DNA of 63,281 nt, counting the filler, from Reclinomonas americana ATCC 50394 (lineage: Eukaryota), in the NCBI GenBank assembly GCA_048213135.1. It is 46 parts of 46 records of this genome, joined end to end, with 100 filler letters (N's around TTAATTAATTAA, not from the genome) between each part and the next. Parts side by side here need not be neighbours in the genome. Positions count along the whole stretch, not along the records: positions 55,185 to 56,450 come from AFZH01025947.1; 45 more parts are not named here. One strand, given 5' to 3'. The notes below the pieces were generated by a model. The model was not told where the DNA came from. It worked only from the letters and a program-made list of their open reading frames with translations, and searched no databases. A program made the position numbers and the translations under genes. Of the stretch, positions 1 through 63,281 are shown piece by piece. Numbering within the stretch: the first letter of the stretch is position 1; every line of letters starts with the position of its first letter.

Positions 1-290
1 CTTCCTCCTCCTCGCCTTCTTCTTCTTCTTCTTCTTCTTCTTCTTCTTCTCCTCCTCCTCTTTCTCCTTCTCCTCCTCTTCTTCCCCTCCTGCCTCTTCT
101 TCTTCCTCCCCCTCCTCCTCCTCCTTGTCTTCCTCCCTCCCCTTACCTAGCCCTTCGCCCCCCTCCCCCAGATCACCACCCTTTTGCGACGGCTCGCACA
201 ATCACTTAGAATGGTAATGTACCCAACAACAAACAGCAAGCGCGCATTCACTCTCGTCTCCACTGCACTCTCCCCTCTCCTCTCGTCGCC

Positions 291-979
291 TCAAATCAAA
301 TTGGTCGGCGCCGGCTCACTGACGGGCTGCAGCACCAGCATGGTTCGCGACGGCAGGTACACCTTGACCGAGGCCGGTCGCTGGTCAAAGTCGCCGGCGG
401 TGGCCGGCAGCAGCTGCGAGGCGTCGACGTGCGCGTAACCCCCAAACGCCGCGGCGTCGCTGGCCAACACGATGCGATGCGTCTCGGCCTTGAGCACACC
501 AATCATGTAGTCCGTGTAGCTGGCCGTGGGGTGGAAGTTGAAGACGAACACCAGCGCTCCGCGCTCAAACACAATGACCTTGTCGCCCTCGTGTTTGCGC
601 GACACGTAGGTCTGTGGAGGAGGCGGAGAGATGAGGGAGATGAGGGAGAGAGCGACCAATGGGGAAGACACACGCAACGTGATGTGAGCTGAGGAACTTG
701 GTTTGCTCCTCCAGGCGCAGCAGGGCACGCTCAAACGTCAACAACATCTTGTACTTGAGGTGCTCCATGCGTGCCAAATCGTACCGACGACGCGCGTAGT
801 GGAAGCTCTCGCCGTTGCCAGCGCGCGGGAAGTCCTGACCACGAGAAGGGAGACGAGTGAGCGAAGAGAGAAGGAGGACACGATGAGCAGCAGCGTCACT
901 CACCAACCACTCCGGGTGACCAAATTCATTGCCCATGAACGTGAGATAGGCCTCCCCACCGAGACCACATGTGATGCCG
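291..979 (-). CDS. GBE1: 1,4-alpha-glucan (glycogen) branching enzyme, C-terminal three exons (introns 835-903, 612-678)
   Basis: Spliced translation [41 protein letters not shown]...[34 protein letters not shown], the GH13 branching-enzyme signature; stop at 291. Confidence 0.95.
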
Positions 980-1289
980 CTGCGCACAAGTAAATCAGTG
1001 GAACGGAAGAATGTAGCGTAGATCTCATCCATCTATCACAGCATCGTGGTTCTTCGATTGGGAAGCTGACTTCTTTACCTCCCATTTCTCTCTCACACAC
1101 ACACTCTCTCGCTCCTTTCCATCAATTTAAAATGTAGTCAATCCGCCGCCACCCAATGCACTAATCTACTCTGCATCGATTCGTCGACTGAGAAGTGCAA
1201 GGTCAGCTGACTTCTCTGCCTTCCTTACCTCCTATCTCTCTCTTTCTCTCACTCTGTATCCCTATCTCCCACTTTCCCTCTCTCTCTCT

Positions 1290-1389
1290 NNNNNNNNNNN
1301 NNNNNNNNNNNNNNNNNNNNNNNNNNNNNNNNNTTAATTAATTAANNNNNNNNNNNNNNNNNNNNNNNNNNNNNNNNNNNNNNNNNNNN
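1290..1389. other. Artificial contig-joining linker N44-TTAATTAATTAA-N44 (first of 45, recurring about every 1.37-1.39 kb; last at 61917-62016)
   Basis: Identical 100-nt spacer with stops in all six frames; gene context changes completely across each linker; contigs are roughly length-sorted. Confidence 0.99.
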
Positions 1390-1417
1390 ACGTCTGTCCA
1401 ACGATTTTCGCGCCAAC

Positions 1418-1940
1418 ATGGCCGACGACGAGGTGCGCTGTCTCTGTGTGTGTGCTTCCTTGCTTGCTTGCTTCTCGTCATCACCGCTTGCACAGACGAG
1501 GAGAGGCGAGCGCGACAGTGGCGATCCTCTGTGTGACGACGATGATGATGATGATGGGGAGGAGCTCGAGGGCGAGTATGATCACGACGAGTTGGAGCAA
1601 GAGGATGAGATCGAGCCGCCACTGGATGAGGAGCACGCGCAGAAGCAGGCAGCGTTTCTGGAGCGCGCTCTGATGGCCAGCGCGGCGTGTGCGTCAACTC
1701 TCTTCCTGTCGCTCGTTCTTCGTTGTCCGCCCTGCTGATCAGCGGAGAGTGTGTGTAGATCGCAGCGCGGCAGAGCGTGATCGACTGTCGCAGCGGCGAC
1801 TGCGTGTGGAGCACACTGACATGGATGAGTTGGTGGAGGAGCACCAGGAGGAGCATTTCCCGCGACGGCGCTTCTCGTATGAGGATTCGACCAGCGGCGT
1901 GGTGTCGGCGGTGGTCAGTGCGGCCGCGCCCGAGGAGTGA
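1418..1940 (+). CDS. Small acidic hypothetical protein, two putative introns
   Basis: ATG 1418, GAG|GTGCGC donor at 1433, acidic exon, TGA 1940; no recognised motif. Confidence 0.5.
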
Positions 1941-1985
1941 TGATGGGTGATTGTATTGTTTCTTGGTGTTGTTGTTGTTCTGCTA

Positions 1986-2679
1986 CTAGTATTCCTCCTC
2001 CTCCTCGTCGTCGTCGTCGGCATCGTCGATGTCTTCCACCAGGCGCAGGGTCTTGTCGTAGAGTTGTTCCTTGAAGTCCTTGACGAGCCACACGCGGTCC
2101 TCGCCAGTCGACTGGATGCCGCTGTCATCGTCTTCTGCAGCCGTTGCTGCCGGTGCTGATGCGCTGCGGGCTCGTGTCGGCGTGGAGGGTGGCGCACTGC
2201 TGTCGGCGTCATCAGCCTTGTCTGCTTCTCCGTCGTCGGTGGCGCGCATGCGGAAGCAGATGGAGAAGACGCGGTCGTGTGGCGATCCCATGCGCCAGAT
2301 GCGATCGAGTGCCTGCCGCTCGACCTGTGCAACGACATCGTGTGAGCCACGTGACTGCGAGCGAGAACTCAGCTTTGCTATTCGCACGTACCGCTGGATT
2401 CCACCACGGCTCGAGGAGAATGACCAGGTTGCCTTGTTGGAGGTTGATGCCACAGCCGCCGGCCTTGAGTGACGCAAGAAACACGTTGACGCTATCGTCG
2501 GTCCTGAAGGCCTCCACGGCCCGTGCGCGCTCCTCGTCGCTGCAGTCGCCGTCCAGACGAACCGCATGCACGCGGTCGCCAAGCTGGCTCAGCTCCGACT
2601 CGCACACGTTGAGCATCTCCTTGAAGCGCGAGAAAATGACAATCTTCTGCGGTCCGTTGCTGGTCACGCGGAGCTCTTT
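1986..2679 (-). CDS. SNF2/RAD5-RAD16-like helicase, C-terminal HELICc domain (intron 2325-2391)
   Basis: KIVIFSRF...RLDG...FLASLKAGGCGINL...LLEPWWNPA|VERQALDRIWRMG (SF2 motifs IV-VI). Confidence 0.9.
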
Positions 2680-2809
2680 NNNNNNNNNNNNNNNNNNNNN
2701 NNNNNNNNNNNNNNNNNNNNNNNTTAATTAATTAANNNNNNNNNNNNNNNNNNNNNNNNNNNNNNNNNNNNNNNNNNNNCTCTCTCTCTCTCTCTCTCTC
2801 GTCTGTCTT

Positions 2810-2850
<41 letters not shown>

Positions 2851-2867
2851 GTCTGTCTGTCTGTCTA

Positions 2868-2942
<75 letters not shown>

Positions 2943-3320
2943 TAGCGAGGATATCTTGTTGTGTGTGCGTGTGTGTGTTATTATGTGTGGGTTTCACTGA
3001 AGCAGAGAAGAGAAGGAGGAGTGCGTTTGTGTTAAACGTCATTGATGTGTCTGTGCGTTTCTGTGATCTTTGTTGGCTTGCGATGGTACAGTGTGAGAAT
3101 GAGAGAATATCTGGTCTGTGTTCACGAGAGAATGTCTGGACTGTGTTCTCTGACTGTATGAGAGAAACTGTTGGTTTGGCGTGTTCATGTTCTGCGAGTG
3201 TGGGAGTGAGATATTTCGTTTCAGTTCCATCAAACTTATGATATTCATGAGGTTGTCCTGTCCCTTTCTTGCTCTCATTTTCATGCTGTTCATCATCGTG
3301 CTCCCTTTTTTTGCACGCAG

Positions 3321-3815
3321 ATTGTGGAAAAGCGCGCAGCACTCGAGCAGGAGAATCACGTGCTGAAGGAGCGTCTGGAGGAGGGTGCGACCACGGTCGG
3401 TCGTCTAGAGGAGCGCATCAACACGATCACGTGGTCGTTGGATGATGTGCGCAAGGAGAACGACGAGCTGAAACAGCAAGTGGCGGCTGCGGAGAAGCGC
3501 GCGATAGGTGTGTGTTTGTGACAAAGAAAGAAGAGTCTGTGTTTCTTTCGTTATCATTGACTGAGTGGCGCAGACATGACGCACGAGCTGAATGCCTTCC
3601 GCAAGCACCGCGGTGGCGACACACTGCGGGCGCACGAGTTGGAGAACCAGAATCGTGAGCTGGCGGCCAAATTGCAGGAGACGGAGAGCAACTTGAAGCT
3701 GCAGACGCGCGAGACGGAGAAGGTGGACGCCAAGTTCAAGGGCTTCCAGAAGGAGGCGCAGGAGCGGTTTGCGCGCATCGATGATGATATTAATGAGCGG
3801 CTGCGACGCAAGGAT
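3321..3815 (+). CDS. Coiled-coil protein fragment (two exons)
   Basis: Heptad-like E/K/L/Q-rich exons bounded by CAG acceptors and GT donors. Confidence 0.6.
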
Positions 3816-3961
3816 GTGAGTGATGAGGGAAAGGGAGAAAGAAGAAGGGGAAGGGAGAAGGGAAAAGGGAGAAGGGAGCGAAAGAGCAAGAGAGGCAGGG
3901 AGAGTTTTATTGCTGTTTTCTTGAGAAGCGATACTCATGTCGAGAATGCAATTGTGCTCGG

Positions 3962-4063
<102 letters not shown>

Positions 4064-4223
4064 AGNNNNNNNNNNNNNNNNNNNNNNNNNNNNNNNNNNN
4101 NNNNNNNNNTTAATTAATTAANNNNNNNNNNNNNNNNNNNNNNNNNNNNNNNNNNNNNNNNNNNNCCGCCATCTGCGGGCCCTACCGTCGCGACGGACCG
4201 TGCGTCGAAAGGACTCCGCTGCA

Positions 4224-5454
4224 ATGACATCCCCCTCCCATCGATCTCGTCGAGGCTTCCTCGCTCTTCTCGGAACCGGCGTCGCGTTCGCCGGACTGCT
4301 CGTCGCTCCCGCCGCGCATGCCGCTGATTCATCGCTCGCGGTCGACACCTCGAGCATCCGCACCGACGAGACCGTCACGATCTCCTTCGATGCGGGGGAG
4401 TCCGTGCACGACCGGAACTGGGTCGGGATCTATCGCGACGGTGCGATCCCGGGAGGCCCCGCATCTCTCGACTGGCGGTACGTGCCCGAGGCGAGCGGAG
4501 ACCTCACGTGGGGTCCGTCGGCCCGCGACGGCTGGACGCGCAACACGGCGTCGATGGGAGCCGGCGAGTACGACATCTACCTGCTCGAGGACGACGGCTA
4601 CGGCATCCTCGCCGGCCCGATCGATCTGACCGTCACGGAGGCGGCGACCGAGCCGCCGCGTCCGCCCGCCGAACCCAAGCCCGCCGTCGACGGCGTGAGC
4701 GAACTGAACGTGCTCACCTTCAACGTCTGGCACGGCGGCACTCAGGTCGCCGACGGCGCGCAGCAGATCGCCGACATCATCGAGCAGACCGATGCCGACG
4801 TGACGTTCCTGCCCGAGGTGGGCGACGCGCCCTCCCAGGTCGCTGCGCTGCTCGGCTACGACCACCTCACGGCGACCGACACGGGGATCGTCTCGCGCTA
4901 CCCGATCGTGTCGACCGACACGGTGGGACGCTGGTGGTCGAAGGCGGTCATCGACGTCAACGGCGCCGAGGTCGTCGTCTACGGCGGGCACCTCGAGTAT
5001 CGCTGGTACACGACGTATCTGCCGCGCGGATACGGGGGAGAGATCCACGGCGACTGGCCCGACGGGTGGGACACCTGGGACAAGCTCGACGCACCTGTGA
5101 CCGACGTCGAGGCGATCCTGGCCGCCAACCTCCAGTCGGGTCGCCCGGATGCTGCCGCCGAACTCCTCGCCGACATCGACGCCGAGCGGACTGCCGGCCG
5201 CATCTCCGTCGTCGGCGGCGACTTCAACGAACCTCCCTCGCAGGACTGGACCGCGGCGACGGCCGACCTCTTCGATCACAACGGGGTCATCATCCCGTGG
5301 CAGACGACGCAGACGCTGCTCGACGGTGGTCTCGTCGACGCCTTCCGCGCTGTGCATCCTGATCCTGCGGCGAACCCCGGATTCACCTGGCCGTCGGACA
5401 ATCCGCTGTTCCCGACCTCGTCGCTCACCTGGGCGCCGGAGGCCGACGAGCGCG
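4224..5454 (+). CDS. Bacterial (actinobacterial-like) Tat-exported endonuclease/exonuclease/phosphatase (EEP) family protein, 3' truncated
   Basis: Twin-arginine signal SRRGFLALL with AHA cleavage site; EEP motifs VLTFNVW, GGDFNEP, GLVDAFR, PGFTW; very high GC, no introns. Confidence 0.85.
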
Positions 5455-5554
5455 NNNNNNNNNNNNNNNNNNNNNNNNNNNNNNNNNNNNNNNNNNNNTT
5501 AATTAATTAANNNNNNNNNNNNNNNNNNNNNNNNNNNNNNNNNNNNNNNNNNNN

Positions 5555-6842
5555 GCTGAGCGCGCTCTCCAGGTCGTCGTCATGCGTTCCTCCAGGTTCG
5601 TCACTACTACAAGCACGAGTGAGCGCTCCAGTGGGCCGAAGGAAAGACAGAGAGCAGCGAGTCACGTACAATCGCTTGGGGAGCTTGTGACTTGGACCGC
5701 CGATACGCACTCCGTTCAGCGTGCCCGACTTGACGTTGATCTTGCCGGGATCCATAAAGTTCTCCGCCGCCACCACTCCGTCAATGTACAATTGAAACCT
5801 GCAGCGCACACACACACACGCGTTCAACAAGGCAGGAAGGAGGTCATTGTTACACAGATGACCAGGCACGCACATCATGCCGCTCTTCTTCTGCTGCTTG
5901 TGTGGAAACTGCGAGAGTGCCACGTGGTGCCACTTTTTGTCGCACAGCGACATGGTGGCCGGTAACCGCAGCGCACACACTTGAGCCGGCACACGGGAGC
6001 CCAACCAGCCCGCCTCGTCATCATCCGAACTACCGCGCCCCGAACTCAGCAACGAGAAGTGCACAGTGCTCCCGAGCGTATCGGTTGACACGCTGGACGC
6101 AGAGGCTGTCGAGGCCGATGCCGCCGACACGTCAAACAGTCGAATCTCCACCTCCTCGCTCCTGCACGTGGGAGTGAGACTGAGTGCCGGAAGGCAGACG
6201 AACACACGCAACCGCACAACACAACACACCGTGTCAGGGAGCCACGACGGTCTGCCGGATGCAACACATGCACCACGTCCATGAGGTACTTGCGTGTGCG
6301 AAACGACAACAACAGCATCTGCCGCTCGCCGCCCAGCACCGACGCATCGCCACCTGTGCTGAAAAAGAGACCTGTCGGCGACATCGCGTACTCGAGACGC
6401 ATCCACAGTGTGACAGTGTGGCCCGCTGGTGGTGGCCACGGAGTCCATGTCAGCTCCGGCAGCAAGATCGTACTGGCCAGCGGGCCGTACGCGCACTCTG
6501 TGCGCATCATCGCGACCATCAGCATCACGCAAATGACACTCACACAAATGAGACCCCTCACCTCCCAAATCGTCGGCCTCCTCGGCACTCGCCAGAGTCG
6601 TGGTCACAGGTGGAAGGTCACTTGTGCTCGATTGCTCCACCAATCCGGTCAGTCGCCAGCGCGCCTCCCGCTTCCTCCGCACTCGCCGCACCATGCCTCC
6701 ATTCTCCATTGGTAGCCCAACTCCATACTTTCTTATCCTTGGATGATCCACCGCCGACGGCTCGAGACCCACACACACCCACGTAGCACTGCCCTCAGAG
6801 TCCGAATTGCCACCTTCTGTGGCACCACCACCGCCACCACCA
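5555..6842 (-). CDS. Concanavalin A/LamG-like domain of a probable BEACH-domain (neurobeachin/LYST-like) protein, multi-exon fragment
   Basis: WPPPAGHTVTLWMRLE resembles the WPxxxGFTxxxWxR motif of BEACH-protein ConA domains; KWHHVAL...FQLYIDG is LamG-like; outer exon limits approximate. Confidence 0.6.
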
Positions 6843-7479
6843 NNNNNNNNNNNNNNNNNNNNNNNNNNNNNNNNNNNNNNNNNNNNTTAATTAATTAANN
6901 NNNNNNNNNNNNNNNNNNNNNNNNNNNNNNNNNNNNNNNNNNAGAGGAGAAGGAGAAGGAGAGAGAGAGAGAGAGGCAGAGAGAGAGAGAAGGAGAAAGG
7001 GAGCGAGCGTTCATCTTCTCTCAGTCTCTTTCTCAGTATCCTCACCGTCACCTTCTCAGTATCTTCACTGTCGAGTGTGTGGTAAGAGCGAGAGAGAGAG
7101 GGAGAGTAAGAGAGAGAAGTCATCATCTTGTCTTGCCTGCTCACCGCCCATCTCTCGGGAGCATGGGCAACGCAAGGGCGGGGAAAGAGAGTGAGAGAGC
7201 GAGAGAGTCTCTCTCTTTTCCGCACTGTTTCTCGCTCTTCTTTTTCTTCCTCTTTTCTCCCCCATCTCGGGAGGATGCACAACACAATATGAGTGAGAGG
7301 GGGAGTTTGTCGGCAAGGGAGTGAGAGAGAGACCCTTCTCTTATTCCTCACCGTCTCATTCCTCCTCTGTCGCCCACTCTTCTCACCACTCACCTCTCGG
7401 GATCGCGAGAGTGCAACCAGCATTTCTCTCATATCATCGCGTTTTCTGTTCCTGTCTGCCTTCTTCACACACGCACACG

Positions 7480-7516
<37 letters not shown>

Positions 7517-7553
7517 TTTCTCATTTCCCTTTCCCCACACCTCCCCCTCGCAG

Positions 7554-8229
7554 CCCGTAACACCCACGGCACACTCATTCGTCGCTCTCCACCTGATTCT
7601 CCACCCATACGACCCACGACTGCCCTCCTGCCGCCTGACGCTGCGCTTTGTCGAGGAGTACGGCACCACCAGCACCACCTCGTCGCCCTCACCAGCAGCC
7701 GAGGAAATGTCGCGGTGGTTCTTTAGCGCGGCTTTTGAGCTGATCCCGTGCGTGGTGGAGGATGTGGGTCCGTGGGAACGTCTGTGCGCCGCCTTGTGCG
7801 ACGTGTGCGGCAACGAGATGTTTGAGAGAGTTTCTGCGGCCGCCGAGTCGCACCTTGGCGGTCTCGGCATGGGTGTGCGAATCGAGCGGCTGTGCACCGG
7901 CAACCGTGCCGGCGATCTGGCTCTGGTGACGCGCCTGGGCGAGGCGGCATTGTCGGTGCTGGTTCCGTGGTTTGACGACCGACCCGGCGATCGGCAGTGG
8001 ACCAGTGCGCAGCGTCGGCTGCAGTTGTACCGGCGAGGTCGCATGGTGGAATGGGCCGTGTTGCGTGACGGCGCCGAGTCGCCGCTGCTGTCGACGCAGC
8101 CGCATGCCGAGGAGTACGCGGCGCAGGTGCAGGGCTACTCGACGTTGCCGCCACTGGCCACGTTTGGTGATAGCGAGGCGTGCGAGTCGGAGGAGAATGT
8201 CGGCGGTCATTTGTATCGCGTGTTGCGGA
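7554..8229 (+). CDS. Hypothetical protein exon
   Basis: CT-rich intron ending in CAG at 7553, then a GC-rich open frame to the contig end. Confidence 0.5.
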
Positions 8230-8329
8230 NNNNNNNNNNNNNNNNNNNNNNNNNNNNNNNNNNNNNNNNNNNNTTAATTAATTAANNNNNNNNNNNNNNN
8301 NNNNNNNNNNNNNNNNNNNNNNNNNNNNN

Positions 8330-8381
<52 letters not shown>

Positions 8382-8467
8382 ACTCGTGAGTGAACGACGA
8401 GAAACAGAGTGCAACACAGATCTTCCCTTCCCTCCCATTCTCCTCCTCTTCTACCCCCACTTCCCAT

Positions 8468-8498
<31 letters not shown>

Positions 8499-8600
8499 CA
8501 GTGCATCACTGATCTTCCCTCCCATTCTCCTCCCCTTTTACCCCCCATTCCCCTCCCCTTTTACCCCCCTTCTCCTCCTCCCTCCCCCCCACACACTCAC

Positions 8601-8883
8601 CCGACGGCTTCTCCCCCGGCGCCGTCAACCCCGCATGCGCCCTCGCATACATGAACTGCCAATACGCCTGCACCGGCGTGTGCGGCACCGGCGCCGACGT
8701 TGCCCCGCCCACCGCCGCCGATGGTCCCACCGCGCCCTGTCCCACCGATGCCGCTCCCGCCGCCGATGCAGACGCAGACAATGATGGACTCGTCATGACT
8801 CCTGCATGTTGTCGGTGTCGCTGTTGGGGTGTGCTGGCGCGTGACGAAGGCGACAACGCGTCTTGTGATGATTGGCATCCCAT
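8601..8883 (-). CDS. First exon of a hypothetical protein with MGC N-terminus (possible myristoylation/palmitoylation)
   Basis: MGCQSSQD start; GTGAGT donor near 8600. Confidence 0.5.
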
Positions 8884-9269
8884 GCTGTTCCTCTCTCACA
8901 CACTCTCTCTCACTCTGAGCGAGAGAGAGGATGGGACCTTGTGTGTGTGCGTGTGTGTGCACGATGTCGGAACTTCAGACACTCGCGCAAAAACCGATCG
9001 TGTCTCTCTCTCTTTCTTTCTCTCTCACTGCGTGACTGCGCTCTCTTGTGCGGAAAGTGATCACGCGTGAGAGTGAGCAACAGTGCGTGCGCGTGAGACG
9101 AAAGTGCTGGTTGATGGTTTGTTGCTTCCACCGGCCAGTCCGTCGACCGGGCACAGCCGATCGAAACGAGAGTAGGGGCGAGACAAGTGCGTGCGACCGA
9201 GTGTTGTGCAAAGGGAGCGTGTGCAGAGGTGCGCGCGCACAGTGTGGAGCACGCGCAACTTGAGTCGTC

Positions 9270-9616
9270 GTGAAAGTGCATTTCTACAGCCCGTTCGACC
9301 AATCGAGTTAGTGCACGATCTGTGCATGTTTTAGCGTGTTTGGCGAGTGCACGTCGCAGAGAGCACAGAGCACACACGCTTCCTTATCACGGAATCTCTT
9401 TCTGCTCTCACTTTTCTGTCGTGAAAGTGACTTTCACAGTCCACTTGACGAACTGATCTATTGCGTGATCTGGGCTTTCTTGCGCATGTTTAGCGAGGTC
9501 ATTTAGCAGGCAGTACAAAGCACTCACTCATCCTTGTCGTAGAATCTCTTCTCTCTCCTTGCCTCTCATCAGAGTGACTTTCACAGCCCAGTCGACGAAC
9601 TGAACTATTACGTGAT
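9270..9616. repeat. Degenerate ~150-bp tandem repeat (two full copies plus a partial third)
   Basis: Units begin at ~9270, 9421 and ~9571 and share AGTG-CTTTC-ACAG, GATCT, CATGTTT, TCCTT and GAATCTCTT. Confidence 0.75.
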
Positions 9617-9716
9617 NNNNNNNNNNNNNNNNNNNNNNNNNNNNNNNNNNNNNNNNNNNNTTAATTAATTAANNNNNNNNNNNNNNNNNNNNNNNNNNNN
9701 NNNNNNNNNNNNNNNN

Positions 9717-10918
9717 GAAGGCACAGCTGCAACAGGACCAGTGGCTCTTCTGCCGGTGAGTACATGTCTTTCCCCTCAGGTTGTGATCCCATTGTCCTCA
9801 CTCTTTTTATGTGTTTGTGGCCGCAGTGCCTGTCGATGCTGTTCAATCGTCCACTGGAACATCTGTTTCGTTGGCGTCCACCCCAGCCTTCTCTGCCCTA
9901 CGATCGCTTATCTGGCATGCATCTCCGCAGGCATCCGGTACACCCGTCGCCGCCTCCTCGCACTCTCCGCTCGAGAATGGTGGCCCCATCGGCCAGGCAG
10001 GCGGCCAAGGACAGGCTCTGCCCCCGCCCGAAGCGGTGCAACAGGAGCTTGAGGAGCAACGACAGCGGGCAAGCGAGTGGCAGGCGCGTGTACAGCACTA
10101 CGAGCATACCGCCGCGGAGCTGCGTCAGGAGGCTGAGGCGGCGAAGCGCGGAAGTGAGGATTGGAGAAAGCGAGCAAGCGAGTGGCAGGAGCGCGTGCGA
10201 CAACAGGAGGAATCTGTGCAGCGAGTGCAGCAGCAAATGGCGGAATTGCAGCGACAACTGGACGAGCAGCAAGCGACGATGAGCGAGTGGGAATGTCGCG
10301 TGCAGGCCAACGAGAACGTGATTGCTCAGCACGCTGCCACGCTCCAGCAGCACGAAATCGCGCGCACTGCGCTGCAGGAGGCACTGGATCGAGTGGATGA
10401 GCAGCGGCAGCGCGGGCGAGACCGAGCTCAGCGATTCGAGGCCGACCTGGCCGCCGTGCAGCGTGATCTCACCCATCGAGGTGCGTTAGGCAGAAGGGGA
10501 AGGGAAAAGAATGATAATGGGAAACTCACTTTGTTTGTTTGATGATGATGAATGCAGCGCCATTGACGGCATTCTCGTGGGAACAAGTGGTGTCGATGAG
10601 CAGCAACTTTGAGGAGCGACTGGGCGGCGCCGGCGGGCAGGGTCAGGTGTTTTGTGGGCAGTGGGCGGGACAGAGTGTGGCGATCAAGGTGTTTGATAGT
10701 GCGCTGCCGTGGTGCATCGAGTCGTTCTCCAATGAGGTGAGGGTGGGGGATGGGGGAAGGATGAGAGAAGGAGAAAATTTGCTCTTCTTACACACTCTCT
10801 TTCTGCTTGCATCGCAGTTGGAGAAGCTCAAGGCGGTGAGCGTGGCTGGTGTTGTGCCACTGATTGGGTTCGCGGAGTCGGACGACGGCAAGCGATGTGT
10901 GGTGCTCGAGGCGATGAG
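9717..10918 (+). CDS. Coiled-coil plus IRAK/RLK-Pelle-like (TKL) protein kinase N-lobe, multi-exon fragment
   Basis: FSWEQVVSMSSNFEERLGGAGGQGQVFCG...VAIKVF...SFSNE|LEKL...VVPLIGF...CVVLEAM (subdomains I-V). Confidence 0.75.
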
Positions 10919-11102
10919 GTGAGTGTGAGGAAACAGAGAGAGAGAGGGGGGATTTGCTGGGCGGGAGCATGCATGTGATCTTACGGTGTGCGCTCTCGGC
11001 GANNNNNNNNNNNNNNNNNNNNNNNNNNNNNNNNNNNNNNNNNNNNTTAATTAATTAANNNNNNNNNNNNNNNNNNNNNNNNNNNNNNNNNNNNNNNNNN
11101 NN

Positions 11103-12386
11103 GCAGGTGGAAGCGGAATCGCAGAGAAACTCGGCAAACGTCGCGCGGCACTGGCCACCGGCGGTCGCGGAAGAGGACCCATGGAGCGCGGAGTGTCCGG
11201 CGAGCTACACAGGTAGACGCAAGTGAGCGATGCAGGCGCACTCAAAGAAAATCGAGGGGGACAAAAGAATACGCAACAGTCCTGCCGGTGGAGGAGGCGC
11301 ACGACGTACGTCGACGGCGCCAACACCGGAACCCGAGTCAACCGCCAGCTGCACCTGATGTGGCGACGCCATCGAAAGGCGACGTGACGGTGACAAGACC
11401 GCAGACGGCTGCTGCGGCAGTGCAGGCAGTGGGCCGAGTCGCGGTGGCAGGGCAGTCATCGGTTGCAGCGGCTGCAACTCGCGCAGATTGACGCCGTGAC
11501 GAGTGCCATCGGTGGGTGCGAGCAGCTGTCGCGATCCATCGGTGCCTGTCACCACGCGGATTTCGCGAGTGCTCTTGTCGAGTACACTTCGCGGGCGAGA
11601 ATCCTGCACAAACAAGCAATCAGTCACCGCCGGCCACCAATGTACGAGAATACCCTCCCACAGTCGCCTCACCTCGTGCGTCGGCAGCACTGAATCTGGC
11701 ACTGCGCCTTGGAACATGGGATTGAGGTAAATGTTGGTGCGAATCTGCTGCTGACCAAGCGTGAGGAACGTCTGGTTCTTGCGGGCGCCGACCGCAGTGA
11801 CCACGTCGGCGAACTCGCCATCCTCGCGAATACGAGCACTGGATCGTAACGAAACAAACTGATGAGCACACCGCCATGCACGACAGAGGAGCGACATTTT
11901 GGTACAAGGGGACACACGAACCCCATGACGTCCACCACGGTCTCGCGCGGCTTGGCCGGCGCCGGCTGTCCTTCCACTTGCTCGTCTTCGTCGCGTTTGC
12001 CGCAGCACTTGCGCCAGAACCACAGCCACAGAGGCTTGATGAGTGGGCGCAGGAATTTTCGGAGCTGAATGGAAAAAAACCACGTCAGCGACCGCCACGT
12101 AGAAGAGGAGCAGCTGCAGAAGCAGCAATGACGACGCACCATGAGGAACACAACGACGCCGACCGGGACCGCAACAAAGATGCGAATGAGCACATCGCGC
12201 GTTGTCGCAAATCCAGTAGTTTGTTGCAGCTGTGTTACAAAACAAGAACATGTAAGTCTCCCGTTAAATGTGAGCATAGCAAGTGCTGGTGTGCGGAATA
12301 CGCACCGCCGACGCTTGCAACACGGCCACAATGGAGAGCGAATTCAAACTGATGGACTCGGCCAAGTTCTCCAAGTCTTGCGAGAA
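11103..12386 (-). CDS. Hypothetical membrane protein fragment with Pro-rich tail, multi-exon
   Basis: Hydrophobic segment LIRIFVAVPVGVVVFLM; several GT-AG introns including 11205-11277. Confidence 0.45.
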
Positions 12387-12965
12387 NNNNNNNNNNNNNN
12401 NNNNNNNNNNNNNNNNNNNNNNNNNNNNNNTTAATTAATTAANNNNNNNNNNNNNNNNNNNNNNNNNNNNNNNNNNNNNNNNNNNNGAGAGAGAGAGGGA
12501 GGGAGGGAGGAAGAGATGCACGCGACACAATGCACACGAGTGCTTGTGTAAGAGAGCGAAGCCAGGAAGAGAAGGATCGGGACAAGAGTCTGACAGAAAG
12601 GATGGCACGAGAGAGTCAGTGTGAGAGAGTGAGAGTGTGTGTGCATGAGTGAGTGAGTGAGTGAGAGAGGAAGAGAGGGAGGGAGACACAACAGTGACAG
12701 AGGAGACCGCCACAAACTTGAATACCACGTGGCGCGCATTGCAAATCGGTTCACCATGAAAACCAAAGAGAGAGTGCGCGTGAGAGACACAAAGACACAC
12801 ACACACAAGCACACACACACACAGCACGACATGCACACGAACACGTATGTGCAAGAGAGAGAGAGAGAGCAAGTGCAGATGTCGCGCATGCACAACACAC
12901 ACTCTCTGCCTCTCCTCTCTCTCTCTCACACGCACACACACTTGCACATACACACATGCACGCAA

Positions 12966-13259
12966 CTAACGAATGTTCTGCTCCCACGACTCATGCTCGC
13001 GAATGAACACAAAGTAGATGAGAACGCCGAGGCCGAGTGTCAAATACGTCAGTGTATGCGGGTTCTCCAAGACACCTCCACCTCCACTGCTGTTATTGTT
13101 GGCAACTACAGCGCTTTTCTTGCCACCACTCTTGTCGTCCGAGGACGAGGAGGAGGGCGATGACTCTAATGAGGTCTGAGAGGCGATTGTGGTTGTTACT
13201 GTGTTAGAGGAGGAGGAGGAGGCATCGTCGCGTGAGGCTTGCTTGCGACGAGCGCTCAT
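12966..13259 (-). CDS. Small Ser-rich protein with a C-terminal transmembrane segment (tail-anchor-like)
   Basis: 97-aa ORF from ATG to TAG; hydrophobic stretch LTYLTLGLGVLIYFVFI. Confidence 0.55.
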   Translation of the reverse strand: MSARRKQASRDDASSSSSNTVTTTIASQTSLESSPSSSSSDDKSGGKKSAVVANNNSSGGGGVLENPHTLTYLTLGLGVLIYFVFIREHESWEQNIR

Positions 13260-13606
13260 GGTGGGCGGTGAGAGGAGAGATTGAGGACATTGTGGGAGGA
13301 CGACGTCGGCAATGCATTGTGGCGAAGTGCATGAGAGAAGGAGTAAAGTACGTTGAGCTCTATAACTGTTGCGCCTAAGCAGTGCTGGTGGCTTCGAACT
13401 GGGCGAAGTATCTCACTTGCAAGCGCCGACGTCGACGATTGAGATACAGCTTCATGATCAAGTTCGAATTCGAATTCATGAAGCTCTATCGTGGTCTGAA
13501 TTACGTCAGTGTGTGCGGGTTCTCCAAGACACCACCACCTCCACCTCCGCCTCCACTGCTGTTATTGTTGGCAACTACAGCGCTTTTCTTGCCACCACTC
13601 TTGTCG
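13045..13606. repeat. Direct repeat of ~95-105 bp (copies at ~13045-13138 and ~13502-13606)
   Basis: TACGTCAGTGT.TGCGGGTTCTCCAAGACACC...CTCCACTGCTGTTATTGTTGGCAACTACAGCGCTTTTCTTGCCACCACTCTTGTCG occurs twice. Confidence 0.9.
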
Positions 13607-13871
13607 ACGTCGTCCCCCTGACAGAACGATTTTTTTTGACCATGGACACTGCATGGACGGTGGTCCGGTCCATGGACAGTTTATGGACACAGTCGAGGAC
13701 CATAAATTTGTTCCGCACACCACTCACGCAATCGACGTGTGTTTTGTGCACCACGCACATGGAACGAGTGANNNNNNNNNNNNNNNNNNNNNNNNNNNNN
13801 NNNNNNNNNNNNNNNTTAATTAATTAANNNNNNNNNNNNNNNNNNNNNNNNNNNNNNNNNNNNNNNNNNNN

Positions 13872-14020
13872 ACGAATCGGAAGCTGCATGCACAGTGTGA
13901 GACGCGAAGAAGAAGGGAGGGAGTGAAGTGAGTGAGTGACAGAGAGCTCTTGCAAGACGCAACTCGAGCTTGAATGCGATCAATCAGATCCGACACCAGT
14001 TGCTCCTCGGAAGACATCAT
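13872..14020 (-). CDS. Probable neurofibromin (NF1/Ira-like RasGAP) extreme N-terminus (intron 13884-13963)
   Basis: Spliced MMSSEEQLVSDLIDRIQAR|LPIR resembles the LVxxLxxRIxxRLP start of neurofibromin-family proteins; only 23 aa visible. Confidence 0.45.
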
Positions 14021-14548
14021 GCTTCTGCGCACCGCACACACACGCTGTGGTGAGCCACACCAGAGGCAGAGAGGCAGGGAGAGTGAGAGAGCACGCAATG
14101 TCCACAGACAAAGAGACACAGACACGCACGCGCACGTACGCGACAGCACACAGCAAGCAATACCAGCAATGTGCGCACGTGAGCGAAGCACGTACACAGC
14201 GGCAGGCAGACAGACAGAGAGAGAGAGATACACAATACACACTCACCCTCAACACTCAACTCACCAATAACTTTTCTGGCAAATGCACAAAGCGCACTGC
14301 TCTCTGCTCAGAGAACGCACGCCCGGGCGAACGTGCAAGTTGCGTGCAAGCAAGACGAGCGTGAACGAGAGTGTGCGTCAGATGAATGAGTCATGCCTGA
14401 CATTTTTCCGAGTTGGAGGCGAGAAAAGATTTGAAGGAGGAGCGGGTGTGAAGACATCTAGAACCAACCAGCCTTCATACACAAGCAAGTCTTGCGCAAA
14501 TACACACACACACATACTCTATACATAGAACGCGTGCACAGAGGAAAG

Positions 14549-15156
14549 ATGGAGGTCGCTGCTGCTGCTCCTGCTCCACCACCATCATCGCCCAGCAGCT
14601 CTCTGCCGGCGATCAAGATCGACTTTAGCAACCCGATGCTCTTTGTGCGCCTGACAGTGCTCTTTGTGGTGGCTGTGATGGCGCACCTGCTGCCATCGAC
14701 CGCCGACGATGCAACGCGCGATCTGCTGCCGCTGCTGCGCTCGCCCTTTGTGATTGCCGTGTGCCTCGTGCTCGGCGTGTGTGTGCTGCTGGCGGTGCAG
14801 AACTCGCTGTCGTTGTTTGTGCTGCGGCCGAGTGGAGAGCGCAGGCGGCTGGCTGACTCGTGCTCGTCGTGGGCGGCGCATGTGAGGTGGGCGTTTGTTG
14901 GCGCCTTGTTGGCGGTGGCGGTGGGTGGCGCGGTGTTTGCGCTGCCGCGACTGCCGTCGGCCCACACTAGTGAGTGGTGCTTGCTGGTCGGTGCGGTGGG
15001 AGGCACGGTGCTGCTGTCGTGGTTGCTGGTCGGGCGGCTGCGAGCGCAGATGCAGCCGGTGGCGTGGATGGGTGTGGTCATGGTGTTTGCGAGTGCAATG
15101 CTGCGCGAGGCCACCATGACGCGCCTGCCGCGCACACTGGCCACCGGTCAAAGCAA
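14549..15156 (+). CDS. Multi-pass membrane protein, 3' truncated
   Basis: ATG 14549, about five hydrophobic helices; divergent from the NF1-like gene. Confidence 0.6.
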
Positions 15157-15256
15157 NNNNNNNNNNNNNNNNNNNNNNNNNNNNNNNNNNNNNNNNNNNN
15201 TTAATTAATTAANNNNNNNNNNNNNNNNNNNNNNNNNNNNNNNNNNNNNNNNNNNN

Positions 15257-16540
15257 TGCACTGCCATTCTTTGTGCCGTCATTCATTCCGCCGGCGTATG
15301 TTCGTGCGGTGGCTGCGGGTGTCGATGTTCGTGTCGACATTGGCATGGAGTCTGTGTCGTCGGCGGCGGCCACGGGCGCGATTGGCGTAGTCAAGGCGAC
15401 GGCGGCGGAGGCGCAAGTCGGCGCCGGTCGCGTGTCACTGCACGCTGTGCAGATGGCCGGTGTCGACACGGTGACGTCGCTACTATCGGCACTGATTTCT
15501 CCGACGCGCTTCTTTGACAAGTTTTCCACGCTGGTCGACATTGACACTGCGGTGCACACGGGAGCTGTGGAGTTGGAGGCCACGATTGCTGGTGCTGACG
15601 CGGCCGACAAGGCACTCTTGCACTACTACCTCGATCGCCAGTGGAACATCACGTCCCTGGCCGACCTCGCTGCGTTCACCAACCAGCTGACGTGGGATCT
15701 GCGCGTTTCGGGCACCGACACAGTGCAGCACGCAATCTCGACACTGCTGCACACTAATGGCACGTCGCCGTGCCAGATGGCGGCCACCATGGCTGACTTT
15801 GTTCACTGGGTTGAGGCGCATCCTCTGGTCGAGCAGCTGCTACCGTTCTCGTCGAGCTCGCTGAAGACGGCGTTACATAGCGTGTTCGGTCGTATGGTGC
15901 TAGACGTCAGTACCAGCGTGTGTGAACGGCACGACACACTGTCGTTGGCCGTCTTTTGTGCGGTGATGCGTGACGCCTTTGGCAAGGACGTGTGCAACGG
16001 GACGGTGGTCGACCACGACAAGGTGGTGCTGGACGTGGTGCTGATCAAGAAGCACGTGGCGGTCGACAACAACTTCCGGTTCGACTCGCCGCTCTTGCTG
16101 GGGAATTCGCAGCTGCCGATTGGTGTTGGTGTGTCGAATGACTTTGCGCTGACGGTCGACTTGAATGTGACGATGCACGTGGTGTTGGACTTTTCAAGCG
16201 TGGTTCCAGTGGTGTCGATTCAGAACGAGCAGTTGTGGTTGACGGCGGCATTCACGGACAGTGGCAAGGCCACATTGGATTTCGGTCCGCTGAGCATTAC
16301 GTGGGGCAATCTGCGGGCGTCGCTCGGATCGCCGGCCACGTTGCACATTGAGGCACGGCAGGACGACTTTGATGAGCAATCACGTCCTCCGAGCCGAGGC
16401 TTTGGAGAGTATTATGCGCTCGATGACAGCAGCGGCAGCATGCAGAGGTCTGTCATGCACCGTGTTGTGGTTCCCCGCGCTCGAGGCCGACGGAACCGCG
16501 GATTGGTGGTGCACATGCTGGTTCCCGATCCGGAGGTGAC
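15257..16540 (+). CDS. Fragment of a large hypothetical protein (long uninterrupted exon, beta-rich C-terminal part)
   Basis: Open frame over more than 400 codons; no recognised motif. Confidence 0.6.
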
Positions 16541-16854
16541 NNNNNNNNNNNNNNNNNNNNNNNNNNNNNNNNNNNNNNNNNNNNTTAATTAATTAANNNN
16601 NNNNNNNNNNNNNNNNNNNNNNNNNNNNNNNNNNNNNNNNCCGCGTCGAGATGCGGTTCTGAGGGAGCAGGAGCGGCCGTGTCGCTCTCCTGCCGCAAAG
16701 CCATTAGCGCCATCCTGGCGACGCGCTGGCAGTCGGAGAGATGTTTTCGCGCGCCCCGGCCCGCTTTTCGAGCCCGCCCCGCATGCGGCAGCGGTGCTTT
16801 ACCGGTGCTTGCGACTGCCGTAGCCGGCGAGCCGAGTACCGCCGGAGATTTGCC

Positions 16855-17346
16855 ATGCCTCAGTCATCGACCGCTTCGCCCATGTCCACGGGCGCCCTTG
16901 TCCTGCGCTATGCCGGGTCCCTGATTCTCGGAATGGTCGTGCTGAACGTCGTCTTCCTGCTCCTGGAGACGTATTTCAAGCTCAGCCCCGGCAACATGGC
17001 TGCGATGGGCATATTCCTGATCTGGGGAGCGGCCTCGTGGGTCGGCCAGCTCTGGTTCCTGCGCGAGCTGGCGCGCCCTGAATCCGGTCGTGCCTGGACC
17101 GTCGCGGCCCTGTGCGCGCTAGTGACCTACCTGGTCCAGGCGGCGTTCGTGCTCCTCGCCGCTGCGGCGGCGCTGAGCGAGTTCGGAAACCTGGGCCTGA
17201 GCAGAGGCAGCGACCGGATGATCATTCTCGGCGTGTTCGTGGCTGTCGCCGTGCTGGAATTCCTCGTCATCCGCCTTGCCATCGGCGTCGGCGCGAAAGG
17301 GGCCGAGAGGCGGGCACAGCGCCAGGCCGCCAAGGCCGGTGCCTGA
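16855..17346 (+). CDS. Bacterial (alphaproteobacterial-like) small four-TM membrane protein, possibly ABZJ_00895 family
   Basis: GGAG RBS before ATG 16855; four hydrophobic helices with a WFLRELARPE loop; family name tentative. Confidence 0.6.
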   Translation: MPQSSTASPMSTGALVLRYAGSLILGMVVLNVVFLLLETYFKLSPGNMAAMGIFLIWGAASWVGQLWFLRELARPESGRAWTVAALCALVTYLVQAAFVLLAAAAALSEFGNLGLSRGSDRMIILGVFVAVAVLEFLVIRLAIGVGAKGAERRAQRQAAKAGA

Positions 17347-17437
17347 ACGGATACCGTCAACCCAGCGCTATCAGCCGACGTATTGCTGACGAAAAGGTGC
17401 GGAAGTTTCGCAGGCGTCAGAGCCGGAGGCGATCGCG

Positions 17438-17924
17438 ATGGCCATTTTTGTCCTGATACCCGGTGGTTGGCAGGGCGGGTGGGTCTACCAGAAGGTGGCC
17501 GATCTGCTTACGGCGGGTGGGCATACAGCCTTGCCGATCACGCTGTCCGGCCTCGGCGATGAGGCTGCTCCGACGGCCAATCTCGACACTCACATCAACG
17601 AGGTCGTCGAGGTCATGATGGCGCAGCAGGAGAAGGTCATACTCGTCGGACAATCCTATGGCGGTATGGTCGTGAGCGGCGCGGCCGATGCCGTGCCGTC
17701 GCAGATCGGGGCGCTGGTCTATGTCGATGCCTATGTGCCTGATGACGGCGACTCGCTCTGGTCGCTGACGACACCGCGTTTCCGGGATGTCTTCATCGCG
17801 GGAGCGACGGCCGATGGCCTCACTTGCGCGCCGCCCGCCCATCTCGACCCGCGCTGCCGGCCGCATCCGATCGGGACCTTTCTCCAGGCCATCACTCTCA
17901 GCGGGCGCTGGCGCAAGGTACCGC
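17438..17924 (+). CDS. Bacterial alpha/beta hydrolase (methylesterase/SABP2-like), 3' truncated
   Basis: GGAGG RBS; FVLIPGGWQGGW oxyanion loop, GQSYGG nucleophile elbow, LVYVDA. Confidence 0.9.
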
Positions 17925-18024
17925 NNNNNNNNNNNNNNNNNNNNNNNNNNNNNNNNNNNNNNNNNNNNTTAATTAATTAANNNNNNNNNNNNNNNNNNNN
18001 NNNNNNNNNNNNNNNNNNNNNNNN

Positions 18025-19230
18025 GAGCGATGAGGATCGCAATCGCCGTCGTCGCAATCGTCGCGCTGAACATCAATCGCGAGGCCACTTGCAAGCTTTG
18101 CTTCCCGCACACACTCTGTCGCCGAGCAATGCCGAGGCTGGCGCTCAACAGCACGCTGCGGACGACGCGTCTTCGATGGGATCGGCTCATTCGGCTCGCT
18201 GCAGTCGACTGTGGCCATCCTGCACCAGCGGAGTGTGCACGTGTGTGTGATCAGAGAGTGCATGTTTGACATTGTGCGCCAGGTGTAAGTTGCTTTGCTG
18301 TACGCAGACCACGGTGCGTGGGTGGTGCTGTTCCAGTGTTCTTTGTGCACCTCCTTCGCTGTTCTTCCTTCCTCACCGCGGGTGACTCTTCGCAGACAAG
18401 TCGGCGCAGACAGAATCTCCGACACAACAACAACACAGAAGCGGCGACGGTGCCGCGTTCCACAGCACGTCGTCCTCTGCTGCGCAGCCTCACTGGTCTC
18501 TCCACTGGCGCCGTGACGGTGCGTCGTTCATTCACCAGGCTGTAGCACAGACAGTGAGTGTGTGTCACTCAGTGTGCGCTACGCAGACTGCGACAGCATC
18601 CGCGCTGCGCCGCGTTCTCACTGCAGACGTCGCGTTTGGATCGACCACAAACTCAGGTGTCGAGCACGTGCGGGCACTCAGGGCAGCGCGCGACGGAGTT
18701 GTCGACTGCTTCCGAGAGGCCCTGCAGAACGCATGCACTCGCCAGTCGGATGGTGTGGTGGCGTCTACTGCAGCCATGCAGGAGCTGCCTGGCGATGTGC
18801 TGTTCCACTACGTGCTGGAGACTTTCAGGAACCGCCGGCGTCAGCTCTCGGCGAGACTGAAGATGGCCGAGAGAGGAGGCGAAGACGCGCACCGCGTGAG
18901 ACAAGTGGTAATAGAACACTGGGTTGCTCTCGCAGAGCGAGGTGTGAGGATACCAGAATGAACGTTGAATGACGCCCCGTCACTGTCTACGTATACTCTG
19001 GCTCCCAGTGAGTGAGAGCATCCATGTCCAGGTTGAACAGGCTGCGCCCCGTTTACCATCGCCATGGCGATGGTAAACCACGTGGTTTTTTTCTCGGTCG
19101 ACTGAATTTGGAACAAAACTGGAATGTCCCGCGGCGTTTCTCTCCCTGGGTGACACCTGTGACCCCGGTAGTGTATGTTCTCCACCCAACAACGCGTCGG
19201 CAACAAGAGGCACCTTGCCGCTTGCATAGT
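18025..19230 (+). CDS. Hypothetical multi-exon protein fragment
   Basis: GC-rich open stretches separated by GT-AG segments; exon structure uncertain. Confidence 0.3.
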
Positions 19231-19453
19231 GAGTGAGAGGAACAGAAGTTAGCTGAATTTTATTTTGCAGACCGAAGCTGAGCAAAATGTCATGCAAATT
19301 GCTCCCNNNNNNNNNNNNNNNNNNNNNNNNNNNNNNNNNNNNNNNNNNNNTTAATTAATTAANNNNNNNNNNNNNNNNNNNNNNNNNNNNNNNNNNNNNN
19401 NNNNNNTCTTCCCTCTTCCCTCTTCCCTTTCCCCCTTCTCCCACCCCGCTCAC

Positions 19454-20462
19454 CAGCCGCAAGCGCCGCGCTCAAATGCGACGCCAACTGCGTCACCAAC
19501 GTCGCCGGCTGCGCGAGCAACGCGGCCAGCAACTCGCACTTGCGGCCAAAGAGGTCGACGGCGGAGGGTGCCGCCGCCGGGTCCTGCAGGAGCGCATCGA
19601 GTGCACTGTGTGTCAACTCCAACAGCAGCCCCTCGAATGATTGCGCGCGCTCCGCGTCCACCGCCAGCGTGCGCCACAACTCCTGCAGCGACGAGAAGCA
19701 CGCGCGAAACACCGGCCACCGCGTCTCCTCCACGCAGAAACGCAGCACGAGAGTGAGCTGCTGGTGACAGACGGCCTCCAGAAAGGCGTGCGTGGCGGCA
19801 CACTTGCGGAAGAGATAGCGCGCGGCGTCGGCCACAGCCGCCACCACCTGCTCCACCACATGCGAGGTGACATTGGAGGACTGGCGGCCTTGCCACAGTG
19901 CAGCAAAGAGAGCGTCCACCAACTCGACGGGGGTCATGCGCGCCGTGTCGTCTTCCATCAGAAGCTGTGGCACGCACAAGTGTGTTAACAGCCATCACTG
20001 CATGAGGGGGGGACAGCCCAACATACCTGCGGTGCCATCAAGTCGAGCCACACCACGGCGTACTTGTACGAAATGCTGCCGCTGCCGTAGCAACCGTGTC
20101 TCAAGAACGAGAGGAACGACGGTGCAAACGATTTGCGCGGATTCACTTGCTCCCAGATGGAGTCGCCGAATGCTGTCGAGGAGACGTCAGCTACGGAAAA
20201 GGAGGGTATGGAATCAGAGGACGCCTGCGCAACTGGACACAAAGTCGGTCAGCGCCGTCCACATCAGTCCGTGAGTCGACGAGTCGGTGTCGTTGAAGAA
20301 GCGCGCGCACGCCTGTGCCATGGGCTTCAAGTTGGGGCGGCAGTACACGTCGGCAGCGTGCCTGGTGAGCGCCGACATGACGCGGTAGACGGCGGAGCGA
20401 ATGATGGAGACTTTGGAGGCGGCCAGCTTCCAAAAGTCGGTGGTGAAGATGTCGCTGTCCAC
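19454..20462 (-). CDS. LTN1: E3 ubiquitin ligase listerin, N-terminal HEAT region, multi-exon (one intron 20173-20233)
   Basis: FWKLAASKVSIIRSAVYRVMSAL...NDTDSSTHGLMWTALTDFVS|TFGDSIWEQVNPRKSFAPSFLSFLRHGCYG matches the listerin N-terminal domain pattern. Confidence 0.75.
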
Positions 20463-20603
20463 CTGCGCAGAGGGGAAAGGGGTGAGGGGGTGAGGGGGCA
20501 AGGGGGGAAAGGGGAAATGGGGAAAGGGGGGACAGATATTAGAGTATGAGTGAGATAGACGTCGACAGTGCCGAGAATGCACAAGCAAAAGAGGGAGAGA
20601 GAG

Positions 20604-20686
<83 letters not shown>

Positions 20687-20786
20687 NNNNNNNNNNNNNN
20701 NNNNNNNNNNNNNNNNNNNNNNNNNNNNNNTTAATTAATTAANNNNNNNNNNNNNNNNNNNNNNNNNNNNNNNNNNNNNNNNNNNN

Positions 20787-22067
20787 AAACATAATCGCGG
20801 ATGAGCGTACAAGGAAAGGCGTTACACAAAACCTGGCTGGCCGGTATGGGCGTGCCTGTCAGCACGGCGATTTCTTCAAGGTCGCGTCGAATGTCGGCCT
20901 CCGATGGCTCGCTGAAATACGCAGGATTGCGGGCAAAGTTGAGGCGGCGGAAGAAATCCAGAAACGGCACGGTGCGGATGTACAGTGCAGTATCTGTGTG
21001 TGCCATCGACAGAATATATGAGCCGCAGCAGTCAACACAAAAGAAAGTGGGGATTAAATAGACACTGGCACACCGAGACAGTTGAGCTCATCGAGCTGTG
21101 CCACGCGTGTCGGTCGCAAATGCTCCATCTCAATGAGCACCGAGTCATCCAGGTACTCCTCAGGCGACGACTTCTCCGCGTCCGCGACGGCCGCACGAAT
21201 CAGTTGCAGCTGCGTGTGAATGTACTTGTCGAGATTCTCGGGGTCACGAGGAGGCGGCACGGCAGCAACGCGGCGGGCTGCGGCACCAGACGCTCCTACG
21301 ACAGCATGAGTGAGGAGAATGCGAGCCGACAAGGGACATGACGTGAGTGTAATCACCATTACGCTGCGACGGAATCGGAATGCCACCAAGTGAGGTTGGT
21401 GTGTGAGGCAACTGGGTTCCTGGAGGCGCACTCATATCCTCCGTTGCCCGAAAGGGCTGCAAACCGGGCGAAGCAGCAGAGGGCGGCGACGTGGCAGTTA
21501 TCGTCAGAGCAGCAGCTGCAGCTGCGGCAGTCGCCGTTGCTGTCGTCGGAGATGCCGTGGTCACAATGGCGACAGGTGTCTGGCCACCACTGTCGCCTGC
21601 TGCAGACGAAACTGCGGCAGGAGGGGTGGTGGTTGTGGTGGGGGTGGTTGTTGTTGTTGTCGTCGTCGTCGAGGACCCCGTGGCAGCGGTCGCCGCAGCC
21701 GGGATCTCGCTGACTGAGCGGCGCTTGGGAGGCGGTGGCGCCGCAGAATCAACGGCAAGAGAGTCGCGCCGCACCTCGCTGGCTTGCAAATGTGACCGTG
21801 TTTGTTGCATGGCGGCAGGACCAGTGGCGTCGCCGCCCATGGAGAACTGGCGAATCATCAGAGGATCGCCAGCACCAGTTGGGATTGCCACCACGTCGGC
21901 CGCGGCGGGAGCTCCCTGCTGCTGCTGTGGTGGACTGCCGACACCACCCGACGCCTCCATCAGCATGGAGGCGCTGGTGGCCGCGGCCACGGCAGACGTT
22001 GCGCCTCCGATGCCAAGAGACATGCCAGTGGGCGAGGACACCTGCAGCGCAGACACGTAGGTCGCCC
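20787..22067 (-). CDS. Hypothetical protein fragment with Ala/Thr/Ser low-complexity region, copy or allele A
   Basis: Three exons; near-identical to 26307-27587 with synonymous exonic differences. Confidence 0.7.
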
Positions 22068-22168
22068 NNNNNNNNNNNNNNNNNNNNNNNNNNNNNNNNN
22101 NNNNNNNNNNNTTAATTAATTAANNNNNNNNNNNNNNNNNNNNNNNNNNNNNNNNNNNNNNNNNNNNT

Positions 22169-22209
<41 letters not shown>

Positions 22210-22237
22210 TCAGAAACTCGCTTGCCGACTTGCGCAC

Positions 22238-23448
22238 CTCTGACAAATCAAACAGCTGACGGGCGAGGCGCAAAAACTCCAAAAAGCTCAGGCCACCATT
22301 GCCGTCGGCGTCCATCATCTCAAACACGCTCGTGAACTTGGCGTCGTTGTATTCTGCGCGGCATCGGGTGAGAGAGAAGTCAAAGCGCTCACATCACACG
22401 ACAGTGTGTGCACGCACCAACACCGAGGCCAGTGACAAACTGCTTGCACTCATCCAGCGACAGCTCTCCACTGCCGTCCTTGTCGGCCAGGAGGAACAGA
22501 TTGCCGAGTTCCTTTTCGTGGCGCGGGTGCGAGTGGTAGAGCTGCGCAAAGGGAGAATAAGGAAAAGGGAGGGGAACGGAGGGGAAGGGAAAGGGTAAGA
22601 GAGGGGAAGGGGAGGGGAAGAGAGGGGGGTAAGGGGAAGGGAGGAGAGGGGGTGAGGGGAAACGAGTGGAAACGAGAGAATACGAGTGGAAACGAGAGAA
22701 TACGAGTGGAAACGAGAGAATACGAGTGGAAACGAGAGAATACGAGTGGAAACGAGAGAATACGAGTGGAAACGAGAGAATACGAGTGGAAACGAGAGAA
22801 TACGAGTGGAAACGAGAGAATACGAGTGGAAACGAGAGGAAACGAGTGGAAACGAGAGAATACGAGTGGAGACGAGTGGCAACGAGAGGAAACGAGTGGC
22901 AACGAGAGAAGATGAGAGGAGACGAGAGGAAACGAGTGCAAACGAGAGGAAACGAGAGAATGCGAGTGGAGACGAGTGGAAACGAGAGGAAACGAGAGGA
23001 AACGAGTGGAAACGAGAGGAAACGAGAGGAAACGAGAGAATGCGAGTGGAGACGAGAGAATACGAGTGGAAACGAGAGAATACGAGTGGAAACGAGAGAA
23101 TGCGAGTGGAAACGAGAGCATACGAGTGGAAACGAGAGAATGCGAGTGGAAACGAGAGAATACGAGTGGAGGTCCTGCCGACTCTTTTCCCCTTCTTGTG
23201 CTGAGCCATTCTTTCTCTCCCTAACCCATGGCTACCACTCTGCACCACTCTTCCGTTTCTGTCACGCAACATGGAAAGCATCGGGATTGTTCATCGCCGC
23301 GGCGAGGAACTCCGACCACGAGATCTGCCCGTTACCGTCGCGGTCGATGCGTGTCATAAACTCTTGGAACACGGTCGCCGGCATCTCCTGTCCCTGATAG
23401 TCAAAGTACACGCGGCGGACCTCCTCCGGACTGATGATGCCGTTGCGG
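22238..23448 (-). CDS. Multi-EF-hand calcium-binding protein fragment (long intron 22542-23270)
   Basis: EF-hand loops RNGIISPEE, DRDGNGQISWSE, DKDGSGELSLDE, DADGNGGLSFLE. Confidence 0.9.
22658..23170. repeat. Intronic minisatellite: 20-bp unit AACGAGAGAATACGAGTGGA made of two related 10-mers
   Basis: About 510 bp in strict 10-nt register; homogeneous first part, shuffled variants in the middle. Confidence 0.97.
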
Positions 23449-23548
23449 NNNNNNNNNNNNNNNNNNNNNNNNNNNNNNNNNNNNNNNNNNNNTTAATTAA
23501 TTAANNNNNNNNNNNNNNNNNNNNNNNNNNNNNNNNNNNNNNNNNNNN

Positions 23549-23582
<34 letters not shown>

Positions 23583-23868
23583 AAGCGGGGGAATACTGGA
23601 TGCATGAACAGTAAGGACACGAGGAGGCCGGAAGACAGAAGAAAGATCAGTGAGAGAGGAGGGAGTAGTAGAGAGTGCAGTCACACAAAACGGCGGCGAG
23701 CCAGAGAATGAAAGAGAGAGAGAGAGAGGAGGGAGGGAGCAAGAGCGAGAGCGAGGAATACGACGATGCACTTTCACGGGAACAAACTGGAAGAAAAAGG
23801 ACAAAACAGAAGGAAGGAAATGACATGCAAAGAGACATCGTGGACCCCTTCCATCACCACGACGCAAC

Positions 23869-24599
23869 TGTCGGTCACATGAATGCTCAAGGACGTTGAC
23901 TGGGCCGACGAATCCGTGACAGTGATCAGCACATCAAAGGAGCCACTCGCGCCGGCCATCAGGAACGACAGTGTGGCCTGGCGTGACATAGCCGATGGAG
24001 TCAACCCGACGTATACGGCAGGCGAGCTGGCCATCCACATCCACGAATCGTACAAATCGCTGTTGGCGTCGGTGACCTCCACGGTGGCGAGAAAGCCGCC
24101 GGAAGTCGACGGCGCATGGTATGTCGGGTTCAACGGAGTCATCACAATGCCCGTGGGAGCAACAGGATCTGCACGACAAGCGGCGTCAATATCCACCACT
24201 AACACATGAGTGCGTGCATGGCCACGAAACTTTCGACGAAATTAATCGTAATCGCACTCGCCACGCGCATCGTGTCGTCAATGGCATCAAACATGCACAT
24301 CTGCGGTCCGCTCGTGAAGCTACCGATACTGACGGTGGCCGTTGCAGAGACGGGTGCGGGCGATAGACCTGGTGGCGTCACCACCAGCGTGTGATACTGT
24401 TGGCTGGTCAGCGGAGCCTCGAAAGTGTTGAACGTGGACGTGCTGATGATGCAAGGTCCGGAAACCCGTCGCAGAACCAGCGAGGTCGTCGAAACGTTGT
24501 CGTCGTACACGGTCAGTGTGCCCAGAGTCTGTGACGAAGAAAGGCCAGGGGTGTAGCTCTGAGTGCCGTTGTACGCCAAGTCTCGGGGGTTTGCTGGGA
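23869..24599 (-). CDS. Extracellular beta-sandwich (cadherin/Ig-like) protein fragment
   Basis: S/T/V-rich beta pattern with LTVYDDN, VEVTDANSD and VLITVTDS. Confidence 0.45.
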
Positions 24600-24605
24600 C
24601 TGTGG

Positions 24606-24760
<155 letters not shown>

Positions 24761-24925
24761 GACGACGAGACGACGAGAGACGACGACGAGACGTACGACG
24801 ACGAGTACGACGGTACGTACGTACGNNNNNNNNNNNNNNNNNNNNNNNNNNNNNNNNNNNNNNNNNNNNTTAATTAATTAANNNNNNNNNNNNNNNNNNN
24901 NNNNNNNNNNNNNNNNNNNNNNNNN

Positions 24926-24973
<48 letters not shown>

Positions 24974-25062
24974 TCAGCGTCGTGCACAGCGCATCGCACA
25001 ACAGAGGGCGAATCTCAAAATGTTCTTTTGTGTCTCACTCTCCGCGTTCAGACAACAACTTG

Positions 25063-26206
25063 CCTTTTTCATGCGTTTGTGCTGTCGCAAAAAGTTAAAC
25101 AGGAATCCCAAGTGATCACGCAGCACAGGTCGCAAGTGGAAGCTCGTCACGTGGCCGCAGTACTGCACCAAGTTCTGCGCAGCACACAATGTTGGACACA
25201 CAAACTCGCCAGATGCGGAGATACGGACACATCGACTCACGGCAAATATCTTCAGCCGATAATCAAAGCCACCCAACACCACCGAGCACAGCTTGGGGAA
25301 GCGCGATTCCACCAGGCCCGTCACCACCTCGTGCGTGAACGGACGGTTGCGGTCGACATTTTCAAACCACACACCCTCCAGATTCGCATTTGCACATCTG
25401 CAGCACAACAAAAACCAAGGGGTCATGCATCTCCCACATGCGCAAGGATGCAGTGTCACGCACGCACCTGTCTTGCAACAGCACATTGTCGGTCAGCAGC
25501 GGGCACTTGCGCATGGAGAGACTCCGAATGGATTTGCAGTTCTCGAGCAAGCACGCCACCGACTCGTCAGTGATGTGCAGGCAGTCGTCCAGGTACACGT
25601 TGACGAGATGCGCCAGACGAGCGGCGGAGGTGATGAAGGCGTAGTCGGTGATGCTCGGCTGCTGACATGACAAAAACGGCTGCTCGCCAGGGACGCACGG
25701 CCGCACTTGAATTACCTGGGCGGCGAGATGGTGAGTGAGAAAATACAGGGTGGTGATGGGGTGGTGCGAATGGCGTTACCGTGTGGTGCTCGGAGACCGC
25801 CTGCAGCGTCTTGAGATCCTGGCAGCGCGACCACAGGTTGTGCAGACAGACATCGCTGGCGACGCATCGAATGAGACTGAGGGCGGTCAGCGAGCGGAAG
25901 CGCGTGGAGATCTGGTCCAGGTGCGTGGGGTGAATCTCTTGCAGCAGTCTGCGAGTGCACACGTCAGCAACATGCGTGCGGGGGTGAGCACGTGAGCATG
26001 TGTGTGTGTGCACGGAACTGCACGGCAATTGATTTTAGCTTCGGGCTGTTGTTGATCATGCGGAAGATATCATTCATGGACGTGGTCTGCGGGAAATTCG
26101 GCCGTGGTGCGCCTTGCGGTGGGGCTGCGGGGTCTAGTTGTTCAAAGTAAAAGTCCTCCAGTGCAGGCAAGTCCATGGTCATCACCAGTGCACGGGAAGA
26201 CCCTGC
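25063..26206 (-). CDS. Cysteine-containing LRR (FBXL/AMN1-like) protein fragment, multi-exon
   Basis: VYLDDCLHITDESVACLLENCKSIRSLSMRKCPLLTD fits the LRR-CC consensus. Confidence 0.8.
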
Positions 26207-26306
26207 NNNNNNNNNNNNNNNNNNNNNNNNNNNNNNNNNNNNNNNNNNNNTTAATTAATTAANNNNNNNNNNNNNNNNNNNNNNNNNNNNNNNNNNNNNN
26301 NNNNNN

Positions 26307-27587
26307 CAACATAATCGCGGATGAGCGTACAAGGAAAGGCGTTACACAAAACCTGGCTGGCCGGTATGGGCGTGCCTGTCAGCACGGCGATTTCTTCAAG
26401 GTCGCGTCGAATGTCGGCCTCCGATGGCTCGCTGAAATACGCAGGATTGCGGGCAAAGTTGAGGCGGCGGAAGAAATCCAGAAACGGCACGGTGCGGATG
26501 TACAGTGCAGTGTCTGTGTGTGCCATCGACAGAATATATGAGCCGCAGCAGTCAACACAAAGGTAAGTGGGGATTAAATAGACACTGGCAAACCGAGACA
26601 GTTGAGCTCGTCGAGCTGTGCCACGCGCGTCGGTCGCAAATGCTCCATCTCAATGAGCACCGAGTCATCCAGGTACTCCTCAGGCGACGACTTCTCCGCG
26701 TCCGCGACGGCCGCACGAATCAGTTGCAGCTGCGTGTGAATGTACTTGTCGAGATTCTCGGGGTCACGAGGAGGCGGCACGGCAGCAACGCGGCGGGCTG
26801 CGGCACCAGACGCTCCTACGACAGCATAAATGAGGAGAATGCGAGCCGACAAGGGACATGACGTGAGTGCAGTCACCATTGCGCTGCGACGGAATCGGAA
26901 TGCCACCAAGTGAGGTTGGTGTGTGAGGCAACTGGGTTCCTGGAGGCGCACTCATATCCTCCGTTGCCCGAAAGGGCTGCAAACCGGGCGAAGCAGCAGA
27001 GGGCGGCGACGTGGCAGTTATCGTCAGAGCAGCAGCTGCAGCTGCGGCAGTCGCCGTTGCTGTGGTCGGAGATGCCGTGGTCACAATGGCGACAGGTGTC
27101 TGGCCACCACTGTCGCCTGCTGCAGACGAAACTGCGGCAGGAGGGGTGGTGGTAGTGGTGGGGGTGGTTGTTGTTGTTGTCGTCGTCGTCGAGGACCCCG
27201 TGGCAGCGGTCGCCGCAGCCGGGATCTCGCTGACTGAGCGGCGCTTGGGAGGCGGTGGCGCCGCAGAATCAACGGCAAGAGAGTCGCGCCGCACCTCGCT
27301 GGCTTGCAAATGCGACCGTGTTTGTTGCATGGCGGCAGGACCAGTGGCGTCGCCGCCCATGGAGAACTGGCGAATCATCAGAGGATCGCCGGCACCAGTT
27401 GGTATTGCCACCACATCGGCCGCGGCGGGAGCTCCCTGCTGCTGCTGTGGTGGACTGCCGACACCACCCGACGCCTCCATCAGCATGGAGGCGCTGGTGG
27501 CCGCGGCCACGGCAGACGTTGCGCCTCCGATGCCAAGAGACATGCCAGTGGGCGAGGACACCTGCAGCGCAGACACATAGGTCGCTC
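26307..27587 (-). CDS. Hypothetical protein fragment, copy or allele B of 20787-22067
   Basis: Same length and ends; about 20 substitutions by hand count, no indels. Confidence 0.7.
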
Positions 27588-27687
27588 NNNNNNNNNNNNN
27601 NNNNNNNNNNNNNNNNNNNNNNNNNNNNNNNTTAATTAATTAANNNNNNNNNNNNNNNNNNNNNNNNNNNNNNNNNNNNNNNNNNNN

Positions 27688-28523
27688 CAGCAGCAGCAGC
27701 AGCAGCAGCAAGTACCAGCCCAGAAGCCATCTCTCCAACAGCGCGTTTCTCACTCGCAACTTCCCAAGTCGGTTCTCGGTGCGCTTGTGAACGAATTCGG
27801 AGGCGACAGCAAGCACAGCCCGGCTGCAGTGGTTGCTGAGCGGCGGCGATCTCTCGAGGAGCTCGCTGAGCGTGAGCTGGCAGGGCGATCTGTGGGACGG
27901 TGAGCGGAATCCGTCGTTGCAGGAACTGCTTGCGGGGAAGAATAACTCACTCTCTGGTTTGCAGACTGTCCCCGCCGCGCGGCATCTATGAAGACGTTAC
28001 CCGTCAGCGACCACTGGCCATCGAGGACAGCACACAGGAGAATGTGTTCACCCCGCCGGCTGTCACGGAGGGCGATTATGTTGATTTTCGTCGTCCCTCC
28101 GATGGCATGTACGTGCGCAATGTGACCCGCGCCATGGCCAAGCGCGAGTGGGAGGGCTTTGCCGCAAGCACCAAGACGTACGACGGAGTCGCCGAGGGTG
28201 CGACTGTTGTCGTCGAGCAGCAGCCGCAGCAGGCCACGGAGTCGACCAAGAACAAGCGCTCTGCTACCTCGGCTGCCGCCAGTGGCGGGCGTCCGAATCG
28301 ACGCATCAAGCTGGTGGAGGACGATTCGCTGCTGCCCTCTCGCGGATGCTCACCGTGGGTAGATCCGGCAGCTCGAGGCAGTCGCGGCAGCTCGGCCAAC
28401 GGCGCCACGTGGCACGACAAGCGGAGTTCGGTTGTGTCGAGTCTCGTCAGCAGCGTGTCGGCCACCGCTGACGCCGCCGCTGACGATGACGATGTCGACA
28501 ACGGCAACGACCATGTGAGATGA
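27688..28523 (+). CDS. Hypothetical protein C-terminus (begins in poly-Q), one putative intron
   Basis: (CAG)n start, GTGAGC donor near 27900, CAG acceptor near 27964, TGA 28523. Confidence 0.5.
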
Positions 28524-29067
28524 CATCATGAGTGAAGAAAAAAAGTGATAAGTAATTCACGAAAAAGGAGGAGTGAGTGGGAGGAGAGCGGGGAGAGGGG
28601 AGGGAAAAAGAGAGAATTCGTTGAGTATTATTTTCGTTTGCATCCACACTTGCGTACACACATAAAAAAACTCTCCGACCGCAAGCAGGCAAAGGGAGGA
28701 GTAATCAATCTGGCGCATGCATATCAAGCGGGGCGGCGCTCAGTCGTCATCCGAGTCGACTGCTCGACGGCTACTTGCACTTGCACCACGTTTCAGCATG
28801 CGCGTAGGAATATCTGTGGAGCGCGTGAGCGACCATGACATGCACGAGCACTGGCACCGGCCGGTCACGCAACTGGCTCGGTACTTTTCCAAGTACTTTT
28901 GAAAGTGCTCGATCTTGCGACGATGTGCCTCCGATCCCAGACCGCCATTTCCTGTCGCTGCCGCCGCNNNNNNNNNNNNNNNNNNNNNNNNNNNNNNNNN
29001 NNNNNNNNNNNTTAATTAATTAANNNNNNNNNNNNNNNNNNNNNNNNNNNNNNNNNNNNNNNNNNNN

Positions 29068-30131
29068 CACCAGCTGCAATGTTATCTTGTCACCACAACA
29101 CCACGCAACTGAACCACGAGACAGCTGTGATGAACAAAATCAATCCACAAGTCGTCATGAAGAATCGAAAGAGTGGCCAGTAGCGTCCGTCCGACCCGTG
29201 CATCAGCTTCACGATGGAGCAGAAGAGTACGCCTCCCAATCCAACACCGAGGACGGCACCAAGTCGCGTATCCAGTCGGTCTACATTCATCATGCGACCG
29301 ATGGGCGAGTCAGCCAACACAACGGCAACAAGCATGACTCGGGAGCCGACTGGAATGCACAATGAAGTCAACAAGAGTAAGAAGAATGCAAGGCTTCACA
29401 CAGAGCACAGATTAACACGAAAGGTGCTCAACTATCGAGGAGCACCAGTGCCAGTTTCATGACGAAGATGAAAGTGGTCCAGAAAACCGAAAGGAAAGCT
29501 GACCAACAGCTGTTTCCAGTCCAGCACAGGTAGCTAGCACGAGCTGCCATGTGATCTCTCATGCTGTTGGCCAACGTAGGCGCGTCCAGGTTTGCTCCTG
29601 TCGCATTCACCGTGGCCCACTCCACCAGCGCACTGTACAGCACAGCGAACATGATCATCATCGTGCAGCATGATGCAAGTGCACTTCAATGCTCCCATCA
29701 ATGCAAACTATCTTCTCAGGTGGCCAGGAGCCGCCACGCGCACCTTCCAAAGTATCCGCCACCTGAAACACATGACACGCGCGTAATCCGTCGCCCCCGG
29801 CGGAGAAGTTGCTGGATGAGTGAGAGGATCATCAGCTTCTCACTGTTGTCACCAGAAGGTGTGCGTGTTCGATCGTGCTGCCACTCACCAACACGACACC
29901 AGAGCAGAAGGCAGCGCTGCGGATACCACCACCTGAACACGCAATGTCAAGCGGTTCGCGTTGGCCAACATCGTTGACACTGCCAGCAGCAATGCGAACG
30001 GCGACATCCGCAGCGCCAGCGAGGGGAACTTTGTCGCCTTCCAGCCTCGACTCGGTTCCGTAGCGCTGCGCTGCAGAAGTCATTCTCACAGCACCAGTGG
30101 ATGTTCTCGGCGCGCGGCTCTTGTTGTTCAC
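29068..30131 (-). CDS. Patatin/cPLA2-like phospholipase with downstream transmembrane helices, multi-exon
   Basis: IACSGGGIRSAAFCSG oxyanion motif and VSCVSGGGYFG nucleophile motif on separate exons, then hydrophobic exons. Confidence 0.75.
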
Positions 30132-30740
30132 TGCGAATTGACGGCGCGTCCCGCAGTGTCACGAACATCGCCGATCGTTCGCCGCCGCTGCTGCTGCTGC
30201 AGTGGCGAATACGAAGTCGTCGGCGGCTCTGCGCGTGGCCACCTAAGATCTGCGACGGCGTGATGATGATGTAGTAACGTAATACTGAGCATAACACCAC
30301 CACCGCCGCGACATTGGTCGTGAACACACACTACACCTATGCCAGANNNNNNNNNNNNNNNNNNNNNNNNNNNNNNNNNNNNNNNNNNNNTTAATTAATT
30401 AANNNNNNNNNNNNNNNNNNNNNNNNNNNNNNNNNNNNNNNNNNNNCGGGGAGAGGGATCTTCCGTTGCGGTTTCAGCTTGAGCATATGGAACCTTGTGT
30501 GACGCACGACGATGCGAGAGAAGGGAGTGGTGGCGGTGGTGGTGGTAGGAGAGTGATAGTCAGCGAGTCACGCCACATATGTGTCCTACTTGTTGTTTGT
30601 CTGTCGCGTGTTTTCTGCTGACCCTCTGGCTTGTCACGTGCGCCGATTCTTCCGTCCCGCTGCGGTGAGTGACAGCATCGACACGTAGTCTAGCCTCATT
30701 ATTGTGTCGCCACTCTGAGAGCATTCACCACCACAACAAG

Positions 30741-31352
30741 ATGACCCTGTCACGCGCATTCGCTTCCGATCCGTTCGAGGACTTCAATCGCATGCTGACG
30801 AGCCCATTCTTCACCGGCGCCGGCGGCGTCGGCTCCTCCATGTGGCCGTCGACCGTCGGTACCACCACCGGAACCACCATGTGGTACCCGCGGTGCGACC
30901 TGTTCGAGACGGAAGACTCGCTGAACATTGTGGCCGAGGTGCCGGGTGTGCCCAAGGTTTCGCTAGCCATCGATTCGCAGCGATATTCCTCCCACCAGCT
31001 GCTCGTCTCACCATCTCCTTCATCGGCCGTTGCAGGAAAACGTCAAGCTGGAGATCGACAAGGACGTGCTGACGCTCAGCGGTCAGCACCAGCAAGAGAA
31101 GCGCGACGATTCACAGACTGTTGCGTCAGCAAGTGGAATGCAGACACACATAGAGGACAGTTTCTAACACGAGAGTGACAGTGGCATCGCGTGGAGCGCC
31201 AGTACGGATCGTTTGTGCGCTCGTTCCGCCTGCCCGACTATGCGGACCAGAATGCGATCCAGGCCAACTTTGAGAACGGCGTGCTCAACGTGCGCATTCC
31301 GAAGAAGGACAAGGAGGAATCGCGCACAGCGCGCAAGATCAACGTCACTTGA
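30741..31352 (+). CDS. Small heat-shock protein (Hsp20/alpha-crystallin), complete; introns 30957-31035 and 31120-31181
   Basis: PRCDLFETEDSLNIVAEVPGVPK|ENVKLEIDKDVLTLSG...|WHRVERQYGSFVRSFRLPD...ANFENGVLNVRIPK. Confidence 0.95.
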
Positions 31353-31824
31353 AGAAGAGGAAGGACAGCAAGTGCGTGATAGTGGTCGGCGTTTCCTTGC
31401 AACGGCTATCTATGTTTACGAATGAAAATTTGACTGCGTCCTCGTTGTCTGCGTCGCGTGTGTGCGTCAAATGGATCCCGATCTGGCAGAGGAATGCATC
31501 GATAGTTGAGTGCTCGAACACACCGCGTGCGTGTGTCTGTTATGTGTGCGCGTGTGTGAGTGTTCTGTTTGCGTGCGATGGGACATGACTGACCGTTGCA
31601 AGCACACACGTACAGCCACCATCAAGATCATTGTGGTGGTACGTTTCTCTCCTCCTCCTCCAACCACCACCACCACCACACGCACAGTTGTCTCTATGTG
31701 TCTGCGTGTGTGTGTGAGTGAGTTNNNNNNNNNNNNNNNNNNNNNNNNNNNNNNNNNNNNNNNNNNNNTTAATTAATTAANNNNNNNNNNNNNNNNNNNN
31801 NNNNNNNNNNNNNNNNNNNNNNNN

Positions 31825-31925
31825 TGTATGATACAGAACACCTCTGGGACCGAAACTCCTGCTCCAGCAGTGTTGGTGACGATGCATGCTGCGAGAAGTA
31901 CGACAAACGAAGCAAGCGAAGACAT
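31825..31925 (-). CDS. Possible N-terminus of a secreted protein
   Basis: MSSLASFVVLLAACIVTNTAGA looks like a signal peptide; truncated. Confidence 0.3.
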
Positions 31926-32243
31926 ATGTCTGACTCTGTTCTGTGAGAAGAGGCCGCTCGCTAACGCATACTGGCGAACATGGCACTGCTCCGAGAACAC
32001 TAAACCTGCAAGTGACTCCTCTTCCCCTTCTCATTCTTCTTCTTCGTCTTCTTCTCACACCTCTCGTTCTCTCAACCTTGATCAAGCAGTGGGTGCTGTG
32101 CACCGTGTGAAGTGTGCCTGACTCTTCATCTTCTCCAAGGTGCTCGGAGCCCTCAAAACTATGAAGCTGAGAAGAGTACTCGTGACTGACTCCTCCTCCT
32201 CCTTCTTCTTCTCCTCCTGCCTCGTCAGCAGTCTCTCGCTCCT

Positions 32244-32277
<34 letters not shown>

Positions 32278-33202
32278 TGGCACTCAAGAGCACTCATAAA
32301 CTGATGTCGTCCCTGTTTCTCTAAGATAAGATGAGAACTCGTGACTGACTCTTGCCTCCTTCTTCTTCTCCTCCTCCTGCTTCGTCTGCAGTCTCCCTCT
32401 CTCTCCCTCTCTCACTGAGTGGGCGATCTGGAGCCATCGAAAGATGCTGTCCAAGTCCACTGCGAGAGGTCGTATCTCCCTCCTCACTCCCTCTCCCTCC
32501 TTCCCACCCACAGCAGCACCATCATGACCGACAAGATACAACAGAGGGGGTATCAAGTGGTACAATCACACATGCATATGCGTGTGTGTGTGTGTCTGTG
32601 TCTGCAGAGAGGGCATTCCTCAGAAGCCCATCTCCTCAAGCAGGAACATGTCGAGCCATGGGTTGGGCGCTGGCGCCGGGGCCGGCGGCGGCGCTTCCTC
32701 AGTCACCTGTTCCCCGCAGTCGCTTAACAACAAACAAAGAGACAGCTGGGAGAGAAGAGAGGAGGAGGAGGAGGAGTAGTAGTAGAAGAAGAAGAAGAAG
32801 AAGAAGAAGAAGAAGAAGAAGAAGAAGAAGAAGACGAGAAGAAGAAAAAGAAGAAGAGAAGAACAAGAACAAGAAGAAGGAGAGGAGAGAGAGGGAGAGA
32901 GAGTGAAGGGAAGGGAAGACAGAAAGAGAGACAAGAGAGACAGATCACGTGCGTGCACATACCGTGGTGTTGATGTTAGTGCCCTCGCACTGAATGTCGG
33001 GGAGAACCATCGCGCACAAGAGAAGAACGAGAGGGAGAGCGAGGCCGAGAGTGCGAGCCTCTGTCTTCTTCTGTCCATCTCTCTGAAATCTTCTCGCACG
33101 CANNNNNNNNNNNNNNNNNNNNNNNNNNNNNNNNNNNNNNNNNNNNTTAATTAATTAANNNNNNNNNNNNNNNNNNNNNNNNNNNNNNNNNNNNNNNNNN
33201 NN

Positions 33203-34349
33203 CCCAGCGCCTGCATCTGGCGCCAGTTCAGCACCGAGCACGGATCCAAGCGCATCGTCACTGAGCTGCCGTGCGAGGTGACAGCCTCCGCGCCGAAAAT
33301 GGCGGCGGCCTCCGCCGCGTCGCTCTCCAGTGCGGCGGAGTTGGACTGCAAGGCAGTGAGTGAGATTAATGAATGCAGAAGGACAGATTTGGGGGACATA
33401 TACCATCTCGTCGTCAATCTCCAGTGACATGGCGGGCATGAGCTCGTCACCCGAGTCGTCGCCATCCTCATCATCCTCCTCTTCTTCTTCTTCATCGTCG
33501 TCGTCGTCATCGTCGGCAGACGAATCCTTCGCGGACGACTTTGACTTCTGCAGAGACAATCAAGATAAGCACGCGAGGAGATGAGAGGAGAGAAAGGGCA
33601 GTCGACGTACCGACGCCGGAGGAGGGGCGAATTTGGCTTGGTGCTCGTCCACAATCAGGCGCATCATCTCCAGTGGAGTTCCTCGCCGCCGTGAAATGAG
33701 GTCGTTCATGCGCTCGGTGATGGTCTGCGGAATGGCGAGTGAGAGAAGCAAAGGGCGAAGGGAAGGTGGCAAAGGAGGAGAGGAAGGGGAAGATGCAGCA
33801 GGAGGAGAAGACGACGCAGGAGGAGGAGACGCAGAAGGAGGAGACGACGCAGAAGGAGGAGACGACGCAGAAGGAGGAGACGACGCAGCAGGAGGAGACG
33901 ACGCAGGAGAGGAGACGATGCAGGAGAAGGAGACGATGCAGGAGAAGGAGACGATACAGGAGAAGGAGACGATGCAGGAGAAGGAGACGACGCAGAAGGA
34001 GACAAAGCAGCAGGAGGAGGAGACGATGCAGGAGGAGGAGACGACGCAGCAGGAGACGACGCACAAGGAGGAGACGACGCACAAGGAGGAAGAGACGACG
34101 CAGCAGGAGGAAGAGGACAACATCAACAAGCACGATATGCACCAGCACGACAACAAGACAACCATTGGATCCAACATCGACCACACAGAAAATCGAATCC
34201 CCCAACACCCTTTCTCCCTTTCCCCCGAACTCACCCAATCCGTCTCACACAACAAGAGCGGCGCTGCACGAATCCCCGTCAACGCATACTTGTGCTTCCC
34301 AATCGTAAACGAAAACGCGCCATCGTCACTCGCATCGTACATGAAATCT
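33203..34349 (-). CDS. Probable PARP6/PARP8-like mono-ADP-ribosyltransferase N-terminal region, multi-exon
   Basis: Acidic tract then ALESDAAEAAAIFGAEAVT...VTMRLDPCSVLNWRQMQAL, resembling the PARP6/8 N-terminal block; catalytic domain not in this contig. Confidence 0.45.
33791..34115. repeat. Intronic 18-bp minisatellite (GGAGACGACGCAGAAGGA and variants) inside intron 33725-34234
   Basis: Directly visible tandem units. Confidence 0.9.
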
Positions 34350-34957
34350 ATGAGAGTAAAAGAGAAGAAAGGGTTAATGCAAACTAAAAATACAAACAAG
34401 CAAGACAAGGGGAGAGTGGGGGAGTTGCACAAAGACAGTGTGAGAGAGTGTGAGAGTGTGAATGAGTAAGTGAGAGAAANNNNNNNNNNNNNNNNNNNNN
34501 NNNNNNNNNNNNNNNNNNNNNNNTTAATTAATTAANNNNNNNNNNNNNNNNNNNNNNNNNNNNNNNNNNNNNNNNNNNNCTCTCTCCCTTCTCTCTCTCT
34601 CACTCATTGTCTCTTCTTCGCGGCCCATCTCCCAGGTCTTCTCCCGCTCTCACCACCTGCCATACATCGAGGTAAGCGCGAAGACCGGTGCGAACATCGA
34701 GTCGGCGTTTGACACACTGGCGGCATTGGCGTTGCGTTGTTGTTATCGCTCTCCTCGATTGCTTCTCGAATCGCGTGGAGCTCACACGATGATTGCGGCG
34801 CGCGCACGCAGCATCGATCACCTCAAAACGCAACCGGCTCCGAGTGCCACCATACGACATGCGTCGGAGTTTACTGACTCGCCTGATGTGAGTCTGCAAG
34901 TGGGTTGTGTTTCCTGTCTGCCGTCAAGCTCTCACTCCATCACCGCAGAGCTCGGGC

Positions 34958-35474
34958 ATGAGCGACCTGCAAAACCTGCTGTGCGACAATCTGCTAAAGC
35001 GCGGTGGCGTGTTTGGCAACACATGGCAGGAGCGACACTTTGTGCTCGACGTCTCCAACGCTCTGCTCTTGTACTACAAGAAGGAAGTTGCGTGCTTTTC
35101 TCCCTCCACATGTTCTCTTCTCCTTTTCCTCACGCTTCTTCCGCCGGCGACGCCAGAGTGACCCACGTGACGGCACCAGTCCAAAAGGCGCCATCCCACT
35201 ACACCACGCGGTTCTCGAGGAGCACGGAGAGGCGGTGGGCGGCGCGGCGGTGCAATACCGCGGTCGCAACATTTACCCGTTCGTGCTGAAACCGACGCTG
35301 CCGGGCTCCAGCCGCCAACGCTACGAAATGGCCTGCTTCTCACCACACACGCGAAATGTGTGGATGCGAGTGATACAACGCTGCTCCTCCAACGGCCCGC
35401 GATCGAATTCCGGCACTACTACTACGACCACCCCGACAGCGGCCGCAAGGAGAGCCACCTCGCCGCCCAAGTGA
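34958..35474 (+). CDS. Small PH-domain protein (intron 35087-35156)
   Basis: LLKRGGVFGNTWQERHFVL...LLYYKKE|SDP...PKGAIPL...YEMAC...RNVWMRVIQ. Confidence 0.9.
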
Positions 35475-35956
35475 GGCGCCGCATGTACGAGTATCACACA
35501 CACGCCCCCCACCATTTTTTGTAAGTTCGAGTACAGCGATGTTGTAGTTTGATCCAGCGAGGGCAGGACAACGAACACGAGACCCATGACCATATTAGGA
35601 AACCCTTTCGGATCTTGGAGTTCTGGTGATCTGTGAGGACCAGCGCAGTTGTGCTGTTGCCGTCACATCCATGCTCGTCACGATCCGCGTGCGGTTCCCT
35701 TGCAGCAACGCCTGCATTAGCCGTTTCAACAGTTCCAGAAATGCCTCACTTGTCTCCGGTGCTCACTCAAGACGGTGATCTGCATGCGGCTGTGTTGGTT
35801 GCTGCGTTCAAAGCTGTCGCGTTACGACTGTCGCCCTTTCACCACACTTTTCCCGCNNNNNNNNNNNNNNNNNNNNNNNNNNNNNNNNNNNNNNNNNNNN
35901 TTAATTAATTAANNNNNNNNNNNNNNNNNNNNNNNNNNNNNNNNNNNNNNNNNNNN

Positions 35957-37232
35957 TGCGACGACCACCCTCGGCAGCATCGATGGGCGTCAGCGCAGTC
36001 ACAACACCGGCGCCGGTATCCGCCATGCCGCGCGCCAACCGCGTCACCGAAATCGCGATGCGACTTCCGGAATCGGTGTTTGAGTTGCTGACGCTGATGA
36101 AGACGGCAAGGGATCCGCAGCGACCCAAGAGTGCTCTCACCAGCAGTGAGCTAGCGCGTGCGCTTCTGCACGGTCCCGGCATTGGCAGGCTATGCGAAGC
36201 CATCACCATGCCCCTGTCGACTTTCCGCTCGCCCTGCTGTCTGGCGGCGGCCTACTTTCTCGATATGCCGCGTGGTATGTGTTTCACCCTGGCGTGCATT
36301 GTGCTTGCCTACCTGTTTCGTCGACTCATTCCGTGCATTGGCAGCATCGGCGTCGGTTCGCATGGCGGACGGAATGATGGCTCCCGAATTCGGGCTGCTA
36401 GAGTCCATTGCCGACATGTTGGACAACTCTGAGGACCGTGAGATGCAGTACGACGCCACACTATTGCTGGAGAAACTCTCGGACGTGGGATCGTGCCGTT
36501 GCGTATGAGTTTTTTTGGCGGTATTTTTTCTTGTGCGTTTTTTGGTGTCTCTAACCCCGGCGGCCTGCAGATCTGGAGCCAACGCTCTCGACCGTCTCCA
36601 CGCACGTGATTCCGGGCCTCGCCAAAATCCTCACCTCGCAGACTGACCCTCGACTGCTAGCGCAGTCACTCAATGTTGTCCGCAACCTTGTACGGAACGG
36701 TGCGCACAAAAAAGACACCCTACTGTGTTCGGTTTTCATCGGTTTTCTCTGACAAATTTGGTGAAACGCAGCTCCCATGTGCTTCACCACACGACGGGAG
36801 ACACGCATGGGACAGGCGTTGCTCGCTTGCATGCGACGATCGACTGCCATTGACATTCGCACGCGAGCGGCGGCGTGTGTGTTGCACATGCTGACGTGCC
36901 CGGAGCACGAGGCCTTTGCCTACATGTTCCGCGAGCACGACCCGCTCGCCGATGTCCGCGCGCTGATGCTCGAGCTCGATGTGGCTGCCGACAATGCCCT
37001 TGCTGCCTCCAACACCACTGAAGCGCACAACAATGCCCGCGTGTATCTTGCCGCGTGCCTGGTCGAGGCGTTGCATTTGTGTTGCGTGACTTGCGCTTCT
37101 TTCTCTCATTTTCGCACACCGACGTCTCACATGCACTTGTGGCAATACGTTACCAGACTGCCAGCAACTGCCACAGTTGGAGCAGTACAAGCTGGTGGAG
37201 CTGTCTTGGCGAATCACCATGCAAGCGGTGGC
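35957..37232 (+). CDS. Armadillo-repeat (importin-alpha-like) protein fragment, multi-exon
   Basis: GLLESIADMLDNSEDREMQYDATLLLEKLS and VIPGLAKILTSQTDPRLLAQSLNVVRNL are ARM-like repeats. Confidence 0.65.
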
Positions 37233-37484
37233 NNNNNNNNNNNNNNNNNNNNNNNNNNNNNNNNNNNNNNNNNNNNTTAATTAATTAANNNNNNNNNNNN
37301 NNNNNNNNNNNNNNNNNNNNNNNNNNNNNNNNGCACTGTATCATAGAGAGATTGCGCATGTGGACGACAAGGTCGATGCGGAGGACTCCGCCAGCACGAC
37401 GAGCTTGAGCCGCCAATAACAGATCGCAGCGACGTCCTCCTGCAAGTGTCCTCCACCACCACTCCTCCGTCTCCTTTTGCGCAC

Positions 37485-38552
37485 ATGTCCGCCACTCCTC
37501 CTTCTCTGCCATGCAAGTGTTTGCTCGGCCACTCCAGGCCCGTGATGTCGGTTGCTGTCTCTCCCGACGGGCAGCACCTTGTCAGCGGCAGTCTGGATAA
37601 ATCCGCTCGTGTGTGGTCGTTGGCCACGGGCGACGAAGTGCTGCAGGTGGAGCACAGTGGCACAGTGTTCTCCGCGAGAGTCACTCCCGATGGCCAGCAC
37701 CTCGTCTGTGGGTGCTCGGACAAGTCCATTCGTGTGTGGTCACTGGCGAGCGGAGAAGAGGTGCGACGCGCTGAAGGGCACTCGACGCTGGTGTGGTCGG
37801 TTGCCATTACTCCCGATGGGCAGCACGTGGTGAGCGGGAGCTTTGATAAGACAGTGCGCGTGTGGTCGATGGAGAGTGGCGAGATTCGGCGACTTGAAGG
37901 GCACACTGATTTGGTGGCGTTTGTCGCGGTCACTACCGACGGCCTGCACGTCGTGAGTGGGAGCCACGACTTGACTGTGCGGGTGTGGTCGTTGGCGAGT
38001 GGAATGCAGGTGCGAAAGTTGGAGGGCCACACCGACATTGTGTGCTCCGTGGCAGTCAGCCCCGATAACCAGCACGTGGTGAGTGGAAGTGAAGACAAGA
38101 CCGTGCGGGTGTGGTCGCTGGCGAGCGGAGAGGAGGTGCGACGGTTGGAGGGGCACACTGGCGCAGTGTTCTCCGTCGCCGTCACTCCCACTGGTGAGCA
38201 TGTGGTGAGTGGCAGCTTGGACAGGACCGTGCGTGTGTGGTCACTGGCGAGTGGCGAGGAGGTGCGCCGACTGGTCGGTCATGCGGCATCGGTGTATGCC
38301 GTGGCCGTCGTCGGCGGCATTCAGCACATTGTGAGTTGCAGTGAGGATCAAACAATCCGCGTGTGGTCCACCCCATTTGGTCTCGCTCGCCAGGAACTCG
38401 AGTGTGCGCGCTTGGCCATGCGCGCTCTGCAGGAGATGCTGCGCGAGGAAGACGAGGTGGAGCGTTGCTTGGTGGAAATGGCGCTGCGCTGCTTCATTGT
38501 CGAAGAGGCGGAGGTCGTTGTTCATTGCCGATCCTACGACGGTGGTTTTTGA
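37485..38552 (+). CDS. Seven-repeat WD40 beta-propeller protein, intronless, with a C-terminal helical tail
   Basis: Repeated GH...V.SVAV(S/T)PDGQHVVSGS.DKTVRVWSLASG. Confidence 0.95.
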   Translation: MSATPPSLPCKCLLGHSRPVMSVAVSPDGQHLVSGSLDKSARVWSLATGDEVLQVEHSGTVFSARVTPDGQHLVCGCSDKSIRVWSLASGEEVRRAEGHSTLVWSVAITPDGQHVVSGSFDKTVRVWSMESGEIRRLEGHTDLVAFVAVTTDGLHVVSGSHDLTVRVWSLASGMQVRKLEGHTDIVCSVAVSPDNQHVVSGSEDKTVRVWSLASGEEVRRLEGHTGAVFSVAVTPTGEHVVSGSLDRTVRVWSLASGEEVRRLVGHAASVYAVAVVGGIQHIVSCSEDQTIRVWSTPFGLARQELECARLAMRALQEMLREEDEVERCLVEMALRCFIVEEAEVVVHCRSYDGGF

Positions 38553-38729
38553 CTGTGTTGGCCTTTTTCTGTTGCTCCTCGTTTCTTGTATGTTGTAGCT
38601 GGTACTTTTTGGNNNNNNNNNNNNNNNNNNNNNNNNNNNNNNNNNNNNNNNNNNNNTTAATTAATTAANNNNNNNNNNNNNNNNNNNNNNNNNNNNNNNN
38701 NNNNNNNNNNNNCAGAAAGAGGCGTGTAC

Positions 38730-39297
38730 CTTTACCGGCATCCACCACATGGCACCGGCGTTGCAGACCATGATATCCACGCGCCCAAACGTCTTTACAG
38801 TGAGCGCCACCATTTGCTCAATGTCTTCCTCGCGACGCACATCGCACTTGATCGGAAGCGCCTTCGCTCCACTTCCCAAGGCCTCCACCTACTCAGCGCG
38901 AGTGAGGAGGATGCATGAAATAGGCGAGACTAAAGGAGGCTGCAGGAGGACAACACCTCCTGCGCCACAGTGTAAATGGAGCCCGGCAAGGCTTCGGAGG
39001 TCTCAGTGGACTTGGCAGCGATCACCACATGCGCGCCTGCAGCGAGCGATCAATGTTCGGAGTTCAGATGCGGAGATTCATGACGCTCTTCTCTGCTCTG
39101 CTGCAACCACACGCATTCACACGGTGTCGATGCACAGTGGGCATGTGTGCATCTATGCACCCACCCACCCACCCACCTGCTTGCGCAAAGAGGAGGACCA
39201 TTTCGCGCCCGATGCCGCGCGAGGCACCAGTGACAATGGCCACGCGACCACGCAGAGCGCGGCGGTCCACGAGGTCTTTGCAGAGAGGATTCGACAT
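38730..39297 (-). CDS. Short-chain dehydrogenase/reductase, HSDL2-like, N-terminal exons
   Basis: GRVAIVTGASRGIG...VVIAAKST...LPGSIYTVAQE|VEALG...CDVR...GRVDIMVCNAGA. Confidence 0.85.
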
Positions 39298-39645
39298 GAG
39301 CAGGCCACACAGGAAGGAGTTAACCAAGGAGTTGTCGGTGAAGGACACAAGAAAGGACCTAGTCGATATCAACTTCAACGCCATCCAATCTGCATGCTCT
39401 CCCGCGACAAACAACAACAATGCAGCTGCATGGTCATTCTCGCCAACGACACTTCAACTCCTTTGACGGATCGCAAATGCAATTGCCTTTTCCTGACCAC
39501 GCAGCTGAGCACCTGCAAGTGCAAGTGCGATTCCCAGCATGTCGAAGCTCAGAATACCAAGCAGCTGCAGCGATGTGTTGATGTGGATGATGTACGCAGC
39601 TACTGTAGCTTGCCTGTTTGTTACGTTTTCATTCCCTCTTGTTGC

Positions 39646-39828
39646 TTACGTTTCCGGCATGATCTGTGCAATGACCTTTGCCACAGGCACAGTGATGCTG
39701 GAGGGCCTCTCCGCGAGAATGAATTCAGTATCGCGCAGGTGCAGCGTCCACAGGCTGCCGACGTTGTTGTACGAGTGCAGGTGGCCCTTGACTTTGAGCT
39801 TCCCCGAGGTCTTGGTGTCGGGAGGATT
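39646..39828 (-). CDS. Divergent TFIIA small (gamma) subunit-like protein, last exon (absent from the ORF track)
   Basis: After a CAG acceptor: NPPDTKTSGKLKVKGHLHSYNNVGSLWTLHLRDTEF...ITVPVAKVIAQ..., compared with canonical KGHL.TYRFCDNVWTF...V.KVKIVA. Confidence 0.65.
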   Translation of the reverse strand, partial: NPPDTKTSGKLKVKGHLHSYNNVGSLWTLHLRDTEFILAERPSSITVPVAKVIAQIMPET

Positions 39829-40088
39829 CTGTGAATACAGAGCGTGAGAGGGAGGAAGGAGGGAGAGAGAGAGACAAAGAGGGACAGAGAGAGTGAGAGG
39901 GGGAGGAGGGAGAGGGAGGGAGAGAGGGAGAGAGAGAGAGAGGAGGAGAGGAGGAGGAGGGAGGAGGAGGGAGGAGAAGAAAGAGAGANNNNNNNNNNNN
40001 NNNNNNNNNNNNNNNNNNNNNNNNNNNNNNNNTTAATTAATTAANNNNNNNNNNNNNNNNNNNNNNNNNNNNNNNNNNNNNNNNNNNN

Positions 40089-41364
40089 TGTGCTGATCGA
40101 GCCACTTTGCAGCGAACCAACCGTCGTCACGCTGCCGCCACTAATCACGCCAGATGTGCTGACAGACAGGCCCTGCACCGTGCCGCTGGTCGTCACACTG
40201 CCGCCCGTGATCACTCCACCAGCATTGATCACACCGAATGTGCTGATGCTGCCGCCGTGCAGCGATCCCGCGGTCGTCACACTGCCGCCGCTGATCACAC
40301 CAAATGCACTCACTGAACTGCTCTCCAGAGTACCGACCGTCGTCACACTGCCGCCGCTGATCACACCGAATGTGCTGACCAAGCCACTCTGCAGCGAACC
40401 AACCGTCGTCACACTGCCGCCACTAATCACGCCAGATGCGCTGACAGACAGGCCCTGCACCGTGCCGCTGGTCGTCACACTGCCGCCCGTGATCACTCCA
40501 CCAGCATTGATCACACCGAATGTGCTGATGCTGCCGCTGTGCAGCGATCCAGCGGTCGTCACACTTCCGCCGCTTACAATTCCACTTGCAGAAAGCGACG
40601 AACCAAGTATCGTGCCACCTGACAAGATCCCGCTTGTGGTAATACTGCCACCGCTGACAGTGCCTACGGCGCTAATGTTGCTTGTGATACCAAGAGTATT
40701 CGTAATGATGACGGAGGCGCTGATCGAACCAGAGGTAGTAAGGTCAGCCGCAGTCAATAGGCCGGCAGTGCTGATGGAACTACTCTGCAATGACCCCACA
40801 GTTGTCACGCTGCCACCTGTTATCAGACCACCAGCATTGATCACACCGAATGTGCTGATGCTGCCGCCTTGCAGCGAACCCGCTGTCGTCACACTGCCGG
40901 CACTGATCAAACCAGACGAACTAATAGTACCAGACTGCACACTGCCAGTCGACGTGAAGCTACCACCGCTCACGAGCCCAAACGAGCTCACAGTGCCAGA
41001 TTGCACATTGCCAACTGTCGTCACACTGCCACCACTGATCAAGCCAAACGAGCTGACGGTGCCGGACTGCACGCTGCCAGTGGTCGTCACGCTTCCGCCA
41101 GTAATCAGACCACCAGCGTTAATCACACCGAGCGTACTTATACTCCCGCCATGCAACGCACCCGCTGTCGTCACACTTCCGCCGCTGATCAAGCCGAATG
41201 AACTCACAGTGCCAGATTGCATGCTGCCGACCGTCGTCACGCTGCCACCAGCAATCAGACCACCAGCGTTAATCACACCGAGCGTGCTGATACTGTCACC
41301 CTGCAGCGAGCCCGCTGTCGTCACACTGCCGCCGCTGATCACGCCGAACGAGCTGACGGTGCCA
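40089..41364 (-). CDS. Gly/Ser/Thr/Val-rich tandem beta-repeat protein fragment (fibre-shaft-like), open at both ends
   Basis: Whole contig open; 11-aa units GGSVTTxGSLQ, SGTVSSFGLIS and GGSISTFGVINAGGxIT. Confidence 0.8.
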
Positions 41365-41476
41365 NNNNNNNNNNNNNNNNNNNNNNNNNNNNNNNNNNNN
41401 NNNNNNNNTTAATTAATTAANNNNNNNNNNNNNNNNNNNNNNNNNNNNNNNNNNNNNNNNNNNNGCCACCTCGCAG

Positions 41477-42092
41477 GCCCTTCGACAGTTTGGTACCGAC
41501 TTTACGCTGATTTCAAGGTTGTTCCCGACGCGAACGCGTCGGCAAATTGCGTGCAAGTTCAAGGACGAGGAGCGAGAGAACCCGTCTCGCATCGACTTTG
41601 CGTTGTCGAATCCACAGCCTGTTGGTGTGTTGTTGAGGAATCGGTTCCTGTTTTTCTAGTGCTGTGCACGGTTGCTGAGTGGTGATGGCACAGACCCGAA
41701 ATTGTATCTGCGTGTCCTGGAGAGCATCCGCAAGTCTAGAAGTAAGGAGAAAGGCCAGATTGGTATGCACAACTGCACCGGAGGATCCCGATGTTGCGCG
41801 CATGCTCACTGTGTCGTTACTCTCAACAGTTGTTCGACCACTGGACGACGATACCGAAATGCAACACGAAGACGAAGACGGTGGAGGTCGCAGACAACGC
41901 GCTGTCGAAGAAGAGGAGGAGGAGCAGGCGCCAAAGGTTGCGGCCGTCTCTCCAAAGGACCCACTGTCGGCCGCATTTGAGGACGAAGAAGACGGTGAGT
42001 GTTATACGCTTCGTGTCCATCTTTTCGTCCCCTTGCGATGCTGATGCTTGATGGCGACTGCAGATTTCGAGGATGTAGGACTGGACGAATAA
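41477..42092 (+). CDS. BDP1: TFIIIB B'' subunit (SANT/Myb domain), C-terminal four exons
   Basis: ALRQFGTDFTLISRLFPTRTRRQIACKFKDEERENPSRIDFAL is the Bdp1 SANT signature; TAA 42092. Confidence 0.85.
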
Positions 42093-42141
42093 TGAATGTG
42101 AATGTGCAAGTGTGCCTTCTTTTCAGTCATTGTCTGTCTGT

Positions 42142-42737
42142 TCATTGATGCTCGTCAGTCGTCACTATGTTGCAAATCCGAGTCCTGCATCGTTGCGGTC
42201 GTGTCAGATAAAAACAGTGTGCATTCGTTCCCTCCTTCGATCTGACACTCACCGACTCGGAACTCAGGTACCGTTGCTGTAAACACACAGTGCGCCCCAG
42301 TGAGATCACAGCACCGCAATGGAAACTGTCGCTCCGCAACCACGTACCGCAGCTGTGGCCTTCCTCCGCCTCTCATCGCTGCTACTGCTGCCCTCGCTGC
42401 TGTGATCCGAAGTGGCATCGTGCCGAGATGCTGTGGTGCCACGCTGGCTGCCCCCTCCCGTTGTGGATCCGGCACCGGAGCCTTGTGACGCTGCAGATCC
42501 ACGACGCCATTGGAATCGCACTGATGACGACGGAGTACCAGCTGCGGCGCCGCCTGTGCTTCCACTGACGCTGCCTGGTCGCGAACCACTTCCCGCGACA
42601 TCCTGCAAGCGATGCGAGAAGCGCGCGCACGTTAGTTCCTCTATCACTCGTCCCGTCACGTGTGCCCGCTGAACCAACCTGCTGCTGCGACTGTCGACGA
42701 TTGCGCTCAGCTTCTTCTCGCTCGCGTTTTTCGCGCT
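42142..42737 (-). CDS. Hypothetical Ser/Gly-rich protein C-terminus
   Basis: Low-complexity exon with GT-AG boundaries; convergent with BDP1. Confidence 0.35.
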
Positions 42738-43990
42738 NNNNNNNNNNNNNNNNNNNNNNNNNNNNNNNNNNNNNNNNNNNNTTAATTAATTAANNNNNNN
42801 NNNNNNNNNNNNNNNNNNNNNNNNNNNNNNNNNNNNNAGAGAGAGAGAGAGAGAGCGAGAGAGAGGTTTAGCGAATAGGCAGGTTTGAGTCTGGTGTGGA
42901 GGCAAGGGTAGAGTAGGTATCAAAGATTACTTGTTGGTTTTGTGGATGTGGGCAGCAACAGACCGAAAGAATGGCATGTTGTCTTGTCTTGGCGGGGAGA
43001 CGGGAAGCGTAACCTCGCGTCGTACTGACTGTGCTCCTCGGATGTAGATCTCTCAACTCGCTCTCATCTGTTCCCACGACCAACGCACCGGCGACCATGG
43101 TCCACTCGGCGTCGTCGTCGCATCTGAGTGCCAGTTCGGCGACCTCGAGCAGTCTGAGAAGTCACAGCCCGAGTTCGGCCGCTGTCGCACGCTTCCGCGA
43201 CCCCAGCGTCATTCCGCCACCACCGACGCTCTTGGGAGCCCGGCGACCGTGAAACGGATGAAAAAGCAAATGAAAAAAACCAGTGTTTTGTTATGAAGAG
43301 GCACGTCGGACTGTGTGTTTCATTGCCGTAAATGGTACGCAGCACACGCGCGTACGCAGTGAAACCGAGGACAGTGCGATCGGCAACAAATGTGGGAGGC
43401 GGCACATTATTTGGGGTTGCCGCGGAACATCGGAATGTCCTGCATTGTGGGAAGAGGGGGAATGAGTGCGATAAAGGGAAGGAAACACTTGTGTGATGTG
43501 CTCGCTGTACAGGCTAAGTCTGCTGACACTCAAAGAAACTAAACTGAGAGGGGTGTCAGCAACAACCACTGCAAAAAGCATGCCCGTGTGACTGCAAAGC
43601 CGTGCAAATTGCTGCTACCAGTGACTCTGAAGCTCAACGGGTGCAATTTGATGCGACAACGCTTCAATGTGACTGCCAGTGCTCTTGGGGAAAACAGAAG
43701 TGCAAATTGATGTGCGATGGATGACTCGCAGCAAAGCGGATGCAAATTGCAGGTGTCATCGACCCTGAAACTCAGCCAGTGCAAGTTGATGTGACTGCAA
43801 ACTACAGTATCTCTGCGCACATCGAACGGAGCAACAAACACACCTTCAGGTTGTTCTTCTTGACCTCGCGGGCCGTCTGGCACTGCGCGCACACACCTGC
43901 AAATACACAACCATCATCATAAGAGAACGAGGGGCGGGCAGTGAGAGAGAGAGAGAGAGAGAGACCATCACCACCAGAAAACAAGGGGTG

Positions 43991-44075
<85 letters not shown>

Positions 44076-44077
44076 GA

Positions 44078-44108
<31 letters not shown>

Positions 44109-44208
44109 NNNNNNNNNNNNNNNNNNNNNNNNNNNNNNNNNNNNNNNNNNNNTTAATTAATTAANNNNNNNNNNNNNNNNNNNNNNNNNNNNNNNNNNNN
44201 NNNNNNNN

Positions 44209-44333
<125 letters not shown>

Positions 44334-44533
44334 AGAGAGAGAGGAGAGAGAGAGGAGAGTGTGAGATTAGGGGCAGCGAGAGAGAGAGAACGCAAGTGCA
44401 TGGTGAATGGAGCGTGAAAGAGAGACAGCCTGGGGGAGCAATCACCTGCGAGGCACTCAAGTGCGCTGCGAGCGAGAGTTTGAGGAGTTGATCATATATC
44501 TGCGAGGAAGGGCGATGTCTTCTCTTCTCCAGA

Positions 44534-45244
44534 ATCTTCGCCGTTGTTCACTGCCGCCGCACGATGCTGTTGCTCCGTTTATCCTTTCCCTGGCATCCCC
44601 TTGCCTCTCTTGCATTGGTGTGACAAGCTTGTTGCTTTCGTCAACAACGGGGGCACCAAATGCAACGAAAGACACGAGCAGTTCACTTTCCTTGCCTTGT
44701 ACCAATCTCTCGCATTCCCTCCCTCTCTCTCGCTCTCTCTCTCTTCCCCCTTTTTATCACCAGATCCATACACCAACGCCACCTCCGTGACCATCGCCTC
44801 TCCCTCCTCGGCGGCGGCTGCGGAGCCTCGCGCCCCTCCACCGCCGATGCCGATGTGCATCCACCACTCGCATCGCCGCCGGCCTCCAAGTATTCGGTGC
44901 CGGCGGCTTTCGACAATTCTCCTGCTTCTACACCCGCACCTGCGCCGTCGCCCCTCCAACAAAAGATCCACGCGCTCCACGCGGCCAACACCATGAAGGC
45001 CGTGCTCCCGCTGGCCAACGATCCCAACAACCTCTCTGCTCTGGAGTGCCTCGTTTCGTCGACACTCAGTGGGTTGAAAGTGTGTGGGAGGACTCTCTCT
45101 GTCTGACACATCAGCCTCTCCCAGGTTCCCCTGTGGGCCAATCAGACGACAGCCGAGGCCGACTCGGCGGGGGGTCGTGCCACAGCGCAGATGGCGGACG
45201 ACATGTTGGACAAGTTTGTCGGTCGTGAGAGGCCAACAGACAAG
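44534..45244 (+). CDS. Hypothetical multi-exon protein fragment
   Basis: Open exons with GTGTGT and GTACGG donors and CAG acceptors; limits approximate. Confidence 0.3.
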
Positions 45245-45386
45245 GTACGGCGATACATGATGATGGAACTCTCACTGAATACACACGCGCACACGAGACA
45301 CACACACACCGTGAGCAAGTGAGTGAGTGAGTGGGTGGTGAGCGTGTGTCTCTACTCGTATGTGTGGCGGTCGCTAGTGGATGCCA

Positions 45387-45476
<90 letters not shown>

Positions 45477-45835
45477 GTCTACNNNNNNNNNNNNNNNNNN
45501 NNNNNNNNNNNNNNNNNNNNNNNNNNTTAATTAATTAANNNNNNNNNNNNNNNNNNNNNNNNNNNNNNNNNNNNNNNNNNNNGAGGAGAGGGAGAGGAAA
45601 GAGGAGAGGAAAGAGGAGAGGAAAGAGGAGAGGGAAAGGGAGAAGACGGCAAGAGATAAGGATGAGCGTGGGGAGGAGAGGGGGGAGAAGAGGAGAGGAG
45701 AGGAGAGGATTTTATGGTTCCTTACAAGAAGCGAACTGCACCATTTCTGCCACTTCTTTCCTCCCCTTCTTCACCCTTTCCTCCGATCCCTTATTCTCCC
45801 CTCTCCTCCCTTCTTCCCTTTACCCCATCCCACAC

Positions 45836-46757
45836 CTGCAAGCTGTCCACCATAAAGTCCCCCATAAACGCCGACCACGTTGACGCGCCGACAAACGCCA
45901 TGACCAGCCACAGCTGCCGCAAACAAAACGTCAGCCGCGGCTTTCGACAACAACCCACACCAACGCAACTCCAACATAGCGCGGCGGCGTCGGCGTCTTC
46001 GTGGTGAACAGAATGATCAATCCGCCGACCGCACCCACAATCAGCGCCAGAGCCCACATGGGAAGTGCGCCGATGGAGGTGTGATAGCCTAGGTTAATGA
46101 AGAGTGAGTCTCAATGTTGATGCACGAGGTTAAGGTAAGGGCAACATACCAATAAATGTGAGGACCACGAGCGAAAACAGGCCCTGCATTCACCAATGAG
46201 TAAAACACTGTCAACCTTCTCCTCAAAAGGGGACCAACCATCGGCGACACCACCGCATACAAGCGATTCCAGGTCCCCGGTGCCGGCCCCATGGTGAACG
46301 ACCACAGGGCGTGCACGGGGAAGCAGAGAATCGACCACACCGTGTCGCAGCGCTTCGGTTTGCGTCGCACACTGCTGCCGCGCTGCGAGTCTTTCAGGCT
46401 GGTCACTGCGCGCACACACACGAATAAGCAACATGCCGCCGCCTTCTGCTGACAAGATGACAACCAACCGGCCAGCGATCCGGTCTTGGTCGAGCGCGTC
46501 GATTTGGAGGAGGTGTATGCTGGCGCAACGTAGTGGCGACTGATGGGTGGCGGCATGGGCTCGCCGAGGGGGCGCGGGGCAGCGCGTGGGGGGAGCAGGG
46601 GTGGGGAGTCGGAGTGGTCGACGGGTGACTCGCCGTCGTCGAACACGTCCATGTCGTCGCCAAAGTCACCGCCGCCGGTGGTGGAGAAGCGGAGGCCAGT
46701 GGCGTCGTTGTCGCTCTCCAGGTCCTCGGTGATGATGCCGACCTTGCCGAGGAACAC
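45836..46757 (-). CDS. Cation/Ca2+ exchanger of the CCX/NCLX (SLC8B1-like) group, internal fragment
   Basis: FPVHALWSFT...WNRLYAVVSP; LPMWALALIVGAVGGLIILFTTKTPTPPR; MAFVGASTWSAFMGDFMVDSLQ. Confidence 0.65.
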
Positions 46758-46956
46758 TATGGGGGCAAAGAGTGAGGGAAAGGGGAAGAAGGGGGGGAAG
46801 GGGGAAGAAGGGGGAGAAGGGGGGAGAAGGAGAAGGGGGGGCAGGAGAAGGGGGGANNNNNNNNNNNNNNNNNNNNNNNNNNNNNNNNNNNNNNNNNNNN
46901 TTAATTAATTAANNNNNNNNNNNNNNNNNNNNNNNNNNNNNNNNNNNNNNNNNNNN

Positions 46957-48127
46957 CGTCAAGCAGTTCAACAAGTCGCAGGACGAGATCAAGGTCGTCG
47001 ACACCGAGGTTCCCGCCGACGCGTGGGATCAGAAGATGAAGGCCGCGCAGGCCGCAGGCAAGGCGCCGGACGTCTACACCAGCTCCGCCAACCTGCTCGA
47101 TCTGGTGAACGCCGGATCCGTGCACGAGCTCGACTCGATCGTCTCGAAGGACGCGCTCGGCGAGATCATGGACACCGCCACCTCGATCTCCGAGGTCGAG
47201 GGCAAGCACTACGCCTACCCGCTGCTGCTCGAACCGCAGACCGTGCTGTTCTGGAACACCGACATGCTCGATGCCGCGGGCGTCGACTCCTCCGCGGCTC
47301 CCGAGACCTGGGACGACCTGCTCGCCGCCTGCGCGAAGATCCAGCCGACGCTCGCCGAGGGCCAGTACTGCATCTCGCCCGCGCAGGACGCCGTGACCAT
47401 GGCCTGGTCGACCGTGGGCCAGCAGTACAACTTCGCCGGGCACCTCGCACTCACGGACGACTGGTCCGCGCCCGACATCGACAACGACGGCTACCGCGAT
47501 CTCATGACGCAGTACAAGGAGCTGTGGGACAAGGGATACATGCCTAAGCAGCCGCTCGCCGCGTACGTCGGCGGGGAGGACTTCGGCCAGCAGAAGGTGG
47601 CCTTCAAGGTCTCCGGCTCGTGGATGATGTCGGAGATCGGCTCCGACTACGCCGACCTGCTCGCCAAGACGGGCGTCGGCGCATTCCCGAGCGCTTCCGG
47701 TGCCGACGGCCGCACGGCCACGACCATGGGCAACTTCACCTGGGTGGTCGACGCCAAGAGCAAGAACGCGGAGGCCGCAGGGAAGTTCCTCGAGTGGGCG
47801 ATCGCCGGCGACCCCGAGAACCTCGTGCCGTTCTTCGTCGACACCCAATTCACCAAGGTGCCTGTCCGCCAGTCGGTGCAGGATGCGGTCGCGGCGAGCC
47901 AGGAAGCCGCCGACGCCCCGTGGTCGAGCATCATCGTCGACGACATCGCGCCCGACGCGATCGCCGGCGCCACCTACCCGTGGGACGTGAACCTCGCCGT
48001 GGGCACCGCCATGGAGTCCGTGATGAAGGGCTCGGCGTCGGCGGACGACGCGATCAACACGGCCAAGGCCGCGATCCAGACGGTCATCGACCGTGACGGG
48101 CTGCCCGACAAGGCGCCCAAGAACTGA
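46957..48127 (+). CDS. Bacterial (actinobacterial-like) carbohydrate ABC transporter substrate-binding protein, 5' truncated
   Basis: APDV, GKHYAYP, LFWNTDML, PETWDDL, FGQQKVAF..SGSW, AAGKFLEW. Confidence 0.92.
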
Positions 48128-48134
48128 TATCGCT

Positions 48135-48172
48135 CGCTGTCCGGGGGCCGGGGTCCCGGTCCCCGGACAGCG
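48135..48172 (+). terminator. GC-rich intercistronic stem-loop after the substrate-binding gene (terminator or mRNA stabiliser)
   Basis: CGCTGTCCGGGGGCCGGG / CCCGGTCCCCGGACAGCG inverted repeat with no U-tract; next gene starts at ATG 48202 after GAGGTGG. Confidence 0.7.
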
Positions 48173-48762
48173 TCGCACCCTGAGATCGCGACGAGGTGGA
48201 AATGGCCAGTCAGGCTGTGCAGGAACGCCNNNNNNNNNNNNNNNNNNNNNNNNNNNNNNNNNNNNNNNNNNNNTTAATTAATTAANNNNNNNNNNNNNNN
48301 NNNNNNNNNNNNNNNNNNNNNNNNNNNNNGGGGAGGGTGAGATGCGGTGTACTTAATTGTTGATTCGCAGTGGGCGCCTCCACCCATCTGGCACGACCCT
48401 GTGGCCAACCTGGCCGCCGCCGGTGCTGGTGTGCTGAGTCAGCTGGCGTGGCCGTTTGCCACTCCGTCGACAGCGCAGTGCATTCGCGCCGCGCAGTATG
48501 CTGTGTGGGCAAGGAACACGGTGAGATTGAGAAGATTGGTTGTTTATTACGCGCTGTATGAAGAAGCTCATGAAATGTGTGGGATCACAGGACGGTGCGC
48601 TGCACGGCTCCCCCGATGCCGGCAAGCTCGGATTCTCCACCGGCAACGAGCCATTCAAGCCATGAGCATGCACACGATGGCACGCGCAGTGTTGATCCCC
48701 CCTACTTTTTCTCCTCCTTGAACCACAAAACTTGTAAACGGAATTTCCTTTTTTTCATTGCT

Positions 48763-48931
48763 TCACAACAAAAAGGGCACGATGGCCTTGCGGGTGGGTG
48801 GGTAGGTGTCGCCAAAGGTCTGGCGGTACCACTGGTGGTTCTTGAGGGCGCGAGGGACGAGGTTGGTGGAGGTCCAGATGGCGAAGACCACCGGTGCCAT
48901 TTGCCACTGCAGGGCCATGGCGTAGCCGAAC
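48763..48931 (-). CDS. Steroid 5-alpha-reductase (SRD5A/DET2 family), last exon (absent from the ORF track)
   Basis: FGYAMALQW...NLVPRALKNHQWYRQTFGDTYPPTRKAIVPFLL*. Confidence 0.9.
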
Positions 48932-49066
48932 CTGTGAAGCAAAGGAAGCAGGGAAATTCAGACAAAGGTGAAAGCTGCGCAGCGGCAGAGTGGAACAGCA
49001 AAGGCACAGCTCTCCTGCTATCTCTCTCTCTCTCTCTCTCTCTCTCTTAAGGTCAAGGTGCGCTGG

Positions 49067-49515
49067 GACATGAAAAGCAAAGCAAAGGCACTGCAGCACT
49101 TCCGATTGAAGTCGACGCTGATCGAAACATATCATGTGTATCTTGCAATCTCTCTGCAGAGCAGGGTGCACAGCGACATAAGAAGCAAAGCAAAGACACA
49201 GGAGCACTTCTGATTGCAGACGACGCCACCACCACGTCACCACCTCTCTTCCTCTCCTACTCTTCAGGGCAGAAGAGGCACTGTGACATGAGAAGCAAAG
49301 CAAAGGCAGCGTAGCTCTCGTGGTTGCAGTCGACGCTGATCAGCAACAACTCTCTCTCTCTTTTTCTGGTGTGTGCTTGCTGGTATGTGTGCGTGCGCGT
49401 AAATGTTGGGCGCCAACGCAGACAAGCGCCACAAGTACCATCTTTCTTTCTCTCTCTCTCTCGCGCGCGCGACATGAGAAGGAATGCAAACACATCGCAG
49501 TGCGTCGCGTCGACA
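49067..49515. repeat. Degenerate ~110-bp period repeat with a ~55-bp conserved core, probably intronic
   Basis: GACAT.A.AAGCAAAGCAAAG...TTG.AG.CGACGC at ~49067, ~49175 and ~49285; weaker copy at ~49471. Confidence 0.75.
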
Positions 49516-49523
49516 ACATCATT

Positions 49524-49602
<79 letters not shown>

Positions 49603-49871
49603 NNNNNNNNNNNNNNNNNNNNNNNNNNNNNNNNNNNNNNNNNNNNTTAATTAATTAANNNNNNNNNNNNNNNNNNNNNNNNNNNNNNNNNNNNNNNNNN
49701 NNCTGCTTCTCTCTGTTAAACCCTATGCCTTGTGCTCTCAAGAGAGAGAGAGAGAGAGAGAGTGAGTGAGTGAGTGAGGAGGGAGAGAGAGAGGCTCAGA
49801 GTCGCACAGAGAGATCATGAGAAAGCATGACTGTCTCAGCTGCTTATCATCATCCTTGCATGTGCACATAG

Positions 49872-50588
49872 GCGGAGTACTCGGACGCACTCACTCGTCC
49901 TTGCCTGGTGCTGGATTTGAAGCACGGAGTGGTGCTGGAGCTCAGTCACGATAAGCGACCACTGGTGACTCACTCACTCACTTGTACACTCCCCTTGCCC
50001 CCACACACTCACGCACTCACCCCCCCCCCCAGTCTGCCACCCACGGCTACCGTTCGCTCTCCGCCGACGAGATCACCGCGCTGTATGGAGACGAATTGCT
50101 GCCGCCCTCCACGCCACCGCCCAGTCCAGTGGTGGCCAGCGTGCATCCTCCGCACCTGCCCGACCCGAACCAGCGTCTGTGCGACTGGGATCCGACGGGA
50201 CCGGAACCGCTGTTTATGCCACCGGCGGCCATGCCGGCGGCGCCGCACACGGCCACCGATCGCCCGCACGAGACCGACACGTTGAATCGCTTCCAGACGT
50301 CGTGGGCGTACTTTGACTCGCCGGCGACGGCGGTGTTTGCCGAGTTGGTGCATCGCACGCCGGTGGAGCAGCGGTGTGAGCGGCTGTATCGCGAGTTGAT
50401 TGTGGTGTTGCGGCGGGCGGTGTTCAAGCTGTACGGCAACTACACGCACAGCAAGTACTTTAGTGCGCTGATTGAGCGCACGGAGGAGTATGTGTATCGG
50501 GCGACGGCGGAGCGGCGGTTGCTGGAGCAGCTGAGGGAGCGTGGTGTGCGGTTGTTCCTCCTCACCAATTCGATCATGCCGTACACGG
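49872..50588 (+). CDS. HAD-family 5'-nucleotidase (NT5DC/cN-II-like) fragment
   Basis: LVLDLKHGVVLEL|..ATHGYRSLSADEITALYG...YFDSP...LEQLRERGVRLFLLTNS. Confidence 0.85.
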
Positions 50589-50832
50589 GTAAGAAGAGGG
50601 AAAGGGGTGAAGGGGGAAGGGAGAGAGGGGGGAGAGAGAAAGGGGAAGAGAGGGAGAGAGAGAGCGTGTGTGTGTTTGTCTGTGCGTGTGTCTGTGTGTG
50701 TATGATCGTGTCGTGTTTTGTCGCTGTGCTTGTGCGTAATCGTGCGTGCTTGTTTGCCTGTGTGTGTTTCGTGTTTCATACGTCCCTGTGTGTAAGCGTT
50801 GCTGCGCTTGTTTGTTCGTGTGGAATCGTTTC

Positions 50833-50944
<112 letters not shown>

Positions 50945-51095
50945 GTTCGTTCGTGTGTGTTGTTGTGTGTGTAGTNNNNNNNNNNNNNNNNNNNNNNNNN
51001 NNNNNNNNNNNNNNNNNNNTTAATTAATTAANNNNNNNNNNNNNNNNNNNNNNNNNNNNNNNNNNNNNNNNNNNNAACACGCATCCTCACAAACC

Positions 51096-52347
51096 TTGGC
51101 CTCGATGAGACGGTTGCGCATGATGGTGCAGACGGCCTTCTGGTCGGCCACCTCCAGCTCCATAATGTCGAACTTCTTGTGCGCGTCAATAACCTTGGAA
51201 AAGAGGGCGGAGCACGCCTCCTCCAACGTCTTGCACCGACGAGCCTTGTCCAGCACACTGTTCGACATATTTTTAGTGCGTCACAAAAAATGTCATGGCC
51301 ACCACGTTGTCGTCAACACCGCAACTCTCGTCGCAGCGAAGCGGAATCCATGCGAGCAATCGTGCTCTCAATCTCCGCAATGTTGTCTTGCAGGCGCACC
51401 ATCTGCATGAGCATGAAATGCGGTTTAGTCGGCACCGAGAAGAGGAAGACACGACGAGCAAGACGATTCGGCACACCTTGTTCTGGATATTGACTGCATC
51501 ACGGCGGCGCGTTTTCATCGAGTCGCGCTCCTTGGTCAGCACCTTCATGGTCTGCTGCATGCCGCCAATTTGCGCCTGCACCTGCCGCGCTTGCTCCTCG
51601 AGCTCGTCCATCACTGCGCGTTTCTCGCTGGCCACACTTGCACAGCGCGCCACCAGCTCTCGATCGACACCGGCCTTGAGGAGCGACGCTGGTCGGATGT
51701 TGGTGGAGCGCACCGACAACCTGCGCGACAAATTTAGGCTCACGCGTGTGTGTGCGACTTGGGGGCGCAAGCGTGGAGACGCAACTCATGCGAGTACTTG
51801 GACCGCTTGGCCAGGTGTTGATACTTGTCGCTGATCACACAGGTGCCGCGCGTCTCCGCAAAGAGCCGCTCCACATTGGTGTTCTTCGCACCAATCAGCA
51901 CAGTGTCGACGTGGCACGCATCAATCATGTACTGCTTGACAGTCTCCGGTGCGTTGAAGCGCTCCGACAGCAGGTACTGAATGCCGTACTGGCGGTACTG
52001 TGAAGGCAGTGACAAATGAGAAAGCAATGCACAGAAACACTTTTTCTCGCCACAATCAAACCTGCGATGCTGGTGTGGGCGCAGGGGCACGAAGCTCGGG
52101 ATCACGATCGACCACCGTGACGGTGTCGATTCCTTCTGCGCGAATATAACCGAAAACCTTTTCACGATCGGCACGGGTGCACACCACCGACTGCACGTCA
52201 TCGGCGAGTGAGCGTGTCACACAGCAGCAAGCGTGGACGAAGGAGGCAGTCAGCGACGCAACAAAAAGGTCCCTGCGCGGGCAATGCGATTCGAGAATTG
52301 CGGCTGCTTCGTCATCAACAGGCTCCAGCTCGGCCGCCACAATAAAC
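51096..52347 (-). CDS. SMC5: Structural maintenance of chromosomes protein 5, hinge and coiled-coil fragment, multi-exon
   Basis: AAILESHCPRRDLF|SVVC...YGIQYLLSERFNAPETVKQYM...KRSKYSHE|LSVRSTNIRPASLL, then coiled coil. Confidence 0.75.
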
Positions 52348-52769
52348 NNNNNNNNNNNNNNNNNNNNNNNNNNNNNNNNNNNNNNNNNNNNTTAATTAAT
52401 TAANNNNNNNNNNNNNNNNNNNNNNNNNNNNNNNNNNNNNNNNNNNNTGTGTGTGTGTGTGTGCGGCCTGACACCTTCTCTTGTAGCGCAAGGCAACGGC
52501 GTTTACAGTGCCGGCGGGAGGAGGCAGTGGCAGTGGCGCGAGTGAGTCTGAGGTGGCGCGCGCGCGGGAACGAGGTGGCAGTCTCAAGTCGTCTTCAGCG
52601 GGCAGCAGTGGAGTGCCTGCGGGAGGTGTGTGTGTGGGGAGCGCACGCTCACATAATAAGTGAGGAGAGAGGGAGAGGGAGAGGGCGAGGGGGAGAGTTG
52701 TGAGTGACTGTATGTGTGTGAGAGAGAGACATGTATGTCAGTTGTCACTCATTGATCATCGACGTTAGG

Positions 52770-53107
52770 TGCACCGCCAGCACCGGCGAATGTGCTGTCA
52801 GAGATCTTGCCCAAAGCAGGCCTGGTGTACAGCAAGGTGCGTGGCGAGTGCGTGTGTGGTGTATGTGACGGCTATGTGACGCGGTTTGCTGTGCTGGCGC
52901 AGAAATCCAACTTGTCGGAGGTGTTGTGCAAGCCAAAGATCATGCCGTGCGTTCTTTTTGTTGTCTTCCGTGACCTGTCTGTCTCTCACTGTGCTCAACG
53001 CTGCATCGACGACCGGCAGGCTGAAGAGTATGACGTTGGAGAAGTTGGAGGAGCTGGAACGGCAGGCGCAAGCATTGCGAATGCAGCAGGATGATGGCGC
53101 GTATTGA
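52770..53107 (+). CDS. BBIP1: BBSome-interacting protein 1 (BBIP10/BBS18); start not resolved
   Basis: Spliced EILPKAGLVYSK|KSNLSEVLCKPKIMP|LKSMTLEKLEELERQAQ. Confidence 0.9.
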
Positions 53108-53221
53108 TTATGGAGATGGCGAAAGGAGATGTGGTGAACCGTTTTCTTCGGTGTGTATGTAGCATCGTGTTGTTGTTGGTTGTACTCTGCTTGCCTGCAA
53201 GGCAGCAGGGGCGCGGAGTCT

Positions 53222-53650
53222 TTAGTCACGCGCTTTGAACTCGATGGGAACACCGCTTTCCGCTGCAGCATGAAGAGAGTCAGCAGACGGCATGGATGGA
53301 GGACGCAGCACGGCGGAGGACTCACTGGAGAGCGTGAAATTCATCTTCATCTTGACCTCGCCACGCTCCAACGGCACCATGCGAGACAGCAGCATGATGA
53401 GGAAGACGCGCATCTCCAGCTCAGCAAAGCGGGCGCCGATGCAGTGACGCGGACCTGCATCGCAACGAGGTCAGTGTGGACTTCTTGAGAGGTGCACGGA
53501 GGGTCCTGTATGTACCCGCGCCAAATGTCAACTCGGTGTACATGGGGAGCTTCTTGCCGAGGAAGCGGTCGGGGCGGAACGACCACACATCCTCGCCGTA
53601 GAACTCTGGGTTGTGGTGGATGGTCCAGATGCCGATCATGATCAGGCACT
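53222..53650 (-). CDS. Cytochrome P450 C-terminus
   Basis: IHHNPEFY...FRPDRF (PERF motif) and haem motif FGAG|PRHCIG across an intron. Confidence 0.93.
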
Positions 53651-54669
53651 GTGACGCAGCGAGTAAGTCGCAGAGAGACGTGCAGGCGTGTGACGATCAG
53701 GGGAGGGGGGGGGGGNNNNNNNNNNNNNNNNNNNNNNNNNNNNNNNNNNNNNNNNNNNNTTAATTAATTAANNNNNNNNNNNNNNNNNNNNNNNNNNNNN
53801 NNNNNNNNNNNNNNNGAAACTCGACTCCGGCGCGGTCGGAAAATGAGGCCTTCTCCAGCTTCATGCGGCTGTTGGACTGGCGCTCCACAAACATCTTTGT
53901 GTGTGCGGATCTCTGTGTGTCAGAAATAGCAGCGTGGGAGGTGGGGAAAAGAGCAATCAATGTGCGCGTACCAGGTGACCGCCGTGCTTGCTGACGGCGA
54001 ACGCGAAATTCGGATTGGTGTCGGTCAACTGCATACCGACAGCAGCAAGTGCGCGCGGCAATGCGAGACCTTGGCATGGGTGAGCACTCTGGCACTGGCC
54101 ACGCGCATCGATCGGACTGTAAAGTCGCACAAAACGAGCGAGTGTGTGTGTGAGAGAGAAAGTGAAACAAGGCCGCACGCGACAATCACTGACACACATA
54201 CGCACTCAACACCAAGAGAGAGGAAAGCTGACGAAAACGACGGAAATCCAGAGATCAACTGCGCACGTGCCGTCAACGAGGAACACGGGAAAGTAGAACT
54301 GCAGGACAGATCGAAATTATAAACAAATGAGCGACAGGGGCAGAAGAGAGCATATGAAGTGAGCGCACACTGGATCACTCAGTCTCTGTTGCTCATTCCT
54401 TCCTTTCCCCTATCCTCACCGCCTGCACCTACTCCGTCGCATCACTCCACGCACACGCTGCCGGAAACGCGCACGAACGACGCACAATCACCGCAGCGTG
54501 CTCTGTGCACACACCGTCGGCGACAAGGCGACACCGAACCATCTGTCGTGAAAATCATGGCGCGAGAGAGTGTATGAGTGCACACATCATTCCCCACGTG
54601 TCTCATCAGTGCATCCGCCCGCTGTGTAGTGTCGTGATCGACGCAACGTACAGGCAATCCAACTTGCGA

Positions 54670-55084
54670 TCACGATTTCGCGTCCAGACCCAGCACAGCA
54701 TCACACATGGCAAGAAGATCGCGCGCTTTGTTGACACAATAGTCGCACAAGTCGCGCTCATCCTTGCACAGTGCGCGCTCTTGCAGACTGAGCACAGTCG
54801 ACTGGAACTCTTCCGCCCTGGCCTTCCTCCTGCGGAGTTCAGCGACAAGCGGGTCGTTGGCAGGAAGCTCCTCTCTCTCCCTGCAGCGGCTCTCGACTTG
54901 TTCCAAGACGCGCACAAATCTGTCGTGCGCCTCGGGCATCGTGACCTGCAGCAGCTCGTAATCAGCAGCGCTCAGACCAGCGACCAAGCCTGGCGCCGGC
55001 GCCACAGCTGGCGTTGATCCTGCGGCTGCAGTGGCCATGGGGGGCAGAGTAGCAGCAGACAAAGCTGGCGCTGCAGCTGGCGGC
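54670..55084 (-). CDS. Hypothetical helical protein C-terminus
   Basis: Open GC-rich frame ending at TGA 54670. Confidence 0.5.
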
Positions 55085-55184
55085 NNNNNNNNNNNNNNNN
55101 NNNNNNNNNNNNNNNNNNNNNNNNNNNNTTAATTAATTAANNNNNNNNNNNNNNNNNNNNNNNNNNNNNNNNNNNNNNNNNNNN

Positions 55185-56286
55185 GCCGGAGATCACACCA
55201 GTCACAGTTGTTGAACCGCTGACCCCGAGGTTGCCGCCAATTGTGGCAGCGCCGGTAATACCGAGAGAGGCCATGGTCGTCGCTCCAGCAATCTGCAGCG
55301 TCCCCGCAATAGTGACACTAGAGCCGAAACTAGTAGCGCCGCTGACGTCAAGAGTGGACGTTGCGTTGACGGGGCCGTTAAGGGTCGTGTTTGTGATGAC
55401 CTTGAATTGTTGAAGCATCGTCAGGTTCCCTTGCATCGTTACATCGCCCAACAGGATCACATGCTGAAACGAGTTGTCCGGATTGATTGTTAGAGTGGTA
55501 TTCGCAGCGTCGCGTGACATGGCCGAGTACGTGCGTCCGCCGAGGAAAAACGTTCTGCCCTCCACGGACAGGGTTCCAGACATGTCGACGTCGGTCGTTA
55601 ACCTCGAAGCTCCACTCGGCGGCACAAAGATCTTGTTCACGCCGTCCACTACAAGCTGTAGTGAATTCGACGAGTCGACTGCGAGTGAAAAAAGGCGATG
55701 GCAGGAACGTAAGGCGCAGAAGCAATGACACGATGTCAAACCCAATACAACTGCACGCAACGGTACATGCCAGTGGACGTCTTATTTTGGAACGAGAATC
55801 CACCCGCGCCAGCCACCGTCCCTGTCGCAGCTAATATGGCACCAGCGACGTCGAGTTTGGCCCCAGGTGACGCATGACCCACGGCCACCATTCCACTGGA
55901 AGCCACAACCAGCCGGTCCAAACCAATCACAACACCGTCACGATAGTCTTCCTCATAATTAATGTACAACTTGGACCGACTGGTGTAGCTGGTGCGGGGG
56001 GTGGCCGAGAAGCGTGTTGCCCTCCCTTCCGAGGTAGAAGCGGCAGACTGTTCAACTCCGTTGGTAAATAGCCTTCGGCGAACGCTGCCACCACGCAGCA
56101 TTTCACCACTAGAGGCGCGAGTGGCGCCGTCTGAGTTGCCGGGGAACAGAGACGACATCTTTGCCAGGTCTCTCTTCGACAAGTCCGCCTCGTCTCCGTC
56201 CTCTACAGACTGGGTGCTGACGTACCGGCTGACGACTTGCATTGCTCGCAGCAATCCATACCGACCTGAATAGCCAGCAGCGTCAC
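55185..56286 (-). CDS. Intron-containing protein with phage tail-fibre-type motifs (intron 55679-55761), open at the 3' end
   Basis: LYINYEEDYRDGVVI; SGMVAVGHASPGAKLDVAG; FSFQNKTSTGMY|LDSSNSLQLVVDG; LTINPDNSF; then LxVxG/GxxTx beta-repeats. Confidence 0.7.
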
Positions 56287-56317
56287 CTGCAGCACGTGCT
56301 GATGTGAGCGACCTACT

Positions 56318-56450
<133 letters not shown>

Positions 56451-56552
56451 NNNNNNNNNNNNNNNNNNNNNNNNNNNNNNNNNNNNNNNNNNNNTTAATT
56501 AATTAANNNNNNNNNNNNNNNNNNNNNNNNNNNNNNNNNNNNNNNNNNNNCT

Positions 56553-56630
<78 letters not shown>

Positions 56631-56667
56631 GCTCGGAAAATTCATCACCCATCTCTTCCCCCATCAC

Positions 56668-56988
56668 ATGTCCGGAGAGAGCGGCACGCAGCTCGTCGAG
56701 CGCTTCTTCGCCGCTCACGGCTTCAGCGGCGTGCAAGCCATCCTCAGCGCCTTGGCGCACGAGCGCGAACGTCGCGTGCACGCCGCGGCAGACAACACCG
56801 AACGCGAGCGCTACTTTGCCGCACAACGCGACGCCACTCCCTTTGACGCCGGTCCCGCTGTAGTCGCCGCCGAGCTGCCCAACGACGCGGCGTTCACAGA
56901 GGCGCGGAGGCATGTGGCCACGGTGCTCGAGAAGGACGCGCTGGCGAAGATCGAGGCCAGGCGGCAAGCAGCTGCAGCTAATCGCGAG
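56668..56988 (+). CDS. Hypothetical Ala/Glu/Arg-rich protein exon
   Basis: GC-rich open frame ending at a putative GAG|GTTCCT donor. Confidence 0.4.
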
Positions 56989-57758
56989 GTTCCTGTCTGC
57001 TATGGACCACCGGAAGTGATGCTCAGAGGGCGAGGAGGAGGAGGCGCGAGAAAGGGAGGCGATGCAGACTCCAAGAAGAAGTGCAATGTGTTGTAATAAA
57101 ACGCTGTATCTCGCTCCCTCACACACACAGAGAGACAGCGATAGAGAGAAAGGTGTCATTGACTTTTTCGTCGTCTTTTCCTTCACCTCGCTCTCTCACA
57201 CACACTTGCATGTTTACATGACCATGGCGCGTAAGCTTTCACATACGCTCCTTCTCCGCAGCCGTCCGCTCGGAAAATTCATCACCGTTGATATATATTT
57301 CACTGGCAGCTATCGGCATTCCGACAGACAGGGGCGGCGAGATGTCCCAACGCACGCGGAGATCAGCAGTACCTCACATGCATATGCGGCGCGAGCTGCT
57401 GGAAGTGCACGATAACCCCCGACGTCGACGTCGAGTCCTCCTCTGTTTTACACAACGAACCGTGCCTGCGCCGATGATGGGCGGTGGTTGGTGTGCTCTT
57501 GTGCGTCACCGCCACCTCTCTCTTTCTCTTGTGAAGAGCCGTTTCTCCACATCGGCAGGTGTGAAGAGAGTCATGTCCTGTACTTTTCACTCCTCATTCT
57601 TTCGACGTCATTCTTTCTCTCTCGCTCCCTTCATAGCGCCTCCGGAGCAACAGTTACACCGTAATTTCTCTGGTGAGTGTGTATGAGATCGCGGATGTGT
57701 GAGGAGTGGAAATTGACATTTGGTGACACTGGAGAACACACCCACCCACACACACACA

Positions 57759-57808
<50 letters not shown>

Positions 57809-57939
57809 CACACACACNNNNNNNNNNNNNNNNNNNNNNNNNNNNNNNNNNNNNNNNNNNNTTAATTAATTAANNNNNNNNNNNNNNNNNNNNNNNNNNN
57901 NNNNNNNNNNNNNNNNNCGGTGAGTCCTGCCCAAGGGCG

Positions 57940-58659
57940 CTAGAGATTAGCAACAGTTGCAAGAGTAGCAGCTCTCTGATCATGGCCTCTCACCTTGTGG
58001 CCGGGAAATGACATGGGCACAGGAGACAAGTACGCTGTCAGTGGCAACGATCCGTCGGCACTGCTCTCGGGAGATGCCGGCGTCAGTGGCGACCCACCGT
58101 CTCCACCGACAGTGGACTTGCGGTCGTCCTCGTCCGACGTCATGTCCATCAGTTGTCGCCGCACGCGCAGTCGACGCTGCAGCTCGGAAAACATGGATCC
58201 GCGAGCAATCACCGCACTCGGCGCCGGTGCTGAACCCGGACTGCGTGGTGGCGGTGGCAGCACCATCTTTGGCACCGATACAGGCGCTTCGTCTTGCTCC
58301 TGCTGCTGCGGTGGTTCCTGCTGGAGCGCTTGTGGCGGAGGGCGTGCAAGTGCTCGTTGTTCATCCTCCACCACCTCCATGACGCGCTGCTGCAGCGCAG
58401 GCACCGCCGCCTCTTCTCCTTCACCGTGTTTCTCTTCGCCGAGTCTCACGCTGAAAGAGGCCTCGACCGCGGCAAAGCGACAGCACACGCGTGTGGCCAC
58501 TCGCACAAAAGCGTAACCACGCAAGCCGCGCAACACGCGCCACACCCATTGCAACAGCGACTGCGCCGCACGTGCCAACCATCCACCGACGCGGTCCCTT
58601 GTCCACGCCATCACTTGTGCACTGCGTACAAGCAGCGGGTGCACCGGAGGCTCACTCAT
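57940..58659 (-). CDS. Hypothetical Pro/Gln-rich protein
   Basis: Open frame from ATG 58659; possible in-frame introns. Confidence 0.45.
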   Translation of the reverse strand: MSEPPVHPLLVRSAQVMAWTRDRVGGWLARAAQSLLQWVWRVLRGLRGYAFVRVATRVCCRFAAVEASFSVRLGEEKHGEGEEAAVPALQQRVMEVVEDEQRALARPPPQALQQEPPQQQEQDEAPVSVPKMVLPPPPRSPGSAPAPSAVIARGSMFSELQRRLRVRRQLMDMTSDEDDRKSTVGGDGGSPLTPASPESSADGSLPLTAYLSPVPMSFPGHKVRGHDQRAATLATVANL

Positions 58660-59080
58660 TCTCGGAGAAGACCTCTCTTTCTTCTCTCGCACAATACTAA
58701 AATTTCAGAAAACCAAAGGCGGCACGCGTCCGTGCGAGTTGTACGCCTCCGCGGTGGAAGGGTGCCGACAATTGCAACATGGCATGCAAGTGGATGAGCG
58801 GCGGGGACGCCCCTTTCCACACAGGCTTCCCAAGTTTATATTCAAAGTTTTCTTGCAGTGGTCAGACTTTTGCAATGCATCGAATCTAATTTTTTCTGCT
58901 GCTACGACGTGCACACACTCCCTTCTCCCCAAATCTGCTGCCGAGCAGAGGAGTGGGTTTTCTTCCTGTTTTCTGTGAAATTTCCGGGCAAGTGACCGTT
59001 GCACGACATTTTCGCGCGCATCTGTGCTTTCGTTGTTCGTGTGTGAGCGTGAAAAGCAAGCATCCTCTCTTCCATTTCTG

Positions 59081-59167
59081 ATGAAGTTCTCACTGGCTAT
59101 CGTTCTGGTCGTCGCCCTGCTGGCGGTGTTTGTCGCCGCTGACTTGGCACCTGAGCTGCGCGAGGCG
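59081..59167 (+). CDS. First exon of a secreted protein (signal peptide)
   Basis: MKFSLAIVLVVALLAVFVAA-DLAPELREA, then a GTGCGT donor. Confidence 0.6.
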
Positions 59168-60658
59168 GTGCGTGTGTGTGTGTGNNNNNNNNNNNNNNNN
59201 NNNNNNNNNNNNNNNNNNNNNNNNNNNNTTAATTAATTAANNNNNNNNNNNNNNNNNNNNNNNNNNNNNNNNNNNNNNNNNNNNGGCACGGCGCTCAATC
59301 TGCTCAAGCTGCAATGTGTGGAAACCCTCAACGATCTCATGCTGCAACGCGAGTCGGGCATTGTGGTGGAGCTGGCGGCGACGTGCTTGCATTACATGTG
59401 GTGAGTGATGGAGAAGGAGAGGGGTGAGGAGAGAGAAGAGCGGGACGCCCGGAAGAAAGGCAAATGTGGCAGCGAGCGAGTGAGCCTGCTTACACATGCG
59501 GTGATGTTACAACACTTTCTCTCTGTCTTTCACTTTCATTCTGTCTTTCTGTCCTTCATGCTTGCAGCATGTACATTGACTGCATTCCAATCATTGTTCC
59601 TCGCACGCTTTCGTCTCTCTCCGCCACGTGCATGAAAGAATTAGTCAGAGAACACGACCAGGTCGAATCCGAATTGAGTGAATGTGACGACGAACACCTT
59701 TATTCTCTCTCTCTCTCTCTCTCCCAATATCTTTTATGCTTGCCGATGTGTGCATCGGCAAGTGATTTCTGCTGCATTGCGCATTTCCGGCTTGCTTCTG
59801 TCTCTTCCGCAGAGTGTTGTCAAATGTGTACATGATTGCAGCCACTGGCTGTAAGAATGATAGAATGAGAGAGTGATCAATTCGCGGCCAATCCTTTGCT
59901 CTCTTGCTCCACCACCTTCATGCTTGACAATTGCATTATTTGTGATACAAGTAGCGTGTTTCTGGCGATTCTCTCTCTCCACCAACTTTGACTGGAACTG
60001 AGAACAGAAGCCTGCGTCAAGAAAGTATGAGTGAGGGACGAGATGCTACGACCCAATGTTCTCTCTGCCTCCTTCTTGCATGTTGCGATCTTTTCACTGA
60101 GTGTTACTGTGTGACTCTGCTACTGTATGTCCTGTATACGACTGCGGCTCGACTCCCTTCTCTTTCTCTTTGTGTGTCTCCTTCTCATGTATATGAACAG
60201 CTTCCCAAGTATTTGCGATACAGAAGCGTGTTTCTGGAACTCTTCTGTGTCTCTCTGCGCAGTGTAGGGGTTTTCCAAATCAACGAGAGATAAATGAATA
60301 AGCTTGTGAGTGAGTACGTGAGCGAATAAGTGTTACTACTCTATCTCTCTCTTTCTTGGTTGCAGTGTAGAATGTGCACATTGATACAAGCGTGTATCTT
60401 GTTTGAGTATACGGCCAGTTTAATGACAAATTGACAGGATGCATCTGTGTGCCTCTGTCAGTCTATTTCCCCTTGAAGAACTCTGCTTTGGGGCAGTCAG
60501 CGTGAATCATGAAGTGAGTATGTGCATGCTGACTCACCTTCCCCCTTCCCNNNNNNNNNNNNNNNNNNNNNNNNNNNNNNNNNNNNNNNNNNNNTTAATT
60601 AATTAANNNNNNNNNNNNNNNNNNNNNNNNNNNNNNNNNNNNNNNNNNNNCTCGGGTC

Positions 60659-61081
60659 ATGGCTCTTCCGAGCGGCCCGACAGCCCCCTCCTCCACCGCC
60701 GAGGCGGTGCTCTTCGAGCTGGTCGACGATTACGACCGCGCCTACGAGTCCGCTGCGGAACAGCTCTCGCTCACCGCCGCACAGGCCTGCGTGCTCGGCC
60801 GGTTGCACGAGCGCCGAGGGATGGGCTCGCTGGCCGAGGAACTCGGATGCGATGCCTCCAACATCACGCAGCTCGTGTCCCGACTCGAGGCAGTCGGGCT
60901 CGTGACACGCGAGCCAGATCCGTCCGACCGCCGAGCTCGTCTCGTCAAGCGCACGAGACGCGGTCACGCGGTCAACAGGCGGTTCGAGGAGGCGTTCGCC
61001 TTCGGGCGCACCGCCGTGAGCCGCTTGACGGATGCGGAGCAGCAGCAGCTCACCTTCCTCCTGAAGAAGGCCCTCGGGTGA
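60659..61081 (+). CDS. Bacterial MarR-family transcriptional regulator
   Basis: LTAAQACVL...MGSLAEELGCDASNITQLVSRLEAVGLVTREPDPSDRRAR. Confidence 0.93.
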   Translation: MALPSGPTAPSSTAEAVLFELVDDYDRAYESAAEQLSLTAAQACVLGRLHERRGMGSLAEELGCDASNITQLVSRLEAVGLVTREPDPSDRRARLVKRTRRGHAVNRRFEEAFAFGRTAVSRLTDAEQQQLTFLLKKALG

Positions 61082-61767
61082 GCGGGTCGCCGCACCGGCT
61101 GCCACCAGGGCAGCGTGCCGTCGTCGGATTTCCCCGGTTCGGCATCGACCTGCACGCGCCCCCACCGGTGACGGCATCCGAGATCTCCATCGTCGTCGGC
61201 GGCGACGTGGCCGAGGCGCTCGTCATCTCCGACGCTCTCCTGGGATCCTTGCCCCGCACGGCGGTCGACGCCGACCTCCACTGCGTCGCCGGCTGGTCGG
61301 CGACGGACCTGAGGTGGGAGGGGTGGCGCTTCGACGACGTACTGAACCGGCTCATCCTGCCTCAGACGCCCGAGGGCGAACGCATCGCCTTCCTCGTGTT
61401 CATCGGAGCGGACGGCTACCGCTCGATCGTGACCCGGGAGGATGCTGTCCGCGCGAACGTGCTCCTCGCCGACCGGCTCGACGGCGAACCGCTCACGCCG
61501 GAGCACGGCGCGCCGATCCGGCTGGTGAGCCCCGACCAGTACGGCTACATCAACACGAAGCACCTGACGCGCATCGAGCTGCATGTCGAGCAACCCGAGC
61601 CGATCTTCCATCCGCGACGCAGCGTGCAGCGCGCGCTCCGCGCAGTGCATCCGCACGACCGGGCTCGCGTCTGGCAGGAGGAGCGGCACCGGTATCTCCC
61701 CTCATGGCTCACGCGGCCGCTGTACCGGCTCGTCGTGCGGCTGCCTGCTCCGCGAGCCGATCACTAG
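61078..61767 (+). CDS. Bacterial molybdopterin-dependent oxidoreductase (sulfite oxidase/MsrP-like Mo-binding domain)
   Basis: GTG start overlapping the MarR TGA; LPPGQR, DLHCVAGWS, WEG, DGY, LDGEPL..EHGAPIRLVSP..YGY...KHL..IEL. Confidence 0.9.
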   Translation: MSGSPHRLPPGQRAVVGFPRFGIDLHAPPPVTASEISIVVGGDVAEALVISDALLGSLPRTAVDADLHCVAGWSATDLRWEGWRFDDVLNRLILPQTPEGERIAFLVFIGADGYRSIVTREDAVRANVLLADRLDGEPLTPEHGAPIRLVSPDQYGYINTKHLTRIELHVEQPEPIFHPRRSVQRALRAVHPHDRARVWQEERHRYLPSWLTRPLYRLVVRLPAPRADH

Positions 61768-62016
61768 GGGGCGGCGATCATGGCGATCGCGGACGGGAAG
61801 CGACCCGGGGAGGGGCTGCGGAAGTCCGGACTCAGATCGTGTCGTCGGCTGCGATCAGATCGATCTGCCAGAACCGGCCGTCCGGATCCTTCTCGTCGTG
61901 CGCCTCGTCCGCGGCGNNNNNNNNNNNNNNNNNNNNNNNNNNNNNNNNNNNNNNNNNNNNTTAATTAATTAANNNNNNNNNNNNNNNNNNNNNNNNNNNN
62001 NNNNNNNNNNNNNNNN

Positions 62017-62805
62017 CCGGAGCACCACATTGCCGGCGCGCCAGTGAAAGAACGCAGCTGACACGGTCGTCGGCACCATCTGCACCCGCACGAGCACACT
62101 CAGTTGGGGGAGGAGGGAAGCAAGTTTTGTAGGGAAAAAGGAATGACGCAACAGCCAGCAACGATGTGGCGACGGCGGCCTGCTGCGGCTGCTCATGCGC
62201 GCGCAACGCCGTGTAGGCCACCGACAGCGCCGGGGTCACCACAAGACCTCCGCCAATGCCCAACATGGCCGACGCAACACCGGCCACCACTCCCAGCGCG
62301 ACCGACAGCGCCACAGGCAGTCGCGGAGGACCAAACCACGGCGGCGTGGAGGTGGAAAGAGGAGGAGGAGGAGATGATGATGCTGGTGGTGGTGCGAGAA
62401 GCCGCGGTGCCCAGGTGAGTGGAATGGTGGCCAGCAGGAAGCAACCGAGCAGGGTGCCAGCCAGTCGCCCACCACTGGTGGAGGCCGGCAACCAGCGCAT
62501 GCCCAGTGGCACCGACAGCGCAGCACACACTCCAATCGTCGCCGCCGTGCTCACATCCACCACTGCCGAGCCCGGCGACGACAATGCAAAGAAGGACGCC
62601 GCTCCAGCCACGCTGCGCAAACACAATCAGCATGTTGCACCGTCCACCTTCGACAACGACTTTGTCTTACCAAGTGCCCATCACCGCCGTCACCGTCGTT
62701 CCCACCGCCTGCAATCGCACACGCTGTGCACTACTCTCCGCAGCGATCGACGACAGCACACGATGCAACAGCGGCACCGCCACAATGCCTCCACCGACGC
62801 CCTTC
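62017..62805 (-). CDS. TauE/SafE (TSUP) family membrane transporter, eukaryotic, multi-exon (intron 62080-62152)
   Basis: GVGGGIVAVPLL; GVVAGVASAMLGIGGGLVVTPAL...AVATSLLA|MVPTT...HWRAGNV. Confidence 0.85.
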
Positions 62806-63281
62806 ACACGAACAAGGAAAAAAGTCACCAACAACAAACAAGAAAACCCAGTGGATGCAGCATTTTTACTCAACTGCCAGTGAGCCAAACCCGCCCATCA
62901 CTCCGCCCACAAGCAGACTGACGCCCCACGCACGCCGATGCATTGTTGTTGTGGCGATAGAACGTCCTCTCGTCCCTTGTCCGTTTCCCGTCCGATATCA
63001 CATCACTCGCTCTCCGTGGCGAGTTTGTATCTGCGTGCCTGTGCTTGCCTGACACACACACACACGCACGTGTGCAAGGGTGCGTGCGACTGTGTGTTCT
63101 GCCGTTTGTTGTGCCTGCGTGCATTGCCTCAATTTTTCGCCCGTTGCAGCTCGGTTGAAACACTCGTTCTCACACTCACCGCAACAAGGAGACACGCACG
63201 AACGCACACACACACAAGCAGAGGTGACCGCCTGTCACTGCACGACTCATGAGTTACAGTGGTGAGTGTATGTGCGTGTGT

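Follow-up and report, generated by a model that had tools for sequence, protein, structure and literature searches.

Few features of eukaryotic gene expression are as conserved as the 5' end of U1 and the GTRAGT-like donor, and non-canonical U1 registers are known to us only as rare exceptions. Roca and Krainer are said to have described in 2009 human 5' splice sites that are read in a shifted (+1) register, and Roca et al. reportedly described in 2012 sites read in a bulge +2/+3 register. U12-type introns have a rigid intron-side donor of about 7 nt with little exon consensus, and coexist with a looser major class. In human, validated non-canonical registers of all types account for 1.5% of sites, and the bulge +2/+3 register for 68 predicted sites, 54 after curation, of 201,541 (PMC4856993; bulge counts from its Table 3); the excerpted text of that paper reports no organism in which the bulge register is a major class. 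In the diplonemid Sulcionema specki, a pair of U1 genes is described whose ends for pairing with the 5' splice site are unlike each other, a proposed match to unusual donors; GTTG or GUUG has 0 occurrences in the text, and GTTG-type donors go unmentioned in it (PMC12621601).

Here we describe a class of predicted donors with the start GTTGCG(T). As in the human shifted register, GU is followed by U and then by the species' normal +2 to +6 consensus, the +1 G can fill the -1 slot of U1, and the cut falls at the true GU; as in the bulge +2/+3 register, the extra nucleotide after GU can be read as looped out, with the downstream bases back in register. Human shifted sites are rare, however, whereas the GTTGCG class makes up about a quarter of introns, and the human sites (GTTAAGT-type) form a long unbroken helix after a single mismatch, where those here have a +4 C mismatch and a predicted duplex weaker than that of a random GT site. 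The class resembles the U12-type in being rigid, intron-sided, and accompanied by a looser ordinary class, but it is unrelated to RTATCCTT, lacks a rigid branch box, and has 3' halves indistinguishable from those of ordinary introns. S. specki offers a protist precedent in that its U1 copies diverge at the 5' end, although its variant end, as excerpted, is a run of C and its donors are degenerate or G-rich (PMC12621601).

The window, that is, the whole stretch of DNA analysed (63,281 nucleotides, filler included), consists of 46 unlinked contigs of 1265-1290 bp each, with N44-TTAATTAATTAA-N44 spacers between them; 4 are bacterial and 42 eukaryote-like. The first-pass annotation had treated 612-62152 as one span, and this did not hold, the sites being spread over separate joined contigs. 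Of its gene names, GBE1, Hsp20, PH, EF-hand, TauE, and SMC5 were borne out, and LTN1, its name for the HEAT-like gene at 20233, was not. The spread of GTTGCG(T) donors across unrelated genes and all three phases was confirmed. H/GTTGCG (a slash separates exon from intron) is present on the proposed strand at all 13 of the positions that it had called strong and at both weak ones, with GTTGCGT at 12 of the 13.

Both strands of the window together contain 52 GTTGCG and 25 GTTGCGT, the latter against 10.7 expected from an order-3 Markov model and 15.2 from a maximal-order model. Sites were scored for coding sequence upstream, and beyond a YAG at a distance of 45-130 nt, against read-through, ignoring the donor sequence and using a codon table trained without the contig under test; a score T>=4 was a pass. 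Among all GT sites 195/6732 passed, compared with 12 of the 48 scored GTTGCG sites (p=7e-9) and 10/24 for GTTGCGT (p=5e-10); the other 4 of the 52 GTTGCG sites fall outside this count, one lying on a bacterial contig and three too close to a contig end. No hexamer was linked more strongly than GTTGCG to donor-like contexts. A second test ran a donor-blind, GT..AG-only dynamic-programming gene finder over the 42 eukaryote-like contigs; of the 34 introns that it predicted, 8 begin with GTTGCG, where 0.24 were expected (binomial p=1e-10), in a list that is noisy (two false introns were called on the 4 bacterial contigs) and contains two duplicated pairs. The GTTGCG site at 4544, on a bacterial contig, also passes the site score.

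Eleven of the 13 proposed donors were supported (678, 20233, 23270, 31120, 35087, 36498, 37081, 51785, 52262, 55761, and 62152); 11277 and 13963 are outside the supported set because their coding signal is weak and contig ends are near. The weaker candidate 23868 is plausible; the other, 29109, lies only 42 nt from a contig end. Two GTTGCG donors, 45969(-) and 51325(-), were added. The 25 GTTGCGT sites comprise 11 supported donors, 1 plausible donor, 9 sites without support, and 4 that are neither; one of the unsupported sites, 62278, is on the sense strand inside a Pfam-covered TauE exon and is unused as a donor. The introns, with the two claimed ones last, are as follows.

612..678, minus strand: GBE1 intron, CAC/GTTGCGT...CACAG, 67 nt, phase 0
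20173..20233, minus strand: intron of a HEAT-like gene, CCA/GTTGCGC...GACAG, 61 nt, phase 1, score 8.0, found by the blind finder
22542..23270, minus strand: probable long EF-hand intron, CAT/GTTGCGT...GCGCAG, 729 nt, found by the blind finder
23787..23868, minus strand: plausible intron after an Ig-like domain exon, ACA/GTTGCGT...TTCCAG, 82 nt, phase 1
31120..31181, plus strand: Hsp20 intron 2, ACT/GTTGCGT...GACAG, 62 nt, phase 0
35087..35156, plus strand: PH-domain intron, GAA/GTTGCGT...GCCAG, 70 nt, phase 0, score 11.9
36498..36570, plus strand: intron of a helical-repeat gene, GCC/GTTGCGT...TGCAG, 73 nt, phase 1, score 5.5
37081..37156, plus strand: second intron listed for that helical-repeat gene, TGT/GTTGCGT, 76 nt, phase 1, score 4.5, found by the blind finder
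45914..45969, minus strand: added intron of a membrane-protein-like gene, GGA/GTTGCGT...GGCAG, 56 nt, phase 0, score 8.5
51258..51325, minus strand: added, less sure intron on the SMC5 contig, AGA/GTTGCGG...AACAG, 68 nt, phase 2, score 6.2
51721..51785, minus strand: SMC5 intron, TGA/GTTGCGT...GCGCAG, 65 nt, phase 2, score 15.1
52191..52262, minus strand: intron on the SMC5 contig, TTT/GTTGCGT...GTGCAG, 72 nt, score 3.3, under the cut
55679..55761, minus strand: intron of a tail-fibre-like repeat protein, ACC/GTTGCGT...CGCAG, 83 nt, phase 1, score 9.8
62080..62152, minus strand: TauE intron, GCT/GTTGCGT...GTGCAG, 73 nt, phase 0, found by the blind finder
11205..11277, minus strand: claimed donor ACT/GTTGCGT, score 1.6, low-complexity upstream, contig ending about 100 nt past the acceptor
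13884..13963, minus strand: claimed donor CGA/GTTGCGT, an 80-nt pyrimidine-rich stretch leading to GCAG, score 0.5, 12 nt of contig left

Four junctions (GBE1 678, Hsp20 31120, PH 35087, and SMC5 51785) are fixed by homology, with the frame restored and the homology continuous. The GBE1 junction was the top frame-keeping GT/GC..AG pair against 25 homologues (361.6; runners-up 350.8 and 350.4), and the flanking HSPs join within 3 query residues in 9/10 homologues. Pfam HSP20 positions 20-46 occupy the exon before 31120 and positions 47-102 the exon after it (E=6.6e-16); Pfam PH positions 5-36 stop at the last exon residue before 35087, and positions 41-104 lie in the next exon. The exon before 51785 aligns with residues 557-627 of SMC5 chain 9lwi_I (E=4e-4), and a relative's unspliced ORF P0242 implies GTTY(C/A)G at the matching position. 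Pfam TauE positions 48-172 of 237 stop one residue before donor 62152, the downstream exon being just 21 codons, up to the contig end.

The remaining junctions vary in their evidence. Pfam EF-hand matches lie in both exons adjoining the 23270 intron, where read-through meets a stop after 2 codons, so that the protein could end there instead; a 20-nt minisatellite occupies 22662-23170 of this intron. The upstream frame at 23868 is open for 124 codons and the 3' end is pyrimidine-rich, the downstream exon being without support. Donor 36498 is the sole GT among 5 frame-keeping candidates for its CTGCAG acceptor; the acceptor of 37081 may be 37156, 37164, or 37176, since the contig ends 76 nt on. 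For 45969 the blind finder settled on an in-frame GT 6 nt further upstream, and a motif-aware round took 45969 itself; at 51325 the gene finder preferred the in-frame alternative G/GTGTTG at 51319. A search for homology support at 52262, where frames are compatible in phase 0 or 2, found none. The acceptor for 55761 is the first frame-compatible one; the frame stays open for 164 codons after it, and both exons have weak PHROG tail-fibre matches. The 20233 intron has an alternative 43-nt acceptor at 20191. Together, the donor-blind statistics and the four homology junctions show GTTGCG(T) to be a genuine and abundant class of predicted 5' splice sites. It is a major class, about a quarter of the blind-predicted introns.

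The 14 GTTGCG introns in the list all conform to GT-AG and end in CAG. They are short (56-83 nt, beside the probable 729-nt intron), with a median of 71 nt against 67 nt for ordinary introns, and their bodies are pyrimidine-rich (66% C+T). A YTNAY branch-like motif is present in 11/14, its A 7-55 nt, mostly 14-27 nt, from the 3' end; it is found in 13/15 ordinary introns, 11-24 nt from the 3' end. The 3' halves of the two classes look alike. Apart from the donor, the predicted GTTGCG introns are ordinary, their ends, frame, and branch motif being those of U2-type GT-AG introns. The donor motif is rigid, with GCG at +4 to +6 in 14/14 and T at +7 in 12/14. A sister class, GTT[T/C]CG, was also seen (GTTTCGT and GTTCCGT), and a donor G/GTTCGT was predicted at 11921. 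The +4 base in the listed GTT-type donors is G, then T, then C in order of frequency, and never A; the +3 base of ordinary donors is G or A. Sister-class and ordinary examples are listed below.

24169..24230, minus strand: sister-class intron, AAA/GTTTCGT, 62 nt, phase 1, score 14.7, found by the blind finder
25949..26018, minus strand: sister-class intron of an LRR gene, GCA/GTTCCGT, 70 nt, score 9.4, found by the blind finder
30957..31035, plus strand: Hsp20 intron 1, AAG/GTTTCGC, 79 nt, found by the blind finder, the next exon opening at HSP20 position 20
835..903, minus strand: ordinary donor in GBE1, TTG/GTGAGT, 69 nt, GBE1 HSPs spanning the intron
2325..2391, minus strand: ordinary donor in an SNF2 helicase, GCG/GTACGT, 67 nt, the best junction against 30 homologues (238.0; unspliced 205.5)
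52837..52902, plus strand: ordinary donor in BBIP10, AAG/GTGCGT, 66 nt, the Pfam BBIP10 halves in different frames
52947..53019, plus strand: ordinary donor after a non-G base in BBIP10, GCC/GTGCGT, 73 nt

The first-pass annotation had proposed that G is missing from the last exon position before GTTGCG, and the blind set agrees: 0/8 GTTGCG donors have a -1 G, against 15/26 other predicted donors (Fisher p=0.0045). Against the background frequency of G before GT (0.205), 0/13 is marginal (0.795^13 = 0.05). Ordinary donors in the curated list have a -1 G in 15/17 and are variable at +3 to +6.

Pairing with U1 was modelled with RNAduplex as the best duplex in any register, bulges permitted. The canonical U1 5' end gave a mean of -0.9 kcal/mol (range +0.5 to -2.5) at 13 GTTGCG donors and -6.1 at 17 ordinary donors, on hand-curated lists made with the motif partly in view and with an energy model that leaves out pseudouridine, U1C/Luc7-type proteins, and exon-side factors. 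The mean over all 6941 GT sites in the window was -2.5 kcal/mol (sd 2.1); the GTTGCG donors pair more weakly than 79% of them. No bulged helix was returned by RNAduplex at any of the 13 GTTGCG sites, nor a bulge gaining at least 1 kcal/mol. By hand count the +1-shifted register offers 5 pairs and the normal register 3, but the best duplex still averages -0.9 kcal/mol, the shifted helix being broken by the internal +4 C mismatch. A U1 5' end complementary to the motif gave -11.3, matched by 0.2% of GT sites. A U1 with GC for UU gave -7.1 on GTTGCG, in the shifted register, and -9.2 on ordinary donors; it would discriminate poorly, the class mean being reached by 23% of GT sites. We infer that the reader of GTTGCG would be something other than the standard U1 5' end in standard pairing.

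The most likely reader, put forward tentatively and at somewhat short of even chances, may be a U1 whose 5' end has been altered, given the poor pairing predicted between canonical U1 and the rigid motif. Such a U1 could take two forms: a second variant complementary to GUUGCGU, beside a canonical U1 serving G/GTNNGT, or a single U1 with GC replacing the two pseudouridines, which would pair in register with G/GUGCGU and with a shift of one base at /GUUGCGU. Cleavage would be set at the first GU of GUUGCGU. The base preceding the motif would occupy the -2 slot, which may be why no G is preferred there. Against a changed U1 counts the near invariance known for the U1 5' end across eukaryotes, species with GTGCGT donors included. 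No snRNA genes (U1, U6, or others) were seen in a search of the window. That two major-spliceosome systems run in parallel, canonical U1 for G/GTNNGT and a second U1-like snRNA, its 5' end complementary to GUUGCGU, for a co-dominant class without need of an exon-side G, is a rather doubtful proposition; if true, the U2-type and U12-type codes would be joined by a third for 5' splice sites.

A possible, if somewhat unlikely, alternative is that canonical U1 reads GUUGCGU shifted by +1, with the intron G in the -1 slot, or with a U bulged, helped by U1 proteins, and that U6 then acts at the real GU. This had been the original proposal, and part of it stands: replacing the +1 G of G/GTGCGT by T and moving the cut one base upstream gives H/GTTGCGT, so that the motif is an ordinary donor with one base changed or inserted. 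GTTTCGT, GTTCCGT, and G/GTTCGT (11921) obey the same rule, the shifted register has 5 pairs to 3, and a shifted slot predicts that G is not preferred at -1 (0/8 against 15/26). Human cells are proven to use such registers, at 1.5% of sites (PMC4856993); here the class is about a quarter. The part without support is the strength of the duplex, predicted at -0.9 against -2.5 kcal/mol and weaker than at a random GT site, the +4 C mismatch splitting the helix. A canonical reader should moreover favour GTAAGT or GTGAGT without a -1 G, so that a rigid GTTGCGT is unexpected, and the +4 preference for G, T, and C (no A) is unlike that of the ordinary +3 (G or A). Plain shifted or bulged reading by the standard U1 is therefore weak on the modelled energies, and an altered or second U1 appears at least as likely.

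Under either mechanism, a rigid GUUGCGU start in about a quarter of introns would be informative: either shifted or bulged recognition carries a whole intron class, or U1 has been re-coded or duplicated. Both outcomes would provide a natural system for how the cleavage site is fixed after U1 binding, and annotation of this organism by gene finders trained on standard donors would go wrong for many genes.

Recognition independent of U1 seems improbable. On this view GUUGCGU would suffice by itself as a donor signal, either through a protein that binds it or through reading chiefly at the U6/U5/Prp8 stage, with ordinary donors using the -1 G and U1. The very poor complementarity to canonical U1 and the rigid motif without exon-side consensus are consistent with this, as is the CGU triplet, which is kept but displaced by one base and could pair with the ACA of the U6 box ACAGAGA. 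We know of no such system for GT-AG introns, however; the one-base displacement would also have to be absorbed at the U6 step, and the unused sense-strand GTTGCGT within the TauE exon argues that the heptamer alone is insufficient.

It is very improbable that the junctions are misplaced, the true donors being nearby GT or GC dinucleotides (GC three bases in, GT five in) and the heptamer enriched for other reasons or by chance. The junctions do come from sequence analysis, every site has an in-frame alternative, GTT/GCGT always keeping the frame, and the methods err: the 4 bacterial contigs yielded 2 false introns with the blind finder, a bacterial GTTGCG site passes the score, and GTTGCGT at 6212 lies within an intron that G/GTGTGT at 6229 explains better. 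Against this, the enrichment in donor-like contexts (p around 1e-9) was obtained with left-out training, the GBE1 alternatives insert 1 or 3 residues relative to 25 homologues, conservation spans exactly G1-T7 in all three phases, which suits an intron start and not a codon, and GCGTNN would serve very poorly as a GC donor.

A special intron family, whether mobile introner copies or a diverged minor-spliceosome (U12-type) class, is scarcely credible: the rigid 5' motif without exon consensus recalls U12-type donors, but an ATCC-type donor and a rigid TCCTTAAC-type branch box are both absent, and the bodies of the 13 introns share a mean longest common substring of 6.2 within the window, against 5.8 when shuffled. 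Assignment to the U12-type, with its donor RTATCCTT and the branch box TCCTTAAC near the 3' end, was rejected, as was assignment to introners, which should share sequence along their length, for the 13 intron bodies in the window. The YTNAY motifs of the GTTGCG introns are the same as those of the ordinary introns.

The window is made up of 46 contigs of 1265-1290 bp each, ordered by falling size and separated by spacers of the form N44-TTAATTAATTAA-N44 (e.g. 1290-1389), with a G+C content of ∼0.58 once spacers are removed. It is not one stretch of a chromosome, and coordinates that span spacers have no genomic meaning. Because the contigs are unlinked, the span 612-62152, over which the first-pass annotation had reported introns beginning GTTGCG(T), is a sample of unlinked genes, and the recurrence of the motif in unrelated genes is strengthened accordingly. 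Four of the contigs have a G+C content of 0.66-0.70 and carry long intron-free genes of bacterial type:

4166-5454, Exo_endo_phos gene
16641-17924, alpha/beta hydrolase gene
46957-48229, bacterial solute-binding protein gene (SBP_bac_1)
60651-61916, MarR gene and adjoining molybdopterin oxidoreductase gene

These four probably entered the assembly from bacteria, either contaminants or associates. The other 42 look like the DNA of a single GC-rich eukaryote that has short introns and numerous (TC)n and (TG)n microsatellites; their closest protein relatives reach 59% identity for GBE1 and at most 52% for an SNF2 helicase. Two contigs, 20787-22067 and 26307-27587, are near-identical end to end in six-frame ORF translations and may represent two alleles, a recently duplicated segment, or redundancy in the assembly; they give duplicated predicted introns (21821/27341 and 21079/26599).

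GTTGCG occurs 52 times in the window and GTTGCGT 25 times, against 10.7 occurrences of the heptamer expected from an order-3 Markov model. On the eukaryote-like contigs, the base following GTTGCG is T in 25 cases, G in 12, C in 10, and A in 4. All 13 strong and two weak donors of the first-pass annotation read H|GTTGCG on the strand reported (H, not G; the bar marks the exon end), and the heptamer GTTGCGT is present at 12 of the strong ones, as had been claimed.

Donor status was judged by three lines of evidence blind to the donor sequence: a site score, a gene finder, and homology. For every GT, coding log-odds were computed for the open frame leading up to the site and for a downstream frame opened by a YAG 45-130 nt away; the site score was the smaller of the two minus the log-odds of reading through. 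Homology-backed exons served to train the codon tables, with the contig under test left out. At a cut of 4 (score ≥4), 195 of 6732 GT sites on the eukaryote-like contigs passed, including 12 of 48 GTTGCG sites (p=7e-9) and 10 of 24 GTTGCGT sites (p=5e-10). Other motifs passed at 4/16 (GTTTCG, p=9e-4), 6/73 (GTGCGT, p=0.02), 2/19 (GTACGT), and 3/66 (GTGAGT) sites; GTTGCA passed at 4/42. Training without the leave-out step again gave 12/48 for GTTGCG. The noise of the score is visible on the bacterial contigs, where 31 of 541 GT sites passed, the sole bacterial GTTGCG (4544) among them.

The gene finder used dynamic programming, with only GT..AG, codon log-odds, a length prior, and a YAG bonus as inputs. 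On the 42 eukaryote-like contigs it placed 34 introns, 8 of which begin GTTGCG, compared with 0.24 expected (binomial p=1e-10); with the full codon table, 10 of 37-38 predicted introns did so. It also made two false intron calls on the four bacterial contigs, so a good share of the introns predicted at other motifs may be false or a few bases off. The recurrence reported for the motif is real and stronger than had been proposed, and introns beginning GTTGCG, at about one-quarter of the donor-blind predictions, form a major class. Two other procedures were dropped: a donor test based on ORF length only, which 44% of all GT sites passed in this GC-rich DNA, and a first, self-trained gene finder, whose heavy intron penalty left almost no introns.

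Homology places individual predicted junctions at the motif. In GBE1, the intron 678..612 scored highest (361.6) of all frame-keeping GT/GC..AG pairs when compared with 25 homologues; the runners-up, at 350.8 and 350.4, leave one or three extra residues, and in 9 of 10 homologues the tblastn matches on either side of the intron come to within three query residues of each other. At donor 31120, the upstream exon covers Pfam HSP20 positions 20-46 and the downstream exon positions 47-102; at 35087, PH domain profile positions 5-36 reach the last exon residue and positions 41-104 follow the intron. A TauE Pfam match (48-172 of 237) stops one residue short of donor 62152. The SMC5 exon ending at 51785 matches residues 557-627 of chain 9lwi_I (E=4e-4), and the exons flanking this hinge exon gave no significant PDB match. 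Ordinary donors served as controls: 2391 G|GTACGT in the SNF2 helicase gave the best junction against 30 homologues (238.0, versus 205.5 unspliced), and BBIP10 is split by AAG|GTGCGT and GCC|GTGCGT. By our tally, 7 of ∼14 homology-anchored introns examined carry the class motif.

Eleven of the 13 strong donors are supported, with 11277 and 13963 staying candidates; of the weak pair, 23868 is plausible and 29109 stays a candidate. We add a predicted GTTGCG donor at 45969 and, less surely, one at 51325. A sister class missing from the first-pass list is predicted at A|GTTTCGT 24230, A|GTTCCGT 26018, and G|GTTTCGC 30957 (the first Hsp20 intron), with C|GTTTCGT 45053 perhaps a further member. Donor support is lacking at nine GTTGCGT sites. 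The one at 62278 lies on the sense strand within the TauE exon, so the heptamer is not enough by itself to impose splicing. The high-scoring GTTGCGT at 6212, which follows a G, is better read as the interior of a G|GTGTGT intron from 6229. The label LTN1, given earlier to one of the genes, found no Pfam or PDB support.

A further view of one junction comes from P0242, a public ORF call of 258 residues from an unnamed sequencing run (Logan contig of 928 bp). A search of 1.8 billion protein representatives with the SMC5 exon gave five matches, of which P0242 alone was informative; it is 46% identical over the exon and aligns to 51755-52000 (minus strand). P0242 is an unspliced read-through of SMC5, with common intron positions on both sides of the hinge exon: homology begins at a Q that corresponds to the acceptor CAG in the window's SMC5 contig and ends where the exon ends. 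The residues that follow, E, F, and R, can be encoded only by GA|GTTY(C/A)G. Judged from this protein, it is very likely that SMC5 of the distant relative is interrupted at this position too, by an intron that starts GTT[T/C]CG. A metagenome scan with P0242 turned up no relative.

The last exon base had been described as never G at GTTGCG donors. In the donor-blind set, which includes two duplicated pairs contributed by near-identical contigs, G stands at -1 in none of 8 GTTGCG donors and in 15 of 26 others (p=0.0045); in curated lists, partly picked with the motifs in view, the counts are 0/13 for the class and 15/17 for ordinary donors. Against the background, in which 20.5% of GTs are preceded by G, 0/13 is of marginal significance (0.05). 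What can safely be said is that GTTGCG donors do not share the marked preference for -1 G seen at other donors; a ban on G would be a stronger claim. Ordinary donors can also follow a base other than G, as had been noted (52947 C|GTGCGT and 1689 T|GTGCGT).

The formal likeness proposed for the motif is correct: replacing the second base of G|GTGCGT, a G, by T and placing the cut one base further upstream yields GTTGCGT, and so, equivalently, does the insertion of one T into GTGCGT. Pairing was computed against the canonical U1 5' end, with its sequence taken from PMC4856993 and with bulges and loops allowed. The mean best predicted duplex was -6.1 kcal/mol for 17 ordinary donors and -2.5 kcal/mol (sd 2.1) for all 6941 GT sites, compared with -0.9 kcal/mol for the 13 GTTGCG donors, a value that 79% of GT sites equal or better. 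The predicted duplex is weak because the C at +5 (+4 in the shifted register) lies opposite a pseudouridine, so that the helix is broken into pieces of two and three pairs; human shifted sites, by contrast, form a long helix.

No single U1 5' end suits both kinds of donor well, and as the possible reader of the class we therefore give a slight edge to an altered or second U1 over canonical U1 in a shifted or bulged register. A hypothetical U1 end complementary to the motif would pair with the class at -11.3 kcal/mol (reached by 0.2% of GT sites) and with ordinary donors no better than background; one with GC for UU at positions 5-6 would give -9.2 kcal/mol for ordinary donors and -7.1 kcal/mol for the class in the shifted register, with poor discrimination. 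A precedent is the diplonemid protist Sulcionema specki, for which two U1 genes with unlike pairing ends have been described (PMC12621601). Canonical U1 acting in a shifted or bulged register, the mechanism first suggested, has the formal likeness on its side, but it would have to act through the weaker predicted duplex; donors without -1 G should then favour GTAAGT or GTGAGT, so a rigid GTTGCGT is unexpected, and the variable base of the class runs G > T > C, with A not seen among the listed donors, versus G/A at +3 of ordinary donors. Of the earlier interpretation, the major class and the relation to the -1 base stand, and its simplest mechanism is energetically unconvincing on the predicted values. 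A search of the window with Rfam gave no family at gathering score, and no snRNA even among the 28 matches at E≤1, nearly all of them to microRNA models on four repeat-rich stretches. Those at 45593-45837 and 56384-56624, the latter crossing an N spacer, reach up to 69 bits and are probably microsatellite artefacts.

Beyond their first seven bases, the class introns resemble ordinary ones. Median lengths are 71 nt for the class and 67 nt for ordinary introns, and all 14 listed class introns end in CAG. The A of a YTNAY lies 7-55 nt from the 3' end, mostly 14-27 nt (none in 3/14), compared with 11-24 nt in ordinary introns (none in 2/15). With a C+T content of 66%, the bodies of the class introns are no more alike in sequence than their shuffled versions, so within this window they are not copies of a mobile introner; unlike U12-type introns, they have neither a U12-type donor nor a rigid branch box.

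According to Table 3 and the Discussion of PMC4856993, validated noncanonical U1 registers account for 1.5% of 201,541 human donors and the bulge +2/+3 register for 54-68 sites; the class described here makes up about one-quarter of donor-blind predicted introns. Among the matches listed in our literature searches, covering titles and abstracts and part of the diplonemid paper, no GTT-type donor class is reported, although the organism's genome paper may do so; a full-text search for GTTGCG/GUUGCG(U/T) listed no match on splicing by title or abstract.

Several further features were seen. The ORF 7293-8228 (plus strand, 312 codons) has a Pfam coproporphyrinogen-oxidase match (E=7e-13) and found no relative at E≤1e-3 in a word-indexed protein search, so that it is either very divergent or its Pfam match is partly spurious. 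The contig 40089-41364 is open throughout on both strands, with 455 codons each; it consists of tandem units of 66, 132, and 150 nt that encode a Gly/Ser/Thr/Val-rich repeat, and either strand could be the coding one. A minisatellite at 22662-23170 (20-nt unit, 25.5 copies, 89% matches) lies within a proposed 729-nt intron of the EF-hand gene. The minus-strand gene at 55185-56450 has one intron, and its product is a repeat protein whose two exons each match PHROG tail fibres weakly, but in different families, so that a phage-tail-fibre-like protein is found in a eukaryotic gene context. In an LRR gene, tandem in-frame donors 12 nt apart, GCT|GTTGCAAG and CAG|GTGCGTG (25467-25479, minus strand), are present, and either may be the one used.

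Follow-up and report, generated by a model that had tools for sequence, protein, structure and literature searches.

When phage-style fibre genes turn up in eukaryotic assemblies, the usual verdict is contamination or an intron-free integrated virus. Among the closest described systems, the mosaic adhesive trimer (MAT) fibres of bacteria have a capping-loop consensus whose loops cap an intertwined trimeric beta-helix shaft, and the loop motif of these fibres is also found in MyRF (PMC10769870). In the parts of the work on polinton-like viruses (PLVs) drawn on here, phage-like fibre genes that end in a Peptidase_S74 (S74) domain and encode up to 3.9k aa are called ubiquitous in PLVs of most protist groups (PMC12220804). 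The portion consulted of a further source says that endogenous viruses of protists contain no introns (PMC10120064). Excerpts of two other studies report host-type spliceosomal introns in an endogenous giant virus, affecting 61 of its 506 genes (bioRxiv 10.64898/2026.10.09.758095), and introners in about 25% of dinoflagellate viral elements (PMC11957031); the former source, as excerpted, associates the introns of the punuivirus GEVE of Chlamydomonas with latency genes and not with the virion-protein program. In the open-access library searched, we found no description of a nuclear tail-fibre gene of a eukaryote that carries an intron.

The window analysed here, a stretch of 63,281 nucleotides from the assembly of Reclinomonas americana ATCC 50394, consists of 46 unrelated contigs of ~1.27 kb each, chained via 45 artificial linkers (N45-TTAATTAATTAA-N45). 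The fibre contig corresponds to positions 55185-56450 alone (1266 bp, with linkers on both sides). Because the window is made of separate joined contigs, the fibre gene is a 339-codon fragment that lacks neighbours and a C-terminus and has an uncertain start. The features of this contig are as follows.

55085-55184, no strand: artificial linker N45-TTAATTAATTAA-N45 that borders the fibre contig on its low-coordinate side, the point at which the gene loses its 3' part.
55185-55678, minus strand: exon 2, incomplete and still open where the contig stops (164-aa frame at 55185-55676), with LDSSNSLQLVVDGVNKIFV (second half of the fibre repeat), LTINPDNSF and then G/T/V/S-rich repeats.
55185-55469, minus strand: beta-solenoid-like repeats (exon 2 residues about 70-164), the ordered part of the AF2 monomer model.
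55679-55761, minus strand: candidate intron of 83 nt, GT-AG, spliceosomal-type, phase 1, reading GTTGCGT...TTCACTCGCAG (ending CTCGCAG), 65% pyrimidine.
About 55762-56286, minus strand: exon 1, a 175-aa open frame (55763-56287) with an orphan N-terminus followed by the fibre repeat GMVAVGHASPGAKLDVAG ... GGFSFQNKTSTGMY.
55841-55894, minus strand: loop motif V-G-x-x-x-x-P-x-x-K-L-x-V-x-G of trimeric fibres, corresponding to GMVAVGHASPGAKLDVAG and aligned to residues 193-239 of Bd2133 (8OND).
56066-56080, minus strand: RRRLF in the translation of exon 1, a putative propeptide site.
56240-56242, minus strand: first in-frame ATG (M16 of the exon 1 frame), a possible start, 78 nt past the (TC)n tract.
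56287-56319, minus strand: stretch linking the (TC)n tract and exon 1, reading GCTCACATCAGCACGTGCTGCAG and including the CAG at 56287-56289; a candidate 3' splice site of host-like type, or alternatively 5' UTR.
56320-56450, minus strand: 131-nt (TC)n microsatellite that closes the contig.
56451-56550, no strand: artificial linker, beyond which the next contig is unrelated.

The two open frames on the minus strand of 55185-56286 encode all of the peptides quoted in the earlier note on this DNA, and the RRRLF that it had proposed as a cleavage site is indeed present upstream. Within the window, tblastn with both exons returned no paralogues besides self-matches, blastn found no repeats of the fibre contig or of its intron, and none of the five antisense or alternative-frame ORFs of the contig contained a Pfam family.

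The motifs had been attributed to the repeat family of phage and bacterial trimeric fibres, and sequence searches bear this out. With exon 1 as the query against 1.84 billion representatives (of ~15 billion proteins), phmmer returned 1461 matches at E<=1e-3, including 59 at E<=1e-10, all of which run through residues about 55-175, the region of the fibre repeat. These relatives are up to 7448 aa in size and contain up to 34 matched stretches per protein, and their identity to exon 1 is at most 46% and confined to the repeat. Among the 13 relatives checked, six possess a C-terminal Peptidase_S74 domain, one a phage tail Collar domain and one Gp34_trimer; exon 2 has ten distant relatives, with S74 (PF13884) in five. 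The closest solved structure is the Bdellovibrio fibre Bd2133 (8OND; E 1.4e-4), and the same structures are matched by the relatives of the fibre. Tail-fibre families of PHROG were matched at E 4.9e-4 (phrog_4549, exon 2) and 4.4e-3, and exon 2 shares 31% identity (E 3e-3) with tail-fibre genes of jumbo E. coli phages. In the trimeric beta-helical fibres of phages and bacteria, as in a MAT-like shaft, the repeat unit has the loop G-x-V-G-I-G-x-x-x-P-x-x-K-L-x-V-x-G and after it SF-x-x-D-x-N-T-G-M-Y-x4-D-x-L-x-F-x-T-x-G. This unit is recognised by gapless alignments, by five of five conserved positions and by a score of 33.7 bits, in a fragment that holds only ~1 such unit, partly substituted (VAVGHASP for VGIGxxxP, K for D). 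GTDB genomes contributed four MAG loci (32-42% identity).

Other searches define how distant this relationship is. Neither exon exceeded the threshold for any Pfam or NCBIfam family, and phmmer against the same representatives returned no orthologue in any other eukaryote. The ~100 N-terminal residues of exon 1, which are S/T/R/G-rich and contain RRRLF, had no relatives in that set. In IMG/VR, exon 1 had no relative and exon 2 matched four loci at 31-49% identity, none of them close; in JGI metagenomes, exon 1 again had no relative and exon 2 matched nine weak loci. An S74 domain was not found in the 339 codons present, and the gene leaves the contig at 55185 ahead of its C-terminus. As judged from these comparisons, the family-level homology of the repeat is real but remote.

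The AF2 monomer model of exon 2 (mean pLDDT 55.1) is ordered only in the beta-solenoid-like part, where it forms short strands with pLDDT 60-78. A structural match, which the earlier note had named as a check, did not appear: Foldseek of this model against the PDB gave nothing at E<=1e-3 and only generic, non-significant beta-helix rows. Bactofilin (PF04519) was considered for exon 2 and rejected, with 14.5 bits against a cut-off of 27.9 (E 0.043) reflecting beta-solenoid resemblance only. Separately, the ESM Atlas recognised exon 1 below the reliable level, with unnamed phage proteins as the nearest clusters, and this serves as a lead only.

Between the two frames lies an interruption, which had been described as an 83-nt GT-AG intron splitting the repeat motif. 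If unspliced, the exon 1 frame meets a stop 8 codons into 55679-55761. Removal of this segment, in a spliced product built computationally from the window sequence, creates one frame in which ...TGMY is joined to LDSSNSLQLVVDG via a Leu codon split as C and TC, and it restores the exact repeat spacing SF..TGMY-x4-N-x-L-x-L-x-V-x-G that is near-invariant in the relatives. When the spliced product was compared with these relatives by BLASTP, 45 of 122 HSPs crossed the junction, and 12 of the 45 were ungapped at residues 160-195. The relatives alone provided 44 repeat units, found in 17 of 150 proteins, in which the positions that follow TG[MLIVF][YFWH] are occupied by D/N/S at +5 (94%), L/I/V at +7 (100%), F/L/I/V at +9 (96%), T/V at +11 (96%) and G at +13 (93%). 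The corresponding residues of the spliced product are N, L, L, V and G, in agreement with all five conserved positions. A repeat HMM made from relatives only (18 units from 8 relatives) ranked the 83-nt splice at the top of 29 open-frame GT-AG alternatives with 33.7 bits, compared with 29.6 bits for the runner-up splice and 26.6 bits for exon 1 alone.

The assignment of this intron to the GTTGCGT type of the host was likewise upheld. The window contains 25 copies of the donor heptamer GTTGCGT, where 11.21 +/- 3.53 would be expected, and none of 100 shuffles reached 25. The same donor bounds exons in two ordinary host genes: in a glycogen-branching-enzyme-like gene, the Alpha-amylase_C match begins one residue past the acceptor of a 67-nt intron, and in a TauE gene the Pfam match stops at most 2 residues from the GTTGCGT donor. 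The length of the fibre intron, 83 nt, compares with 67 and 73 nt in host genes. With its GT-AG ends, host-like donor, acceptor and length, and restored frame and protein spacing, the segment has the properties of a host spliceosomal intron. Rfam at the gathering threshold gave no match to any family in the window, self-splicing group I and group II introns included, and among public RNA runs none contained the fibre sequence. The in silico evidence therefore supports an 83-nt interruption that behaves as a spliceosomal intron carrying the organism's own donor signature.

This behaviour makes a phage or bacterial contig unlikely, as had been claimed from the sequence. We regard it as very improbable that the contig represents a bacterial or phage contaminant whose "intron" would be self-splicing or would have arisen through a chance insertion or faulty assembly. 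All detectable relatives do, it is true, look prokaryotic or phage-like, coming from metagenomes, bearing S74, Collar or gp34 domains or lying in bacterial MAGs. Against a contaminant, however, stand the GT-AG ends with a host-enriched heptamer, the frame and exact motif spacing restored by removal, a length of 83 nt that falls well below the few hundred nt or more of group I and II introns, a codon choice unlike that of the bacterial-like pieces, and the lack of any tblastn match for exon 1 among 50,697 phage records.

Codon choice in the fibre gene scored +0.207 per codon, within the range of held-out host ORFs (0.09 to 0.37) and outside that of bacterial-like pieces (-0.18 to -0.02). Upstream of exon 1, a (CT)n intron ending in a CAG acceptor had been proposed. 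The tract and the CAG at 56287-56289 are present, and the stretch 56287-56319 was judged by eye against host acceptors, CTCACTCCCACGTGCAG among them; the (TC)n tract and CAG may be read either as an intron with its acceptor or as a 5' UTR before the in-frame ATG at 56242. Such (TC)n tracts occur in 16 of the 46 window pieces. They were also considered as a mark of 5' UTRs: of the 20 tracts clear of any gap, only six are followed by an ATG ORF of at least 100 codons within 200 nt. Reading of the sequence after M16 revealed no signal-peptide-like hydrophobic stretch, and the N-terminus would be hydrophilic if M16 is the start.

The only public run that contained the fibre sequence was a rhizosphere metagenome, which provided just two 151-nt pieces, both in exon 2 and with 100% and 98.7% identity; two further runs of the same study contained none, and no piece from the metagenome bridged the intron. 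Both differences are in third codon positions and synonymous, a weak hint of a live coding sequence.

Foreign DNA is clearly present in the bin, in the form of high-GC pieces with full-length bacterial-type ORFs of the following families.

4167-5453: Exo_endo_phos.
46958-48124: SBP_bac_1.
60652-61764: Oxidored_molyb.

These ORFs and the rhizosphere origin of the two short pieces would fit the suggestion that the contig is DNA of another organism in the sample, be it a further eukaryote or a host virus that replicates in the nucleus without integrating, binned with the unplaced contigs. We nevertheless consider this improbable, with the donor heptamer, acceptor style, intron length, codon choice and (TC)n tract all matching the host-like pieces. 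It may be added that a free virus using the host spliceosome would look identical to these pieces.

The earlier note had interpreted the locus as a domesticated fibre. The part of this claim that holds in silico is a nuclear, spliced, phage-type fibre; domestication by the host is not established, because phage-like S74 fibre genes have already been described as common in integrated polinton-like viruses, and the intron fails to tell a domesticated gene from a gene of an integrated virus. A stand-alone host gene, acquired from a bacterium, phage or virus, bearing host introns and encoding the cell's own surface fibre, adhesin or ejectile filament, is possible but doubtful. It would account for the intron with a host signature donor and typical acceptor, for the host-like codon choice and for the upstream (TC)n tract, which can be compared with a neighbouring host-like piece that has (CT)n 43 nt before an ATG ORF. 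The restriction of environmental differences to synonymous sites and the description of integrated protist viruses as intron-free, in the portion of PMC10120064 consulted, would also agree with it. In contrast, no signal peptide or anchor is visible (with M16 as the start, the N-terminus is hydrophilic), no other eukaryote has an orthologue and the relatives share the repeat only, the gene sits on an unplaced scrap and not in a host gene neighbourhood, and literature priors, as far as the parts of PMC12220804 used here extend, put such genes mainly in viral elements. The bolder proposal, that a free-living eukaryote, possibly of soil, took a phage-type trimeric fibre into its nuclear gene set as its own extracellular adhesive or ejectile filament, we consider unlikely.

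Our preferred reading, which falls somewhat short of probable, is that the contig carries a gene fragment in the eukaryote's nuclear DNA that comes from, or is a remnant of, an integrated virus-like element. It is slightly favoured over a stand-alone host gene. The gene probably stems from a viral or bacterial source and is now part of nuclear DNA. Residence in the nucleus is indicated by the GTTGCGT donor, the host-like codon choice and the (TC)n tract at the contig end; host-like codon use equally fits an old resident gene and a virus. For a viral origin, the orphan N-terminal 100 residues are of a kind typical of fast-evolving virion genes. The product, if M16 is the start, would also lack a signal peptide, as virion fibres do, whereas bacterial MAT fibres have one (PMC10769870), and the fibre piece is a small unplaced contig. 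By analogy with the work excerpted above, S74 fibre genes are ubiquitous in PLVs and host-type introns are known in integrated viruses, which would make such an origin plausible. Against it, the 1.27-kb contig lacks the hallmark genes of viruses (capsid, packaging ATPase, integrase, protein-primed polymerase), none was seen among the other window ORFs scanned (133 ORFs in all), which carries little weight as the pieces are unlinked, and IMG/VR contains no close relative. Furthermore, the consulted parts of the sources describe protist endogenous viruses as intron-free (PMC10120064) and associate punuivirus introns with latency genes.

Under the integrated-element reading, the vehicle would be one of the elements that characteristically carry such fibre genes (polinton-like virus, virophage or giant-virus insert), and the gene would have picked up its intron in the nucleus. 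The gene would be expressed through the host spliceosome, and its product would form the shaft of a phage- or bacterial-type trimeric beta-helical attachment fibre, in which three chains intertwine into a beta-helix with V-G-x-x-x-x-P-x-x-K-L loops at intervals. The ~100 orphan N-terminal residues may anchor the fibre to the particle, and the missing C-terminal part would form the tip that binds, possibly together with an S74 chaperone that cleaves itself. Irrespective of vehicle, the predicted splicing and repeat support, in silico, a eukaryotic, spliced, phage-type fibre.

An intron with the unusual donor signature of the host inside a conserved fibre repeat would mean that the gene has been in the nucleus long enough for host-type processing, or that it is on a splicing-dependent virus. 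If it belongs to a viral element, it adds a structural gene to the few genes with introns listed for integrated viruses of protists, with the warning that prokaryote-style gene callers overlook such genes. If it is a stand-alone host gene, it would offer a testable example in which a virion attachment fibre has taken on a cellular function, and a role as the cell's own filament would make it, besides MYRF, a rare phage virion fibre turned eukaryotic structural protein.

Comparison with the known systems places the locus as follows. Like MYRF/MrfA, the eukaryotic S74 proteins, it would be a eukaryotic nuclear gene of phage-fibre ancestry; it differs in that the NDT80-type DNA-binding domain, the transmembrane segment and S74 were not detected in the incomplete fragment, and it has no detectable sequence relationship with these proteins except the loop motif. 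With the Bdellovibrio bacteriovorus MAT fibre Bd2133 it shares the V-G-x-x-x-x-P-x-x-K-L-x-V-x-G repeat, which aligns without gaps, but identity is limited to about 47 residues and the fibre gene has a spliceosomal intron. MAT fibres are moreover bacterial, with a signal peptide and a conserved ~130-aa N-terminal domain (PMC10769870), neither of which is seen in the fragment. Phage tail fibres and tailspikes with a C-terminal S74 resemble its relatives, PF13884 being present in 6 of 13 close-motif and 5 of 10 exon-2 relatives; the fragment differs from them in its lack of S74 (it is cut before the C-terminus) and of phage context and in its spliceosomal intron. The punuivirus GEVE and the Maverick-polinton elements with introners, as far as described in the excerpts, are similar in combining a viral-type gene with a host-mirroring GT-AG intron, although there the introns go with latency genes and not with virion structural genes. 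The fibre genes of polinton-like viruses and virophages are recognised, in the sections of PMC12220804 drawn on, from their S74, laminin-G, collagen or PTR domains together with the viral genes around them. The fragment shows neither such domains nor such neighbours, and the intron and lack of a close IMG/VR relative set it apart from integrated protist viruses described as intron-free. Polinton-like viruses and virophages represent, in those sections, the only described setting where such genes are common in eukaryotic DNA, and the locus resembles them in that a modular fibre gene of phage type lies in the nuclear assembly of a protist.

In silico evidence supports a phage- or bacterial-type fibre gene that carries a spliceosomal intron and lies in eukaryotic nuclear DNA, all of it drawn from a single 1.27-kb fragment of the window. 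The fragment holds two exons separated by a candidate intron:

55763–56287, minus strand: exon 1, stop-free, 175 residues (translation P0001)
55679–55761, minus strand: candidate intron of 83 nt, reading GTTGCGTGCAG...TTTTTTCACTCGCAG
55185–55676, minus strand: exon 2, 164 residues (translation P0002)

The peptides quoted in the earlier note were all found in these minus-strand translations, and the RRRLF motif that it named as a possible propeptide cleavage site is present in exon 1. Read unspliced, the exon 1 frame meets a stop after 8 codons; removal of the 83 nt, which are 65% pyrimidine versus 49% in the exons, rebuilds a Leu codon (C|TC) and leaves a frame of 339 codons open up to the contig end at 55185, where the gene is truncated. 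On the 5′ side, the open frame extends through a (TC)n tract, a host-like candidate acceptor (GCTCACATCAGCACGTGCTGCAG|G) ends at 56287 and an in-frame ATG occurs at 56242, 78 nt downstream of the tract. Assuming M16 as the start, the N-terminus is hydrophilic and has no signal peptide. On the next, unrelated piece (56551–57817), an ATG-initiated 142-codon ORF starts 43 nt downstream of a (CT)n tract, and window-wide the association of such tracts with ATG-initiated ORFs is inconsistent. Because of this inconsistency and the coexistence of acceptor and ATG, the (CT)n intron that had been placed upstream of exon 1 is possible only.

Neither exon reached Pfam or NCBIfam thresholds. A phmmer search with exon 1 against 1.84 billion representatives identified 1461 proteins at E ≤ 1e-3, of which 59 reached E ≤ 1e-10 and 1 reached E ≤ 1e-30; every match runs through residues about 55–175 (mostly 117–175), at 33–46% identity, and the N-terminal ~100 residues had no match in this search. 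These relatives range from 414 to 7448 aa, with as many as 34 stretches matched in a single protein, and the homology is to a repeat. Among the 13 relatives scanned, six end in the Peptidase_S74 (S74) chaperone and four contain no family; a phage tail Collar domain is present in one, an additional T4 gp34 trimerisation domain in one and an additional Laminin_G_3 in one. A LEA-family match in one relative was dismissed as surely spurious. Every one of the 10 relatives that we looked up came from metagenome collections, under names that say nothing of their function. Exon 2 has 10 distant relatives (PF13884, the S74 family, in five) and matches PHROG tail-fibre families, as well as tail-fibre genes of nine jumbo E. 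coli phages (~31% identity, E 3e-3). The sole solved structure matched was Bd2133 of Bdellovibrio (8OND; E 1.4e-4), and two relatives match the same mosaic adhesive trimer (MAT) fibre structures plus a phage long-tail-fibre tip. The repeat homology, the S74-ended relatives and the Bd2133 match are in agreement with the fibre family proposed in the earlier note. MAT proteins are described as trimers whose chains intertwine into a beta-helix; their capping loops are conserved, and a terminal S74 chaperone may or may not be present (PMC10769870). On this basis, the fibre encoded here would, by analogy, form an intertwined trimeric beta-helix with capping loops. The G/T/V/S repeats of exon 2 are predicted, with modest confidence, to adopt a beta-solenoid (pLDDT 60–78 over residues 70–160; mean 55.1 overall), and a Foldseek search of this model against the PDB gave no significant structural match.

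The splice was tested in three ways, none using RNA. In one, the spliced protein was built by script from the window sequence and compared by BLASTP with the previously fetched relatives. The junction was spanned by 45 of 122 HSPs; 12 of the 45 were gap-free over residues 160–195, as in P0138, where AFSFLQDSNTGMYAAGADTLGFATGG lies opposite GFSFQNKTSTGMY|LDSSNSLQLVVDG of the spliced product, and the remaining 33 were gapped or in other registers of the repeat. Another used the relatives alone, with the window left out. The upstream half-motif was present in 44 units from 17 of 150 proteins, and the positions following TG[MLIVF][YFWH] were D/N/S at +5 (94%), L/I/V at +7 (100%), F/L/I/V at +9 (96%), T/V at +11 (96%) and G at +13 (93%); at these five positions the spliced product reads N, L, L, V and G. 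The third compared the splice with alternative GT-AG removals of 30–250 nt that keep the frame open, using an HMM built from 18 units of 8 relatives. The 83-nt splice scored 33.7 bits (positions 2–73 of 75) and ranked top of 29 such removals (next best 29.6; exon 1 alone 26.6). Frame, motif spacing and HMM ranking agree with an 83-nt GT-AG intron that splits the repeat and restores the frame, as had been claimed. A self-splicing intron was ruled out by the size (83 nt) and by an Rfam scan of the window without matches.

The origin of the fibre piece has to be considered against the make-up of the window. The dodecamer TTAATTAATTAA, with 45 N per side, occurs in 45 copies spaced about 1.37–1.39 kb apart, and splitting at these linkers gave 46 pieces, ordered by decreasing length from 1289 to 1265 bp. 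The window is a string of small unplaced contigs with artificial linkers and was never a single locus; the order of pieces is meaningless, so that findings crossing a linker are artefacts. The fibre gene is confined to one piece (55185–56450, 1266 bp), and the flanking pieces are not its true neighbours. Pieces 20787–22067 and 26307–27587 are apparent near-duplicates with parallel ORF layouts (21244–22119/26764–27639 and 21407–22060/26927–27580) and paired chance matches in the nucleotide search (blastn), and may represent a repeat family or allelic contigs. Eukaryotic-looking pieces encode a glycogen-branching-enzyme-like fragment with introns, Helicase_C, coproporphyrinogen oxidase, 5′-nucleotidase, TauE and a WD40 protein. 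The latter has seven blades and a 401-codon intron-free ORF (37347–38549, plus strand; Pfam WD40 234 bits). Bacterial-type ORFs span the whole piece on three or four high-GC pieces (0.66–0.70), which probably represent bacterial contamination of the bin:

4166–5454, 46957–48229, 60651–61916 (also 16641–17924): Exo_endo_phos, SBP_bac_1/SBP_bac_8 solute-binding protein, molybdopterin oxidoreductase

Since the bin contains both host DNA and contaminants, each piece's origin needs its own argument. For the fibre piece, this argument begins with the donor. The window, on both strands, has 25 copies of GTTGCGT versus 11.21 ± 3.53 expected from dinucleotide-preserving shuffles, none of 100 of which reached 25. 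An estimate by eye, without a count, has roughly half of the sites leading within 50–95 nt to a pyrimidine-rich run that closes with (Y)GCAG or CAG. Examples of the heptamer are:

678, 6212, 13963, 51785, 52262, 62152, minus strand: GTTGCGT donors

Two cases are anchored by protein homology. On piece 1–1289 (minus strand), a fragment of a glycogen-branching-enzyme-like gene, the reading frame changes over 67 nt running GTTGCGT...CCACAG (678–612) and the Pfam Alpha-amylase_C match starts one residue past the acceptor. On piece 62017–63281, the TauE match ends at ORF residue 160 and the donor at 62152 follows residue 158. The other of the two short introns in the branching-enzyme-like piece, between ...GHPEWL and DFPRAGNG..., has a GTGAGT donor, so GTTGCGT is not universal among host introns. 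The organism seems to favour this unusual 5′ splice-site heptamer, with pyrimidine-rich introns of about 50–90 nt ending in (Y)GCAG; a literature search on the heptamer found nothing relevant. Its enrichment and presence in two anchored host genes uphold its earlier description as a host-type donor.

Codon choice in the fibre exons is that of host-like ORFs: it scored +0.207 log-likelihood units per codon, where held-out host ORFs range from 0.09 to 0.37 and bacterial-like ORFs from −0.18 to −0.02. The GC3 of the exons (0.60–0.65) lies at the bottom of the range for host ORFs (0.64–0.82). The piece terminates in a 131-nt (TC)n tract; CT/GA-type tracts occur on 16 of 46 pieces, frequently at ends (e.g., 8330–8377, 24610–24762, 44209–44330 and 56551–56625), which suggests that these microsatellites cause the assembly breaks. 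Given donor enrichment, anchored host introns, codon choice and the (TC)n tract together, contamination by bacterial or phage DNA is unlikely, and the placing of this piece in host nuclear DNA rather than a phage contig has in silico support.

The sequence was found in one public run, a rhizosphere metagenome, as two 151-nt pieces that stop short of the intron:

55259–55409: exon 2, 100% identity (0 differences)
55502–55652: exon 2, 98.7% identity (two differences)

Both differences (55599 and 55614) are synonymous third-position changes (TTA>TTG at Leu26 and AGT>AGC at Ser21 of P0002), a weak hint in the sequence that the fibre frame may be under selection; the rhizosphere source of the run is likewise a weak hint of a soil-dwelling organism or element.

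In the earlier note the intron led on to the reading of a domesticated host gene, with a putative role as surface fibre or extrusome; the step from intron to domestication is weakened by reports of introns and S74 fibres in viral elements. S74-ended phage-like fibre genes of ≤3.9k aa are described as ubiquitous in polinton-like viruses from most protist groups (PMC12220804), an endogenous giant virus (punuivirus) has host-type spliceosomal introns in 61 of 506 genes (bioRxiv 10.64898/2026.10.09.758095), and, in dinoflagellates, about 25% of viral elements carry introners (PMC11957031). Against a viral setting count a survey that describes integrated protist viruses as intron-free (PMC10120064) and the association of punuivirus introns with latency rather than virion genes (bioRxiv 10.64898/2026.10.09.758095). 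No close relative of the fibre exons was found in IMG/VR, JGI metagenomes or GTDB genomes. Weighing this literature, we rank an integrated virus-like element slightly above a stand-alone domesticated host gene as the setting of the fibre gene. We found no report, in the open-access literature searched, of an intron within the fibre repeat of a phage-like gene in a protist genome; its ingredients are known in kind, as protist genomes carry phage-like fibre genes and genes of integrated viruses can contain introns.
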